From: Candidatus Methanophagales archaeon
Lineage (GTDB): Archaea > Halobacteriota > Syntropharchaeia > Alkanophagales > Methanospirareceae
DNA length: 50,604 bases
NCBI GenBank assembly: GCA_013139985.1
Contig: WSZT01000036.1
Location: 1 to 50,604, forward strand
Direction of reading: 5' to 3'
Numbering within the stretch: position 1 is the first letter of the stretch; each line of letters opens with the position of its first letter. This document shows, piece after piece, positions 1 through 50,604 of this stretch. The translations under genes and the position numbers were made by a program. The notes beneath the pieces were generated by a model, which saw only the letters and a list, made by a program, of their open reading frames with translations, did no database searches and was not told the DNA's origin.

Positions 1-1
1 A

Positions 2-643
2 AAAGATATAGAGGAAGCAGAGAATAAGAGGAAGATAAAAGCAGTAATATTCGAGATCAATTCTCCCGGTGGGACGCCATTTGCATCTAAAGAGATAGCA
101 ACGTGTATAGAGAATATGGATAAGCCCGCGATAGCATGGGTAAGAGAATATGCAGCTTCGGGCGCTTATTGGATCGCAAGCGCATGCGATGAAATTGTAG
201 CCGATGAACTGAGCACAGTGGGTAGTATAGGCGCTATGAGTATAAGACCGGACATCAGCGAGTTGATGAAGAAATTTGGCATAGATATTAAGACGCTAAG
301 GACAGGTAGCTATAAGGGGCTGGGCCTACCGTATGAGAAGCCGACAGAAGAAGAGAGAGAGTTGATGAAGAAGGAATTGGGCGAGATTCAGGATAATTTC
401 CTGAACGCTGTAGTAAAGAACAGGAAGTTAGATGATGCGAAAATGAAGGAGTTGTCCACGGCGAAGGTGTATTTAGGACGAGAAGCAAAAGAGATGGGCT
501 TGATTGATCACCTCGGTGGGAAAGAACTGGCAATAAGGATAGCGAAGGAGCGTAGCGGGATAAGAAAAGAGAAGATAGTAGATTATGGCGAGCGGAAGAG
601 GAAAGGGCTTTTGAGAAGAGTGATGGAAGAGATGATGAGGTGA
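2..643 (+). CDS. sppA: Signal peptide peptidase SppA (S49), 5'-truncated by window edge
   Basis: Frame is open from base 2 (KDIEEAENKRKIKAVIFEINSPGG...). Contains NSPGG, AASGAYWIASACD and GSIG motifs of S49 peptidases. Confidence 0.9.
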   Translation, partial: KDIEEAENKRKIKAVIFEINSPGGTPFASKEIATCIENMDKPAIAWVREYAASGAYWIASACDEIVADELSTVGSIGAMSIRPDISELMKKFGIDIKTLRTGSYKGLGLPYEKPTEEERELMKKELGEIQDNFLNAVVKNRKLDDAKMKELSTAKVYLGREAKEMGLIDHLGGKELAIRIAKERSGIRKEKIVDYGERKRKGLLRRVMEEMMR

Positions 644-691
644 AATCTTTCTTAATTTTTTAACTATTAGATGATTATTATAGATTAAGAG

Positions 692-1303
692 ATGACAGAA
701 GAGGATCTAAAGAAGCAGGCAATGCAGTTCCGCGAATTGGTCGGTGATGACCTTTTCTGGTTCACCGTATCACAAAACGTCATGACGATGGAATCGGACA
801 GACAGAAATTTGAGCAGTTGGCACTCGCGATCTTAGAATATTTCGACTGCGATCGGTGCTGCAAGTGCTGTCGCGAGATGCCGATACATCTAAATGATGC
901 CGATTTAGAGCGTATATACCCGCTTGACGGTGCGGCCGTCTTTGATAAGATGGACGAGAACGAGGTAGACAACTACTTGAAGACACCATGCCCTTATTTA
1001 GACGGTGACGCATGCACAATTTACGATGCACGACCCACATCATGCCGAATGTTCCCCTTTGTCGTTATTCGCCCGGTTCCTACATTGCAATTATGCCCCC
1101 TGGGGAAGCGGATATTCGACTCTTTTAAAGCTTTAGCACGCAAGTATGGCAAAAAGGATTTGAAGGTGGAGTGGGAAGAAGGTGCTTCCGAAGCGACAGT
1201 GCATGATCACAAGGCAAACGCGGGAAAAAAAGCGGTCTATGTCGCGCTCCCTATACCTGTTCTGGAGAAGTTTTTAAAGTATCTGCGTGCGGAAAACAGG
1301 TAA
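692..1303 (+). CDS. YkgJ/FliB-like CxxCxxCC Fe-S/Zn cluster protein
   Basis: CDRCCKCC, CPYLDGDACTIYDARPTSCRMFPF and terminal CP motifs. Confidence 0.8.
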   Translation: MTEEDLKKQAMQFRELVGDDLFWFTVSQNVMTMESDRQKFEQLALAILEYFDCDRCCKCCREMPIHLNDADLERIYPLDGAAVFDKMDENEVDNYLKTPCPYLDGDACTIYDARPTSCRMFPFVVIRPVPTLQLCPLGKRIFDSFKALARKYGKKDLKVEWEEGASEATVHDHKANAGKKAVYVALPIPVLEKFLKYLRAENR

Positions 1304-1311
1304 TTGAAAAA

Positions 1312-1506
1312 TTAATCAACCAATCTAATTGCTCCTCTGGGACATACATCCACACAAGCTCTACAATTACTCCCGTTAGAATTATAACACTTGTTATAGT
1401 CTATTCTTGCTTTCTCTCCTACTATTCTAATTGCACTCGCTTCGCACACCTCTACACATTCTCCACATCCTGTGCACAGTTTCTGTTCAACTACCGGAAT
1501 TGTCAT
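1312..1506 (-). CDS. 2[4Fe-4S] ferredoxin
   Basis: CTGCGECVEVCE and C(x7)CRACVDVCPRGAI motifs, 64 aa. Confidence 0.85.
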   Translation of the reverse strand: MTIPVVEQKLCTGCGECVEVCEASAIRIVGEKARIDYNKCYNSNGSNCRACVDVCPRGAIRLVD

Positions 1507-1622
1507 TATCTATAATCTTATCACACGGAATATATATTCATAATGCCTCCTATCCCTTTTGGGTAGCAAGAGAAAATCGAAAATCATTTATACGCTGCTA
1601 CTCGATAGTACTCTGATTACTT

Positions 1623-2084
1623 ATGTCGCTTAATGAAATATTGGACGATATAATATCTAAGGAAGTGTACAAAGCTGAGAAAGTAGAAGCTGAACTATAC
1701 TATGCTTTTTTTAAATTACCAAAGGACACTATAGCTAAGATAGAATCAGATAAAGAGTTTAGGGAGAAATATAAAGAAAAAATAGGTGACGAATTTCAAA
1801 AACAAGGTTACGATGATTTAGAAGTACTTGAGATCAACCCTTCATCAAATACCCTAAAAGTTAGATATACCGGATATTATAGTGGCACAAAACAATATCC
1901 CGAAATCCATTTAAAAACGCTTTTAGTCTTCTATGAAGAAAGGGGTGATGATATACGAGCTCCAGCGGTTTTCGATGAAATTGTAGAGATGGCAAGATTG
2001 GACTTAGACGAAAAGGATAAAAAAGATTTAAAGGAAGAGAGACTCTATCATTTCGCTACTCTGTTTAAAGAAGCTATTTATTAG
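1623..2084 (+). CDS. Hypothetical protein (AT-rich, charged)
   Basis: 153-aa ORF with coding-like composition; no family recognised. Confidence 0.6.
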   Translation: MSLNEILDDIISKEVYKAEKVEAELYYAFFKLPKDTIAKIESDKEFREKYKEKIGDEFQKQGYDDLEVLEINPSSNTLKVRYTGYYSGTKQYPEIHLKTLLVFYEERGDDIRAPAVFDEIVEMARLDLDEKDKKDLKEERLYHFATLFKEAIY

Positions 2085-2251
2085 CTGTTCCTATAATCTG
2101 CCGACCATTTTTGCTCTCTCCTCGGTCCACGTCTCTCCCAGCTTCTCCCATTTTGTGGAAAGCAATAAACAAAGAACTGTTTTTCATAATCATCTTTATT
2201 TCACTACGAACTGGATAAATATATAATAGAACGTAATTATAGTATCTGTGT

Positions 2252-2704
2252 ATGAAAATGAACCGCAAGATTATGCCCCCTACCTATTTTATGGTTTTAT
2301 TAGTGTTATCCGTAGTATTGTATTTTGTTTTCCCAATTCAAAAATTAATTCCCTCGCCATACACTTATTTGGGCATTTTATTAATTCTTTTTGGATTCGT
2401 ATTGAATCTTAGGGCTGATGCGTTATTCAAAAAGAGTAAAACAACGGTAAAACCACATGAGACACCAACATCACTTGAAATTTCAGGTCCTTTTCGTATT
2501 AGTCGCCATCCCATGTATTTGGGTATGGCCGCAATTTTATTAGGTGTGGCGATTGTTGCGGGGTCTTTATTATCCTTCCTATTTCCTATAGTTTTTGTAC
2601 TTTTAATGGAATTACTCTTCATTCCGCTAGAGGAGAAGAACCTTGAGCAAGTATTTGGAACAGAATACCGGGATTATAAAAAGAAAGTCAGACGTTGGAT
2701 TTAA
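2252..2704 (+). CDS. Isoprenylcysteine carboxyl methyltransferase / PEMT-family membrane protein
   Basis: Hydrophobic helices, GPFRISRHPMYLG and EE..L...FG.EY..YKKKVRRWI motifs. Confidence 0.85.
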   Translation: MKMNRKIMPPTYFMVLLVLSVVLYFVFPIQKLIPSPYTYLGILLILFGFVLNLRADALFKKSKTTVKPHETPTSLEISGPFRISRHPMYLGMAAILLGVAIVAGSLLSFLFPIVFVLLMELLFIPLEEKNLEQVFGTEYRDYKKKVRRWI

Positions 2705-2772
2705 TTTAGATATATTTATTTATTTTATAAAACAATTAATTAACAAAGTAGTTATAGATTAAGTGATAGAAA

Positions 2773-3786
2773 ATGCGATTAATACTTCCACACCCCGGGC
2801 ATTTCTCCGCTTTGAAAGAGATAATAGCAAGTAAAGAATCCAAGGGTCTGAAAGATGTAAGGGAGGTCTACATGGCCGGCTCGCCGGAAGTGATGGGGAG
2901 CGGAAGAGCGACACTATATGCACCGCTAATCGAGGATATAAAAGAGCAAACGGCATATGCGCATCAGCACAATGTAAAGCTAAATATCGCTATGAATGCC
3001 TCTTGCTTTGGTGGTTATCATCTAACGTTTGAAGGCTATAAAATGTTCAAATGGTATTTCAACGAGCTTAATAAGGCAGGCGTTGATGGCGTTACGGTGG
3101 CCGAGCCATATCTCGTAGAGCTTCTGCGTGATTCCCCGCTGGAAACGGTAATCTCATGCGTGGCGCATGTCGATTCGCCGCAACGTGCTGAATTCTTCGA
3201 GGATCTTGGCGCGGATGCGATCACCGTGGATACAAACATAAACCGGAACTTTGAGGTCTTAGAAGCAATAACGAAAGCGGTTAACTGCGACATCAGGGTA
3301 ATTGTGAATGAAGGCTGTCTTTATAAGTGCCCATTTCGGCATGCACATTTCAACCTCTTCTCGCACATAACCGCGTCATCCCTGAATGCTCGAACCCAGC
3401 CCCTGAACACTTTTGGCGACTACTATTTTGACAAGTGCATTTCTATCCGGGTAAGGGACCCCGCGCAGATTATAAGGTCGCCGTGGATAAGACCGGAAGA
3501 CATGAAGGAATATGAAGCGATAGGCATAGAAGATTTTAAGATTTCTGGTAGAGCGAATGCGGTGAACTGGATAATAAATTGCATGGCTGCATATTCGAAG
3601 GGCACGTTCGACGGTAACCTGCTTGAACTCCTCGATTGCCCATCGGAACTCCGTTATATGTTCCAGATAGATAATAAACTCCTGGACGGTAGTATAAAGC
3701 AATGGAAGAACTGCAAAAAGATATGTAATGAATGCCACTACTGCGATGAACTAACAAACAAGGTGTTGAGAGTGATAGAAAAATGA
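2773..3786 (+). CDS. U32-family Fe-S protein (putative O2-independent hydroxylase), paralog 1
   Basis: U32 TIM-barrel hallmarks (AH..NVKLNIAMN, GVDGVTVAEPYL, FKISGR), Cys motifs NEGCLYKCPF, DKC, and C-terminal CKKICNECHYC. Confidence 0.85.
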   Translation: MRLILPHPGHFSALKEIIASKESKGLKDVREVYMAGSPEVMGSGRATLYAPLIEDIKEQTAYAHQHNVKLNIAMNASCFGGYHLTFEGYKMFKWYFNELNKAGVDGVTVAEPYLVELLRDSPLETVISCVAHVDSPQRAEFFEDLGADAITVDTNINRNFEVLEAITKAVNCDIRVIVNEGCLYKCPFRHAHFNLFSHITASSLNARTQPLNTFGDYYFDKCISIRVRDPAQIIRSPWIRPEDMKEYEAIGIEDFKISGRANAVNWIINCMAAYSKGTFDGNLLELLDCPSELRYMFQIDNKLLDGSIKQWKNCKKICNECHYCDELTNKVLRVIEK

Positions 3787-4151
3787 AAGAAGAAATAAGT
3801 GAAGGCAGACGGAAGCTCGAGAAAGAACTGCGGGCTTTAGTGGGGAACATCTTCGTGCCGGAAGCGAAGGTATTTGGGATGGCTTGTGGCTGCGTAGGTT
3901 TCGCAGTGGATCTGAGAGGACTGCATGGCGATGATGTGGCGGTGTTCAAGGAGAAGATAAATGCGGTCCTGGAAGAGATAAGTCTCTCGGTTGGTGTAAA
4001 GCCGGAGTTCTTGTATGCGAGGAAGCTACCAGGTAGCGAAGAAGTGGTCACGCTTACTTCGCGTGAATTATGCGAGCGATGCAAAAGCGAGTTCGCAGGC
4101 TCAAAAGCAGCCCCAAGACCTGATATAGTAGTATTAAAGAAGAAGCGGTGA
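3783..4151 (+). CDS. Small Cys-containing conserved archaeal protein (DUF5402-like)
   Basis: ATGA overlap with the U32 stop (coupled translation); ACGCVG and CERC motifs. Family name is from recollection. Confidence 0.6.
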   Translation: MKEEISEGRRKLEKELRALVGNIFVPEAKVFGMACGCVGFAVDLRGLHGDDVAVFKEKINAVLEEISLSVGVKPEFLYARKLPGSEEVVTLTSRELCERCKSEFAGSKAAPRPDIVVLKKKR

Positions 4152-4164
4152 CAAACAAAATATA

Positions 4165-4178
4165 GAAAAGTTTTTAAA
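4165..4178 (+). promoter_or_regulatory. Putative BRE-TATA promoter of atwA-atwA-mcrC
   Basis: GAAAAG-TTTTTAAA in the intergenic region; resembles the element upstream of mcrB. Confidence 0.45.
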
Positions 4179-4307
4179 GGGGTAAAAAAGAACGTTTAAC
4201 TATAACAGCAAAAACTTCACTTTTATGTGCTAGGGACGCACAAATTATGTTGTTTGTCCATTACAAGGATATGGCTATAGGCAAAGAAGGAGGGGGAAAA
4301 GAGCGCG

Positions 4308-5909
4308 ATGGGAGAAGAGAAAGAGGTATTTATAAAAGTTAAAGGCGTGAATAAGCAATTCGAGGATAAAAAAGTATTGAAGGACATAAATCTGGATATA
4401 AAAGAGATGGAGCCTTTAGGTTTGCTCGGTAAGAGTGGCGCCGGGAAATCGGTCTTACTCCGTATGCTCCGAGGCACAGAAGAATATGCGCCGGATAGTG
4501 GTGAGATAATTTTTAGGTTGGCCTATTGCCCTTCCTGTACGTGGATAGAGGGCCCAAGCAGGGTAGGCGATAAGTGTCCGAAATGTGGTACCGAGTTTGA
4601 ATTTAAGGAAGTGAATTTCTGGCAGGATACGAGTATGAAGAGGACAATGAAGAGTGCGATTGCGATCATGCTCCAGCGCAGTTTCGCCTTGTATAGTGAC
4701 GAAGGCGTCATCTGGAATGTAATAGAAGCATTGGAGCGGGCACGATATCCAAAGAGTAAGAGGATGAAGAAGGCATATGAAATCCTGGAATCCGTAAAGA
4801 TGTTGCACCGTGTAAATATGCCTGATACAAGAGACCTCAGTGGTGGCGAGAAACAGAGAATGGTGCTTGCGAGGCAATTGGCGCTGGCTCCGATTCTGCT
4901 TTTAGCCGATGAGCCCACAGGTACGTTAGATCATGAGACAGCAAAGGTGGTGCATCGCGCACTGATAGAGACCACAAGAGGTGGAACAACATTCCTCGTC
5001 ACTTCTCATTGGCCGTATGTGATTAGGGAATTGACAGAGGAAACAGCATGGTTCGATAAGGGCGAAATAATTGAATATGGCCCGACGGATGAAGTGGTGA
5101 CTCATTTTGAGGCTCAAGTAGGCGAAATAGAGCGTGATGATTTTAAAAAGTTCGGCGACCCGATGATAAGGATAGAAAACCTAAAGAAGTATTACTTATC
5201 GGCATCGCGAGGCGTTGTGAAGGCGGTGGATGATGTCTCGTTCGAGATAAATGAGAATGAGATATTTGGTGTTGTCGGGCATAGCGGTGCGGGAAAGACG
5301 AGTTTAATGAGGATTGTAAGCCATTTAGACCCGGGGTCAGGTGGTTCTGCGTGGATAAGAGTCGGGGACAGATGGTATGAGGCATCAAAGGAGGATGCTG
5401 GTACATTCATAGAGAATGGCGTAATTGTGGGTGGTACGACCGAATGGAAATCCCATTTTGTGGGTGTCTTACATCAAGAATATAGTCTGATTCCGAAACT
5501 CACGGCCTGGGATAACCTTACGCACGGTATTGGTCTCGATATGCCAGAGGACTTAGCAACGATGAAGGTAAACTTCATGCTAAAAGGAGTGGGATTCGAA
5601 GAAGAAGAAATAGCGGAGATACTACCAAAAACGCATGATGAACTGAGCGTGGGCGAGAAACAGCGGATACTTATTGCGCAATTACTGATGAAAGAGCCTA
5701 ATATCGCGGTCCTTGATGAGCCAACCGGGACAATGGATCCGGTAACAAAGAAATACGTTGCCGAGACGATAATAAAGGCGAGGGAGAATCTGGGTACAAC
5801 TTTCGTTATTGTTACTCATGACCTTGATTTCGCAGAGAAGGTATGTGATCGAGTAGCGAAGATGGAGAATGGGAAAATCATAGAGATAGAAGATTTAAGG
5901 TCGGGTTAA
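4308..5909 (+). CDS. atwA: Methyl-coenzyme M reductase system component A2 (dual ABC ATPase), paralog 1
   Basis: Two NBDs (GKSGAGKS, GHSGAGKT; LSGGE, LSVGE; DEPTG), Zn-site insert CPSC..CPKC, AIMLQRSFALY, TSHWP and GVVKAVD motifs. Confidence 0.92.
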   Translation: MGEEKEVFIKVKGVNKQFEDKKVLKDINLDIKEMEPLGLLGKSGAGKSVLLRMLRGTEEYAPDSGEIIFRLAYCPSCTWIEGPSRVGDKCPKCGTEFEFKEVNFWQDTSMKRTMKSAIAIMLQRSFALYSDEGVIWNVIEALERARYPKSKRMKKAYEILESVKMLHRVNMPDTRDLSGGEKQRMVLARQLALAPILLLADEPTGTLDHETAKVVHRALIETTRGGTTFLVTSHWPYVIRELTEETAWFDKGEIIEYGPTDEVVTHFEAQVGEIERDDFKKFGDPMIRIENLKKYYLSASRGVVKAVDDVSFEINENEIFGVVGHSGAGKTSLMRIVSHLDPGSGGSAWIRVGDRWYEASKEDAGTFIENGVIVGGTTEWKSHFVGVLHQEYSLIPKLTAWDNLTHGIGLDMPEDLATMKVNFMLKGVGFEEEEIAEILPKTHDELSVGEKQRILIAQLLMKEPNIAVLDEPTGTMDPVTKKYVAETIIKARENLGTTFVIVTHDLDFAEKVCDRVAKMENGKIIEIEDLRSG

Positions 5910-5977
5910 TTTCACACGGAAATTCTGTTTCCGTATATAGGAGCACAATAAAATATAATATGATGGGCGTGGAAGAA

Positions 5978-7588
5978 ATGGGAGAAAAAGGGGTAATAGT
6001 AAAACTACAGGATATATGTAAGGAATTCGAGGGGAAAGAAGTTCTGAAGAATGTGAGTGTAGATATAAAGGAAGGGGAGTCATTGGGTCTACTTGGACGG
6101 AGTGGCTCAGGGAAATCAGCGTTGCTTCACATGCTGCGAGGTACTGAAGAATACGCACCCACAAGTGGCGAAATAATCTTCAGAGTGGCTATGTGCCCTT
6201 CATGCGACTGGGTGGATGCACCGAGTAAAGCAGGTGAGGCGTGTAATAAGTGCGGAGCAAAATTAGAATTGAAGGAAGTGAATTACTGGAAGGACAAAGA
6301 AGGAAAGAAGAAAGTGAAAAGGGCTGTTGCGATCATGCTCCAACGTACTTTTGGGTTATACAGTGATGATACAGTCATGTATAACGTAATACAGGCACTG
6401 GAGAGTAGGGATTACCCAGCAGAGAAGAAGTTTAAACGAGCTTATGATCTGTTGAAGTCGGTTAGAATGCTGCATCGTATTACCTTCCCCGCAGTTAACC
6501 TTAGTGGCGGTGAGAAACAGCGGGTAGTGCTCGCAAGGCAACTTGCATTAGATCCTATCTTACTTCTAGCAGACGAGCCCACGGGGACATTAGACTTTGA
6601 GACCGCAAAACTCGTACACAAAGCGCTGTTAGATAGTATAAAGGCGGGGATGACTATGGTTGTTACTTCCCACTGGCCTTACGTTATTAAAGAACTGTCA
6701 GAAAAGACGTTATGGCTTGAAAACGGCGAAATGGTGAAATATGGCGATTCAAAGGCGGTGGTGGAAGAGTTTGAGAGTCAGGTGGGCAAGATAGAACGTG
6801 AAGAATATACCAAAATAGGCGAGCCGAAGATAAAGATAGACCATTGTAAGAAGTATTATTATTCCATGTGGCGAGGAATGGTAAAAGCAGTGGATGATGT
6901 CACACTAACAATAAATGAGGGTGAAATATTTGGTCTCGTAGGCAAGAGTGGATCGGGAAAGACAAGCTTATCGCGGATTATAGCTCAAGTAGATCCGCTA
7001 ACGGATGGCTCTGTTCAGATACGGGTAGGCGATAGGTGGATAGAAGTGGGACGGGTGGCGGAAACGGGTGTCTGGCTTGCCTGGGGTGCGACTACGGAGG
7101 GAATGGGCGAGCAAGCGGCAGCACGGGTGGTTATGCTACATCAGGAATACTCATTATATCCGGAACACACAATATTAGCGAATCTAACCTCCTGTATCGG
7201 TTTGAAGATGCCAGAAGAGCTTGGGCGGATGAAAGCGAAGTTTGTTCTGCAAGGGGTGGGATTCAGCGAAGAAACAACGGAGGAAATACTGCCAAAAACG
7301 CATAGTGAACTGAGCGTTGGAGAAAGACAGCGTATTGCTCTTGCTCAGGTAATAATGAAGGAACCTGCAATAGCCGTGCTTGATGAGCCAACAGGCACAA
7401 TGGACCCGATAACAAAGAAATTCGTTGCCGATTCTATAAGGGCGGCACGTGAAAACCTTGGGGTGACACTCTTAATTGTCACTCACGACACGGATTTCGC
7501 TTACGATGTCTGTGATAAGATAGCGCAGATGCAGAATGGCAAGATAACGGAGATAGAAGACTTGAAATATGGTACCGAGCAAAAATAA
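5978..7588 (+). CDS. atwA: Methyl-coenzyme M reductase system component A2, paralog 2
   Basis: Same architecture as paralog 1 ([21 protein letters not shown]). Start at 5978 chosen by alignment with paralog 1; ORF track start is 5960. Confidence 0.92.
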
Positions 7589-8208
7589 TGGCCGTTGGTA
7601 GAGAGACGCAGATGTTAGCCTGCAGGAAAGGGCAGGGGCTTGGGTTAGGTGGCGGTATTGCCCAGAGAGGTACATTTGCGAAAGCGTGGAAGAACGATGT
7701 AGTTGCGGTTGCGATGTCTCCGGGTACAAGGCACGTGCCAAAGCCGGTATGCGAGATAACCACGGAATTAAGGGGTAAAGGTGTATCTACCGGTGTACTA
7801 GTCTTGAATGCCGGTAATGGGACGCCGCGTGATGCACCAAGGACTGGTGGACATGGTTCAATTTTTGGATTGGAGCAAAAAGAGATAGATATAATCGGTG
7901 GGCATAAGCTTGCCGTATTACATCATGGCAACGTAAAAGAGCATTTCATCTATAAAGTGCGGCTCGAGTTGAGAAAGATCCCGATTTCTGCTATCATCCT
8001 TTGTCAAAGCCCGGTAACGTTTGAGGAGTTCGAGCAGGTAGGTGTAAGCACGAGGAATAAAGAGTGTGAAACGCCGGGTAAAGTCGTGGGTATTGTGAGT
8101 GACATTGTGAGGCGAGAGAGTGTTCCGCAAGATAAACTAGACGAAATCGTGAGCAAAGTGAGAATGTGCCTCAGGGAAATAGAAGAGAGTGAAGAAAAAA
8201 AAGCCTAA
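7588..8208 (+). CDS. mcrC: Methyl-coenzyme M reductase operon protein C
   Basis: GRETQ..CR.G.GLG.GGGIAQRGT, AMSPG.RH..KPVCEIT and LVLNAG.G.P motifs; overlaps the atwA2 stop. Confidence 0.93.
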   Translation: MAVGRETQMLACRKGQGLGLGGGIAQRGTFAKAWKNDVVAVAMSPGTRHVPKPVCEITTELRGKGVSTGVLVLNAGNGTPRDAPRTGGHGSIFGLEQKEIDIIGGHKLAVLHHGNVKEHFIYKVRLELRKIPISAIILCQSPVTFEEFEQVGVSTRNKECETPGKVVGIVSDIVRRESVPQDKLDEIVSKVRMCLREIEESEEKKA

Positions 8209-8322
8209 ATTGATACTAACGTTCTTTACGCATTGTTTGAACTTGATACAACAGATCAAACCAAGGTGGCAAGACGTTCAATTAGTAATATATCAGAACA
8301 TTTAGCGTGAGATAAATGTTCC

Positions 8323-8886
8323 ATGGACGAAAAGGAAATAGCACTGTTGTGGGATGAAGACACAGCTTTTAAGCGGTATCTTGTGAATATGGGTTTTAAT
8401 TGTGAACTAGTAACACCGATAGTCTTAGTTGCTCCTTTCTTTTCCCTTACTGGTTATAAATTGTTAATTGTACCCGCGGGATTTGGGAATGAGACATATT
8501 CAAAGATATTGGTAGGGCTCAGAGCAAAAAGTGAACACATAAAAGATTTTGTAGAGGCGGGGGGGACACTCTTTATATTCGGTGCGCTTTCAAATAAGGA
8601 GGTATATAACTGGCTCCCGGTAAAACTCAAATATGTGATGGAGGAGAGGCGGGTAAGAATATTAGTGGTGAAGAAGCATAAAGCAGCGATGATAGTGGAA
8701 AAAGAAGAATGCATGTGTGATGGCTACTTTACGGAGGTAGGAGAAGAAGGCGAGATATTTTTAAAGGAAGAGGGAGGGAAAGCGATTTTGGCTCTCGCGG
8801 AATACGGAGCTGGTGCTATTATTGCTACAACAATCCATGAATATCCATCCAGGGAATTTATAGCGTATTGTGTGGGGAGAAGATAA
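8323..8886 (+). CDS. Conserved hypothetical protein (class I glutamine amidotransferase-like fold)
   Basis: LIVPAGFGN..YS, FVEAGGTLFIFGA and TTIHEYPS; resembles a conserved Methanomicrobia family. Confidence 0.6.
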   Translation: MDEKEIALLWDEDTAFKRYLVNMGFNCELVTPIVLVAPFFSLTGYKLLIVPAGFGNETYSKILVGLRAKSEHIKDFVEAGGTLFIFGALSNKEVYNWLPVKLKYVMEERRVRILVVKKHKAAMIVEKEECMCDGYFTEVGEEGEIFLKEEGGKAILALAEYGAGAIIATTIHEYPSREFIAYCVGRR

Positions 8887-8963
8887 TTGTATCTAATACG
8901 AACATATATCCATAAGCAAACATAAAAGTTATAAAGTCGCTATGTATAAGGGGGGGAGATATT

Positions 8964-11216
8964 GTGTTCAAGAAGATAGAAAAAAGAGATGGTAGGGTAA
9001 AAAAATTCGAAGTAGAGAAGATTACAAATGCAATTGCAAAAGCAGGTGAGGTGACCGGCGAATTCGATTATGAGATAGCGCAGAAATTGACCCTCAAGGT
9101 TTTGAATTTAGCACAACAGGCGATTCCCCGTGATATACCGACAGTGGAAGAGATACAGGATGTAGTCGAAGAGATTTTATTATCCTCTCCATATCGCAAA
9201 ACGGCTAAGGCGTACATTATTTATCGAGAGCAGCATGCGGGCATAAGAGAGATTACTTCCAGAGCGAATGTTGACCTGGTTGACCAATATTTAGAGAAGA
9301 TTGACTGGCAGGTGAACGAAAATAGCAATATGTCGTTCTCTCTACAAGGGTTAAACAATTATGTATCGTCGGAAATAACTAAAATTTACTGGCTGGTTAA
9401 AATTTACCCGCCGGAAATCAGGCAAGCGCATTTAAATGGCGATTTCCATATACACGACTTAAATCTTCTCTCCGTTTATTGTGTTGGCTGGGACCTTTTT
9501 GACCTTTTGGTAGAGGGATTCAAGGGGGCACCGGGGAAGATAGAAAGCAAACCAGCTAAGCATCTCCATAGCGCTTTAGGGCAGGTAGTGAATTTCTTTT
9601 ATACGCTTCAGGGTGAGGCGGCGGGAGCGCAAGCGTTCTCCAATTTTGATACGCTTCTTGCGCCTTTCATACGATATGATCGCTTGAGCTACAAAGAAGT
9701 GAAGCAGGCATTGCAGGAGTTTATATTTAACATAAATGTCCCTACAAGGGTAGGATTCCAAACTCCGTTCACAAACATCACCTTAGATTTGACGGTTCCT
9801 AAATACTACGCCGACAAGGGCGTGATTATTGGTGGCAAGCTACAGCACGAGACGTATAATGAGTTCCAGGAGGAAATGGCGTTGTTCAATAGGGCCTTTT
9901 TAGAAGTGATGGCAGAGGGCGATGCAAAAGGCCGGGTATTTACTTTCCCTATCCCTACCTATAACATTTCCAGGGACTTTAACTGGGAGAATAGTAATTT
10001 GGAAGGTCTATGGGAACTTACAGCAAAATACGGGGTGCCGTATTTCAGTAATTTTATCAATTCTGATATGAACCCTGAAGATGCCAGAAGCATGTGCTGT
10101 CGGTTAAGAATAGATAATAGAGAGTTAGAAGTAAGAGGAGGCGGACTTTTCGGCTCCAATCCCTTAACCGGTTCTATTGGTGTGGTCACGATTAACATGG
10201 GAAGACTTGGATATTTAGCCAAAGACGAAGATGAGTTCCTCACCTCTTTAGAACGGTTAATGATTCTGGCAAAGGCGAGTTTGGAGATAAAGAGGGGCGT
10301 GTTAGAGAAGTTTACGGAAGAAAAACTTTATCCGTATACACAATTTTATTTGAGAGGCGTAAAAGAGCGTTTTGGCGAATACTGGAAGAACCATTTCTCT
10401 ACGATTGGTTTATTGGGTATGAATGAAGCCTGCTTGAATTTCTTGGGAGTGGATATTGCAGCGAAAAAATCCCGGGAGTTTACCGTAAGAGTTTTAGATT
10501 TTATGCGTGAAAAATTACTGGAGTTCCAGGAGGAGACGGGGAATAATTATAATCTCGAGGCTACGCCAGCGGAGGGAACTTCTTATAGATTGGCGAGGAT
10601 AGACAAGGAGAAGAATCCAGAAATAATCTGCGCTAACGAAGAGGAGTATAAGGCAGGAGCCGAGCCGTTTTATACTAATTCTACACAACTACCGGTGAAT
10701 TACACGGATGATGTCTTCGAGGCGTTAGATTTGCAGGACGCAATCCAGACAAAATATACGGGAGGAACGGTATTACATGTATTCGCAGGTGAGCGGGTTA
10801 AAGACCCTGATACCATTAAGGGGTTAATACGTAAAGTTTGTGAGTCATATCATTTGCCTTATTTCACGTTCACGCCTACGTTTAGTGTATGTCCCTCTCA
10901 TGGTTATATCGCGGGGGAACATAGTACTTGTCCAGAGTGCGGTGCGGAGACCGAGGTATATTCACGTGTAGTGGGTTATCTACGGCCGGTAAACCAGTGG
11001 AACAAAGGTAAGCGGGAAGAATTTAGAAAACGGAAGACCTTTGTCGTAGAACCAGTTCAACCACTTGAAATCGGTGGAAAAGGGAAGGTGAGTCGGGCGT
11101 TGGATTCAACTACAAAAACAAGCAAAGCTGTTGGTGTCAAGGGCAATTATGGGGCTGTTGAGTATAAACAGTTGGATTTGATTACTTTTGGTGATGATGT
11201 GGATGAGACGGAATGA
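8964..11216 (+). CDS. nrdD: Class III (anaerobic) ribonucleoside-triphosphate reductase with N-terminal ATP cone
   Basis: KRDG ATP cone, SMCCRL, EATPAEG, CPSHG..CPEC Zn site, YSRVVGYLRPV glycyl-radical loop. Confidence 0.95.
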   Translation: MFKKIEKRDGRVKKFEVEKITNAIAKAGEVTGEFDYEIAQKLTLKVLNLAQQAIPRDIPTVEEIQDVVEEILLSSPYRKTAKAYIIYREQHAGIREITSRANVDLVDQYLEKIDWQVNENSNMSFSLQGLNNYVSSEITKIYWLVKIYPPEIRQAHLNGDFHIHDLNLLSVYCVGWDLFDLLVEGFKGAPGKIESKPAKHLHSALGQVVNFFYTLQGEAAGAQAFSNFDTLLAPFIRYDRLSYKEVKQALQEFIFNINVPTRVGFQTPFTNITLDLTVPKYYADKGVIIGGKLQHETYNEFQEEMALFNRAFLEVMAEGDAKGRVFTFPIPTYNISRDFNWENSNLEGLWELTAKYGVPYFSNFINSDMNPEDARSMCCRLRIDNRELEVRGGGLFGSNPLTGSIGVVTINMGRLGYLAKDEDEFLTSLERLMILAKASLEIKRGVLEKFTEEKLYPYTQFYLRGVKERFGEYWKNHFSTIGLLGMNEACLNFLGVDIAAKKSREFTVRVLDFMREKLLEFQEETGNNYNLEATPAEGTSYRLARIDKEKNPEIICANEEEYKAGAEPFYTNSTQLPVNYTDDVFEALDLQDAIQTKYTGGTVLHVFAGERVKDPDTIKGLIRKVCESYHLPYFTFTPTFSVCPSHGYIAGEHSTCPECGAETEVYSRVVGYLRPVNQWNKGKREEFRKRKTFVVEPVQPLEIGGKGKVSRALDSTTKTSKAVGVKGNYGAVEYKQLDLITFGDDVDETE

Positions 11217-11258
11217 CTGGCAAGAATATTTAAATGCTGATGCCAATATGTTAATAGC

Positions 11259-11951
11259 ATGTTAATTGGCGGTTTTCAGCGTTTCTCGCTAATAGACTAT
11301 CCCGGCAAGATATGTGCGATTGTGTTTACCCAGGGCTGCAATCTCAAGTGTCCGTACTGCCACAATCCGGAGCTGGTGGACCCGAAACTCTTCTCGCATC
11401 CCATCCCTGAGGCAGACATCTTTGCATTTTTGCAAACTCGGCGTGGAAAGCTGGATGCGGTGGAAATAACGGGTGGGGAACCAACACTGCAGCCCGACCT
11501 GATTGATTTTACCAAAAAGATAAAATCATTGAACTTCCTGGTTAAGCTGGATACAAACGGTAGCAATCCGGGAATATTAAGAGAACTGATTGAATTAAAT
11601 ATGGTGGACTATCTTGCGATGGATGTGAAAGCACCTCTGGAGCGTTACCAGGAGATTACTAATTCTAATGTTGACCAGGCGAAAATAAAAGATAGTATCG
11701 AGTTAATCATGCATGCGGGATTGGATTATGAATTTCGAACAACAGTGGTAAAATCGCAACTCGGTAAGACCGACATTTTGGCGATAGGTAAACTGATACG
11801 TGGTAGTAAACGCTATGTCTTGCAGAAATTCATGCCGGAAACGGTATTGGACCAAGAAATTCTTGATGGTGTGGTGATTTACACAGATGAAGATTTAGTA
11901 TGTTTTAGGGATGCGGTAAAGAGTTATGTGGCCGAATGTGTGGTGCGGTAG
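11259..11951 (+). CDS. nrdG: Anaerobic RNR activating radical SAM enzyme
   Basis: SLIDYPG, GCNLKCPYCHNP and TGGEPT motifs; directly downstream of nrdD. Confidence 0.93.
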   Translation: MLIGGFQRFSLIDYPGKICAIVFTQGCNLKCPYCHNPELVDPKLFSHPIPEADIFAFLQTRRGKLDAVEITGGEPTLQPDLIDFTKKIKSLNFLVKLDTNGSNPGILRELIELNMVDYLAMDVKAPLERYQEITNSNVDQAKIKDSIELIMHAGLDYEFRTTVVKSQLGKTDILAIGKLIRGSKRYVLQKFMPETVLDQEILDGVVIYTDEDLVCFRDAVKSYVAECVVR

Positions 11952-11955
11952 AATG

Positions 11956-11975
11956 ACCACGAGATTACAGAGATT
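11956..11975 (+). repeat. Dispersed intergenic repeat ACCACRRGATTACAGRGATT, copy 1
   Basis: ACCACGAGATTACAGAGATT; near-identical copies at 26046 and 39928. Confidence 0.75.
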
Positions 11976-12046
11976 AACACAGTTTGTTCCGTTGGCGGAT
12001 GCAGCCCAAATATAAATAGTACCGCTGTTTGTTTATTAACTAAACG

Positions 12047-12961
12047 ATGGAACTAAACGAGCTATTGGGGATAGGCGATTTTATGCTGGTAGAAAAGAGC
12101 TATGCCGATCAAAAGTGGCTGGGCAGGACGCTCGAATACATGGCTAAGTTGAAAGGGGAAGATGTAGTAGAAGCGATAAGGATACTAGATAAGCAGCAAG
12201 AGCTGATAGGGCTTGCTATACGCGACAAAGATTTGGAGTTCTTGATTATCTTTACTGATGTCATCGCAGATAGCGGCAAGAAGGAAGAATTTGAGGCTCT
12301 TGCGAGCATGGTAAAAGGAGCAAAGACAAAAGAGGTGGAGAAGGCGGAATTTCATGAAGGGATGGTCGAGTTTTATTCCCTCGGGTTGGTGAACAGATTA
12401 TTTTGTGATTGTAATTTAAATTTAAAAGAGGATAGCTTTTATCCGCGAGAAAGGATAGAGGTATTAAAGAACGTATTGGGCGAATTCATAACTGAGAATG
12501 AGCTAAGCGGAAATAATAAAACACTTGAGATTGGATGTGGCGATGGTGGTGCGACGATAGCACTGCATGAGCTGGGTATTTACCCTCTCACTGTAGATAT
12601 AAACAAGTGTGAGATTTGTAAAGGCTTGGAGGAAGAGGCGTTAGAGCCCAAGAGGAGTATCATATTGGATTGTTCACTCCTTTCATCTTTCTTTGAAAAG
12701 GAATTTGATGTTGTGTTTGGATTCATGGTAGGAAAGCTAACTCATTTTGAGCAACTGAACTGGGAGAAGGTCTTACGAGAAGTCTCGAATGTATTAAGAA
12801 GCGAAGGTAAAGTGCTATTTACTGTCTCGAGTGAAGAAGAAGCGGTCATTATAACAGACCTATTGAATGATGATTTCGAAGGTGAGATAAAAGAGAATAA
12901 AGGAAGCAATGGGTATTTCGACCAGTGGCTGTATGTGGGTAAGCTGCGGGTGTCTGCTTAA
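12047..12961 (+). CDS. Class I SAM-dependent methyltransferase (possibly McmA-like)
   Basis: LEIGCGDG motif I, VDIN motif II, FDVVFGFM. Resembles the mcr-linked methyltransferase family of methanogens (recollection, unverified). Confidence 0.75.
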   Translation: MELNELLGIGDFMLVEKSYADQKWLGRTLEYMAKLKGEDVVEAIRILDKQQELIGLAIRDKDLEFLIIFTDVIADSGKKEEFEALASMVKGAKTKEVEKAEFHEGMVEFYSLGLVNRLFCDCNLNLKEDSFYPRERIEVLKNVLGEFITENELSGNNKTLEIGCGDGGATIALHELGIYPLTVDINKCEICKGLEEEALEPKRSIILDCSLLSSFFEKEFDVVFGFMVGKLTHFEQLNWEKVLREVSNVLRSEGKVLFTVSSEEEAVIITDLLNDDFEGEIKENKGSNGYFDQWLYVGKLRVSA

Positions 12962-13020
12962 AAATCCACCGATTTTTAAGCAGACAAGGCAAAAGGCAAA
13001 ATGCAAAGGGCAAAAGTCAA
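12951..13020 (+). repeat. Hairpin + heptamer-array element, copy 1
   Basis: Perfect 16-bp stem TGTCTGCTTAAAAATC-cacc-GATTTTTAAGCAGACA, followed by heptamers AAAAGGC AAAATGC AAAGGGC AAAAGTC. Confidence 0.8.
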
Positions 13021-13064
13021 TAAGGGAACTCCCGGTAAATAGTTTACCCAAAAAGTTTTGATAA

Positions 13065-13526
13065 TTAATCTGTGTCTGTGGATATTCCCTTGGTTTCTTT
13101 AATTTGGCAGAGAAAAACTTCCAGTTCCTTGAGATTTTTTGCTATTCGATACTTCAAAGCTCCCAGAATCAGTGGGTTATCTGCGTCTGACATGAGTGTT
13201 CTTGGATCCGTTTTTAGACCAATACATTCTTTACCCCGAGCATATGCATATCCAATCTCAACGCATGCACCCTCATCCGGAACTCTACCATCCATAACAA
13301 AAATCACAACATCCGCTTTTTTAAGCTCATTAATATCGCGATCAAAAATTTTATTCATAGCGGCGGATTTAGTTGTCTCATTTGCTAATAAATCGGACAA
13401 CTTATGGCCATCACGTTGTGGCAGAAATGTTTCAAAGCCGAAATTCTCAAGAAAATCACTCAAATATCTGTTATACCGCCTCTCCGCTTCCGAGAATAAT
13501 GGACCTGCTATGTATATCCTTATCAT
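13065..13526 (-). CDS. Nucleoside 2-deoxyribosyltransferase family protein
   Basis: IYIAGPLFS, FLPQ and DEGACVEIGYAYA motifs. Confidence 0.88.
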   Translation of the reverse strand: MIRIYIAGPLFSEAERRYNRYLSDFLENFGFETFLPQRDGHKLSDLLANETTKSAAMNKIFDRDINELKKADVVIFVMDGRVPDEGACVEIGYAYARGKECIGLKTDPRTLMSDADNPLILGALKYRIAKNLKELEVFLCQIKETKGISTDTD

Positions 13527-13646
13527 TGTGTATCCTCTACTCCATCAACACCACCTTTTATCAATCTTATCTTGATAGGAATCGATGAAAGTACTACCTT
13601 TTTCTTATTGTTTCTCTCTTATATATGTGTATTAGAGTTACCCGCG

Positions 13647-14846
13647 CTACACACTTGAATCTTCCCCCTTGCAAAATGTAGTAACTCTTTTGGGCAATAT
13701 AATCTCCTTGAACACTCTTTCAAAATATCTATCAGTCATACCTGCTATATAATCCCTCACCTTTTCTTTACTGGTCGAAATGTCAAGGTATTCTCTACTA
13801 ATCCAACTTACGTTCATGAAATGTTCATATATTCTAGAACTTTCATCTTTCTCTTCAAGGGCATTTAAAAACTTGTGAAAAAGTGTTTCGTACATCGCCT
13901 CAATTTTCCCCTGTTCCGCTTTGATCTTCGCATTTTCATATATATGCTCATAGTTGAATTGTTTATATTCCTCTACGGAGTCTGAAATTTCTTTTGAATA
14001 CGAGATGTAATTTTGACCATAACTATTTTCGATTATATCGATAATAAGTGTGTTTATTATCTCATCATTCTTTGTTCCAATATTTTCCCGACAACGCTCT
14101 GGGACTTCTAACTCGGGATTTATGAAGCATATTTCAATTGCATCTTGAAAATCTCTACCTAAATATGCTATTGTATCAGCGAATCTTACAACACATCCCT
14201 CTAAGGTCATGGGAACATAATCTTGTTTCCCCTTTTTAATATCCTCTATTTCTTTATCTAATTTTTCCCAGCCTTTATCCCAATTGGGCTCTAATAATTG
14301 ATTGTGGATCTCACCATTATGACATAAAATTCCATCGAGTACTTGTAGCGTTAGATCACAATCTTCGATCGTATCAAGGAATTGAACGCCTTGAACATTA
14401 TGCAAAAATCTACCGAGTCCATGTCTTTCACATAATCCTGACATAATAGACTCACCAAGATGACCAAATGGGACATGACCTATATCATGTCCCAGTGAAA
14501 CAGCCTCAATTAAGTCTTCGTTTAATTTAAGACACCTGCCTATAGTCCGGGCAATCTTTGAAACTAGTTGGACATGAAGAACACGATGTGTGATATGATC
14601 ATTATCCACTAAAGAAAATACTTGTGTTTTATCTATGTATCTTGAATAAGCATGTGTATGTGCGATCCGATCAGCGTCTCTCGAATATTTAGCCCGAATA
14701 TCATCGGTATATTTTTGCTTCCTTCTTAATCCATCATCACTTTTAGAAGCAAATTCTGACAGACATTTATCTTCCCTATCCCCAATATAAGACGTTATTT
14801 TTTCTTCTAAATCGCTCTTTATTGTCCTCTTATATTTATCCTTCAT
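13647..14846 (-). CDS. HD-domain dGTP triphosphohydrolase-like protein
   Basis: RDADRI, KTQVF, THR..H, HDIGHVPFGH.GE, TLEG..VR.AD.IAY and DYIAGMTD.Y motifs. Confidence 0.88.
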   Translation of the reverse strand: MKDKYKRTIKSDLEEKITSYIGDREDKCLSEFASKSDDGLRRKQKYTDDIRAKYSRDADRIAHTHAYSRYIDKTQVFSLVDNDHITHRVLHVQLVSKIARTIGRCLKLNEDLIEAVSLGHDIGHVPFGHLGESIMSGLCERHGLGRFLHNVQGVQFLDTIEDCDLTLQVLDGILCHNGEIHNQLLEPNWDKGWEKLDKEIEDIKKGKQDYVPMTLEGCVVRFADTIAYLGRDFQDAIEICFINPELEVPERCRENIGTKNDEIINTLIIDIIENSYGQNYISYSKEISDSVEEYKQFNYEHIYENAKIKAEQGKIEAMYETLFHKFLNALEEKDESSRIYEHFMNVSWISREYLDISTSKEKVRDYIAGMTDRYFERVFKEIILPKRVTTFCKGEDSSV

Positions 14847-14910
14847 TAGATCACTTCATTACAGAAAAATTGACTTCGCCCACGCCAATGAATCATGGCT
14901 AGGAAGTTAC

Positions 14911-15216
14911 TTACCGTTTTCGCATTTTTTTCATGATTTTATCCATACGCATCTTACGCCAATCCTCTAAACCATTTATCCATTCTTCATGCTTTTTGAA
15001 TATATATTCTTTTGCCTCCATCAATGTCTCCTGCGAATTACTCCATAGTACTATCCGAGGTACATAATCCTTGGTAGGTAAGTCGGTTCTTGGATCAAAG
15101 GCATCTTCTGATTGCTCCTCCTGGCCTATTTCCAATCCGAACTTTTCCACAGCCTCGAATACTATACCTGTAGTTATACCACGAGGTATAGCTAGTGCAT
15201 ATTTCTCATCTTCCAT
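14911..15216 (-). CDS. Conserved small hypothetical protein
   Basis: Start reassigned to MEDEKY (15216) behind an AAGGAG SD; 101 aa. Confidence 0.65.
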   Translation of the reverse strand: MEDEKYALAIPRGITTGIVFEAVEKFGLEIGQEEQSEDAFDPRTDLPTKDYVPRIVLWSNSQETLMEAKEYIFKKHEEWINGLEDWRKMRMDKIMKKMRKR

Positions 15217-15227
15217 TTTTTCTCTCC

Positions 15228-15464
15228 TTATCCAGCACCAGCACCATCTACGGCACCCATATCCATACTCGCTTCCAGTTCCTGGGCATAACACTCAGCG
15301 CAAAGAATTCTTCCCTGTACTGCAATGAATTCACCTTCTTTCACCTCTTTACCACAACTTGAACAAATCGCTTCCTTTGGTCGCAGTTCATCAGCCCTTT
15401 CTGCCTCTCTCTCCTGCCACCTTTTCGTTCTCTCGAGTGGCGTCTCTTCTACTCCTTGGGTCAT
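15228..15464 (-). CDS. Small Zn-finger protein
   Basis: CSSC-x17-CAEC; Gly/Ala C-terminal tail GAVDGAGAG; divergent from ycaO. Confidence 0.65.
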   Translation of the reverse strand: MTQGVEETPLERTKRWQEREAERADELRPKEAICSSCGKEVKEGEFIAVQGRILCAECYAQELEASMDMGAVDGAGAG

Positions 15465-15517
15465 TTTACTAACAACTAAAACTAATTAAGTCATTCTATA
15501 TAAAGGTGAAGATAAAG

Positions 15518-16702
15518 ATGAAAATAGTGCTCAGACGGACGCCGAAAAGATACTTCTTCGATTCACATAGAGCTTTAACGCCTGAGGAGACGCTGAGCGA
15601 TGTCGAAGACCTAAAAGATAAGGTAGGAATAACGAAGGTAGAGGATATTACAGGGCGGGATAAGCTCGATATACCTATATGTTCTGCGAGCCGGCCGGGA
15701 GCAAAAGAAGGTGCAGTGTCGGTCCACGCCGGAAAAGGGCTTACAGATGAGCAATCGCGTGTATCGGTGCTCATGGAAGCAATAGAGCGATATTCCGCGG
15801 AAATAAAAGATGATGACCGGGCGGGATTCATGTTTGAATCATATAGTGAATGCGAAGGCGCAAAAGTGAACCCATCATCGCTAATATTGAGTGCTATTTC
15901 TAACGTTGGTCCGAAAACAAAGATAGAGTGGTGTGACGGCTATGACCTACTGCGAGAAGAGGAGATTCTAGTGCCGGCAAATGCGGTATTTCATCCCTAC
16001 ATGTCTAATCGAGGAGGAAGACTATTTAGAAGCGACAGTAACGGCATAGCGTCTGGTAACAATTACGAAGAAGCTATCTTTCATGGTATATCCGAAGTGA
16101 TAGAGCGCGACGCTTTAAGTTCGGTAGAGCTAAAGAAGGATGCAGGTGAGCGAATAGAACTCAGCGAAGAGGATGGCATGATCTACGAGTTAAAAGAGCG
16201 ATTTGAGTCGGTGGGTGCAGTACCTCGATTCTGGTATATCCCATCAGACACGGGATTTACAACGGTTGCATTAGCTTTAGATGACCTCTCCGAGGATCCT
16301 TCTTTACTCGTTTATGGCGCGGGGACACATAGCGATCCGAGAATAGCAACAATAAGAGCAATAACAGAAGCAGCGCAGTCGCGACTCATGCAGATAGTGA
16401 GTGGCGATGTAATGAAAACGCCATTTGTAATGAGTTATTCCGCAATGAAGCGATTGAATAAGCACTGGTATGAAGATAAGGGAGACGAAAAAGTGAAGTT
16501 GAACGAGCTTCCAGCTCTGGCGACTGATACAATAGATGGTGATATAATGGTTGCGCTTGATAAATTGAAGGAGCTTGTGGACCGAGTAATTGTGGTAGAT
16601 TTAACGCGGGCCGAGATAGGTATTCCAGTTGTCAGGGTGATTATTCCCGGATTTGAAGTGTATGCGCGGAACTCGGAGAGGATAGGGCATAGGTACAAGT
16701 GA
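15518..16702 (+). CDS. ycaO: YcaO-family McrA thioglycine (thioamide) synthase (methanogenesis marker 1)
   Basis: HRAL.PEET, DITGRDKLDIP, GKG, MEAIERYS, SNGIASGN..EEA, EVIERDA, RAITEAAQSR and PVVRVIIPGFE motifs. ATG 15518 follows an AGGTGA SD. Confidence 0.9.
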   Translation: MKIVLRRTPKRYFFDSHRALTPEETLSDVEDLKDKVGITKVEDITGRDKLDIPICSASRPGAKEGAVSVHAGKGLTDEQSRVSVLMEAIERYSAEIKDDDRAGFMFESYSECEGAKVNPSSLILSAISNVGPKTKIEWCDGYDLLREEEILVPANAVFHPYMSNRGGRLFRSDSNGIASGNNYEEAIFHGISEVIERDALSSVELKKDAGERIELSEEDGMIYELKERFESVGAVPRFWYIPSDTGFTTVALALDDLSEDPSLLVYGAGTHSDPRIATIRAITEAAQSRLMQIVSGDVMKTPFVMSYSAMKRLNKHWYEDKGDEKVKLNELPALATDTIDGDIMVALDKLKELVDRVIVVDLTRAEIGIPVVRVIIPGFEVYARNSERIGHRYK

Positions 16703-16765
16703 GTCGGCACAAAAAACCATCGATTTTTGTGCAGACAATGCAAAGTGCAAAGTGCAAAAGTCAAA
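16702..16765 (+). repeat. Hairpin + heptamer-array element, copy 2
   Basis: AGTCGGCACAAAAAAC-catc-GATTTTTGTGCAGACA, then AAAGTGC AAAGTGC AAAAGTC; homologous to 12951-13020. Confidence 0.8.
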
Positions 16766-16771
16766 GATACT

Positions 16772-17725
16772 TCAACGGTGCTTTGTATTTAGGGGAGAAA
16801 ACTTCCTTATCGCCTCTTCCAGTTCCTGACGATATTCTAAATCGTCACGTTCGACCTCTCGAAGTATTTCTTCCCTTGTCTTCGATTTAGAAAGAGAAAG
16901 CCATGTGATTCTATCCTCTTCCTGGTCCTTTATGGTTCTTCTCCTGGAGCTGAGGTCAGGGTAAACGGTTATCCATGTTTCTTGTGGTGGTGGAGTAGGA
17001 TATTCACGATAGCAGCTCCTGCTAATTATAGCATTAGGAAGGTACTCAGCAGCGATTTTGTACGCTCGTTCCATATCTTCTATTGTTGGACGCTCTGTCA
17101 CACGCTCAAACGCGAAGGTAGGCGCAAATGGGTTTATCCTGAATTTTATGTTGCTATTCACGTCAGAAAGGAAAATAGCTATCTGTTCTATCTCCTCCAC
17201 GTCCACAATACCGGGCATATACACCGTTTGTATTAGCAGTTCCACCCCTGTATCGTTTAACATTCTCACGGCATTTAATACCGGTTTGTTCGACTTGCCG
17301 GTATACCATATATGGATTTCATCCGAGAAAGCTTTAATGTCTATATGGGCTTCTGTTAAACCCGCCTCCTTCAACTCGGCTGCATAATTACTATTTCCTT
17401 CCCGTCCTATCTCATAACCATTGGACATTAAAATAATCTCCTCAAATCCTTTTTCCTTCAAACCTTTTACGAGCGTCAGGAGAAATTCCTTGTCGAGTGT
17501 GGGTTCGCCACCGGTAATCATCGCTTTGGTAGGCAGCTTACCATAGTGTTTGAGGCATGCCTGTTCAGCGCGCTTTAGCGTCTCCTCCGGACTGAGCAAG
17601 GTCCCGCCGCCATCGCGTGCCGGTCGGAAACAGCCGCGGCAGCGGAAGTCACAGCCGGTGAGCATGAACCAGATGCGGGGTTCTATATCAGAAAGCGTAA
17701 AATATTGTATGTTCCTTTTGCCCAT
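16772..17725 (-). CDS. Radical SAM protein (glycyl-radical-activase/PflA-like fold, function unknown)
   Basis: GCDFRCRGC (CxxxCxxC), TGGEPT, SNG and DIKAF motifs. Confidence 0.85.
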   Translation of the reverse strand: MGKRNIQYFTLSDIEPRIWFMLTGCDFRCRGCFRPARDGGGTLLSPEETLKRAEQACLKHYGKLPTKAMITGGEPTLDKEFLLTLVKGLKEKGFEEIILMSNGYEIGREGNSNYAAELKEAGLTEAHIDIKAFSDEIHIWYTGKSNKPVLNAVRMLNDTGVELLIQTVYMPGIVDVEEIEQIAIFLSDVNSNIKFRINPFAPTFAFERVTERPTIEDMERAYKIAAEYLPNAIISRSCYREYPTPPPQETWITVYPDLSSRRRTIKDQEEDRITWLSLSKSKTREEILREVERDDLEYRQELEEAIRKFSPLNTKHR

Positions 17726-17849
17726 TTTTTCTCTTAATTATTATATTGGCTACTAATTAATATTAAAAGATTAGAAATCTCGTATTTGTGATGAAACTAT
17801 ACCTTTTTTATGCTTTGCACACAAACAAGAAATAGGTGAAAAAAAAAAT

Positions 17850-18254
17850 ATGGTAAAAATCACAGAAGAAGTGAAAGAGCTAGTAGGTAAATCAAAGGGT
17901 TTTGCTGTCGCTACCGCTACCAAAGAAGGAGAGCCAAATGTGGTGCCGCTTGCATTTGGGAAAGTTCTATCAGAGACGGAAGTGCTGCTGATGGATGTCT
18001 TTATGAAAAAGACGGAAGAGAATATAAAGACAAATCCCAGGGTGGCTATTTCTGTCTGGGATATGGAGACTTATACAGGCTATCAGTTTAAAGGTAGTGC
18101 TCGGATAGAAACGTCGGGAAGCGTCTTTGACGATGGCGTTAATATGGTGAAAGCAATGATGCCCTCGCTTAACCCAAAAGCTGCGGTTGTCGTTACGGTG
18201 GACTCCATCTATGTGACTTCTCCGGGACCCGATTTGGGTAAAAAGGTAGAATAG
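17850..18254 (+). CDS. Pyridoxamine 5'-phosphate oxidase-like flavin (FMN/F420)-binding protein
   Basis: VATATKEGEPNVVP, KT..NI..NP.VAI, GYQFKG and TSPGPD.GK motifs. Confidence 0.85.
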   Translation: MVKITEEVKELVGKSKGFAVATATKEGEPNVVPLAFGKVLSETEVLLMDVFMKKTEENIKTNPRVAISVWDMETYTGYQFKGSARIETSGSVFDDGVNMVKAMMPSLNPKAAVVVTVDSIYVTSPGPDLGKKVE

Positions 18255-18312
18255 AAGAAATTGTAGTGAAACAGTTATTAATATTAATAGAATACAAAAA
18301 ATCGGTGACAAA

Positions 18313-19797
18313 ATGCAAAGAAAGGTAGAAGAAAAGAAGACATTTATGCTTTTAGTGGTGGCGGGTATAGTGCTATTAACCGTAACGATAGGAACAGTGG
18401 CAGGGGCTGGATCTTCGAGTGGGGGCAGCGAGTGTCCTACTTGCAATTTTGAGCCTACTTATGACTTCTTGATGGGTGACGATGGAACCACCTGCTCTTC
18501 CTGTGGTGGTCAACGCCTGTCTGATTCTTTGAATCTTTTTTCTGATGATATTCCTATTCATCCTACAAATTGTGACTATGAGAATCCAGGCCTCATTGTT
18601 TATATGGACGATCTTAGAAATAACAGTGATCCAAATGTTGTGATCGCGGATGTTCGCACTCCTGAGCAATATGCGGAGGGGCACATTCCGGGTGCAATAA
18701 ATTTGGATTGGGCTAATTTCAGAAAGGGAAAAGGCGTTTTTATCGGAGTTGAAAATGCAACGAGGATTTTAGGTGAGCAGGGAATAAATGAGGAGAATGA
18801 AATAATCGTGTATTGCAGTAGTGCTATGGGTACGCAATGCCCGGCATCTTATTATGTCTTCTGGATGCTCGAATACCTCGGGCATGAGCACGTTTCGGTC
18901 CTGGATGGTGGGTTCAATGCATGGAGCCCTGCGTATGGATACACGCAGAACGAGACGACACGAGCTCCTACTACGTATACAGCCACTGTGGTGGACGAGA
19001 GGTTTGCCGATACAGAGTGGGTTCAAAATAATCTTAATAACTCGGCGGTTCAGATAGTGGATGCAAGAACGACAGAAGACTACAAGGCGGGTCATATCGA
19101 AGGTGCAATAAACATAAACTACGAAAATCTGTTTAGAGATGGGGACCGGTTGAGAGGAGCGGATGGACTGAGGTTGTTTTTATCGCCTGTCGTGATCCCC
19201 GGATTGGATAAAAAGAAGGATACAGTTGTGTATTGCCAATCAGGAGCGAGCGCGTCATTCTTGTATCTCGCATTGCGAATGATGGGTTATCAAGTGCGGA
19301 ATTATGACGGGTCATGGAACGTATGGTGTGAAACACATCCTGAGCTAACGATACCGATTTCAAATGTGAGTGTAAATCCGAGTTCTGTATATAAAGGTGG
19401 TACAGTAAGCATATATGCAGATGTAAAAATCAATTCTACTGAAATGAAGGAAGAGGCAACGGGCACCTCGCTTAATCCAAGTGGACGTAATCTACCATAT
19501 ATTCCCGGTGCAGGTTGCGCTTATTGTAGTGGCGCATCTGCTGTCCCGACATCCTCTACATCCACCGGTACTTCTTTTGTCCGTGGATACATATATGATG
19601 GCAATGGAACCAATGTTAAGATTGTCATTATGCAGACTGATGATAGCGGTGATAGGCGATATCTGGGTGAATGGGAGACAGACTCCGCAGAAGAGGGAAT
19701 TTACCACGTGGATATTGTAGCATCGGATGGAGTATTAAGGGCAAAGGAAAAGGATGCGGCAACGTTTGAAGTGGTGTCAGATACTGCGGGTCCCTAA
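18313..19797 (+). CDS. Exported/membrane-anchored tandem-domain rhodanese (sulfurtransferase) with C-terminal beta-sandwich
   Basis: N-terminal basic+hydrophobic signal; GHIPGA and GHIEGA; YCSSAMG and YCQSGASA loops; YDGSWNVW. Confidence 0.85.
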   Translation: MQRKVEEKKTFMLLVVAGIVLLTVTIGTVAGAGSSSGGSECPTCNFEPTYDFLMGDDGTTCSSCGGQRLSDSLNLFSDDIPIHPTNCDYENPGLIVYMDDLRNNSDPNVVIADVRTPEQYAEGHIPGAINLDWANFRKGKGVFIGVENATRILGEQGINEENEIIVYCSSAMGTQCPASYYVFWMLEYLGHEHVSVLDGGFNAWSPAYGYTQNETTRAPTTYTATVVDERFADTEWVQNNLNNSAVQIVDARTTEDYKAGHIEGAININYENLFRDGDRLRGADGLRLFLSPVVIPGLDKKKDTVVYCQSGASASFLYLALRMMGYQVRNYDGSWNVWCETHPELTIPISNVSVNPSSVYKGGTVSIYADVKINSTEMKEEATGTSLNPSGRNLPYIPGAGCAYCSGASAVPTSSTSTGTSFVRGYIYDGNGTNVKIVIMQTDDSGDRRYLGEWETDSAEEGIYHVDIVASDGVLRAKEKDAATFEVVSDTAGP

Positions 19798-19810
19798 TAT
19801 TAGAAAGAAA

Positions 19811-20812
19811 ATGCGATTAATAGTTCCACATCCGGGGCATTTTGAAGCGTTGAAGGAGATAATAGCGGTCAAAGAGGCGGAGGGCTTGAAGGAAGTAGAC
19901 GAGGTTTTTATGGGCGGATCTCCGGATGTGATGGGTAGTGGACGAGGAGTGCTACATGCACCGCTTATTGAAGAGATAAAGGAACAGACCGAATATGCGC
20001 ATCAACATGGCATAAAGATGAATGTGGTGATGAACTCAACATGTACAGGCGGGCATCACCTGACGTTCGAGGGCTATAAGATGTTTGAGTGGTACTTTGG
20101 GGAACTGAACAAAGCGGGTGTTGATGCAGTTACGATGGCAGAGCCATACTTGGTGGAGTTACTTCGTGAATTCCCAATGAAGATAGTTGTATCAGTTTTA
20201 TCGTATGTTGATGCGCCACAGCGAGCGAAATTCTTTGAAGACCTCGGCGCTGATGTGATAACCGTGGACACGAACATAAACCGGCACTTTGATCTGTTAG
20301 AGGGGATAGTAAAGGCGGTGAACTGTGACGTACGGATAATAGTGAATGAAGGCTGCCTATATAAATGCCCGTTTAGATACTCGCATTACAATCTCGCCTC
20401 GCATCTTAGTAGTTTAAACCAGCCTCAGTCTCCGCTATTTGCGCCCGACTATTATTTTGACAAGTGCATAGCCATCCGTCTGAGGAATCCGACACAGATG
20501 ATAAAGTCCGGATGGATAAGACCAGAGGACGTAAAGGAATACGAAGCAATAGGTATTGCGGACATCAAGCTTTCCGGTAGGACAAAGGCAGTGAATTGGA
20601 TAATAAATTGTATGCGGGTATATTCCAAGAGGTCGTACAAGGGTAACCTGCTTGAACTTCTTGATTGTCCTCAGATGCTCAGGTACATGTTTTACATAGA
20701 CAATGAGAAGCTTGCGGGTGGTATAGAGCACTGGAAGAGCTGCAAGAAGATATGTAATGAATGTGGCTATTGTGATACACTAACAAAGGACGCAGTAACC
20801 ATTTTAAAATGA
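19811..20812 (+). CDS. U32-family Fe-S protein (putative O2-independent hydroxylase), paralog 2
   Basis: Colinear with paralog 1 (MRLIVPHPGHF.ALKEII; NEGCLYKCPF; CKKICNECGYC). Start set to 19811 by alignment. Confidence 0.85.
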   Translation: MRLIVPHPGHFEALKEIIAVKEAEGLKEVDEVFMGGSPDVMGSGRGVLHAPLIEEIKEQTEYAHQHGIKMNVVMNSTCTGGHHLTFEGYKMFEWYFGELNKAGVDAVTMAEPYLVELLREFPMKIVVSVLSYVDAPQRAKFFEDLGADVITVDTNINRHFDLLEGIVKAVNCDVRIIVNEGCLYKCPFRYSHYNLASHLSSLNQPQSPLFAPDYYFDKCIAIRLRNPTQMIKSGWIRPEDVKEYEAIGIADIKLSGRTKAVNWIINCMRVYSKRSYKGNLLELLDCPQMLRYMFYIDNEKLAGGIEHWKSCKKICNECGYCDTLTKDAVTILK

Positions 20813-20869
20813 GAATCGAAGAAAACAATTATGCTTTCTTGAATCTGACATATATATGTCCACGAGGCA

Positions 20870-21433
20870 TTGAGTATTAACTATGCTATGACTTTATTGG
20901 AGAATGAAGCCAAACTGGTGAAGAGGTTGTGTGCGCGAATTTTAGAGGCAGAAGAAGAAAAGCGAAAGATACTGGATCTTGGGTGTGGCAGTGGAAAACT
21001 CGCAGTATATTTGAGTGAAGAGACGGGATATGATGTTACCGGGGTAGATCCCAGCCGCGAGCGAATAGAAAAAGCACGAGAGAAATCGTCTTCTGTCACC
21101 TTTGAGGTTCAGCCTGCGGATGAGACGGCTTTTGCGGATAGCACATTTGATGTAGTCGTATCGCTAAAGTCATGGCATGAAATGGTCAATCCAAAAGCGG
21201 CATTACGAGAATCCATGCGGCTACTTACAGAAGGCGGGAAGATATATATTATCGACTGGGTAGGCGGTGTCGGGCATACGAAGAAGTATTTCACAATGGA
21301 GACTAGAGCACATGCGAAGAAGTATTTCACGATGGAACGTCTAAGGGAAATGCTTTCAGAAGCAGGATTTACCTATATAAGAATTGAACTTAATATTGAG
21401 GGTGAATTGATGTTGGCGGAAGGACAGAAGTAA
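20870..21433 (+). CDS. Class I SAM-dependent methyltransferase (UbiE-like)
   Basis: ILDLGCGSG, GVDPS, FDVV and L..GG.IYIIDW motifs; start uncertain. Confidence 0.85.
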   Translation: MSINYAMTLLENEAKLVKRLCARILEAEEEKRKILDLGCGSGKLAVYLSEETGYDVTGVDPSRERIEKAREKSSSVTFEVQPADETAFADSTFDVVVSLKSWHEMVNPKAALRESMRLLTEGGKIYIIDWVGGVGHTKKYFTMETRAHAKKYFTMERLREMLSEAGFTYIRIELNIEGELMLAEGQK

Positions 21434-21943
21434 ATGCAAAATGCAAAATATCCATCTTATCGCGCGGCCAAAAATAGCGAGTCACAGGGTTTTCCTTTTG
21501 GCTCTTCGCTGCTTCGCCACATCCGCCCCTCATCTTGCTCGCCTTTTTATATTTTGTAATCTAAGTGCACAATGGAAGAGGTATTAGAGATGTATTTCGG
21601 GAGACCCAAACACGAGCAAAAAGTATCTTTTTGGATATATTTAGTGCAAGCATTATTTGTGCAGTTGAATAAAGCCCCATATAAAACTTTCGGAATTCAG
21701 CACCAAATTAACAAATTCGATGCCACGGGATATTAATCAATTACAAACTCCGCTATATGTGCCTCTATTAACTGATACGGGCTGCAGAATGCATGCACGT
21801 CCATTATTTGGGGCCATTACAATTAGATGTGAGTGTATACCACCCACACTTTTTATTAAATTGTCATAACAGGTATGAACAATCGTTAAGTCTGTACGAC
21901 TCCATTCCGGTGGGCATCTCAATTTTGGAAGCGCGAAAAATAT

Positions 21944-21977
21944 CGAAAAGCTTTTATGTATAGGTACAGTATGTACC
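21944..21977 (+). promoter_or_regulatory. Putative mcr promoter (BRE-TATA) with adjacent palindrome
   Basis: CGAAAAG-C-TTTTATGTA followed by GGTACA-gta-TGTACC; AAGGAGG SD before mcrB. Confidence 0.6.
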
Positions 21978-22033
21978 CATGTGTACTCTATGATGTGTAG
22001 AGTAAACGAAATAAGTAAGGAGGAAAAAAAAAT

Positions 22034-23329
22034 ATGGCAGACGAGATAGATTTATATGATGACAGAGGTAGCGTATTAGCGAAGGGCGTACCACTAGATG
22101 CGATCAGTCCGTTGAAGAATGCTGCGATAAAGAAGATTATCAGCATGACCATTCGGACAGGTGCGGTTGACATGGCGGGCCTGGACAAGAAGTTGAAGAC
22201 AGGGGCAATAGCCGGAAGAGGTATGGTAATCCGGGGCGTAGGAAGAGACATCCCTGTACTAGACAAGGTGAACGAGATAGCGAAATCCGTAGAGGACATG
22301 CTGCGTGTTGAACCAGGCGATGACACGAAAGTCGAGTTAATCGCAGGTGGAAAGCGGATGTTGACGCAGGTGCCAACGGCAAGGATCCTATCCGATTACT
22401 CCGTAGGTCTAACAGCGGCAATGGGTGCGCTGACGCACGCGATAATAGACGTATGCGACGTGAGTATGTGGGATGCACCGTATGTGCATGCAGCAGTATG
22501 GGGAATGTACCCCCAGAATCCAGACCCGGCAGATGGAGCAGTAAAGATGCTCGTGGATATACCGATGAAGAATGAGGGTCCGGGATTTACGCTGAGGAAC
22601 ATACCTGTGAACCACTTAGCGGCGACAGTGCGGAAGAGAGCGATTCAGGGTTCTGCATTAACCATGATCCTGGAAGAGGCAGCGCAGTTTGAGATGGGTA
22701 ACTGCATGGGACCCCATGAGCGTGGGCATCTTCTGGACCTGGCGTATGAGGGACTGAATGCGAACAACCTATTGTACAACCTGATAAAGGATAACGGAAA
22801 GGGTACACTGGCCGATGTTGTGTATGGCCTGGTGGAGAAAGCAAAAGAAGACGGCGTGATAAAACCTAAGAAGAAGCTGGGATCCGGGTACATGGTTTAT
22901 GAGGCACCAGATCCACAGTTGTGGAATGCATATGCATCTGCGGGACTGCTTGCAGCGGTATGCGTGAATTGCGGTGCGATGCGTGCAGGTCAATCAGTAC
23001 CAGGATGTATCATGTATTTCAACGTGCTGCTGGAGCATGAGACCGGTATGCCTGGAGTGGATCATGGAATGGCACAAGGTGCTTCTGTATCGAGTTCGTT
23101 CTTTTCGCACTCGATCTATGGAGGCGGAGGACCAGGAGTGTTCTACGGGAACCACATCGTTACGAGGCATCCGAAAGGTCAGTTCATACCATGCTTCTGC
23201 GCTTCGATGTGCTTAGATGCGGACACGATGTACTTCTCACCAGCGAGGACATCTGCGCTGTATGGAGAGGTACTGGGAGCGATACCGGAGTTTGCGGAGC
23301 CGATGAAAGCGGTTGCAGGAGCCGTATAA
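22034..23329 (+). CDS. mcrB: Methyl-coenzyme M reductase beta subunit
   Basis: D.IDLYDDRG, AISPL.N, NEGPGF.LRNI..NH and SFFSHSIYGGGGPGVF.GNHIVTRH motifs. Confidence 0.98.
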   Translation: MADEIDLYDDRGSVLAKGVPLDAISPLKNAAIKKIISMTIRTGAVDMAGLDKKLKTGAIAGRGMVIRGVGRDIPVLDKVNEIAKSVEDMLRVEPGDDTKVELIAGGKRMLTQVPTARILSDYSVGLTAAMGALTHAIIDVCDVSMWDAPYVHAAVWGMYPQNPDPADGAVKMLVDIPMKNEGPGFTLRNIPVNHLAATVRKRAIQGSALTMILEEAAQFEMGNCMGPHERGHLLDLAYEGLNANNLLYNLIKDNGKGTLADVVYGLVEKAKEDGVIKPKKKLGSGYMVYEAPDPQLWNAYASAGLLAAVCVNCGAMRAGQSVPGCIMYFNVLLEHETGMPGVDHGMAQGASVSSSFFSHSIYGGGGPGVFYGNHIVTRHPKGQFIPCFCASMCLDADTMYFSPARTSALYGEVLGAIPEFAEPMKAVAGAV

Positions 23330-23349
23330 ATAAGGAGGAAAGAAAAAAA

Positions 23350-24192
23350 ATGCCACAATATTGTCAAGGAAAAACACATATAGCTGATACACGAAGAAGA
23401 TACATGAACCCAAACGTCAAGTTAGAGAAGCTGAGAGACATAGCGGAAGAGGACATTGTGAGATTACTTGCACACCGTGCTCCAGGAGAAGAGTACAAGA
23501 GTATTCATCCACCTCTGGAAGAGATGGAAGAGCCGGATTGCGCAGTTCGTCAGATGGTAGAGCCTACAGATGGTGCAAAAGCAGGTGACCGAATAAGATA
23601 CGTGCAGTACACCGATTCGATGTTCTTCTCACCGATAACGCCTTATCTACGTGCACAGTCTGCGTTTAACAGGTATAGAGGTATAGACCCAGGAGTGCTA
23701 TCAGGGAGAACGATCATAGAAGCGAGAGAGAGAGACGTAGAGAAGATAGCCAAGGAAACACTCGATAGTGAGCTCTACGATACTGCAAGGACCGGACTGA
23801 GAGGAAGGACAGTGCACGGGCATGCGGTTCGACTGGATGCGAACGGTATGATGTTCGATGCTCTGCGGAGATGGTCAGTAGATGAGCGCACAAAAGAGGT
23901 TACTTACGTGAAGGACATGATCGGCGGTGCGATGGACAAAGAGGTAGTAATGGGCAAGCCACTGTCAGAAGCAGACTTACTGAAGAGGACGTGCATGTAC
24001 AGGAACGCGCAAGGCGGAGTCTGGCAAGAGGAAGATGATCCGGAGTCAATGGATGTATGTGCAGAGATACACTGGAAGAGAACGGTAGGTGGATTCCAGC
24101 CCTGGAAGAATATATCAGACGTAAAAGGTGGAAAGAAGGACATAGGCGTGAAGAACCTGAAGTTGTTCGTACCAAGAGGAGGAGTATTATAA
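23350..24192 (+). CDS. mcrG: Methyl-coenzyme M reductase gamma subunit
   Basis: True start MPQY at 23350 behind AAGGAGG; HRAPGEEY.SIHPPLEEM, GAKAGDRIRY.Q, LSGR and TVHGH..RLD..GMMFD motifs. Confidence 0.97.
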   Translation: MPQYCQGKTHIADTRRRYMNPNVKLEKLRDIAEEDIVRLLAHRAPGEEYKSIHPPLEEMEEPDCAVRQMVEPTDGAKAGDRIRYVQYTDSMFFSPITPYLRAQSAFNRYRGIDPGVLSGRTIIEARERDVEKIAKETLDSELYDTARTGLRGRTVHGHAVRLDANGMMFDALRRWSVDERTKEVTYVKDMIGGAMDKEVVMGKPLSEADLLKRTCMYRNAQGGVWQEEDDPESMDVCAEIHWKRTVGGFQPWKNISDVKGGKKDIGVKNLKLFVPRGGVL

Positions 24193-24193
24193 A

Positions 24194-25933
24194 ATGCCAT
24201 ATAATGATATACAGCATAGTTTCATGAAGGCGATGTCAGATAAGTTCGATGAGAAGCCAGAGAGTACCGAGACAAAGTTCTACGTGTATGGTGGTATAGC
24301 GCAGAAAGGAGGGATGAGGAAGCGAGAGTTCATAGCTGAAGCGAAGAAGATCGTAGATAGCCGGGTATCTGGTACGCCAGCGTACAATCCTGATGTAGGG
24401 ATGCCGCAAGGGCAGAGATTCTTGATGCCTTACATGATGAACCACACGGACATCATGGTGAACGCGGACGATCTGCACTGGATAAACAATGCAGCAATGC
24501 AGCAGTGCTGGGACGACATGAAGAGAGGTATCGTCTTAGGACTAGACGATGCGCACGGCCTGTTAGAGGCGAGATTGGGTAAGGAAGTTACGCCTGATAC
24601 AATAAGCCACTACATGGAAGTTCTGAACCACGCATTACCTGGTGGTGCGGTCATTCAGGAGCACATGGTGGAGACGAAGCCAATGCTCGTAAATGACAGT
24701 TACGCGAAGATATTCACCGGTGATGACGACCTTGCAGATGCTGTAGACAGGAGGTTCCTGTTAGACATCAACAAGGAGTTCGCAGCAGGCTGGGAGAAAC
24801 CAGGCGAGCAGGCAGACCAGTTGAAAGATGCAATTGGGAAGAAGATCTGGCAGGTCCTGTGGATGCCCACAGTCGTAGGGAGGATGACCGATGGTGGAAC
24901 GATGTTCAGATGGGTAGGTATGCAGGTCGGAATGACAATGATAAGTGCATACAAGTTGTGCGCAGGGGAATCAGTTACGGGTGAATTCGCATACTATGCG
25001 AAGCATGCCGCAGTGGTTCAGTTGTCAAACTACATGCCGGTAAAGAGAGCAAGGGCACATAACGAGCCTGGTGGAATGCCATTAGGTATAAATGCAGACA
25101 GTGTGAGATCACCTGCATTGTTCCCGAACGACCCGATAAGGGATGAATTAGAGAGCATCGCAGTTGCAGCTATGGTTTACGACCAGTTGTGGTTCGGAAC
25201 GTACATGTCTGGAGGTGTAGGATTCACGCAGTATGCGAGTGCAACATACACGGACAACATCCTGGAGGACTTCTGCTACAAGGGCTGTGAGATAGGACTG
25301 GATTACGCAGGTGGCGAAATGGCTTCGGTAAAGGGCGACAAGCTCAACATGGACATCCTGGAACAGATAATAAGAGCAGAGAACGATTATGCACTGACGC
25401 AATACGAAGCATACCCGACAGTTGCGGAGTCGCACTTCGGTGGATCGGTTAGGGCATGCTGTGCAGCAGCGGGATGTGGTAGTGCAGTTGCATGTGCAAC
25501 AGGACTTGCACAGCCAACGCTGAGTGCGTGGTCATTGTCTATGCTGGGACACTACGAGCGTAAAGGAAGACTAGGATTCTTCGGATACGATCTGCAAGAC
25601 CAGTGTACAGCATGTGGTTCGTATTCATACCAGAGCGATGAGGGAATGCCATTCGAGATGAGAGGCGTGAACTATCCGAACTACGCGATGAATGTGGGCC
25701 ATCAGAGTGCGTACGCCGGTCTGGTAGCGGGAGCACACTGTGCGAACAAGGACGCATGGGTACTGTCACCATTGTGGAAGGTGGCGTTCTCAGATCGTGA
25801 CCTACCGTTCGACCGTGGATACGTAACCAAGGAGTACGGACTGGGAGCAAACAGGGAATACACCAAGGTTGCAGGAGAGAGAGACCTGATAATCGCGGGA
25901 CATTACGGCAGAGAACCTGGTGCAAGGTTGTAA
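24194..25933 (+). CDS. mcrA: Methyl-coenzyme M reductase alpha subunit, ANME-1 type
   Basis: DDLHWINN, AVIQEHMVE, YDQLWFGTYMSGGVGFTQYA, HFGGSVRACC, RLGFFGYDLQDQC and NYPNYAMNVGHQ motifs. Confidence 0.99.
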   Translation: MPYNDIQHSFMKAMSDKFDEKPESTETKFYVYGGIAQKGGMRKREFIAEAKKIVDSRVSGTPAYNPDVGMPQGQRFLMPYMMNHTDIMVNADDLHWINNAAMQQCWDDMKRGIVLGLDDAHGLLEARLGKEVTPDTISHYMEVLNHALPGGAVIQEHMVETKPMLVNDSYAKIFTGDDDLADAVDRRFLLDINKEFAAGWEKPGEQADQLKDAIGKKIWQVLWMPTVVGRMTDGGTMFRWVGMQVGMTMISAYKLCAGESVTGEFAYYAKHAAVVQLSNYMPVKRARAHNEPGGMPLGINADSVRSPALFPNDPIRDELESIAVAAMVYDQLWFGTYMSGGVGFTQYASATYTDNILEDFCYKGCEIGLDYAGGEMASVKGDKLNMDILEQIIRAENDYALTQYEAYPTVAESHFGGSVRACCAAAGCGSAVACATGLAQPTLSAWSLSMLGHYERKGRLGFFGYDLQDQCTACGSYSYQSDEGMPFEMRGVNYPNYAMNVGHQSAYAGLVAGAHCANKDAWVLSPLWKVAFSDRDLPFDRGYVTKEYGLGANREYTKVAGERDLIIAGHYGREPGARL

Positions 25934-25966
25934 ATAACGCGAACGAACAAGAAAGGAAGTTTATTT

Positions 25967-26010
25967 AAGGAGGAAGGATATTTTTCCTCCTTCTTTATTT
26001 ATTTTTTCTA
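25967..26010 (+). terminator. Putative mcr operon terminator
   Basis: AAGGAGGAA (25967-75) / TTCCTCCTT (25984-92) stem followed by a T-rich tract. Confidence 0.7.
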
Positions 26011-26045
26011 CCGTATTTGATTTAACTCTAAGAGCAGTTTACCAA

Positions 26046-26065
26046 ACCACAGGATTACAGGGATT
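26046..26065 (+). repeat. Dispersed intergenic repeat ACCACRRGATTACAGRGATT, copy 2
   Basis: ACCACAGGATTACAGGGATT. Confidence 0.75.
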
Positions 26066-26204
26066 TCCAAAATAAATATAAATTATTGACACAGATGAAA
26101 AGATATAGAGACGAGGAAAAAATACTATTATTTATTATCTATGTAATTTGTCTATTTATTGCGTAGCAATCGGAAGTTTTGAGAGTAAAAAGGGGTAAGA
26201 AAAG

Positions 26205-27020
26205 ATGAAAGTTAAGGATGTTATGAGCGGTCCGGTAATCACGGAGGATGAAGACACTTCTGTTACTATAATAGCGAGGGACATGGAACTGTCGGAGATA
26301 GGTAGTGTAGTGATAACAAGAGAAGACAAACCTGTTGGGATAGTTACTGACCGTGATATATCAATGAAGATTTGTGCTAAGATGGGAACACCAGGTGAGG
26401 TAACGGCAAAAGGGATAATGACCTCTCCTTTGATTACTATCGGACCAGAAGCACCGGTGGAAACGGCATGTGGGCTCCTGGCTGAGACTGACATAAGGCG
26501 GCTACCGGTGATGGAAAATGATAAGCTCGTGGGTATTATAAGCGTTAGAAATATATTGAGCGGTGCACCGGAGTATGTGCAAAGATTCTATCCCGCGGAA
26601 GGCGAACTGGTATCGGAGCAATTGGAAGTTGGGGATGTAATGACCTTGGACGTAATCACTGTGGATGAAGACACATTTGTCTCTGAAATATCTAAGGATA
26701 TGGAAGAAACAGGGATAGGGGGTGTAGTGATAACGAGGGGAGGTAAGCCTATAGGTATGGTTACAGATCGTGACATAGCATCAAAAGTCATAATGGCAGA
26801 TAAAAAGGCGAGCGAAATAAAAGCAAAGGAAATTATGTGCTCTCCTTTGATCACCATAGGGCCAGACGCATCGGTGGAGAAGGCATGCGGGATCATGGCT
26901 GCGAAAGGCATAAGAAGGATGCCGGTGATGGATGATGATAAGCTCGTGGGCATCATAAGCGTTAGAAATATATTGACACGATCACCCGGGCATGTATACA
27001 AATTCTATCCGGGGGAATGA
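26205..27020 (+). CDS. CBS-domain protein (four CBS domains, internally duplicated)
   Basis: Two ~139-aa repeats, each with GIVTDRDI / IRRLPV..KLVGIIS; 417-bp DNA period. Confidence 0.9.
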   Translation: MKVKDVMSGPVITEDEDTSVTIIARDMELSEIGSVVITREDKPVGIVTDRDISMKICAKMGTPGEVTAKGIMTSPLITIGPEAPVETACGLLAETDIRRLPVMENDKLVGIISVRNILSGAPEYVQRFYPAEGELVSEQLEVGDVMTLDVITVDEDTFVSEISKDMEETGIGGVVITRGGKPIGMVTDRDIASKVIMADKKASEIKAKEIMCSPLITIGPDASVEKACGIMAAKGIRRMPVMDDDKLVGIISVRNILTRSPGHVYKFYPGE

Positions 27021-27104
27021 AGGGATAGAAAGTTGTGGCGATATAATTTCGACAGTATTATTTTCAATTGTTAGAAGGTTATCGCCACAACTTGAATATA
27101 CAAT

Positions 27105-28802
27105 TCATAAGAAAATAGCTACTATTTCTCGCTTCGCCACATCTACCAACCCCTTGTCTGTTATTTTTAACTTCGGTATCACAGGTAAAGCGAGAAAAGA
27201 GATTGCAATAAGAGGAGCAGGCAGTTTACAGCCCATCTCGGAAATATTATCATCCATCTCTTTTTGCTTTCGCATCACATAATCCAACCCTTTATCACTC
27301 ATGAGTCCAGCAATAGGCAGTTTTAACTCACTCGTTACTTCTTTGCCATTGCAAAGAACAATTCCTCCTCCTATATCCTTTAAACGGTTGCAAGCGAGAG
27401 CCATATCTTCTTCGTTTGTGCCTATAACGACAATATTATGCGAGTCATGAGCGATAGTGGACGCGATTGCACCTGTTTTCAATCCAAACCCTTTTACAAA
27501 ACCCAAGCCCATATTACCGGAGTAATGGTGCCGTTCGAGAACACCGATTTCTAATATATCACGAGCTATCTCTATGCCGCTTATCTCTTCCACGAGCTCT
27601 TCCGTCAGGAGTTCTCCCTCTATCAAACCTATTATCCTCGCTTTTATTGCGCCTTCTTGCTCTATCACGAACTCATCAGGTTTCACTCGCATTATCCTTA
27701 CACTTTCGCGATATTGTGGATAGTTAAAGCTATATTCAGCGCGCTGCGCAAAATCGGGCTTCCCATTTACTATCACTTTCTCGACTTCAAAAGTATCTAA
27801 ATTCTTTAACAGTACGATGTCCGCGATTTTACCAGGGGCAATACAGCCGATTTCGCCATCCAGTTTGAACCATTGTGCGGGATTTATCGTACACATCTGC
27901 ACCGCCTTCACGGGGTCTATTCCCTCCTCAATAGCTCTTCTCAAAACATAATCTAAATAACCCTCGTCCTTTAAATCGAGCGGTGTTCGGTCGCCGTCAG
28001 TGACAAGCATGCAATTCCTTGTATCTACGGTCCGCAACAGAGGAGCGATCTTTTTCAGGTTTTTAGCCACAGAACCTTCTCTCACCATCACACGCATACC
28101 CAGCCGGAGCTTTTCTCGCGATTCTTCATATGTGGTATTCTCGTGGTCCGAGCCTGCACCACTTACGACATAAGCGTTTAGATCTTTACCGCTGAGTAAT
28201 GGTGCATGACCATCAATTGGCATTTTTAGCGCCTTTGCGATCTCTATCTTCTTCAATACCTCTTCCTCTTTTGCTATGACACCAACGTAGTTCATCACCT
28301 CTGCTAGGCCGATGATCCCGTCCATTCGCAGTAGTTTCCTTATTTCTGTATGGTCTATCGTCGCACCAGAGGTCTCGAGCCCCAGCGAAAGGTCTGTAGA
28401 AGGCACACAAGAAGGAGCCATACAAAATACTTTTAGTGCGGTGGTTCTTGCATCATCTAAAAGCGCTCGTATTCCCGCGATACCTAAGACGTTAGCTATT
28501 TCATGCGGGTCCGCAACCACAGCAGTCGTACCTCGGGGCACTACGGCCTTTGCGAATTCGCGTACCGAAAGCATGCTCATTTCTATGTGCGTATGCCCGT
28601 CTATCAATCCTGGAACCGCATAGTTATTCTGGGCGTCTATCTCCAGCCTACCATCGTATCTCCCTAATCCTGCTATCAAGCCATGAGCGATTGCAATATC
28701 GGTCTCGTATATCTCACCACTGCATACGTTGACAAGGTTCGCGTTTTTCAGTACTAAATCCGCTTTTTTGTCGCCTGAGGCGATGTCAATTAAGGCATTC
28801 AT
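27105..28802 (-). CDS. ade: Adenine deaminase
   Basis: PGLIDGHTHIE, DPHEIANV, DGHAP, SDHE, REGS and AHDSHN motifs. Confidence 0.95.
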   Translation of the reverse strand: MNALIDIASGDKKADLVLKNANLVNVCSGEIYETDIAIAHGLIAGLGRYDGRLEIDAQNNYAVPGLIDGHTHIEMSMLSVREFAKAVVPRGTTAVVADPHEIANVLGIAGIRALLDDARTTALKVFCMAPSCVPSTDLSLGLETSGATIDHTEIRKLLRMDGIIGLAEVMNYVGVIAKEEEVLKKIEIAKALKMPIDGHAPLLSGKDLNAYVVSGAGSDHENTTYEESREKLRLGMRVMVREGSVAKNLKKIAPLLRTVDTRNCMLVTDGDRTPLDLKDEGYLDYVLRRAIEEGIDPVKAVQMCTINPAQWFKLDGEIGCIAPGKIADIVLLKNLDTFEVEKVIVNGKPDFAQRAEYSFNYPQYRESVRIMRVKPDEFVIEQEGAIKARIIGLIEGELLTEELVEEISGIEIARDILEIGVLERHHYSGNMGLGFVKGFGLKTGAIASTIAHDSHNIVVIGTNEEDMALACNRLKDIGGGIVLCNGKEVTSELKLPIAGLMSDKGLDYVMRKQKEMDDNISEMGCKLPAPLIAISFLALPVIPKLKITDKGLVDVAKREIVAIFL

Positions 28803-28970
28803 TTTTTGGCATTTTAGGAAACTTTATAAGTAGATAGGGATCCATTTTTAAAAAGTTCGTTGACACCAATAGTGTTAAATATCAGGGAAAGGAAAAAGGT
28901 TTACAGGATGATATGGTAGGACAAGTGGAATAAAAACTGGGCTGATAGGTTAAATCAATAGAAAGAGACG

Positions 28971-29261
28971 ATGAACGAGGATATTAAAAAGAGGATAATG
29001 GAAAAAGTTGAGACGGTGATTGAGCGAGTAGAGTTCATCGAAGATGATTACAGCGATATTGATTTTTTAGTCGAACATGACATTTTGGAAGAAAAAAAGG
29101 CGGAGAAATTAAAAGAAGCAAATGGATTAAGAAATAGACTGGTTCATGGATATGATAGTCTAGATGATGAGACTGCATGTTATGCGATAATTGAATTGAT
29201 AGAGGATTTAAGAGATTTTTCTGTTGCGGTGTTAGAATGGAAAAGAGAGAACAGCTCTTAG
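28971..29261 (+). CDS. HEPN (HepT/DUF86) RNase toxin, apparently internally deleted
   Basis: RNRLVHGY (RX4HxY) motif; only 96 aa. Confidence 0.75.
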   Translation: MNEDIKKRIMEKVETVIERVEFIEDDYSDIDFLVEHDILEEKKAEKLKEANGLRNRLVHGYDSLDDETACYAIIELIEDLRDFSVAVLEWKRENSS

Positions 29262-29653
29262 ACGTATTGAAGGATATGATACCCTACGTTAAAGGGATAT
29301 TGGTCTATGGCTCATTTATTAAGGGCTATGCAGATGTGAAATCGGATATTGATATATGTGTGATAGAAAAGGAAGGTATAGAGTCGAAGGTTTTGTACGA
29401 GCGGGTTTTGAAAGTTTCGGCAGATGAAAGATACGATATTGTGATATTCAATAGGATACCCTGGTATCTGAGGGGTGAGATACTAGAAAATAACGCGGTT
29501 ATCTATGTAGAGGACGAGGATGACCTGGATTTTTGGTTATACAAGCAATTAAAGATCTGGAACGGGATGAAAAGGAGGCAACAGTTAGTGTCTGCCGATG
29601 ATTTAATCGCTAGAGCGGAAGAAGGGCGATTGAAAAAGGATCCACTCACTTGA
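29237..29653 (+). CDS. Minimal nucleotidyltransferase (MNT/MntA antitoxin)
   Basis: VYGS.IKG.ADVKSDIDICV motif; overlaps the HEPN gene. Confidence 0.85.
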   Translation: MEKREQLLDVLKDMIPYVKGILVYGSFIKGYADVKSDIDICVIEKEGIESKVLYERVLKVSADERYDIVIFNRIPWYLRGEILENNAVIYVEDEDDLDFWLYKQLKIWNGMKRRQQLVSADDLIARAEEGRLKKDPLT

Positions 29654-30929
29654 ACTCGAATTCAACATCAATCTTCTTACCTGCAATCTCCTCTAGGGCA
29701 TCTAGCAAAAGCCGCTTCTTCGCTATAAGTTCCTCTTCCAGTGTAACTATACGTCTCTTTGATCGGTCTATACCTTCTTCAAATCGCGTGAGTTGCCCCT
29801 TGGTAGAAGCAATAGATTGCTCGATCTCTGCTTTATTTTCGAGGATCGTCATATCCGCAAGCTTACCTTTACGCTCTTTTATTCTTGACTGTAACAGATC
29901 CCTTTTTCCTTTTATCGTGGCTAGTTCAGCATTTAAGAGATGATCTATCCATTTCAATGTCGAGTCCCGCTTTCGATCTTTTAGAATAGAGGCTTCACCT
30001 TCTATGATTCTCTTAATAGCGAGGAGAGAGTCATTGATGTCCCCCTCGAGAGCTCGAATTGGGGACAGCAGGATAGAAGATACCGCTCTTCGCTCTTCAG
30101 GAGTAAGTGTATGCCGTCCACTCTCATCCTGTTTCTTTAATAAGTTGAGTGGTTTATTAATAGGGGCGAACAATTTGCTAACATCCGATTCAAGCACGTT
30201 TAAATCCGCCTCTAACTGTGATAACTCGGTTTCAAGCTCTTTGAGTTGCATCCATTCCGCGTCTTCTTCTATCTGCCGCAACCTCTCCCATTCTGTTTCT
30301 ATTTTACTTTCGAGTACAAAACAGTCTTCTTCTCGATCACGAACATTCGCCTTCTCCTTTTCTATCTCTGATTTTAGATCTTTTATGGCCTGTATAATCC
30401 CCGGCACTTCTTCTAACTTCATTATATGGCTTTCTTTTTCCCGTATTGGTCTAATAAGTAGGTTAAGAGCAGTTTTCAGGCGTTTGAGATCGGATACAAC
30501 CTCCTTAACTACATCAGGGAAAAGAGACCGAACATAGTAGATGCTCTTCGATGATTTGCCAAGAGTTGATTCTATGTTAGCGGATGTCAGTTTATAAAAG
30601 GACAGAACAGTTTTATAATCGGTTTGCGTGGGAACCGAAATTTTTTCAGTCAGCGTATTGAGCTGTTTCACCATTTTATCTCGGTTCACCAGCCCTAATT
30701 TGGTGAGATTGGCCGGCATATTCTCAATTGGTTCAGCGTCCTGAAGCTGGGTTGTATCCTGTTTGAGCAGATCACGTACATCTCCAATCTCACGATATAA
30801 CTTATCGGCAGTTGTACTCAGACTACGGAATAGCGAGTTCGACACCAGCTCCAGCCAGGTATCTAGCCCATCGAAGGCGACGGTGGACGGTATTTCATCC
30901 TTACCAAAGATACTACTTAGCCACTTCAC
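29646..30929 (-). CDS. Long coiled-coil hypothetical protein
   Basis: 427-aa ORF rich in heptad-patterned E/K/L. Confidence 0.75.
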   Translation of the reverse strand: MKWLSSIFGKDEIPSTVAFDGLDTWLELVSNSLFRSLSTTADKLYREIGDVRDLLKQDTTQLQDAEPIENMPANLTKLGLVNRDKMVKQLNTLTEKISVPTQTDYKTVLSFYKLTSANIESTLGKSSKSIYYVRSLFPDVVKEVVSDLKRLKTALNLLIRPIREKESHIMKLEEVPGIIQAIKDLKSEIEKEKANVRDREEDCFVLESKIETEWERLRQIEEDAEWMQLKELETELSQLEADLNVLESDVSKLFAPINKPLNLLKKQDESGRHTLTPEERRAVSSILLSPIRALEGDINDSLLAIKRIIEGEASILKDRKRDSTLKWIDHLLNAELATIKGKRDLLQSRIKERKGKLADMTILENKAEIEQSIASTKGQLTRFEEGIDRSKRRIVTLEEELIAKKRLLLDALEEIAGKKIDVEFEFK

Positions 30930-31002
30930 ATGTTCCTGTAGGTGCTAGATATGTTTATAGTTTTGCTTCTGCTATGCAACTTCCCGTTATTCTCCGGTCA
31001 TG

Positions 31003-31683
31003 TTAAAAATATATGGCAGCACCTTTGACAAAGAACAAAATACCCAAAGAAACCATGAAGATGGCAATTACGAGCATCGTTAATTCGTATCTCCGCCCGA
31101 CAAAGAAATTCTTGCCTCGGGCGAAAGAGAAAGAGACGAAAGAGTACCACGCGAAATCAGAAAGGAAATGCCCTATGGTAACCAAAATTACTCCGGCTAG
31201 AGCAAGCCACTCAAATCCAGTTAATAAAATCGGGTATCCTATTGCCATCCACCAGGGTATAAAGGAGGGATTGAAAGCAGTGAGTAGAAAACCGCCAAAA
31301 ATCGAACTTTTATAATTATACTTTGTGCCCCCCATTTCATTGCTTATCAGTTCCTCCTGTGACCATGACTTCACAGCCTTCGCCTCTTTAATAACACTTA
31401 ATGACATTAAAATAAGTGCAATGCCTCCTATTAGATATATCCATGATTCTAATTGATTGAAATAGCTTTTCAATCCAAGTCCTAAAACAACAAGTGCTAA
31501 TATGATCACACATTCAACGAAAACGTGGCCTATTATAGTAAGAGGCCCTGATAATGCACCTTTCTTCAATGTGTCGGATATTACAAAAGCAAAAAGCGGT
31601 CCCGGTATCAAAGCTCCGCTCAGCCCAGTCAGAAACCCAATAGCTACCAGCGATGCACCGATTAAGAAAGGTGAAGCAGTCAT
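31003..31683 (-). CDS. LysE/RhtB-family membrane translocator
   Basis: GLSGALIPGPL, GH...E, NP.FIPWW..IG and GH..SD..WY motifs. Start set at MTASPF (31683). Confidence 0.85.
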   Translation of the reverse strand: MTASPFLIGASLVAIGFLTGLSGALIPGPLFAFVISDTLKKGALSGPLTIIGHVFVECVIILALVVLGLGLKSYFNQLESWIYLIGGIALILMSLSVIKEAKAVKSWSQEELISNEMGGTKYNYKSSIFGGFLLTAFNPSFIPWWMAIGYPILLTGFEWLALAGVILVTIGHFLSDFAWYSFVSFSFARGKNFFVGRRYELTMLVIAIFMVSLGILFFVKGAAIYF

Positions 31684-31836
31684 TTTACTACTATAAAAGA
31701 GAGAGTGGAAAATATAAGCTTTTTCTCTTGACAAAATCATTAAAACGCGAAACGTATTGATCTATTTGTTAGGCCCATATATTACTTAGTAACTATTATT
31801 ATTATTCAGTAACTCTTATGGAGAAACAAAAGGCGG

Positions 31837-31908
31837 GGGCTCGTAGCTCAGTGGAAGAGTGCCTCCTTCGCGAGGAGGAAGCCACGGGTTCAAATCCCGT
31901 CGAGTCCA
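31837..31908 (+). tRNA. tRNA-Ala(CGC)
   Basis: Acceptor GGGCTCG/CGAGTCC with G3:U70, anticodon arm CCTCC-TT-CGC-GA-GGAGG, T-loop GTTCAAATC; no encoded CCA. Confidence 0.95.
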
Positions 31909-31964
31909 TAAGATAAGTAGAAGAAGAAATAAAAAAATGAACAAAAAAGGTGATGTGAGTACAG

Positions 31965-32702
31965 ATGATGCCACAAATGGGTTATGATCGGGCGATAACA
32001 GTATTCAGCCCTGATGGAAGATTGTTTCAAGTAGAATACGCAAGGGAAGCGGTGAAAAGAGGAACTACCGCCGTGGGGATAAAGGCACAGGACGGTGTTG
32101 CGCTGTTGGTGGACAAGAGATTAACTTCCCGACTATTGGAAGGTGGCTCCGTAGAGAAAATATTCCGGTTAGACACGCATATAGGCGCAGCAACTTCGGG
32201 ATTGGTAGCAGATGCGAGGATGCTGATAGATCGAGGTCGAATAGAATCACAAATAAATAAAGTCGTATATGACGAGCCAATAGCTGTGGAAACATTAGCG
32301 AAAAAGATATGCGATTATAAGCAAGCATTTACACAATATGGCGGGCTTAGACCTTTTGGTACCGCGTTGTTGATAGGTGGTGTGTACAATGGCGATACGT
32401 ACCTCTTTGAAACTGACCCCAGTGGTGCGTTACTGGAATATAAAGCAACTGCGATAGGTTCCGGGAGAAGCATAGTAACAGAGCTACTTGAGCAGCAGTA
32501 TAAAGAAGGCCTCAAACTTGAAGATGCCATCTTGCTCGGTTTGGAAGCGTTGTATAAAGTAACAGAAGGAAAGATAGACATAACAACCGTGGATGTAGGT
32601 CTCGCTGAGTTAGAGACGAAAACGTTCAGGATTTTAGAGGCAAAGGAGCTGGAACCGTACATAAAGAAGGTGCAAGAGAGGGGAAAGAAGGCAGAAGAGT
32701 AA
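31965..32702 (+). CDS. psmA: Proteasome subunit alpha
   Basis: [28 protein letters not shown] signature. Confidence 0.97.
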
Positions 32703-32706
32703 GGAA

Positions 32707-33399
32707 ATGGTAAGTCTAGACAAAGCGGTGGTGGCCAGGTATAAGCACGGCAAGAAGAATTTTGAGATACTCGTTGACCCTGAGCTGGCATATCAGATCA
32801 GGAGTGAGGGTAAAGGTGAAGTAGAACCCGCTTTGGCTGCTGATGAGATTTTTACAAATGCCTCAAAGGGCGAAAAAGCAACGGACGGGGATTTGATGAC
32901 CGCTTTTTCTAGCACCGATGTCGTGGAAATAGCGGAGAGGATAATAAAAGAAGGCGAGGTGCAACTGACTGCGGCACAAAGGAGAAAAAAGGTTGAGGAG
33001 AAAAGGAAGATGGTAATAGACCAGATTGCTCGTATCTCTATAAATCCGCAGACTAAAACACCTCATACGCCTACAAGAATAGAAATTGCTATGACCGAAG
33101 CTAAGGTGCACATTGACCCCTTTAAACGTGTAGACGAGTTAGTAAATGAGACTGTGAAGGCTATACGGCCAATAATTCCGATAAAGATAGAGGAGACCGA
33201 GATAGCGATAAAAATCCCTGCGGCATACACAGCTCGAGTATATGAACTAAAGGGTAATTATAGCGTGATAAAGGAGGAGTGGCAAGGAGATGGTTCATTC
33301 GTAGCGGTGGTGAAAATACCGGCGGGAATGAGAGATGAACTATTCTCTTTTTTGAACCATATAACAAAAGGAGATGTTCAAACAAAGATAGTAAAGTGA
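32707..33399 (+). CDS. sdo1: Ribosome maturation factor SBDS/Sdo1
   Basis: MVSLDKAVVAR, FEILVDP, GEVQLT..QR and NPQTK.PH.P.RIE motifs. Confidence 0.93.
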   Translation: MVSLDKAVVARYKHGKKNFEILVDPELAYQIRSEGKGEVEPALAADEIFTNASKGEKATDGDLMTAFSSTDVVEIAERIIKEGEVQLTAAQRRKKVEEKRKMVIDQIARISINPQTKTPHTPTRIEIAMTEAKVHIDPFKRVDELVNETVKAIRPIIPIKIEETEIAIKIPAAYTARVYELKGNYSVIKEEWQGDGSFVAVVKIPAGMRDELFSFLNHITKGDVQTKIVK

Positions 33400-33405
33400 T
33401 GTACC

Positions 33406-34077
33406 ATGTATAAAGTAGTGGTTCCTGGGGATTGTATTTCGACTGAGGTAAATCGTGCAGGCGAGGGCACTTACGTTGAAGATGGCAATGTTTATGCACT
33501 GAAATATGGCGTAGTGGACGATAGAGGCACGATAAAAGTGGTAGCACTTTCTGGAAAGTATATGCCAGTGAACGGAGACGTAGTAGTAGGGAAAATAGCC
33601 GAGATTTCGTTCCCTTATTGGATTGTTGACATCGCATCGCCTTACGAAGCGCGATTACACAAATCCGAATTTGGAAGGGGCGAGAAGATAGATTTTGGTA
33701 ACATGTGTGAGTATCTTGATATTGATGATTTGATTGTAGCGAAGGTAATGAATGTGGATGTAATGATGAGGATAGATCTGGCATTGAAGAACGAATTCAA
33801 GATGGATGGCGTCGGTAGATTGATAGAAGTATCACCTACGAAGGTACCACGCATAATAGGACGGAGTGGTTCGATGATACGGCTGCTGAAGGATAAGTGT
33901 AATTGCTTTATCTTTGTCGCAAAGAATGGGCGTATCTGGATAAAGGGCAGTAGCGCAGATATGGATCTCGCTTCGCAGACGGTGATGAAAATTGCGAATG
34001 AGGCTCATACGTCTGGGTTAACAGATCGGATAGCACTTTTTTTAGATTCGTTTAAAAGTGAAAAAGGAGAGGGATAA
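33406..34077 (+). CDS. rrp4: Exosome RNA-binding subunit Rrp4
   Basis: VVPGD, S1 domain, KVPRIIG..GSMI and NGRIW motifs. Confidence 0.93.
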   Translation: MYKVVVPGDCISTEVNRAGEGTYVEDGNVYALKYGVVDDRGTIKVVALSGKYMPVNGDVVVGKIAEISFPYWIVDIASPYEARLHKSEFGRGEKIDFGNMCEYLDIDDLIVAKVMNVDVMMRIDLALKNEFKMDGVGRLIEVSPTKVPRIIGRSGSMIRLLKDKCNCFIFVAKNGRIWIKGSSADMDLASQTVMKIANEAHTSGLTDRIALFLDSFKSEKGEG

Positions 34078-34086
34078 GGGAGAAGA

Positions 34087-34815
34087 ATGAAAGAAGAAAA
34101 AATAGAGCTTATAAAAGATGGGAAGAGGTTGAGTGGTAGAGGTTTTGAAGAGCTCAGGCCTATAAAGATAGACGTGGGCGTGTTAAAAAGAGCAGACGGG
34201 TCATGTTACTTTGAGTTAGGGAATAATAAGGCGCTTGCTGCAGTATATGGTCCTAGGGAGATGCATCCAAGACATTTTCAAAATGCGAAAATGGCGGTAG
34301 TCAAATACCGGTATAACATGGCACCTTTTTCGGTAGATGATAGAAAGAGACCTGGGCCGGACAGAAGGAGTCAGGAGATTTCGATGGTTAGTAGGAAAGC
34401 GTTAGACCCTGTTATACTAAGAGAACTCTATCCAAAGACTGCGATAGAAGTGTATGTAGAGGTACTTCAGTCGGATGCAGGTACGAGGACAGCGGGCATA
34501 AATGCGGCTTCTGTCGCGCTTGCTGATGCCGGAATACCAATGAAAGATTTGGTTTCTTCTGTTGCCATTGGTAAAATAGATGGAGAAGTGGTATTGGACC
34601 TGGATGCAAAAGAGGACAATTTCGGTGAGGCGGATATGCCAGTAGCAATGATTGCAAGGACAAACACAATTACGCTGTTGCAGATGGATGGTCGACTAAA
34701 AAAGGAAGAATTTGAGCGTGGGTTGAAGATCGCGATGACTGGTTGTCGTAAGATATACGAGTTGCAAAGAGCCGCGTTAGTTGAGAAATATAGCAAGAGT
34801 GGAAATGAGGAGTGA
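34087..34815 (+). CDS. rrp41: Exosome exonuclease Rrp41
   Basis: ADGS, YGPRE, YNMAPFSVDDRKRPGPDRRS and DAGTR motifs. Confidence 0.96.
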   Translation: MKEEKIELIKDGKRLSGRGFEELRPIKIDVGVLKRADGSCYFELGNNKALAAVYGPREMHPRHFQNAKMAVVKYRYNMAPFSVDDRKRPGPDRRSQEISMVSRKALDPVILRELYPKTAIEVYVEVLQSDAGTRTAGINAASVALADAGIPMKDLVSSVAIGKIDGEVVLDLDAKEDNFGEADMPVAMIARTNTITLLQMDGRLKKEEFERGLKIAMTGCRKIYELQRAALVEKYSKSGNEE

Positions 34816-34824
34816 AAAATAGAA

Positions 34825-35607
34825 ATGGGACAGGAAGTTATAGAGGATATAAGGAAGGATTACGTGTATGACCTGATAGAACAGGGAAAGAGGGCAGATG
34901 GGCGCGGATTTCTCGATTTCCGTGATATCACCGTAGAACGGGACCTAATAAAGAAGGCGGATGGCTCAACACGGGTGCAGATAGGCGATACAGTAGTTTT
35001 AGTAGGTGTGAAGGTTGAACCAGGTGCGCCTTTCCCCGATACTCCTAACAAGGGGGTTTTAATGACCAATGCAGAGCTTGTACCACTGGCATCGCCGGAA
35101 TTTGAGTCGGGACCGCCGGGTGAAAACAGTATAGAACTAGCAAGAGTTGTAGATCGTGGTATTAGGGGCTCAGAAACGATAGATTTGGAGAAGTTGTGTA
35201 TAGAAGAAGGGGAGAAAGTATGGATGGTTTTTATAGATATACATACTTTGGACAACGATGGTAACTTGGTGGATGCCGCTGCATTGGGTGCTATTATGTC
35301 TCTTTTGAACGTTACTATACCCTATGAGCAATATGGCTTAACGGGGGAAGACACATTGCAGATACGGGACACACCTGTTGCGGTAACAGTGGTGGAAATT
35401 GGAGGGAACCTCTTAGTGGACCCAAATGTATATGAAGAGAGTGCAGCCACGAGCAAGTTGACAGTAATTTCAAATGCGGATGGGTCAATATCCGGACTGC
35501 AAAAGAGTGGCAGTAGTGGCTTAACGGAAGAAAAGATAGTAAAGATGATCGAAATAGGGATCGAAAAGGCGCGAGAAATAAGGGAGAAGTATTTACCTAA
35601 AATTTAG
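34825..35607 (+). CDS. rrp42: Exosome subunit Rrp42
   Basis: R.DGR, PFPDTP, ASPEFESGPPGE..IELARVVDRGIR and DGNL.DA motifs. Confidence 0.96.
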   Translation: MGQEVIEDIRKDYVYDLIEQGKRADGRGFLDFRDITVERDLIKKADGSTRVQIGDTVVLVGVKVEPGAPFPDTPNKGVLMTNAELVPLASPEFESGPPGENSIELARVVDRGIRGSETIDLEKLCIEEGEKVWMVFIDIHTLDNDGNLVDAAALGAIMSLLNVTIPYEQYGLTGEDTLQIRDTPVAVTVVEIGGNLLVDPNVYEESAATSKLTVISNADGSISGLQKSGSSGLTEEKIVKMIEIGIEKAREIREKYLPKI

Positions 35608-35689
35608 AGTAATAATATGGATGTATAGTAATTTCACTGGAAAATTCGACAGTGCAGGGCTGAGCAAATACTTTTTCTCGTTTTTGATT

Positions 35690-36739
35690 TCAAGTGTGTG
35701 TCTGAGCCCGATTTTTTTTCGTCTTCAACTTCAGCCTATAATAGTTTAATGGATGAGAAATCTTCTCACATATGTCGTCACTTCCAACACAGTTACCATA
35801 AGTGCGCATTGTCGCACAGGACGGTGCGGTATAACGAACACTTCCCGTACCGCCTGCAATATGCCGCACCTGATACCTTGTTCGCTCTTCATCAAAATCC
35901 GGCGAGTTCTTGTAAATCTCTATTATCTCATCTTCACTCAGCCCTAAATTCAACAAGAAAGCAGTAACCGCAAATCGCGCACCGTGAGTGACATTTATAC
36001 CCTCTTTTAAGTTGCTCAGAATGTGGGCTATACAAGGCGGGAAACAGTTTGGGTCCTTCACGATGAAGCCTTCCGCATCGCCAAACTTCTTTCGGGTTTC
36101 CTCCAGCTCGCGCTTTATCTCCTCAGTATAGCCTCTTATCGCATTACATACATCTGCGGGAACGTTCAATGGCAGGTCTTTCATTATCCTTTCATAGATC
36201 GCTTCCTGGATAATGCGAATAAATTCGCCCTTTTCCAGTTTCACACCTCCCTTCTCCAATCCACGGTTCACCAGTTTCCATTTTTTATCATGTAGATTAA
36301 TTGTGAACCGCAAGTAATCAACGAAAGGCATCTGAACATGCTCACGGAAAAAATCCACGCGTATGCTAAACTCTTCGGCCATCTCGTAAATAATATCGGT
36401 GTCCGTGCGGGAATCGGCTAATAACTTTTCGTGTGCCGCTTTAGCTTCGGATAACACATATCTGCGGACAAGGTGCTCGTCATGGATGCATGAGACAAGA
36501 ATACGAGCAAAAGGATAAGCTAGTAATTCCATCTCCGCTTGCGCGTTGGTGATTACAGCAGGCTTTAGGATCATTCCATCCTTTATCGCTTCTAATATCC
36601 TCACCTTGCCTCTCAGTCTCGCACGTTCAAAAGCAGCAGAGCTTATTAAATTCTCCAGCGTGGCACCTAATTCGTCTACATATCCCGATGCCGAGGAAAG
36701 GAAAGGATAAAAGCATAAATGTGTGGAATTCCGTTCCAT
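35690..36739 (-). CDS. priL: DNA primase large subunit
   Basis: YPF, FPPCI, H.ARF, PDFDE..TRYQV.HI, Y..PSC.TM...G.C and HPL.YY motifs. Confidence 0.93.
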   Translation of the reverse strand: MERNSTHLCFYPFLSSASGYVDELGATLENLISSAAFERARLRGKVRILEAIKDGMILKPAVITNAQAEMELLAYPFARILVSCIHDEHLVRRYVLSEAKAAHEKLLADSRTDTDIIYEMAEEFSIRVDFFREHVQMPFVDYLRFTINLHDKKWKLVNRGLEKGGVKLEKGEFIRIIQEAIYERIMKDLPLNVPADVCNAIRGYTEEIKRELEETRKKFGDAEGFIVKDPNCFPPCIAHILSNLKEGINVTHGARFAVTAFLLNLGLSEDEIIEIYKNSPDFDEERTRYQVRHIAGGTGSVRYTAPSCATMRTYGNCVGSDDICEKISHPLNYYRLKLKTKKNRAQTHT

Positions 36740-36756
36740 CGTAATCGCCCTATTTT

Positions 36757-37665
36757 TCAGTTAATCAATCTAAATTTTGTAGCATCAATGGTATTTCTCT
36801 TATAGCTCAAAGTTACTTTTTCTTCTGCAAAGACTATCCAGATGTCTATTGTATCCTGTTCGTAGGCAGTTTTATCTAGAATCACTTTCTGAACTTCTGT
36901 AAGCGGTATTAGCAATACCCCATTCCGGGATACTAACAGATAGCCCTCTCCCTTTTGTAATGAATCAATGAAACTTCCGGGTTTACGCCCTCTAAAAGTA
37001 ATTTGCCAACCCTTTGGTTTTTTACTACCTGGACGGATAAACGCTTTTTTACCATCAATTATAGCCTCATATCTTCCCCATTCTCCAATTTTTCTGCCGC
37101 ATTTCTCAAGTATCTTCTTCAATTCATCACCAAATACTTCTTCTTGACCCTTCTCTTCGAGAACTTTTGTGATGACATTCTTCTTGAGCAAGAAGAAATT
37201 TAGCTCCTCTCTCAATGTGCGTACTAAAAATTTTTGGATGGCATTAAGCTTTTGTAGCTCTCCCTGCGCTACTACGGCATATTTGTTGGCTTTAAACAAT
37301 TTAATCAGGTATAATTCCAACGCCTTCCTGACGACGGTATCGTTAAAATCCGATTGCATGGCGGGACGACCATCATTGATTATAAGAGCTTTACTCCAAT
37401 TTTTTATTTTATCTTCAGGATTGCTCATGTGCGTTTTCAGTCGAATGTAAATGCTTTTAGCCTCGCCAATATATACCCTATTTTTACCTTCAAATAGTAT
37501 GTAAATACCGGGGAACTCTATCCTACCTAATTCGATGTTTAGCACTTCCAACGCCTTCATAGTCCGGGGTATCTCCCACGATCGAATCTGTTTTGTAGTT
37601 CGAGCTCTTATTATGCCCTCACTATTCTCAGGGTCTTCCTGATACCCGATATCACTATTAGACAT
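36757..37665 (-). CDS. GIY-YIG nuclease, putative type II restriction endonuclease
   Basis: GIYIL..(x)..VYIGE....RL..H and later ALE; immediately downstream of a DNA MTase. Confidence 0.7.
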   Translation of the reverse strand: MSNSDIGYQEDPENSEGIIRARTTKQIRSWEIPRTMKALEVLNIELGRIEFPGIYILFEGKNRVYIGEAKSIYIRLKTHMSNPEDKIKNWSKALIINDGRPAMQSDFNDTVVRKALELYLIKLFKANKYAVVAQGELQKLNAIQKFLVRTLREELNFFLLKKNVITKVLEEKGQEEVFGDELKKILEKCGRKIGEWGRYEAIIDGKKAFIRPGSKKPKGWQITFRGRKPGSFIDSLQKGEGYLLVSRNGVLLIPLTEVQKVILDKTAYEQDTIDIWIVFAEEKVTLSYKRNTIDATKFRLIN

Positions 37666-37669
37666 GATT

Positions 37670-39037
37670 CTACCTCTTTACTAATGTAATAATCGATTCT
37701 CTCAATTTATAGCTTCTTATCTGTCCTGATCGCCTTTCTCTCGCTTTTTCTATCTTCTCGACATCAAGACCCAAATCCAATCCTATTTTAGCTATCAGTA
37801 AATCTGTAGGAACATACACATCCGCTATTAGACTATCACCAACTACTAAAATGAATCTCCCACCGGAATTTAGGGAAGGGATAACCTTCTTCATAACCTT
37901 ATACAAATCGTCGAAATACTTATGAACGATATATGGCATATCCGTTCTTCTATAACTCCCCCTCTTCTCAATGTTCCACACAATTTCGGTTTTTATCTTC
38001 TCTATCCAGTCATTTGAATAAGTCAAACCAGACCTACAAAACTCTTTTATTAATCCTTTAGAAACATTATCACAGACAACCATCTCATCCTTAATCCTCT
38101 TTAATTCCTTGTGATTTTTAGCAAATCCCAGCCACCCCATTTCTATCTTGTAGTTCATTACATAGTCTAAGCCGTTCATGTACGGCGGAGAAGTGATAAT
38201 CAAATCAAATTTATTGATGTGTTCAAAATCCATTGCGTTTGCCAGAATAACCTTGCTTTCGGTGTTTATAAAATTCTTATACTGCGATTGTATCAACTTC
38301 AAGTCATTAGCAATCTCACGTATCTTTTTATCTAATAGAACAAATGGGGCAGTATCATACACCCTTTTATTTTTGCAGTAGCCCAAACATGGAGTCCTTT
38401 TCAAATTGCTACTGTCGATAAGGATTGAAGAGAAAGCCAAATTAATCAAGTCTTTTACTTTCTTCTGCTTTTCATTTTTTTCTTCTAGGGACTCAATTCC
38501 ACCTTTAAGAACTTCTAAATTATGTAATATCTCCTTATTAAAATGCGAACTAGACTTTAGAAAAGAGGGTGCCGAAGAGCGGTTGTTTCTGGGCAAATTA
38601 TTATACACCCTCAGTAAATAATTGGGGGAAACATCCCAACAATTAAGTTTAGTATTGGCTATAAATTGTAGAAAAGGATTTAATTCAGTTCCAAAGGACA
38701 TGTACCCATTGAATTTTCCTTGGACCAAAACAGTACCACAACCAGCAAAAGGGTCTAGGACAACGGGATAATTATAATCTTCTTTATATTGGTCTAATAT
38801 TGACTGAACAAAGGAAGCTGAAAATCCCTGCACATATGGAGCCCAGCGATGGATATGTTCATTAATGTTGGGCGTAAACTGTATAGGCTGTATATTTCTA
38901 AAAATTTGAATGCCAAGCTCTTCTATGTATGGTATAGCGTCCATATCAGAAGAGCCACCCTTTTTAGGTGATCTTAGAACATTTATCTTTCTAACAGTGA
39001 GTTCACTCTGGGCGGGCTCTGCAAAGATACTCTTCAT
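37670..39037 (-). CDS. DNA amino-methyltransferase, likely N4-cytosine (alpha motif order)
   Basis: H.W..Y..GFS, DPFAGCGT (motif I) preceding TSPPY (motif IV). Confidence 0.85.
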   Translation of the reverse strand: MKSIFAEPAQSELTVRKINVLRSPKKGGSSDMDAIPYIEELGIQIFRNIQPIQFTPNINEHIHRWAPYVQGFSASFVQSILDQYKEDYNYPVVLDPFAGCGTVLVQGKFNGYMSFGTELNPFLQFIANTKLNCWDVSPNYLLRVYNNLPRNNRSSAPSFLKSSSHFNKEILHNLEVLKGGIESLEEKNEKQKKVKDLINLAFSSILIDSSNLKRTPCLGYCKNKRVYDTAPFVLLDKKIREIANDLKLIQSQYKNFINTESKVILANAMDFEHINKFDLIITSPPYMNGLDYVMNYKIEMGWLGFAKNHKELKRIKDEMVVCDNVSKGLIKEFCRSGLTYSNDWIEKIKTEIVWNIEKRGSYRRTDMPYIVHKYFDDLYKVMKKVIPSLNSGGRFILVVGDSLIADVYVPTDLLIAKIGLDLGLDVEKIEKARERRSGQIRSYKLRESIITLVKR

Positions 39038-39066
39038 TTCATTCCTTCAATCTCATCTTCCCTCAC

Positions 39067-39849
39067 TCACTCATTCTCTATTCTCGGTGCGAGCAAATAA
39101 CTGACTTTTCCTTTGCCTTCTGCGACTTCAAAATCCAGTCGTAGCGGATAATCCTTACCAAGATTGAGCGTTATATTCTCCACATGACTCATCCCTTTGC
39201 TCATAGCCGCGATGAAGTCCAGCGAGTATAAAGAATGAACTGTTCCGGGTGTCAGTAGAATTAATTGATCCTTCCTTAACCCCAGTCGCAATTTATCCAT
39301 CTCGCCCTCCGTCTCCATATAGAACACTTCCCCGTCTACGCCAAGCACTATGTGGTCGCCTATTCTCTCCGCAGCGCGTATTGTCCTTCTGAACACCTCT
39401 GTTTCTATAATCACCTGCACCGGGAACTCAAGCTCAGGCACCTTTGGCTCCTTTCTCAGCGAAGAGGGATCAAGCAATGAGATGGTATAGGCGAGACTGC
39501 CCATCCTTGTGAATAGCTTTTGTCCGTTCTCGTCCAGTTCCAGTTCAACCTCATCCCTTCCGCCTATTCCGAGGATAGCAAGAAATTTAACGAAATCCAT
39601 GCCTATTTCTATCTCTTTTTTGGATTCCGGCTCGGTTTCAGCTTCTGAACCGGATTCTTTCACGGCGAACTGAAAAAGGTCAAAAGCATCACGCTGCAAC
39701 TCAAAAGAGACCATAGCTACATTGGCAGGGTCAACCGCCCTCAGTTTTAAACCGCTCTCCGTCAACCTAAACTTACCCTCATCCACTATTGCTGTAAGCG
39801 ACTCTATACATTCTCTAAACACCGTTGAATCGATCTTAGCTTTAAACAT
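39067..39849 (-). CDS. pcn: DNA polymerase sliding clamp PCNA
   Basis: LRAVDPANVAMV, SLYSLD and YLLAPRIE motifs. Confidence 0.96.
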   Translation of the reverse strand: MFKAKIDSTVFRECIESLTAIVDEGKFRLTESGLKLRAVDPANVAMVSFELQRDAFDLFQFAVKESGSEAETEPESKKEIEIGMDFVKFLAILGIGGRDEVELELDENGQKLFTRMGSLAYTISLLDPSSLRKEPKVPELEFPVQVIIETEVFRRTIRAAERIGDHIVLGVDGEVFYMETEGEMDKLRLGLRKDQLILLTPGTVHSLYSLDFIAAMSKGMSHVENITLNLGKDYPLRLDFEVAEGKGKVSYLLAPRIENE

Positions 39850-39927
39850 TTCTCTTTTTCCACTCCTAAGATAATATAATATAACATTAAAATGAAGTAT
39901 GATATATTTAAAGTATTTGTTTAACCA

Positions 39928-39947
39928 ACCACAAGATTACAGAGATT
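39928..39947 (+). repeat. Dispersed intergenic repeat ACCACRRGATTACAGRGATT, copy 3
   Basis: ACCACAAGATTACAGAGATT. Confidence 0.75.
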
Positions 39948-39968
39948 TTCACGATTAAGACGATGTAA

Positions 39969-40844
39969 ATGATGTACATATATATGAGCAGAGCGGAAGA
40001 AAGCGAGGTAACGGGGAGCTCTTTTGCTAGAACAGCTACAATTAACGTTTCTGATTTAACGCAATATCTGTTATGTCCCCGTCTGGTTTATTTCCGTGCA
40101 AAGGGATATGAACAAGAGAGAATAGTAAAGGGAAAAGAGAGGGGTATGATTGAGCGAATCATACTGAAAGAATTGGCGTTCAATTTGGATACTCTTTCCG
40201 GTGTCGAAGATGAGGTAGGAGCGCGGGAGAGAGAAGAAGGAGAAGATGCAAAAAGCATAATTGAAGGTATAGTGGATGACATAGAATGGATTTATAAGGA
40301 AGAACTGAAAGGTGTGAAAAGGGACCTTTTTGATGCGGTAAAGAGTGATATTGTATGTGGTATGGGGACTGATGAATGGTTGAGTAAAGTGAGGAATGGG
40401 CTGTTAGAGTTAGAAGAAGCACAGGGATATGAACGGGAACATATAGTGGTATCGGAAAAGCTGGGTATGAGCGGGAGTGTGGACAAACTGATAAGGGCAG
40501 ATGAAGAGGTTATACCGTGCGTGATAAAAACGGGCAAATGCCCCGAGTTCAGTGTATGGCGAAGCGAGAGAGTGCAATTGGCGGCATATGCTATGCTCAT
40601 AGAAGAAGAGTTTGAAACAACAGTAACGCGTGGTTTTGTGGAATATATAAGAACTGCGGAGTTCCGCGAATCACGGATAAGAAAGAAGGATAGAGCGCTT
40701 GCATTGCAGATATTGAAACGAGTGAAGCGGATAAAACGCGGTGCTTTCCCGGAGAAAGGGGTGCATGCACCCTGTGATACATGTTCCTTTATTGATAGGT
40801 GTGAAACGCGAAAGACACTGCTTTCAAAGTTGTTAGGGAATTGA
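39969..40844 (+). CDS. Solo Cas4-like (Dna2/Cas4) Fe-S nuclease
   Basis: YLLCPR.VYF, G.VDKL, IKTG, QLAAYA and C-terminal CDTCSFIDRC motifs; no array nearby. Start may be 39984. Confidence 0.8.
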   Translation: MMYIYMSRAEESEVTGSSFARTATINVSDLTQYLLCPRLVYFRAKGYEQERIVKGKERGMIERIILKELAFNLDTLSGVEDEVGAREREEGEDAKSIIEGIVDDIEWIYKEELKGVKRDLFDAVKSDIVCGMGTDEWLSKVRNGLLELEEAQGYEREHIVVSEKLGMSGSVDKLIRADEEVIPCVIKTGKCPEFSVWRSERVQLAAYAMLIEEEFETTVTRGFVEYIRTAEFRESRIRKKDRALALQILKRVKRIKRGAFPEKGVHAPCDTCSFIDRCETRKTLLSKLLGN

Positions 40845-40897
40845 GATTCTTCTGATCTTTTGTGTTTACTCGAAAATAAGTTCTTACAGAAAGACAA

Positions 40898-41572
40898 ATG
40901 CACAGAAAAGAACAGATAAGAGGAAATGTGAAAAGGTTATTGGCGGAATTACCGAAAGGGGTGATATTGGAGGCCGCGGCAAAGACACATACTACAGAAG
41001 AGATTATGGCGGCAATTGAAGCCGGGATAACGATAGTGGGAGAAAATTATATCCAGGAGGCAGAAAGGGCTTTTATGGTTATTGGTAGAGTAGTGAAGTG
41101 GCACTTTATTGGACATCTGCAAAGAAATAAAGTAAAGAAGGCGGTGGAGCTCTTCGACCTAATTGAGACGATAGATTCTTTTCCTATCGCAGAGGAGATT
41201 AATAGAGTCAGTAGTAAAATAGGAAAGATAATGCCTATCCTGATTGAGACAAACAGTGGAAGAGAACCGCAGAAATTTGGCGTTTTTCCGGAAGATGTAG
41301 AAGAGTTAGTGGTAAAAATATCCGCGCTCGCTTCGGTCAAAATAGTGGGGTTGATGACTATGGGACCCTACGAAGAAGATATAGAGAAATTACGCCCTTA
41401 TTTTAGAGCGACAAAAGAAATATTTATGAAGATAAAAAAATCGGGCATACCCTCTGTGGATTTGAGGTACCTTTCTATGGGGATGAGTGATTCCTATAAT
41501 GTCGCAATAGAAGAGGGCGCAAATATCGTCCGCGTTGGAACTGGAATATTTGGTCCTCGAAGACGTGTTTGA
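40898..41572 (+). CDS. yggS: PLP homeostasis protein YggS/PROSC
   Basis: AAKT, GENYIQE, WHFIGHLQRNKVK, GLMTMG and LSMGMS.SY..AIEEGA..VRVGTGIFG motifs. Confidence 0.93.
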   Translation: MHRKEQIRGNVKRLLAELPKGVILEAAAKTHTTEEIMAAIEAGITIVGENYIQEAERAFMVIGRVVKWHFIGHLQRNKVKKAVELFDLIETIDSFPIAEEINRVSSKIGKIMPILIETNSGREPQKFGVFPEDVEELVVKISALASVKIVGLMTMGPYEEDIEKLRPYFRATKEIFMKIKKSGIPSVDLRYLSMGMSDSYNVAIEEGANIVRVGTGIFGPRRRV

Positions 41573-41587
41573 ATACAAAGGATAAAA

Positions 41588-42718
41588 ATGGAAGAACGAG
41601 GCATAAGTAAAGAGGAGCTGAAATCGTTTCTCAAAGAGCAAAAGCAGAAGGATCTGACTTACCGGAAAGTTTTGAGTTCTATGTGCACGTATCCGCACGA
41701 AATAGCAGCATATGCGCATAATCTGTTCTTGGACTCGAATTTAGGTGATTCTGGGCTATTTCCAGGTACAAAAGCGATGGAAGACGAATTGATACGTATT
41801 ATCGGTGCGTTACTGGGCAATGAGAACGCACACGGCTATATCTCCACTGGTGGGACAGAATCGAATATACAGGCGATGAGAGCAATAAGAAACAGGAAAA
41901 GAAAGGAAGGACTGCAACAGATGAACATAATCGTGCCGAAAACAGCGCATTTCTCATTTGATAAAATCGAGGATCTTTTATGCCTGGAAGTAAAGAAAGC
42001 GGGATTAGACGATGAATTGAGAGTGGATGTGAATTTGGTAGAAGAATTGATAGATGATAATACAATAAGCATAGTGGGAATAGCGGGCACGACCGAATTT
42101 GGGCAGATAGATCCGATAAAGGAGCTTGCAGATATTGCCAATAATAGCGATATTTTTTTACACATTGATGCCGCTTTTGGTGGTTTTGTAATTCCGTTTT
42201 TAGATGCTGAATACCAGTTCGATTTCTCACTTGACGCGGTATCATCTATTTCCGTAGACCCGCATAAGATGGGGATGAGCACGATCCCTGCAGGATGCAT
42301 CTTGTTCCGGGACGAGTTGTATTTAGCGGATTTAGCGGTGGACACACCTTATCTGACGACAAATGAGCAGTGCTCGCTGATAGGGACGAGAAGCGGCGCA
42401 CCTGTCGCGGCTACGTACGCGGTACTCAAATATCTTGGTAGAGACGGCTTGAGGGCGATTGTAGATAACTGCATGCAGCTAACGAGGATGTTAGTGCACG
42501 GTGCAAAGGCGATGGGCATTTACCCGGTGATAGAACCGGTTATGAATGTGGTAACGTTGCGTTTTCCTGATGTTGATCGGGTGGCGAAAGCATTAGAAGC
42601 AAGAGGATGGCGAGTTTCTACGACAAGAGCGCCAAAGGCGCTTCGGTTAGTTATAATGCCGCATGTGACTGAAGATACGATAGAAATGTTTTTGAACGAT
42701 TTGGAAAATGTAAAATGA
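41588..42718 (+). CDS. mfnA: L-tyrosine/L-aspartate decarboxylase
   Basis: LSSMCT.PH, NLGD.GLFPGT, GGTESN, HIDAAFGG, DPHKMG and GTRSGA motifs. Confidence 0.93.
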   Translation: MEERGISKEELKSFLKEQKQKDLTYRKVLSSMCTYPHEIAAYAHNLFLDSNLGDSGLFPGTKAMEDELIRIIGALLGNENAHGYISTGGTESNIQAMRAIRNRKRKEGLQQMNIIVPKTAHFSFDKIEDLLCLEVKKAGLDDELRVDVNLVEELIDDNTISIVGIAGTTEFGQIDPIKELADIANNSDIFLHIDAAFGGFVIPFLDAEYQFDFSLDAVSSISVDPHKMGMSTIPAGCILFRDELYLADLAVDTPYLTTNEQCSLIGTRSGAPVAATYAVLKYLGRDGLRAIVDNCMQLTRMLVHGAKAMGIYPVIEPVMNVVTLRFPDVDRVAKALEARGWRVSTTRAPKALRLVIMPHVTEDTIEMFLNDLENVK

Positions 42719-42739
42719 AAAGTGCAAAAGTCAAAATTC
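42705..42739 (+). repeat. Heptamer array (no hairpin)
   Basis: AAAATGT AAAATGA AAAGTGC AAAAGTC AAAATTC spanning the mfnA stop; same unit as at 12991 and 16742. Confidence 0.65.
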
Positions 42740-43425
42740 AATGGATGGGTCAAGAAAAACCCTTCACTAATTAACAACGGGTTTTGGTAACACCCTTTTA
42801 TCTTTTAAGGAAACGTCTCGAAATGAAGTATCTTATAGTGTAAAATCTAAGTCTTCAACTGTTCTTTCAGGGGAAATAGGGATTGTAGTAGTTTTTATTT
42901 TTCTTCTAATAATTCCTACTTCTCTTTCTTCTACGATTGATTGAAAGATAATTTCAATATATTCATCTCTGAAAAACACCATCTATATAGTTATGATGTT
43001 TTTTTTAATGTAAATGTCAGGTCGTGTAGAAACACCGGTTTGTATGAAAAATAGACCCAATATAGCATTCAAATGGAAATTTAAAGCAAGAAAATCATTA
43101 ATCTTTGCGTTTTCTCACTGTCTGACGTCATCACACAATATCCTGTATAAATAAGCGGTTATTAATAGAAATAATAGAAAACTTCTGCCCCGCTATCGCC
43201 GATATTCGTCCCCTTTCGTAAAGTAGCCTATATTATCTCCTTTCCCTTCCTTATTACTGCGAGCTTCTTCTATTTGGGTGGCGTAATCTTTTTTGGTCTA
43301 TGATTTGGGCCTGTTAATTAAACCTTCCTTTTTCGACATTCATCTCTTCGCACCTCTGTGGGTACATGGTTACGCGTCTTTAGTATTTGGCGGCATCCAC
43401 TCATTTTGGCGATCCTCTAGGGGAT

Positions 43426-44504
43426 CATGAAAAATACGAGGCTCTTATTGCCTTCTTTCATTCTTTGTAAGATTCCTTCTTTGTTAGTACCCAATAGACC
43501 GACTCTGCCATGTGACGAGCTGTTGCAACAATTGCCACCTTTTCGTCCCTTCTTGCTTTTAGCCGATTGTAGATTCTCTGGAAGCGATTTGGTGTTGCTG
43601 AATGAACTGCCGCTCTTGTACTCTGTATTAAGGCCCATCTTAGAAATCCGTTGCTATGCTTGTTTATGTGCCCGTACCTTGTATAGTCTCTGGATTGTTC
43701 GACCTTTGGTGCAAATCCTGCGTAACTAACGAAACTTTTCGGTTTGTTGAATCTCTCTATTTCTCCTAGCTCACTCAGGGCAAGTAATGCATTGTGGAAT
43801 CCTATACCGACTATACTCATCAACCCCATTGCCTCTTCTGTTACTTCAGCCTTCTCGCGTAGGACTACCTCTACCTCATTGATCTTCTTACCTAGAATTC
43901 CCCGCACTTCCAGGTAAACATCTAAAGCGGTCCTCCTTGCTTCTTGCAGTTCCACTTCTTTCAGAAACACCATCCCTTTCCTTCCAAATAGGTCGCTTAC
44001 CTTTGGCGGTTGAACACCCTCTATCGCTAGCAGTGCATGTACTTTATTCTTTATTGAAGTTCTTAAACGAACAAAGCTGGCTCTATGTCGCACTATCGTT
44101 CTTAGATCCCTTATATCTTCCCCTGGAACGTAGCTCTCCGGTAAGTAATCCATCCTCAACAATTGTGCTAACACCCTCGCATCCACTTTGTCCGTCTTCA
44201 CATGCTTCTTCGCAAACGGCTTGACATAAACTGGGTGTGCCAAATGCACCTCTATCCTCTTGCCATCCAGGTACTCATATACAAAGATACCGGACGTCAA
44301 AGCCTCGATCGCCACTTTTGCTCCTTCTGGCAGAGTGCTTGCAAATTCGTTCAAACCTTATCGTGTCGTTGCAAATCTGCATTTCTTCACTTCTGTTCCC
44401 TGACGGTCTACCATCGAATAGTAGCTCATCTTTTTATGTACCTCCAATCCTATATCCATATTGCACCTCCTTCTTCTCCGATTTATAAGGAGGTGTTTTT
44501 CATG
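43426..44504 (-). mobile_element. IS110-family element (minimal extent)
   Basis: Transposase plus 12-bp imperfect inverted pair CATGAAAAATAC (43426-37) / GTGTTTTTCATG (44493-504); interrupts an integrase. Confidence 0.7.
43458..44459 (-). pseudogene. IS110-family transposase pseudogene
   Basis: ATG at 44459 gives MDIGLEVHK...TTR*GLNEF in frame with the tracked ORF; premature TAA at 44358-60. KTDKVDA, SYAG..P...QS and A.VA.AR motifs. Confidence 0.88.
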
Positions 44505-44907
44505 TAGTCATCTTCCACTTTTCTAAAAGCTAAAATTACTTTGTCATCCTCAGGTATGTAGTTATCTGTGTTGGTCTTTGGTATTTTTACTACTTTTCTA
44601 TATTTGATTAAACTTTCCTCATCCATCAAACTAAAAGCCTCATAGTATTTCAGTAAATCCCTAATTCCCATGCAAAAATGCCTTTTGCCTTTCTCAGTGC
44701 TTTCTATTAATGAAAATAATTCTGTTGGATTTGAAATACGTATAGTTAGATATTTATTAAGGTAAGATACCATGTCCTCTACATCTTCAATTGAACATTT
44801 TGATTTCATCCAAGCGGTAAATCCTTCTTTAGTGCTTTCATAATTGATTTCTTTTAATTCCAAGGCCTTTGGAGCCTGTGACAGGGGTTTGAATCCTCTC
44901 GGGACTA
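44505..44907 (-). pseudogene. SSV1/pTN3-type split tyrosine integrase, C-terminal fragment truncated by IS110
   Basis: Frame opens through the antisense tRNA (IVPRGFKPLSQAPKALELK...) and continues F..W....Y.SYL.KY...K.PKTNTDNYIP; it stops at the IS110 end. Confidence 0.7.
44863..44907 (+). other. att site: 3' half of tRNA-Gln(TTG)
   Basis: AGGC-CTTTGGA-GCCT anticodon arm, AGGGG-TTTGAAT-CCTCT T-arm (C->T in loop), CGGGACTA acceptor strand; no D arm or 5' strand. Confidence 0.8.
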
Positions 44908-44935
44908 TCTCATGACCTTTGACTTCGGAATTCTA

Positions 44936-47764
44936 TCACGTCCGAAATAGAGCTGTTAAGTAATTCTGCCAGGGCACCATCAGCGGATGTTTATCTTTAT
45001 CTGAATCTATGCGGTAAGGGGAATCACCAAGTCCATCGCCATTCCCGTCTGTTCCTGTGTAGTCGCCCCAGTAGTTGCCCGTGTAGTTTGTGTACGTGTT
45101 GCCGTTGTAGCTGTACGTTATTTCTGATGTTGAGTTCCAGACATTGGTTGATTCGTTAGAATAAGCGTTATTAGCGTTATCTATGAAATTGTTAAGGTAT
45201 ATTTCATTATTGTTTGAATTCTTGAGGTAGATGCCCTTGTTTTCATTGTTCTTAGCCGTGTTATTTGCTATTATATTCTCGTTTGAACTCCTAAGTTCAA
45301 TACCTTTGTCTTTATTAGAGTTTGCAATGTTATCTCGTATCTCATTGTTGTAGGACTGCGAGAGATAAATACCCGACTCCTTCAAGCTATTTGAGGCATT
45401 ATTCATTAATATTTTATTGTATGTGGAACTACCTGTTAATATAATCCCATAATTCTTATTTGCTAACACGCTGTTATAACAAATAGTGTTTCGACTCGAT
45501 TTAGACAGAAATATGCCATGATAGTTGCCGGAAACAATATTGTTAGAGATATTACAGTTTGTTGCACCCGAGATAAGAATGCCACACTTTTTTGATGCCT
45601 CTTCTATTGTGAACCCGGTTATGTTCACGTAGTCTGCGGTTATATTGAATATATGACTATTGGCAGCACGAACAATCGTTGAATCCGCTCCAGTCTCCGA
45701 TTGAATTGTTAATCGCTTGTATACGTTTATGTTCTCGGTGTAAGTTCCGGGCTCTACTGTTACTGTATCACCGTCCTTAGTATCCGAATCGTCTATTGCA
45801 GCTTGAATAGTGTAGAAGTGCTTGCCTGTGTTGATGTTATGAACACGGAATTCTGTTAGTGGCGTGAAGTAAATCTCCCAGGGCACAATCAGAGGATAAT
45901 CGTCTTTATCTGTATCTATGCTGTAAGGGGAATCGCCGAGTCCATCGCCATTCCCGTCTGTTCCGGTATAGTCGCTCCAATAGTTCCCCATGTAATGTGA
46001 GTATGTGTTGCCGTTGTAGAAGTAGGTTATTTCTGATGGGGAGTTCCAGTCGTTGGTGGATTCGTTAGAATAAGCGTTATTAGCGTTATTTATGAAATTG
46101 TTAAGATATATTTTGTTGTTGTTTGAATTCTCGAGGTAGATGCCTTTTTTTTCATTGTTCTTAGCAGTGTTGTTTGTTATTGTGTTCTCGTTTGAAGTCC
46201 AAAGGCCAATACCCTGGTAATGGTTAGAATTTGCAATGTTATTTTGTATCTCGTTATTGTTAGATGAGCTTAATGATATCCCATGATACTTAACATTATT
46301 TGAAACATCGTTATCAATTATCCTGTTGTCACTCGAATTCTTGAGGTAGATACCAGAGTTTGTATTATTTTTAGCACTATTATTTGCTATTATGTTCTCG
46401 TTTGAACTCCTAAGTTCAATACCTTCGTCTTTATTAGAGTTTGCAATGTTATTTCGTATCTCATTGTTGTTAGCGGAGTTTAAATATATGCCATCGTAGT
46501 TAGTACTGTTTGAGGCGTTATTACCAATTACCCTGTTGTAGTCTGACGCATTGAGGCGGATACCTCTGTATCCATTGCCATTAGCCATATTGTATGCTAT
46601 CGTGTTGCTGTCACTTGAAATCCAGAGTACAATACCATTGTAATGGTTATAGTTTGCGGTGTTATTTCGTAGCTCGTTATTGCTTGAGGCGATTAACTCT
46701 ATCCCATTGTAGTTAGCACTGTTTGAGGCATCGTTATCCATTATTCTATTGTCGCGTGAATTCTTGAGGTAGATACCAGAGTTTGTATTATTTTTAGCAG
46801 TGTTATTTGCTATTATGTTCTCGTTTGAACTCCTAAGTTCAATACCTTTGTCTTTATTAGAGTTTGCAATGTTATCTTGTATCTCATTGTTGTTAGCGAA
46901 GTTTAAATATATTCCATCGTAGTTAGTACTGTTTGAGGCGTTATTACCAATTATCCTGTTGTTGTCTGAAGCATTGATGCGGATACCTCTGTTTCCATTG
47001 CCATTGGCCGTGTTGTATGCAATAGTGTTGTTGTCACTTGAAGTCCAGAGTCCAATACCCTGGTAATGGTTATAGTTTGCAACGTTATTACGAATCTCGT
47101 TATTGTTTGATTCGCTTAAGTATATACCCTGGTAGTTAAGATTGTTTGAGGCGTCATTACCAATTATCCTGTTGTCGTTTGAGTCTTGAAGGAAGATGCC
47201 AGTATTTCCATTGTACATAACCTTGTTATTTATGAGCATACTATTGCTCGAAGAAGACAGACGAATGCCTTGGTCGTTGTTGCCTTTTACCACGTTGTTC
47301 GTGAGCGAGTTGTTGCTCGAATGATACAGGTAGATACCACGGTAGTTGTTCGATGCGTTGTTATCAGAGATGATGCAATGTTCCGCTCTGTAGAGGTATA
47401 TTCCACCTTTATAGTCTCCTGTTGCACCTGTTACAGTAAATTCAGTTATATTCACATAATCTGCAGTTACCGCAAAAACGTGGTCGCTTGTGTTTGCTGC
47501 CTGAACAATCGTGGAATCATAGCCGTTCTCTGATTTTATGGTCAAATGATTCACGTTTACATCAACGTTTTCGTTGTAAGTTCCATCTCTCACAATGATA
47601 GTGTCGCCTGCGTTCGCGTTATCTATCGCCTCCTGGATTGATTCGCCGGGATTAACATAATGCTGTTGTGCTGCGGATATGGCTCCAAAATTCAGGAATG
47701 CCAGCGTAGCGATTAGAACTGCAAATAGCAATGCTGTCCCAATTTTTCCTCTTTCGTGTTTCAT
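44936..47764 (-). CDS. Secreted parallel beta-helix (NosD/CASH-repeat) surface protein
   Basis: Signal peptide; IQ.AID, GTY.EN and many N..GI.L..S.NN.I.NN repeats; two GNYW.DY.G.D.NGDG.GD.PY caps. Confidence 0.88.
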   Translation of the reverse strand: MKHERGKIGTALLFAVLIATLAFLNFGAISAAQQHYVNPGESIQEAIDNANAGDTIIVRDGTYNENVDVNVNHLTIKSENGYDSTIVQAANTSDHVFAVTADYVNITEFTVTGATGDYKGGIYLYRAEHCIISDNNASNNYRGIYLYHSSNNSLTNNVVKGNNDQGIRLSSSSNSMLINNKVMYNGNTGIFLQDSNDNRIIGNDASNNLNYQGIYLSESNNNEIRNNVANYNHYQGIGLWTSSDNNTIAYNTANGNGNRGIRINASDNNRIIGNNASNSTNYDGIYLNFANNNEIQDNIANSNKDKGIELRSSNENIIANNTAKNNTNSGIYLKNSRDNRIMDNDASNSANYNGIELIASSNNELRNNTANYNHYNGIVLWISSDSNTIAYNMANGNGYRGIRLNASDYNRVIGNNASNSTNYDGIYLNSANNNEIRNNIANSNKDEGIELRSSNENIIANNSAKNNTNSGIYLKNSSDNRIIDNDVSNNVKYHGISLSSSNNNEIQNNIANSNHYQGIGLWTSNENTITNNTAKNNEKKGIYLENSNNNKIYLNNFINNANNAYSNESTNDWNSPSEITYFYNGNTYSHYMGNYWSDYTGTDGNGDGLGDSPYSIDTDKDDYPLIVPWEIYFTPLTEFRVHNINTGKHFYTIQAAIDDSDTKDGDTVTVEPGTYTENINVYKRLTIQSETGADSTIVRAANSHIFNITADYVNITGFTIEEASKKCGILISGATNCNISNNIVSGNYHGIFLSKSSRNTICYNSVLANKNYGIILTGSSTYNKILMNNASNSLKESGIYLSQSYNNEIRDNIANSNKDKGIELRSSNENIIANNTAKNNENKGIYLKNSNNNEIYLNNFIDNANNAYSNESTNVWNSTSEITYSYNGNTYTNYTGNYWGDYTGTDGNGDGLGDSPYRIDSDKDKHPLMVPWQNYLTALFRT

Positions 47765-48174
47765 TTCTTCTTTTCAGCTCCTAGAATATAAGCTCAATCA
47801 TTTTGCCTGGTTCTTTATAAGACTTGTTGCGGAATAATTCAGCAAAGCCCTAAGAAGGAAGATCCATAAAAAGGAGCAATATGCGGGGTGGAATGGACGC
47901 CTTAGAAGGTCTCATTTCATATAATTTTATAATGCAACAAGTCTATTATTTCAGATAGTTTCTTTTTATATATAAATACTTACCAACGTGTAATATTTGA
48001 TGGCTTTTCGTATGCTTCCAGAACTATTGGTTATCCATCAGCAGATAAAACGTATAAATCAGCTTAAAGAATCAAGCGCCAGATGAAATCAGCATGCAGA
48101 AAGATTCAATCGTACAAAGTATTTAGTAATTTCCTTCAAGATGCTTAGGTGCCGCCGTAAAATAAATTCCGGTT

Positions 48175-50229
48175 TTATGCTTTTTGAGGTTTGATTGTGT
48201 AGTTCCAATTCGGATGTTTTTTGTGTCGTTCCAAATATAATTTTGACATATCTTTTTCTGAAAAAGTTTTACCTTTTTCATAAATACCATCATCCAATTG
48301 AGCATCTATGCTAAGACCCTTTGTAGTTGTTGTTCCTTTGATTAAATTAATAACGGTTTCATAAGACGTTAATGGTCTTCCTTTCCAGTTCATGCTTATG
48401 AATGAAAACATTCGATGCTCTATTTTATTCCATTTACTTGTTCCTGGTGGGAAATGGCAAACGACAATTTCAAGATTGGTTTCATTTGCAAAGTTTTGCA
48501 AATATTGTTTCCAACCCTTATTACGACTACCATTACTACCACATCCATCTGCAGTAATCATTAATTTCGTGGCGTTAGGGTATCTTTTTCTCCCGAGTAA
48601 ATTCCACCATCTTCTTATGCTTTCAACGGCAAATTCTGCTGTATCATAACTTATACCAACATTCACAAAACATTCATTTCTTGCAGGATCATAAGCCCCA
48701 TAAGGAGTTATTCTTCCCTCTGCTAAAGATAAGAAATCGTAGACGTCTACTTCATCAGCTTCTCCTTTTTTCGTAATAGGTTCTTCAGGTAGTAGATATT
48801 CCAATTTTTCTATAAGTTTTCTTGATTTTTTTGGTATTTCAGCGAATTGTGTTTTCCCCATTATCTTCAATAAGTGTACTCTTTTGAGATATTCGATAAC
48901 GTCTGGAACTGAATAGTAATTTAGAAGCTCTTTTTCGATTAGTTTTCCGTATATCCGGTAGTAGAATTGTAGAGCGATGAAACTGACGAACAGGAAACTT
49001 TCCAATTGTTTGTCATCACGCATATAGTTTTTATCGGATTCAAGGATGTTTTTGAATATATCGAACGCTTTTTCTATATCCATTCGACTTTTTAACAGCC
49101 CATAGACCTCTTGAGCGGACTTGCCACAGGTAGTTCTTACAGCTATTGTCCCCAACAGGTAGTCTTTTTCGTATACCAGAGACTGGTAGCCCTCGATTTT
49201 TTTCGTGTTCTCGGCTGTTTCGTCATTTTTTTGAAGCTGATTTATGGCATAGATGAGCGTAGAAGTCTCCTCTGCCTTCAGTTTCTCATCAAGGAAGGAG
49301 ATTATCTGCTCTTTCCCCCTTTTTTGCGTGTAATGCCATATGTGTCTCTTATCAAACTGGAATACGCCGTCAAATTCTTTTAGGCTGCCTTTTTTGAGTA
49401 TGCCGTAGTCTATTAGTGTGCTGTTTCTTTTGAGCGGTAGTATGTACTTTAGCTTTCCAGCAGAGAAAGCTTTAGCGTTTTTTTCAGAGTTAAAGCCTTT
49501 ATCTCCAATGAACACGATTTCTTTCAGGTTTAACTCCAGAACTGTGGCAACTACTGAGGAAACATCCCGTATACTTCCAGGAATCATTCTAAAGAACCCG
49601 GGCTGCGTTTTATCAAGCGAAAATACCAGTGCCAGATTGATTTGTGGTATGTATTCGCCTTTGTGGTTATGACCAAGCATGGCGGCATTTACGCCCTCAG
49701 AGTACGTGAATATCTCGCTCAAATCTATCGCTGCGAACTCACTGCCCACCAAAAATTCCTTCATATACGCAGTCATTACCTTCCTGCGTGAGCCAATATC
49801 CCGCAAAAAAGGGCCTAGAAATTTGGTAGATGTCCTTACATCCGGCAGAACTTCCGAGAGATGGGAATTCTGATAATAGAACCCAAATCGTTTCAAAGGA
49901 GTCTGTTCAAGAAGTCGGAGGGCAGAAAGCACAAAAAGTTCCTTATACTCCTGCGGATAATGCCTTTTTAGGCTCTCTTCTATATCTGCTGCGATTGCCC
50001 TCAGATAACTTGACGCCCCGTACTCCTTAACAGTCACCTGCTTAAAAGCCGCAAGGAGCTGCTTTTGCTTCGGTGGAGCGATACCTTCCTTTGTTATCTT
50101 GCCCAGATACTCGCCTGTAATCTTCCGCGATCTCTTAAGCTTCTTATCCCAAACGCTACTGACCTTGCAGAGATAGAAATTATCACCTCGCCGGTGAATC
50201 TTTGTACCCTTCTTCCTTTGCACCAACAC
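48175..50229 (-). mobile_element. Chimeric transposase ORF: IS1634-like (N-terminal ~485 aa) fused to ISAzo13-like C-terminus
   Basis: N part: WDK..KR.RKITG.YLGKI, PGSIRDV, IGDKGF, R..IEKAF...KN. C part: DTAEFAVESIRRWW, TADG.GSNG, HFPPGTSKWNKIEHRMFS, WNYTI.P. No ATG seen upstream in frame. Confidence 0.85.
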
Positions 50230-50446
50230 CCAATCGGGAATTTTTTTACGACTATCAATATTACTAAAATTAGTAATATGTATACAAATAAAAATAGGCG
50301 CAATATAGCTATGAATACTTGGACTAAGTCCTATCCCAGATCTGTTCTAAAACATATTACTCAAAATGGTTAAAGTTACAGATTTATTTGCGGGACAGCC
50401 TGTTTAACCTATAACCTAGCAAATCGAATTAATGTTCGAACGTAAA

Positions 50447-50604
50447 TTAAAGCCTCAATTCCCCGGCTACACGTACTCCCATATTTATCGTTACTTCTGC
50501 TATATCCTCACAATACTTTGCCATCCTGCCTAAACTCACCAGGATAGAAAGGGTGTGTATTTTGTCGTTGACACTCCATTCTTCTGCCAGGATTCGCTCA
50601 TTTA
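50447..50604 (-). CDS. C-terminal end of a PhoU-like phosphate uptake regulator (5'-truncated by window edge)
   Basis: Not in the ORF track; minus strand reads ...ILVSLGRMAKYCEDIAEVTINMGVRVAGELRL*. Confidence 0.6.
   Translation of the reverse strand, partial: NERILAEEWSVNDKIHTLSILVSLGRMAKYCEDIAEVTINMGVRVAGELRL

Follow-up and report, generated by a model that had tools for sequence, protein, structure and literature searches.

A U32-DUF5402 gene pair as candidate tryptophan hydroxylase system for the MCR of ANME-1 archaea

Does the 23-kb stretch that ends in the MCR genes of an ANME-1 archaeon encode one complete, lineage-specific pathway for the maturation of this enzyme, as the initial annotation had proposed? 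The question concerns positions 2773-25933 of the 50,604-nucleotide DNA that was analysed (the window). Its source belongs to ANME-1 (Methanophagales) and to the genus of the Black Sea mat organism that yielded the crystallised MCR; McrA matches PDB 3SQG_A with 1289 bits over 579/579 residues, about 95% identity to the crystallised enzyme, and retains the modified residues H271, W333, V419, G464 and M499 in this comparison. Gene calls from an ORF listing and from Pfam and NCBIfam profile searches over these positions bore out the gene content and order that had been described (Table 1; the annotated "Zn finger" is the Zn-ribbon gene). The co-localisation of known MCR helpers (two A2/AtwA proteins, McrC and YcaO) with orphan enzymes was likewise confirmed, and several of these genes are linked in other ANME-1 genera too.

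Table 1. Genes called at positions 2773-25933 of the window, with strand and supporting matches.
Gene	Position	Strand	Description and evidence
U32-A	2773-3786	+	U32 family, 337 aa; PF01136, 38.2 bits (cut-off 22.4)
DUF5402	3783-4151	+	small 4-Cys protein, 122 aa; PF17393, 128 bits
atwA-1	4308-5909	+	MCR component A2 (ABC-type ATPase); TIGR03269, 634.6 bits (cut-off 517.1)
atwA-2	5960-7588	+	second A2 copy; TIGR03269, 674.4 bits (cut-off 517.1)
mcrC	7588-8208	+	TIGR03264, 244.5 bits (cut-off 213.5)
h187	8323-8886	+	conserved protein; ThuA-like / class I glutamine-amidotransferase-like fold (predicted model)
nrdD	8964-11216	+	anaerobic ribonucleotide reductase; NF006126, 1086 bits
nrdG	11259-11951	+	activase; TIGR02495, 216 bits
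MTase304	12047-12961	+	class I SAM methyltransferase; Pfam methyltransferase domains, residues 153-271
Deoxyribosyltransferase	13065-13526	-	nucleoside 2-deoxyribosyltransferase-like; PF05014, 85 bits
dGTPase	13647-14846	-	dGTPase-like HD protein; NF002327, 271 bits (below cut-off 393); TIGR01353, 153.8 bits (cut-off 152.35)
h127	14911-15216 (probable start; alternative 15294)	-	hypothetical
Zn ribbon	15228-15464	-	78 aa, CxxC...CxxC
ycaO	15506-16702	+	methanogenesis marker 1, McrA glycine thioamidation enzyme; TIGR03266, 406.2 bits (cut-off 365)
rSAM317	16772-17725	-	radical SAM, small "activase-like" type; PF04055, 80 bits
Flavoprotein	17850-18254	+	PNPOx type; Pfam, NCBIfam
Rhodanese	18313-19797	+	two domains; Pfam, NCBIfam
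U32-B	19754-20812 (likely start 19811)	+	second U32 paralogue; PF01136, 33.9 bits
MTase187	20870-21433	+	class I SAM methyltransferase; Methyltransf_23, 82 bits
mcrB	22034-23329	+	TIGR03257, 552 bits
mcrG	about 23353-24192	+	TIGR03259, 332 bits
mcrA	24194-25933	+	TIGR03256, 741 bits (slightly below cut-off 767.75)

A2 and McrC belong to an ATP-dependent complex that reduces F430 to Ni(I), and the thioglycine of McrA is made by YcaO. A PF07812 search of the organism's own genome (87% complete) gave 0 matches to TfuA, and YcaO would here make thioglycine without it. The complex that activates MCR has McrC as one of its subunits and, according to an excerpt of PMC12176620, was purified from M. 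maripaludis with McrC, Mmp7, Mmp17, Mmp3, A2 and DUF2098.

Synteny across ANME-1 gave conservation beyond chance for part of the 23-kb stretch, in that other genera share the block U32-U32-DUF5402-atwA-atwA-mcrC-h187-MTase304-h127-Zn ribbon-ycaO. Two modules keep their order: the first begins with U32-B and U32-A, runs to MTase304 and is followed by h127 and the Zn-ribbon gene, a conserved pair that is divergent from ycaO and, in other-genus loci, always opposite to the strand of the block; the second is MTase187-mcrBGA. Our sample held 68 ANME-1 loci, many on short contigs, and among the 56 from other genera DUF5402 was present in 52, mcrC in 30, h187 in 28, atwA-2 in 23, atwA-1 in 19, MTase304 in 18, h127 in 16, the Zn ribbon in 11 and ycaO in 3. 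In none of the 56 does the U32 block adjoin mcrBGA, MTase187, the rhodanese or the flavoprotein, and in G015 a single contig has over 200 kb between block and mcrBGA. Loci with all 23 kb contiguous came from the window's genus only (L035, L037). The "supercluster" is thus a genus-specific juxtaposition of two ANME-1-wide modules, and the proposed single pathway is not conserved as one unit. The first module would be an MCR accessory block. U32-B, usually just upstream of U32-A, is relocated in the window's genus, apparently by a shift to the side of the second module, while the nucleotide-metabolism genes, the rhodanese and the flavoprotein would be insertions. The deoxyribosyltransferase-like and dGTPase-like genes, absent from all 56 other-genus loci and inserted in this genus only, belong with nrdDG to nucleotide metabolism, and nrdDG lies outside MCR function.

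Within the conserved block, U32 and DUF5402 are almost invariably paired. U32-A adjoins DUF5402 in 54 of 56 ANME-1 loci (from the set of 68), and the same arrangement holds for 75 of another 77 loci, which span two phyla and range from Methanocaldococcus to ANME-2/3; in the window the two genes overlap by 4 bases. Genes for this type of U32 have DUF5402 as their obligate partner. U32-A and U32-B share 70% identity and stand in tandem in 44/68 ANME-1 loci, and the tree places their duplication at the base of ANME-1 (24-row clade, support 100/97). Nine cysteines are invariant in an alignment of eight U32 sequences of this type, which argues for metal clusters, although the CX6CX15CX3/4C spacing of other U32 families (10.1101/587956) is lacking. 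In DUF5402 all four cysteines of the motif CGC...CxxC are invariant; its predicted structure (pLDDT 93) matched no solved fold at E<=0.001.

The pair is also found next to MCR genes outside ANME-1. It adjoins mcrB in 6/8 loci of Methanoperedens (ANME-2d), lies downstream of mcrA in Methanoliparum and, in two Syntrophoarchaeum-type genomes, of an mcrA homologue, so that linkage to mcr, acr or atwA-mcrC genes occurs in four separate lineages. Methanolobus, Methanococcoides, Methanohalophilus, Methanocaldococcus and some Methanothermococcus carry the pair away from mcr genes; for these, which are most of the carriers, our literature search found no data on MCR modification. With 46 clusters at 50% identity among 1.84 billion representatives the family is small, and the named members found are all MCR/ACR-encoding archaea, a few MAGs being labelled as bacteria or non-methanogens.

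We compared the distribution of the pair with that of hydroxy-tryptophan in MCRs of known structure, as given in PMC9081873 (Table 1) and PMC12413448. All four hydroxy-Trp lineages carry it: ANME-1, ANME-2c (loci L159, L160, L171), ANME-2d (L101-L108) and M. formicicus, represented by genome G352, whose McrA is identical to 5N28_A at 548/548 residues. It was found in none of the three organisms with hydroxy-Trp-free MCRs, namely M. thermolithotrophicus (G351, McrA 548/548 identical to 5N1Q_A), M. marburgensis (G355, McrA 546/546 identical to MCR I, with 0/9 genomes positive in its genus) and the M. acetivorans control genome. Pair and modification agree in 7/8 cases, in a profile of 8 organisms only, some of them kin. 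Closely related Methanococcales are split by presence or absence of the pair, in step with hydroxy-Trp. The sole discordant case, M. kandleri, is not decisive, because its MCR structure is reportedly of low resolution. This organism carries DUF5402 and this type of U32 (PDB 5D88), and its MCR is listed without hydroxy-Trp (PMC9081873, Table 1).

The chemistry known for the U32 family points in the same direction. According to excerpts of PMC10990095, evidence implicates UbiU/V, RlhA and TrhP in hydroxylating aromatic rings independently of O2, prephenate being the donor, and in vitro hydroxylation has so far been demonstrated for no U32 protein; there is no known case of a U32 member acting on a protein. 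Chorismate mutase and prephenate dehydratase are encoded in the organism's own genome, and in the literature we found no enzyme named for hydroxy-Trp or methylthio-F430. We lean towards the view that U32-DUF5402 is an O2-independent McrA tryptophan hydroxylase, with U32-A as a candidate subunit or a paralogue of one. The two proteins would form an Fe-S hydroxylase system of the UbiU/V-RlhA-TrhP kind, in which DUF5402, probably metal-binding, may be adaptor or electron partner of U32, and prephenate is the probable oxygen donor. The product would be 7-OH-Trp333 in ANME-1 and 6-OH-Trp elsewhere. In ANME-1 the hydroxyl is at C7 of a different tryptophan from the one hydroxylated at C6 in other lineages, and two regiospecificities are therefore needed within one family.

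How well do other explanations account for these data? A different role of the pair for MCR, for example as a redox or assembly factor in A2/McrC activation, in F430 modification or in oxidation of Met499 to the sulfoxide, would fit the position of the pair directly upstream of atwA-atwA-mcrC in ANME-1, its cysteine-rich proteins with likely Fe-S or metal sites, and the fact that S-oxymethionine is a second oxygen-bearing ANME-1 modification. We consider this unlikely, as M. marburgensis, M. thermolithotrophicus and M. acetivorans activate MCR normally without the pair, its distribution tracks hydroxy-Trp, and the excerpt of PMC12176620 never mentions U32 for the purified activation complex. 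A substrate unrelated to MCR (tRNA, rRNA or a quinone-like cofactor), with incidental mcr proximity, would agree with the characterised U32 hydroxylation systems, all of which act on RNA or quinones in the excerpts of PMC10990095, with the unlinked pairs in Methanolobus, Methanococcoides and Methanocaldococcus, and with a methyltransferase often near the pair, reminiscent of hydroxylation-methylation pathways. Little credence is left for it by the linkage in four lineages, the small family's near-confinement to MCR/ACR-encoding archaea and the split among close Methanococcales. Least credible is that the U32 genes encode true peptidases processing MCR subunits or other proteins, as the historical family name and the title of PDB 5D88 ("Predicted protease of the collagenase family") would have it: U32 members studied later are tied to Fe-S-dependent hydroxylation rather than proteolysis (PMC10990095, in part; 10.1101/587956), the nine invariant cysteines favour metal clusters, and crystallised McrA is full length relative to its gene.

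The window's gene set stays together in the same-genus loci L033, L035, L037 and L096, the genus of the crystallised enzyme, which speaks for one lineage-specific pathway where rhodanese, radical SAM, flavoprotein, U32 and methyltransferases jointly make the ANME-1 modifications. Persulfide sulfur transfer followed by S-methylation is moreover conceivable at F430 C17(2), because this position adjoins a ketone. Nevertheless, the rhodanese was found in 7/7 same-genus genomes and 0/17 other ANME-1 genomes, yet a thermophilic ANME-1 culture that belongs to another lineage is reported to contain methylthio-F430 (PMC10702137, in the part available). Close flavoprotein orthologues are nearly genus-restricted (matches of at least 81% identity in the window's genus and one other genome only), rSAM317, present in 23/24 other ANME-1 genomes, is mostly unlinked to the block, and nrdDG and dGTPase have other established roles; such a pathway is decidedly improbable. 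The orphan genes of the initial annotation hence part into a conserved set (U32, DUF5402, h187 and two methyltransferases) and a scattered one (rhodanese, flavoprotein and radical SAM). Of the chemistry it had matched to ANME-1 modifications, hydroxylation is backed by the phylogenetic profile of U32-DUF5402, while S-insertion found no support, rSAM317 matching no sulfur-inserting family (best NCBIfam match 70 bits, far under the cut-off).

Both methyltransferases were found in 23/24 other ANME-1 genomes and in 0/16 outside among the genomes searched (MTase304 at E<=1e-15). In 10 genomes from 7 genera MTase187 immediately precedes mcrBGA, and in one further genome it adjoins atwA-mcrC. As a constant neighbour of MCR genes confined to ANME-1 in this search, it is, speculatively, a candidate S-methyltransferase for methylthio-F430, and would methylate the sulfur of 17(2)-methylthio-F430. 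MTase304, whose N-terminal ~150 aa have no domain assignment, may be likened, equally speculatively, to McmA (S-methylcysteine) in architecture. For both genes the evidence consists of linkage and distribution, and functions vary widely among class I methyltransferases. The model of h187 (pLDDT 91.6) had 2gk3_A as best Foldseek match (E 1.7e-9), and a homologue with 29-39% identity lies ~5.8 kb downstream of DUF5402 in Methanolobus or Methanosarcinaceae/Methanosarcinales MAG loci.

As a whole, two joined modules, a U32-DUF5402 hydroxylase and, more speculatively, the methyltransferase roles make up what we regard as the probable explanation of this locus. The so far unexplained tryptophan hydroxyl of MCR may then come from a helper gene pair that lies beside mcr in a methane-oxidising archaeon.

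The gene order from U32 to mcrBGA that the initial annotation had listed for 2773-25933 was reproduced, and thereby confirmed, by an ORF list combined with Pfam and NCBIfam matches (see table). Most of the known MCR genes scored above the cut-offs of their equivalog models, namely both component A2 proteins (634.6 and 674.4 bits against TIGR03269, cut-off 517.1), McrC (244.5 bits against TIGR03264, cut-off 213.5) and YcaO (406.2 bits against TIGR03266, cut-off 365). McrA matched both of its Pfam domains and reached 741.3 bits against TIGR03256, just below the cut-off of 767.75, so automatic annotation may leave ANME-1 McrA unnamed. Over its full length (579 of 579 residues; 1289 bits), the same protein aligns with the Black Sea ANME-1 MCR (PDB 3SQG_A), at an identity estimated by eye at approximately 95%, and retains H271, W333, V419, G464 and M499, residues described in the literature on ANME-1 MCR as modified or as accommodating methylthio-F430. 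This match and the retained residues place the window in the genus in which 7-hydroxy-Trp, S-oxy-Met and methylthio-F430 have been seen.

Genes of the region under study and other features with coordinates. The last column gives the number of loci outside the window's genus (n = 56) that contain the gene; these counts are lower bounds, because many contigs are short.
Feature	Position	Strand	Description	Loci (of 56)
Genes upstream of U32-A	692-2704		CxxCxxCC (PF03692) metal-binding protein; 153-aa hypothetical; PEMT/ICMT-type membrane methyltransferase	
Region under study	2773-25933		U32-A to mcrBGA, in the order of the rows below	
U32-A			337 aa	
DUF5402			122 aa; start overlaps stop of U32-A	52
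atwA-1			component A2	19
atwA-2			component A2	23
mcrC			McrC	30
h187			hypothetical, 187 aa	28
nrdD, nrdG				5 (nrdD)
MTase304			class I methyltransferase, 304 aa	18
Deoxyribosyltransferase		minus	nucleoside deoxyribosyltransferase-like	
dGTPase		minus	dGTPase-like HD gene	
h127		minus	small hypothetical, probably ~100 aa	16
Zn ribbon		minus	78-aa ORF, CxxC...CxxC	11
ycaO			YcaO	3
rSAM317		minus	radical SAM, 317 aa	3
Flavoprotein			PNPOx type	0
Rhodanese			494 aa, two rhodanese domains	0
U32-B			second U32	
MTase187			class I methyltransferase, 187 aa	0
Spacer	21434-22033		600 bases 5' of mcrB; no ORF of >=60 aa on plus strand	
mcrB, mcrG, mcrA			follow the spacer	0
HepT-like RNase/nucleotidyltransferase pair	28971-29653		downstream of mcrA; toxin-antitoxin type	
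Mobile or restriction-type genes	36757-39037 and 43458-50229		GIY-YIG nuclease adjoining N6/N4 DNA methylase (possible restriction-modification pair); a 942-aa NosD-like beta-helix protein between IS110-type and ISAzo13-type transposases	

The other genes of the window have housekeeping functions (proteasome, exosome, primase, PCNA) or are mobile (transposases). Contigs from RNA libraries (four runs, three studies), which are blind to transcription level, strand and operon structure, may include DNA carry-over and are not evidence for co-expression with mcrA, cover 30 of 30 bins of 2700-22650 (27 of 30 for X5). The spacer before mcrB presumably holds the mcr promoter and leader; contigs of one RNA-library run have ends or insertions at approximately 22015-22016. 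The genes upstream of U32-A adjoin it only in loci of the same genus (L078, L081, L085). In several same-genus genomes (L003, L004, L007, L034-L036) a nucleotidyltransferase gene, 33-38% identical to that downstream of mcrA, lies between U32-B and MTase187, joined by HepT in L035, and a mobile pair of the HepT/nucleotidyltransferase type seems to have entered the MCR locus in several genomes of this genus.

How much of the region belongs together was judged from related genomes. U32-B found a match in 23 of the 24 ANME-1-family genomes other than its own among 41 related genomes searched, with two copies in nearly all of them; the sister family has one copy (2/2 genomes) and Syntrophoarchaeum-type genomes have several. 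Mapping of the surrounding genes by tblastn with the window's proteins gave 68 ANME-1 loci (L033-L100), of which 56 contain U32-A, 54 have DUF5402 adjoining U32-A, and 44 have U32-B and U32-A in tandem with touching ends. The longest loci (e.g., L016, L017, L053, L059, L069) share the order U32-B, U32-A, DUF5402, atwA, atwA, mcrC, h187, MTase304, after which h127 and the Zn ribbon gene follow on the opposite strand, facing ycaO. In the window this block recurs, altered in three ways observed nowhere but in its own genus (L033, L035, L037, L085, L096): nrdDG separates h187 from MTase304, the genes for the deoxyribosyltransferase and the dGTPase separate MTase304 from h127, and U32-B has been relocated downstream, behind the rhodanese gene. 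The U32 block also lies at varying distances from mcrA: approximately 12 kb in genome G016, 25 kb in G021 and, within a single contig of G015, over 200 kb. The region is therefore a genus-specific merger of conserved MCR accessory modules. The proposal that it encodes a complete lineage-specific maturation pathway was not borne out, as mcrBGA, MTase187, rhodanese and flavoprotein genes lie beside the U32 block in 0 of 56 loci from other genera. What did hold in the synteny comparison is the U32/DUF5402/atwA/mcrC/h187/MTase304 block and the linkage of MTase187 to mcr, both kept in ANME-1; the rhodanese and flavoprotein genes proved restricted and rSAM317 mostly unlinked.

Within the conserved block, the U32-DUF5402 pair is the part whose distribution can be set against MCR chemistry. 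Hydroxy-Trp is present in MCR from M. formicicus, ANME-2c and ANME-2d (6-OH in all three) and from ANME-1 (7-OH), and absent from M. marburgensis I/II, M. wolfeii, M. barkeri, M. acetivorans, M. kandleri, M. thermolithotrophicus, M. shengliensis and the Ethanoperedens ECR (PMC9081873 Table 1, PMC12413448). A genome was assigned to a species where its McrA was identical to that of a named PDB chain. The pair is carried by all three ANME clades, and genome G352, with McrA identical to M. formicicus 5N28_A (548/548), has U32 and DUF5402 side by side. Neither gene was found in G351, with McrA identical to M. thermolithotrophicus 5N1Q_A (548/548). Likewise, DUF5402 was found in none of nine genomes from the genus of a Methanothermobacter MAG, one of which (G355) has McrA identical to M. 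marburgensis MCR I (546/546), nor in the M. acetivorans control genome. The pair thus occurs in 4/4 sources with hydroxy-Trp and is missing in 3/3 tested sources lacking it. The discordant case is M. kandleri, which has both U32 and DUF5402 and no reported hydroxy-Trp. Its MCR structure is reportedly of low resolution and older than the discovery of hydroxy-Trp, and for this reason M. kandleri is not taken as decisive. Altogether, hydroxy-Trp and the pair agree in seven of eight structurally characterised MCR sources, a profile that comprises related organisms in part and is no statistical proof. The closest relative of G352, the one-contig genome G353 (McrA 1207 bits against 5N28_A), is without U32 and DUF5402, so that the two form a natural pair bearing on the hydroxy-Trp prediction.

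Beyond ANME-1, the pair is again found with MCR genes: it is beside mcrB in six of eight Methanoperedens loci, Methanoliparum has it directly downstream of mcrA, and in two Syntrophoarchaeum-type genomes it is downstream of a gene homologous to mcrA. Another scan, with a Methanocaldococcus U32 at its centre, yielded at least 80 loci; the matches listed come from Methanocaldococcus, Methanothermococcus, Methanolobus, Methanococcoides, Methanohalophilus, Methanoperedens, Methanoliparum, ANME-1, ANME-3 (Methanovorans), ANME-2c (Methanogaster) and other ANME-2, and among these matches DUF5402 follows U32 in 75 of 77 new loci. DUF5402 is a small family, with 46 clusters at 50% identity among 1.84 billion representatives, and occurs in 65 of 301 genomes of the window's phylum, in 15 of 40 Methanococcales genomes and, among 14 named control genomes, only in M. 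jannaschii. Named members are also known from M. jannaschii (MJ1658), M. kandleri and Methanothermobacter tenebrarum.

The two U32 proteins match PF01136 with 38.2 and 33.9 bits (cut-off 22.4) over model positions 5-90 of 233 only. Nine cysteines are invariant in this U32 type (C78, C172, C182, C186, C219, C311, C315, C318 and C321; U32-B numbering from residue 20), spaced CX9CX3CX32C with a C-terminal CX3CX2CX2C, which differs from the CX6CX15CX3/4C whose four cysteines bind [4Fe-4S] in other U32 hydroxylases (10.1101/587956). DUF5402 matches PF17393 with 128.2 bits (cut-off 25) and has invariant C35, C37, C97 and C100 (CGC...CxxC) in 11 sequences. Its predicted model (pLDDT 93) is a compact alpha/beta domain with no match in the PDB by Foldseek at E<=0.001; the best ESM Atlas score, 0.81, was to unnamed bacterial clusters and uninformative. 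We infer that DUF5402 may be a metal-binding adaptor or an electron partner of U32; complex prediction for the two proteins scored 0.01, which weighs neither way. Every U32-A and U32-B sequence of ANME-1 falls into a single clade of the tree (24 of 48 rows, support 100/97), with Methanoliparum and then ANME-2d as neighbours, and deep-branching ANME-1c genomes have two separate U32-DUF5402 units, which together indicate a U32 duplication at the base of ANME-1. In a lineage with two oxygen-bearing modifications, this duplication would be compatible with a heterodimer as well as with two enzymes that differ in their targets. Syntrophoarchaeum-type genomes, which have four mcrA homologues, show about four full-length U32 copies (G033) or three (G036), and DUF5402 is duplicated and fused there into proteins of 241-253 aa (locus L030:11505-12263; proteins P0124, P0126). 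A 2229-aa metagenomic protein from a single 35-kb contig (P0125) contains 42 distinct stretches that match the DUF5402 profile (E 1.3e-56) and looks like a giant repeat protein made of part of the domain.

The closest functional precedents are the Fe-S proteins UbiU/V, RlhA and TrhP, required for O2-independent aromatic-ring hydroxylation with prephenate as oxygen donor (PMC10990095, 10.1101/587956), and by analogy we infer that the window's U32 proteins would work in the same way. The window's own genome encodes chorismate mutase and prephenate dehydratase, a precondition for prephenate as donor. With UbiU-UbiV, which act with UbiT as the O2-independent ubiquinone hydroxylase of E. coli, the ANME-1 system has in common the U32 domain, two paralogous U32 genes that adjoin each other in the majority of ANME-1, conserved cysteines that could hold Fe-S clusters, a small accessory gene in the same operon, the prephenate pathway, and a need for aromatic-ring hydroxylation under strict anoxia. 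However, the proposed substrate is a protein tryptophan rather than a quinol, the cysteine spacing differs and is extended by the C-terminal motif, the accessory protein is DUF5402 instead of an SCP2 lipid carrier, and the sequences resemble each other no further than a weak Pfam match of 34-38 bits. In most lineages, moreover, U32 is a single gene, which makes a heterodimer unnecessary. TrhP (YegQ) and RlhA (YdcP), needed for ho5U34 in tRNA and ho5C2501 in 23S rRNA (PMC10990095), are alike in hydroxylating aromatic rings of a macromolecule without O2 and in depending on prephenate and Fe-S supply; they differ in that their substrates are RNA, their distribution is bacterial, and no DUF5402 partner is mentioned for them there. 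The sole solved structure found by sequence was PDB 5D88 (E 5.2e-20), a U32 protein from Methanopyrus kandleri, whose genome has a DUF5402 gene as well. Its 254-aa chain matches only query residues 70-220, a stretch that excludes the query's C-terminal Cys cluster, and shows no Cys at the CX3C pair in the alignment.

A second candidate came from the methyltransferases. At E<=1e-15, MTase187 has a match in 23 of the 24 other ANME-1 genomes and in none of 16 from outside the family. Its gene immediately precedes mcrBGA in 10 genomes from seven genera (from coordinates relative to mcrA, checked in L119-L122), and in four more genomes it is on the same contig as mcrA, 7-45 kb away; in one of these, G015, it directly adjoins atwA-mcrC. 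These placements indicate that MTase187 stays with MCR genes whatever their arrangement. To our knowledge, methylthio-F430 has been reported from ANME-1 only. The sole ANME-1 methylthiotransferase tested had no action on F430 (PMC10702137). A reasonable if speculative guess from distribution and gene position is that MTase187 may be the S-methyltransferase for methylthio-F430. MTase304 has the same distribution (23/24 other ANME-1 genomes, 0/16 outside the family, E<=1e-15), and genes near U32 in ANME-2/3 loci are weakly similar to it (28-37% identical). In a comparison by described layout alone, it resembles McmA (MA4545), the McrA S-methylcysteine methyltransferase, in that the class I SAM domain is C-terminal, the N-terminal domain is unassigned and the gene lies near those for MCR (PMC7058361), but it has no match outside ANME-1 at E<=1e-15.

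Sulfur insertion by the rhodanese or the radical SAM protein remained unsupported in this comparison. The rhodanese gene is present in 7/7 same-genus genomes and 0/17 other ANME-1 genomes, and we set it aside as sulfur donor for methylthio-F430 because of this genus-restricted distribution; a second paralogue, 61% identical, is at G000:C177:19347-20600 in the window's own genome and in six of seven other same-genus genomes. The gene for rSAM317 is family-wide (23/24 genomes) and mostly unlinked to the block, and NCBIfam matched the protein to nothing but generic activase-like models, each score falling well short of its cut-off (69.8 bits at best, against 250). As no sulfur-inserting family was matched, we also dropped rSAM317 as a sulfur inserter or methylthiotransferase of the MiaB/MtaB/RimO type. 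Flavoprotein matches with at least 81% identity were confined to the window's genus and one other genome.

Among the remaining genes, A2 and McrC belong to an ATP-driven F430-reducing complex (PMC12176620). Both are encoded in the window, as in the activation complex of M. maripaludis (McrC, Mmp7, Mmp17, Mmp3, A2, DUF2098; PMC12176620), but here A2 is duplicated and Mmp3, Mmp7 and Mmp17 are not in the window; conversely, U32, DUF5402 and h187 are not among the parts of the purified complex. The h187 model is confident (pLDDT 91.6), with a ThuA-like or class I glutamine-amidotransferase-like fold, and a homologue (29-39% identical) lies approximately 5.8 kb downstream of DUF5402 in loci of Methanolobus or Methanosarcinaceae/Methanosarcinales MAGs. 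YcaO makes thioglycine (PMC7058361) and is shared with the YcaO-TfuA thioamidation system; however, the TfuA partner usual in many methanogens was not found in the window's own genome (87% complete), and the conserved small protein h127 and the Zn ribbon gene face ycaO instead. YcaO would thus act without TfuA in this organism, and h127 or the Zn ribbon protein, neither of which matched a Pfam family, is a candidate TfuA substitute by its conserved position.

Taken together, these results point to U32-DUF5402 as a two-gene candidate for MCR tryptophan hydroxylation. The maturation reading is supported in part, by this candidate, with a distribution fitting the chemistry in 7/8 cases, and not as a complete pathway. 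A more far-reaching version, improbable when all its parts are taken jointly, would make the pair the first O2-independent protein hydroxylase, with the ANME-1 duplicates responsible for 7-hydroxy-Trp333 and S-oxy-Met499, the two oxygen-bearing modifications unique to ANME-1 MCR, and with MTase187 completing 17(2)-methylthio-F430. There, MTase187 would methylate a thiol borne by the enolisable carbon that adjoins the ring ketone of F430, and no radical SAM methylthiotransferase would be needed. No paper was found for "DUF5402", and nothing relevant for prephenate with MCR, in full-text literature outside subscription journals. For U32 with MCR or hydroxytryptophan, that literature yielded one relevant line, in a preprint (10.1101/2024.05.23.595608) that reports U32 enrichment in ANME-2/3 and regards it as hard to interpret; PMC3226654 mentions U32 in a context unrelated to MCR. 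The present analysis narrows a 23-kb gene list to a few candidates whose distribution can be checked against chemistry, U32 and DUF5402 for hydroxy-tryptophan and one methyltransferase for the S-methyl group of methylthio-F430.

Nearly all biological methane is made or consumed by MCR. Attempts at expressing ANME enzymes in methanogens are hampered, since no makers are known for the lineage-specific modifications or for methylthio-F430 (PMC12413448, PMC9081873, PMC10702137). If the reading of U32-DUF5402 as a tryptophan hydroxylase is true, prephenate-type anaerobic hydroxylation would extend from quinones and RNA to proteins, hydroxy-Trp would be predicted in the MCRs of Methanocaldococcus, Methanopyrus, Methanolobus and Methanococcoides, and the pair would provide a simple gene marker for hydroxy-Trp in metagenomes.

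Follow-up and report, generated by a model that had tools for sequence, protein, structure and literature searches.

The locus described here raises the question of which enzyme hydroxylates tryptophan in MCR without oxygen. Reviews of MCR modifications report none, as the initial annotation of this DNA held, and no paper linking U32 proteins to MCR modifications was found in our literature search. The analyzed stretch of DNA (50,604 nucleotides of a Candidatus Methanophagales archaeon, GCA_013139985.1 WSZT01000036.1:1-50604; hereafter the window) originates from ANME-1, as its McrA aligns end-to-end with PDB 3SQG_A (1289 bits, 579/579 residues). The Trp333 of McrA (within YDQLW) that had been annotated was confirmed by direct reading and by this alignment, and Met is found at position 499.

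Two U32 genes in the mcr region of ANME-1

The gene order initially described around both U32 genes was reproduced by ORF and profile annotation of the window:

2773-3786, + strand: U32a, 337 aa, Pfam PF01136 (38.2 bits), eight conserved Cys, orthogroup of 51 ANME-1 sequences
3783-4151, + strand: DUF5402, small 4-Cys partner (CGC...CxxC), 122 aa, PF17393, start overlapping the U32a stop
4308-5909, + strand: atwA copy 1 (MCR activation component A2, double ABC ATPase), two ABC_tran domains
5960-7588, + strand: atwA copy 2, two ABC_tran domains, synteny kept
7588-8208, + strand: mcrC, TIGR03264 (244.5 bits, cut-off 213.5)
15506-16702, + strand: ycaO (methanogenesis marker 1, McrA thioglycine formation), TIGR03266 (406 bits, cut-off 365)
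19811-20812 (ORF open from 19754), + strand: U32b, paralog of U32a, PF01136, orthogroup of 42 ANME-1 sequences
20870-21433, + strand: class I SAM methyltransferase between U32b and mcrB, Methyltransf_23/11/25 matches
22034-23329, + strand: mcrB, Pfam MCR_beta and MCR_beta_N
23191-24192 (ORF coordinates), + strand: mcrG, MCR_gamma (364.6 bits)
24194-25933, + strand: mcrA, match to 3SQG_A, Trp333 codon at 25190-25192

The true start of mcrG is probably located downstream of the listed ORF start, because the Pfam match opens at residue 55. For U32b, 19811 is the likely start, as the alignment with U32a begins at Met20 of the longer ORF. The genes form two blocks, U32a-DUF5402-atwA-atwA-mcrC (2773-8208) and U32b-methyltransferase-mcrB-mcrG-mcrA (19811-25933), and the presence of ycaO in the window means that the region also houses other MCR modification genes. 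The position of atwA copy 1 downstream of DUF5402 is kept across ANME-1 loci, and the adjacency of the methyltransferase and U32b is kept within this genus (loci L054, L055, L057, L059, L062 and L069). That the U32 genes flank the MCR machinery, as first described, is true in the window but reflects a rearrangement in this genus; the more common ANME-1 arrangement is mtr-U32b-U32a-DUF5402-(atwA-atwA)-mcrC.

U32a and U32b are indeed colinear paralogs, with 234/336 identities (70%) in BLASTP across their full length, and they are the only copies of their clade in the 87%-complete genome. Both belong to the Pfam family Peptidase_U32 (38.2 and 33.9 bits, respectively, gathering cut-off 22.4), the match being partial (profile positions 5-90 for U32a and 5-64 for U32b out of 233). 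All eight conserved cysteines of U32a (78, 182, 186, 222, 314, 318, 321 and 324) are kept in U32b, and the motifs quoted initially are present as NEGCLYKCPFRHAH, FDKC and C314-x3-C318-x2-C321-x2-C324. On the basis of this Cys conservation, both are predicted to be Fe-S proteins. Contigs from RNA libraries of two studies span U32a-DUF5402 and U32b, which is weak evidence in favor of the function proposed below. Annotations as 'U32 family peptidase' or 'collagenase-like PrtC protease', like the name of the Pfam family, would indicate a true collagenase-like peptidase. This is highly improbable, given that the Pfam match is confined to the initial third of the profile, that the invariant residues are mostly the eight Cys and that a cytoplasmic protein is encoded in an operon together with the 4-Cys protein DUF5402 and genes of methane metabolism. 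Moreover, the well-studied U32 members are Fe-S proteins for hydroxylation, not proteolysis (PMC10990095 among other papers).

DUF5402 as partner of U32 and distribution of the module

The gene at 3783-4151 was absent from the initial annotation and turned out to be the conserved partner of U32. Its product scores 128.2 bits against DUF5402 (gathering cut-off 25), and C35, C37, C97 and C100 are invariant among 32 sequences. Of the 78 loci, 71 extend at least 450 nt downstream of the U32 gene, and in 66 of these DUF5402 comes directly after it. The same adjacency was seen in all seven Methanobacteriota loci fetched, as well as at Methanosarcinales, Methanoliparum and Syntrophoarchaeum loci. A U32/U32 pair as the conserved unit was therefore not borne out; the unit is U32 plus DUF5402 (the module). 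In most lineages other than ANME-1, each module contains a single U32 gene. Methanoperedens harbors two modules and Syntrophoarchaeum four to five U32 genes, while ANME-1 has two U32 genes and one DUF5402. These copy numbers do not map simply onto hydroxy-Trp sites, which counts against a role of the module in hydroxy-Trp formation.

DUF5402 was detected in 87 of 401 genomes sampled from the phylum of the window, and strong U32-clade matches (E<1e-140) adjoin it in those same genomes. The module was found in 25 of 48 Methanosarcinaceae and in 8 of 301 sampled Methanobacteriota genomes, paired every time. As Methanolobus, Methanococcoides, Methanohalophilus, Methanothermus fervidus and Methanothermobacter tenebrarum are among the carriers, the clade is not ANME-specific. 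McrA was present in each of the 12 non-ANME-1 genomes with a strong U32-clade match that were checked. A spread in non-MCR organisms lacking mcr linkage had been named as an observation that would speak against a role in MCR modification; the clade was found only in MCR/ACR archaea.

At 46 of the 78 module loci, mcr, atwA/mcrC or mtr is present. At five Methanoperedens loci the gene order is U32-DUF5402-orf-GAF-DUF2098-mcrBDGA. Methanoliparum and UBA8915 show mcrB(C)GA-U32-DUF5402, with a B12-radical-SAM gene coming next in Methanoliparum, and Syntrophoarchaeum shows acrA-U32-DUF5402. The arrangements of Methanoperedens, Methanoliparum, Syntrophoarchaeum and ANME-1 are independent of one another. 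The module thus shows the pattern of MCR modification machinery, namely occurrence in MCR/ACR genomes only and recurrent mcr linkage. The MCR modification enzymes YcaO/TfuA, Mmp10, McmA and MgmA are likewise found in MCR archaea only and often beside mcr; none of them is oxygenating, and none is of the U32 or DUF5402 family. Known MCR modification genes are patchy, each distribution following its modification (reviews including PMC9081873).

The module also adjoins the mtr operon in ANME-1 and Methanosarcinaceae. In ANME-1 its neighbors are the mtr operon on one side and atwA-atwA-mcrC on the other, and in Methanococcoides, Methanolobus and Methanohalophilus it is located immediately upstream of mtrEDCBAFGH, distant from mcr. 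With this adjacency, Mtr or a shared cofactor is an equally good candidate for the target. Still within methane metabolism, the module might catalyze another oxidative step on MCR (such as the formation of S-oxy-methionine in ANME-1), modify Mtr or a cofactor such as F430 or a corrinoid, or play a redox part next to A2 and McrC in ATP-dependent MCR activation. The eight U32 and four DUF5402 cysteines would suit electron transfer, and copy numbers that do not track known hydroxy-Trp sites point in the same direction. Nevertheless, we regard such another target as rather unlikely, since all methanogens have Mtr, A2, McrC and F430 whereas the module is patchy, as seen from the Methanosarcinaceae and Methanobacteriota counts and from the M. 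acetivorans control, where it was not found, and we know of no modification of Mtr. S-oxy-Met and methylthio-F430 are ANME-1 traits (PMC9081873), while the module is far wider in distribution.

Relationship to characterized U32 proteins

In a phylogenetic tree, the MCR-linked U32 clade was monophyletic (support 91) with the Methanopyrus sp. protein P0124 as sister. E. coli UbiU, UbiV, TrhP and RlhA were all placed outside, which agrees with the separate clade suggested initially and speaks against the grouping with the RNA hydroxylases TrhP and RlhA that had been considered as well.

UbiU and UbiV (E. coli YhbU/YhbV) are O2-independent, prephenate-dependent ubiquinone ring hydroxylases that share with this clade the U32 superfamily and conserved Cys, implying Fe-S clusters. 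They further resemble it in having two paralogs per genome and a small accessory protein, although UbiT is an SCP2 protein unrelated to DUF5402, and in the proposed chemistry, the hydroxylation of an aromatic ring in an anaerobe. However, their substrate is a prenylated phenol, whereas the substrate proposed here is a protein residue, and ubiquinone is not made by the hosts of this clade. Using hhalign, UbiU was matched with 93.5% probability over 131 N-terminal columns, the Cys region not aligning, and BLASTP gave only a local match of 66 residues (26% identity, E 0.038). For UbiV, hhalign found nothing and BLASTP listed no match. Homology to validated U32 hydroxylases is detectable over approximately the first 130 residues only, which counts against a hydroxylase function.

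The spacing of the UbiU/TrhP/RlhA-type Cys motif CX6CX15CX3/4C (CX6CX16CX38C in UbiU) differs from that in the clade, a further point against a hydroxylase function; compared to UbiU/UbiV, the clade carries an extra C-terminal CX3CX2CX2C motif. In the UbiV motif CXnCX12CX3C the first Cys lies upstream of the U32 domain; the clade has the upstream C78 and a CX3C element, and C172-x9-C182-x3-C186 recalls this motif, C172 being variable (T in Methanolobus, G in Methanohalophilus). Neither protein belongs to the NCBIfam equivalogs TrhP (NF011996) and UbiU (NF047963): U32b reached 16.7 bits against a TrhP cut-off of 534, and U32a gave no match to NCBIfam. RlhA (23S rRNA ho5C2501) showed 21% identity over 234 residues (E 8e-5) and TrhP (tRNA ho5U34) a local BLASTP match of 47 residues (E 2), the likeness to both consisting in the U32 domain, Cys needed for function and O2-independent hydroxylation of an aromatic heterocycle. 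The nearest solved structure by sequence is MK0906 of the MCR archaeon Methanopyrus kandleri (PDB 5D88; E 3.6e-22, residues 54-206), annotated as 'predicted protease of the collagenase family'. In this chain of 254 residues the CxxxC motif is lost, AITFRDP replacing CLYKCPF.

The wider 8-Cys family includes distant relatives (25-28% identity) in 222 phage records. Those listed are large phages (about 155-175 kb) infecting enterobacteria and Shewanella, and at the one phage locus examined the homolog is located between DNA polymerase and the RecA-like recombinase. These phage-borne relatives lack MCR context and count against a hydroxy-Trp function. They would suit an RNA or nucleotide hydroxylase acting like RlhA/TrhP at a tRNA or rRNA position specific to these archaea, with a merely historical mcr/mtr linkage, as would the location of the module away from mcr in Methanobacteria and the fact that characterized U32 enzymes other than UbiU/UbiV act on RNA (PMC5727448, PMC6599085, PMC10990095). 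We consider this improbable, because the clade together with DUF5402 was found only in McrA-bearing archaea, mcr synteny occurs in several separate arrangements and U32b falls far short of the TrhP cut-off. DUF5402 was found neither beside the phage homolog nor beside distant archaeal relatives, and a role in RNA modification could be filled by the third U32 protein of the genome, which is canonical and TrhP/UbiU-like (639 aa).

Agreement with known hydroxy-tryptophan and proposed function

The presence of the module was compared with MCRs of known modification state (MCR modification table, PMC9081873; ANME-2 data, PMC12413448), as the initial annotation had proposed. The profile covers five cases, few and partly related, as ANME-2c and ANME-2d fall in one order; among them all three positives carry the module and both negatives lack it, a tentative agreement. 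The positives are the ANME-1 window with its 3SQG-like McrA of the 7-OH-Trp type (PMC9081873), an ANME-2d Methanoperedens locus (L076) with a 6-OH-Trp McrA (1225 bits against 9QQT) and the module 2 kb upstream of mcrB, and genome G750 with a 6-OH-Trp McrA (1296 bits against 9QM5, ANME-2c) and adjacent U32 and DUF5402 genes. In the Ethanoperedens-type genome G707 (single contig, 94% complete), neither a U32-clade gene nor DUF5402 was found; its AcrA matches 7B1S (ECR, 1407 bits), an enzyme without OH-Trp, and the module was present in none of six genomes of its family. No DUF5402 was found in the M. acetivorans control, whose MCR is without OH-Trp, and the module was absent from all 12 genomes of the genus taken as Methanosarcina (g38).

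M. formicicus MCR contains 6-OH-Trp, whereas the MCRs of M. thermolithotrophicus, M. marburgensis, M. wolfeii, M. shengliensis and M. kandleri are without OH-Trp (PMC9081873). In M. kandleri, an MCR without OH-Trp thus coincides with a homolog (5D88) without CxxxC, which we count in favor of a hydroxy-Trp function. At the 6-OH site, modified enzymes (M. formicicus W429, ANME-2c W437) and unmodified enzymes (M. shengliensis, M. acetivorans, M. barkeri) alike carry Trp, so that the difference must reside in accessory genes. M. jannaschii carries DUF5402, yet its MCR is not known to contain hydroxy-Trp, which counts against this function. Hydroxy-Trp is likewise not known from the module carriers Methanolobus, Methanococcoides, Methanohalophilus, M. 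fervidus and M. tenebrarum.

Of the U32-based modification system suggested initially, the separate clade and the mcr linkage were retained, while the U32 pair as its unit was not; the restriction to MCR/ACR archaea and the agreement with hydroxy-Trp support it. The module may function as an O2-independent, MCR-directed Trp hydroxylase, to which we tentatively assign a probability of roughly 0.45. It would produce 7-hydroxy-Trp333 in ANME-1 McrA and 6-hydroxy-Trp at the position equivalent to M. formicicus W429 in ANME-2 McrA; as the ANME-1 Trp and ring carbon differ from those of ANME-2 and M. formicicus, one family would need to have switched both site and regiochemistry, which counts against this reading. 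U32a and U32b would act jointly with the DUF5402 protein encoded beside U32a, which might serve as an electron-transfer or substrate-presenting partner. If the mechanism resembles that of UbiU/UbiV, the Fe-S clusters would draw two electrons out of the indole ring, to which a prephenate-derived hydroxide would be added. The genome encodes both chorismate mutase and prephenate dehydratase, and prephenate should therefore be available. The substrate would be McrA prior to its burial in the assembled enzyme. We infer the hydroxylase chemistry, the prephenate donor, the McrA substrate and the role of DUF5402 from sequence comparison and genomic context, which suggest the U32-DUF5402 module as the best candidate yet for oxygen-free Trp hydroxylation in MCR.

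Gene content of the window and its U32 paralogs

By its McrA, the window derives from an ANME-1 archaeon: the protein encoded at 24194-25933 aligned over all 579 residues with chain A of the ANME-1 MCR structure (PDB 3SQG, 1289 bits), with Trp at position 333 (YDQLW) and Met at position 499. The gene order was assigned with Pfam and NCBIfam.

Gene order of the window
Before U32a, first in order: PEMT-like methyltransferase
2773-3786: U32a
3783-4151: DUF5402 (PF17393), 122 aa, overlapping the U32a stop codon
4308-7588: two tandem paralogous atwA genes (component A2), before mcrC
After the tandem atwA: mcrC
8323-8886: ORF of 187 aa with a weak DUF7408 match
8964-11951: nrdD and its activase gene nrdG (anaerobic ribonucleotide reductase), between the mcrC block and the post-translational modification gene block
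After nrdD/nrdG: methyltransferase
Between this methyltransferase and ycaO, minus strand: HD hydrolase
15506-16702: ycaO (methanogenesis marker 1)
After ycaO, in the block 16772-21433, minus strand: radical-SAM gene
Between the radical-SAM gene and the rhodanese: PNPOx-like gene
18313-19797: multi-domain rhodanese, 494 aa
19811-20812: U32b
Between U32b and mcrB: class I methyltransferase
After the class I methyltransferase: mcrB, mcrG, mcrA
Downstream of mcrBGA: housekeeping genes (proteasome alpha, SBDS, exosome subunits, primase)

The two colinear U32 genes described in the initial annotation are indeed paralogs, with 234 of 336 residues identical (70%). In U32b, the longer ORF, the aligned region starts at Met20, and this favours 19811 as the start of the gene. 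The initial annotation had, however, taken the U32 pair as the unit and overlooked the DUF5402 gene at the U32a stop codon. For a comparison of the paralogs, sequences from the fetched ANME-1-group loci and the window's own two were sorted into orthogroups of 51 U32a-type and 42 U32b-type sequences. Conserved and identical in both groups were 188 columns, while 12 were group-specific; six of the latter lie between the Cys motifs (positions 193-214), the expected place for a loop that selects the substrate. The duplication is old. RNA libraries from two studies yielded contigs across U32a-DUF5402 (one spans 3393-4420) and U32b; this is not proof of transcription, and contig depth cannot rank genes.

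Several other features of the window recur in related loci. The tandem atwA pair before mcrC is kept in many ANME-1 loci, with a single atwA in others; the 187-aa ORF lies downstream of DUF5402 or mcrC in many of them, and nrdD follows mcrC in some. No tfuA was found alongside ycaO in the window, where the closest sulfur-handling gene is the rhodanese. The radical-SAM gene, the rhodanese and the SAM methyltransferase stay grouped beside mcrBGA in the window's genus (L055, L059, L062) and, speculatively, might either form the 17(2)-methylthio group on the F430 of ANME-1 or supply YcaO with sulfur.

The U32-DUF5402 module, its neighbourhood and distribution

When a single genome was scanned for each species, 457 stretches encoding a relative were found, of which the best 78 distinct loci were examined. 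DUF5402 directly followed the U32 gene(s) on the 3' side in 66 of the 71 loci with at least 450 nt of downstream sequence; the loci lacking it are mostly U32b loci of the window's genus, where a methyltransferase takes its place. The unit is thus U32 plus DUF5402. Since two U32 genes stand in tandem (U32b-U32a-DUF5402) in 45 of the 78 loci, the layout of the window is a rearrangement of its genus; U32 genes flanking the MCR genes, as initially described, are seen in the window but reflect this genus-level change, with U32b beside a methyltransferase and mcrBGA (L054, L055, L057, L059, L062, L069).

DUF5402 contains four invariant cysteines (CGC ... CxxC) in 32 diverse sequences. A profile search against the PDB gave no meaningful match (best E 0.37, ribosomal protein LX), and the ESM Atlas returned only matches below 0.9 for DUF5402, and for U32a its own clusters plus one virus-labelled cluster. 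Predictions of a U32a-DUF5402 complex scored 0.16 and 0.01 against a mark of 0.32, which is evidence neither way. Fused tandem duplicates of DUF5402 (234-253 aa) are encoded in Syntrophoarchaeum and Alkanophaga (L086:4042-4767, L087:8502-9263, L091:8223-8927), hinting that the working form of the protein may be a dimer.

Core genes of methane metabolism surround the module in several arrangements independent of one another, and mcr, atwA/mcrC or mtr genes were present in 46 of the 78 loci, many of the remaining ones being short contigs. The order is U32b-U32a-DUF5402-(atwA-atwA)-mcrC in ANME-1, U32-DUF5402-orf-GAF-DUF2098-mcrBDGA in Methanoperedens (L070, L071, L075, L076, L079), mcrGA-U32-DUF5402 in UBA8915 and acrA-U32-DUF5402 at one of the copies in Syntrophoarchaeum. 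In Methanoliparum, mcrBCGA-U32-DUF5402 is followed by a B12-binding radical-SAM gene (L077:9431-10756), probably another MCR/ACR modification enzyme. A free-standing GAF-domain gene (~145-150 aa) is a constant neighbour of U32-DUF5402 in 7/7 Methanobacteriota loci (e.g. L097:8047-8496, L099:8977-9414, L100:9077-9529); a gene of the same type lies two genes downstream of the module in Methanoperedens (L076:9817-10263), and none was found in the ANME-1 window. In the ten loci of ANME-1 or Methanoxibalbensis whose sequence reaches far enough upstream, a complete mtrEDCBAGH operon lies on that side of the U32 genes, and in Methanococcoides, Methanolobus and Methanohalophilus the module is immediately upstream of mtrE. 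That the module acts on another target in methane metabolism (Mtr, a cofactor, another modification of MCR, or its activation) is the foremost alternative to Trp hydroxylation, though we hold it to be rather unlikely. Several specific products were considered and rejected: methanophenazine (2-hydroxyphenazine), hydroxyarchaeol and the 5-hydroxybenzimidazole of the Mtr corrinoid are each universal or present in Methanosarcina, which is devoid of the module, and didehydro-aspartate is present in M. acetivorans, which nevertheless lacks DUF5402.

Within a sample of 401 genomes of the window's phylum, DUF5402 was detected in 87, and U32-clade matches with E<1e-140 adjoined it in the same genomes. 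DUF5402 was also counted by family in a sample of 151 genomes of the order Methanosarcinales.

Occurrence of the module genes by family (genomes with the gene/genomes in the sample)
Phylum sample, ANME-1 family: DUF5402 51/54, U32 54/54
Phylum sample, family f2: DUF5402/U32 2/2
Phylum sample, family f3: DUF5402/U32 2/3, each genome carrying four to five copies of U32
Phylum sample, family f13: DUF5402/U32 2/5
Phylum sample, family f7 (Methanosarcinaceae): DUF5402/U32 26/52
Methanosarcinales sample, family f31: DUF5402 49/49
Methanosarcinales sample, family f37: DUF5402 24/27
Methanosarcinales sample, family f34: DUF5402 17/20
Methanosarcinales sample, family f7 (Methanosarcinaceae): DUF5402 25/48
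Methanosarcinales sample, family f39: DUF5402 0/6

One genus of Methanosarcinaceae with genomes of 3-4 Mb had DUF5402 in 0/12, and only 8 of 301 Methanobacteriota genomes encoded it, each with an adjoining U32 gene. McrA was present in all 12 non-ANME-1 genomes with a strong U32-clade match that were tested. Identical or clustered proteins are assigned by public sources to Methanophagales, Methanoxibalbensis, Alkanophaga, Syntrophoarchaeum, Methanoliparum, Methanoperedens and the 'ANME-2 cluster', and further from Methanolobus, Methanococcoides, Methanohalophilus, Methanothermus fervidus and Methanothermobacter tenebrarum/MT-2; the named matches listed include no Methanosarcina, M. marburgensis or M. 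wolfeii protein. Of the 14 named genomes that served as controls, only Methanocaldococcus jannaschii showed DUF5402; Methanosarcina acetivorans did not. A protein search seeded with M. fervidus gave no Methanococcales among the best 120 of 241 matches. A control search with PF01136 matched both M. jannaschii and M. acetivorans and is therefore uninformative on the U32-DUF5402 clade.

Comparison with known U32 enzymes

According to the sections consulted of a study in which the prephenate mechanism is described (PMC10990095), the majority of U32 subfamilies have yet to be characterised. Compared by BLASTP with the E. coli enzymes from the annotated K-12 record, the window's clade was closest to RlhA (21% identity over 234 residues, E 8e-5); UbiU, UbiV and TrhP were weaker still, and all four were barely detectable. 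In profile comparison only ~130 N-terminal columns of UbiU aligned (93.5% probability), hhalign found no match for UbiV, and the NCBIfam score for TrhP was 16.7 bits against a cut-off of 534. In a FastTree phylogeny of 95 sequences, 16 MCR-linked proteins and one Syntrophoarchaeum representative formed one clade (support 91) with a Methanopyrus sp. protein as sister (support 93). All four E. coli enzymes fell outside it, in agreement with the separate clade anticipated by the initial annotation. The conserved cysteines, C78, C182-x3-C186, C222 and a C-terminal CX3CX2CX2C, differ in pattern from the published CX6CX15CX3/4C motif and are kept in all clade members apart from one ANME-2 sequence, in which residue 314 is His; all eight are also kept in 119 of 147 more distant representatives (~30-50% identity).

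A third U32 gene of the window's genome (contig 128, 9783-10403 region; L120:2734-4653, minus strand) encodes a 639-aa protein that matched the whole Pfam profile (208 bits) and resembles TrhP (186 bits) and UbiU (157 bits), both below cut-offs. This canonical protein is a natural candidate for any RNA-hydroxylase role, which argues against reading the module itself as an RNA or nucleotide hydroxylase, an improbable alternative in our estimate.

Distant homologs (25-28% identity) occur in 222 phage records, those listed being large (~155-175 kb) phages of enterobacteria and Shewanella. The one phage sequence aligned, from Shigella phage vB_SdyM_006 (L122:4965-6131), keeps most signature residues, with the Cys at 78 replaced and a Cys at 192 present; its gene sits between those for a DNA polymerase and a RecA-like recombinase and is annotated as 'peptidase'. 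That the module's U32 is a true peptidase seems very improbable. DUF5402 was absent beside this phage homolog and beside the distant archaeal relatives. The wide spread in non-MCR organisms that was named beforehand as speaking against an MCR-directed role is thus true of the superfamily but not of the DUF5402-partnered clade.

Hydroxy-tryptophan profile and proposed function

In the table of post-translational modifications of PMC9081873 and in passages of PMC12413448, hydroxy-Trp is recorded for ANME-1 (C7) and for M. formicicus, ANME-2c and two ANME-2d enzymes (C6), and as absent from M. marburgensis I and II, M. wolfeii, M. barkeri, M. acetivorans, M. kandleri, M. thermolithotrophicus, M. 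shengliensis and Ethanoperedens ECR. Genomes were tied to the solved structures through their McrA/AcrA matches.

Hydroxy-Trp state and occurrence of the module
ANME-1 window: McrA 1289 bits to 3SQG; 7-hydroxy-Trp; two U32 genes and DUF5402
Methanoperedens (L076): McrA 1225 bits to 9QQT (ANME-2d); 6-hydroxy-Trp; module 2 kb upstream of mcrB
ANME-2c genome (G750): McrA 1296 bits over 561/561 to 9QM5; 6-hydroxy-Trp; U32 and DUF5402 adjacent on contig 103
Ethanoperedens-type genome (G707): 1407 bits over 595/595 to 7B1S (ECR); no hydroxy-Trp; neither gene found, single contig, 94% complete
M. acetivorans (named control genome): no hydroxy-Trp; no DUF5402

The module was thus present in 3/3 positives reached and missing in 2/2 directly tested negatives. 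The M. kandleri homolog (PDB 5D88), which has lost the CxxxC motif, fits this indirectly, as does the lack of Methanosarcina, M. marburgensis and M. wolfeii proteins among the named matches listed. Because the Trp at the 6-hydroxy site is kept in modified and unmodified enzymes alike, some factor besides McrA must decide whether the modification is present. The window's genome encodes chorismate mutase and prephenate dehydratase.

The initial finding is real, and stronger than could have been known from the window alone, once its unit is taken as U32 plus DUF5402. We consider it possible, with a probability of roughly 45%, that the module is an O2-independent, MCR-directed Trp hydroxylase. A far more specific proposal, which we regard as improbable, is that it would be the first protein-directed O2-independent U32 oxygenase of the prephenate type, with the ANME-1 paralogs splitting the work on McrA, one making its 7-hydroxy-Trp333 and the other its S-oxy-methionine, and with DUF5402 as a shared Fe-S or Zn partner docking on nascent McrA. 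In ANME-1 MCR these two modifications, both of which bear oxygen, take the place of 5-methyl-arginine.

Nearly all biological formation and anaerobic oxidation of methane runs through MCR. How oxygen is placed on its Trp (and Met) in strict anaerobes has been a question since the ANME-1 structure. A full-text literature search found no paper connecting a U32 protein with MCR modification. In the parts consulted, a 2020 mini-review describes hydroxy-Trp as lacking any known enzyme, reviews list the enzyme as unknown, and the passages searched of the 2025 ANME-2 structure paper (PMC12413448) propose none; a 2024 preprint, likewise seen in part, reports 'peptidase U32' families as enriched in ANME-2/3 over methanogenic Methanosarcinaceae and leaves this uninterpreted there. 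The correct modification genes are required when ANME MCR is to be expressed in methanogens. The module offers a concrete two-gene candidate and makes the old question accessible to a handful of practicable experiments. Predicted carriers of hydroxy-Trp are Methanolobus, Methanococcoides, Methanohalophilus, M. fervidus and M. tenebrarum. If the Trp hydroxylase reading is true, U32/prephenate-dependent hydroxylation would extend from quinones and RNA to proteins, and DUF5402 would gain a function.
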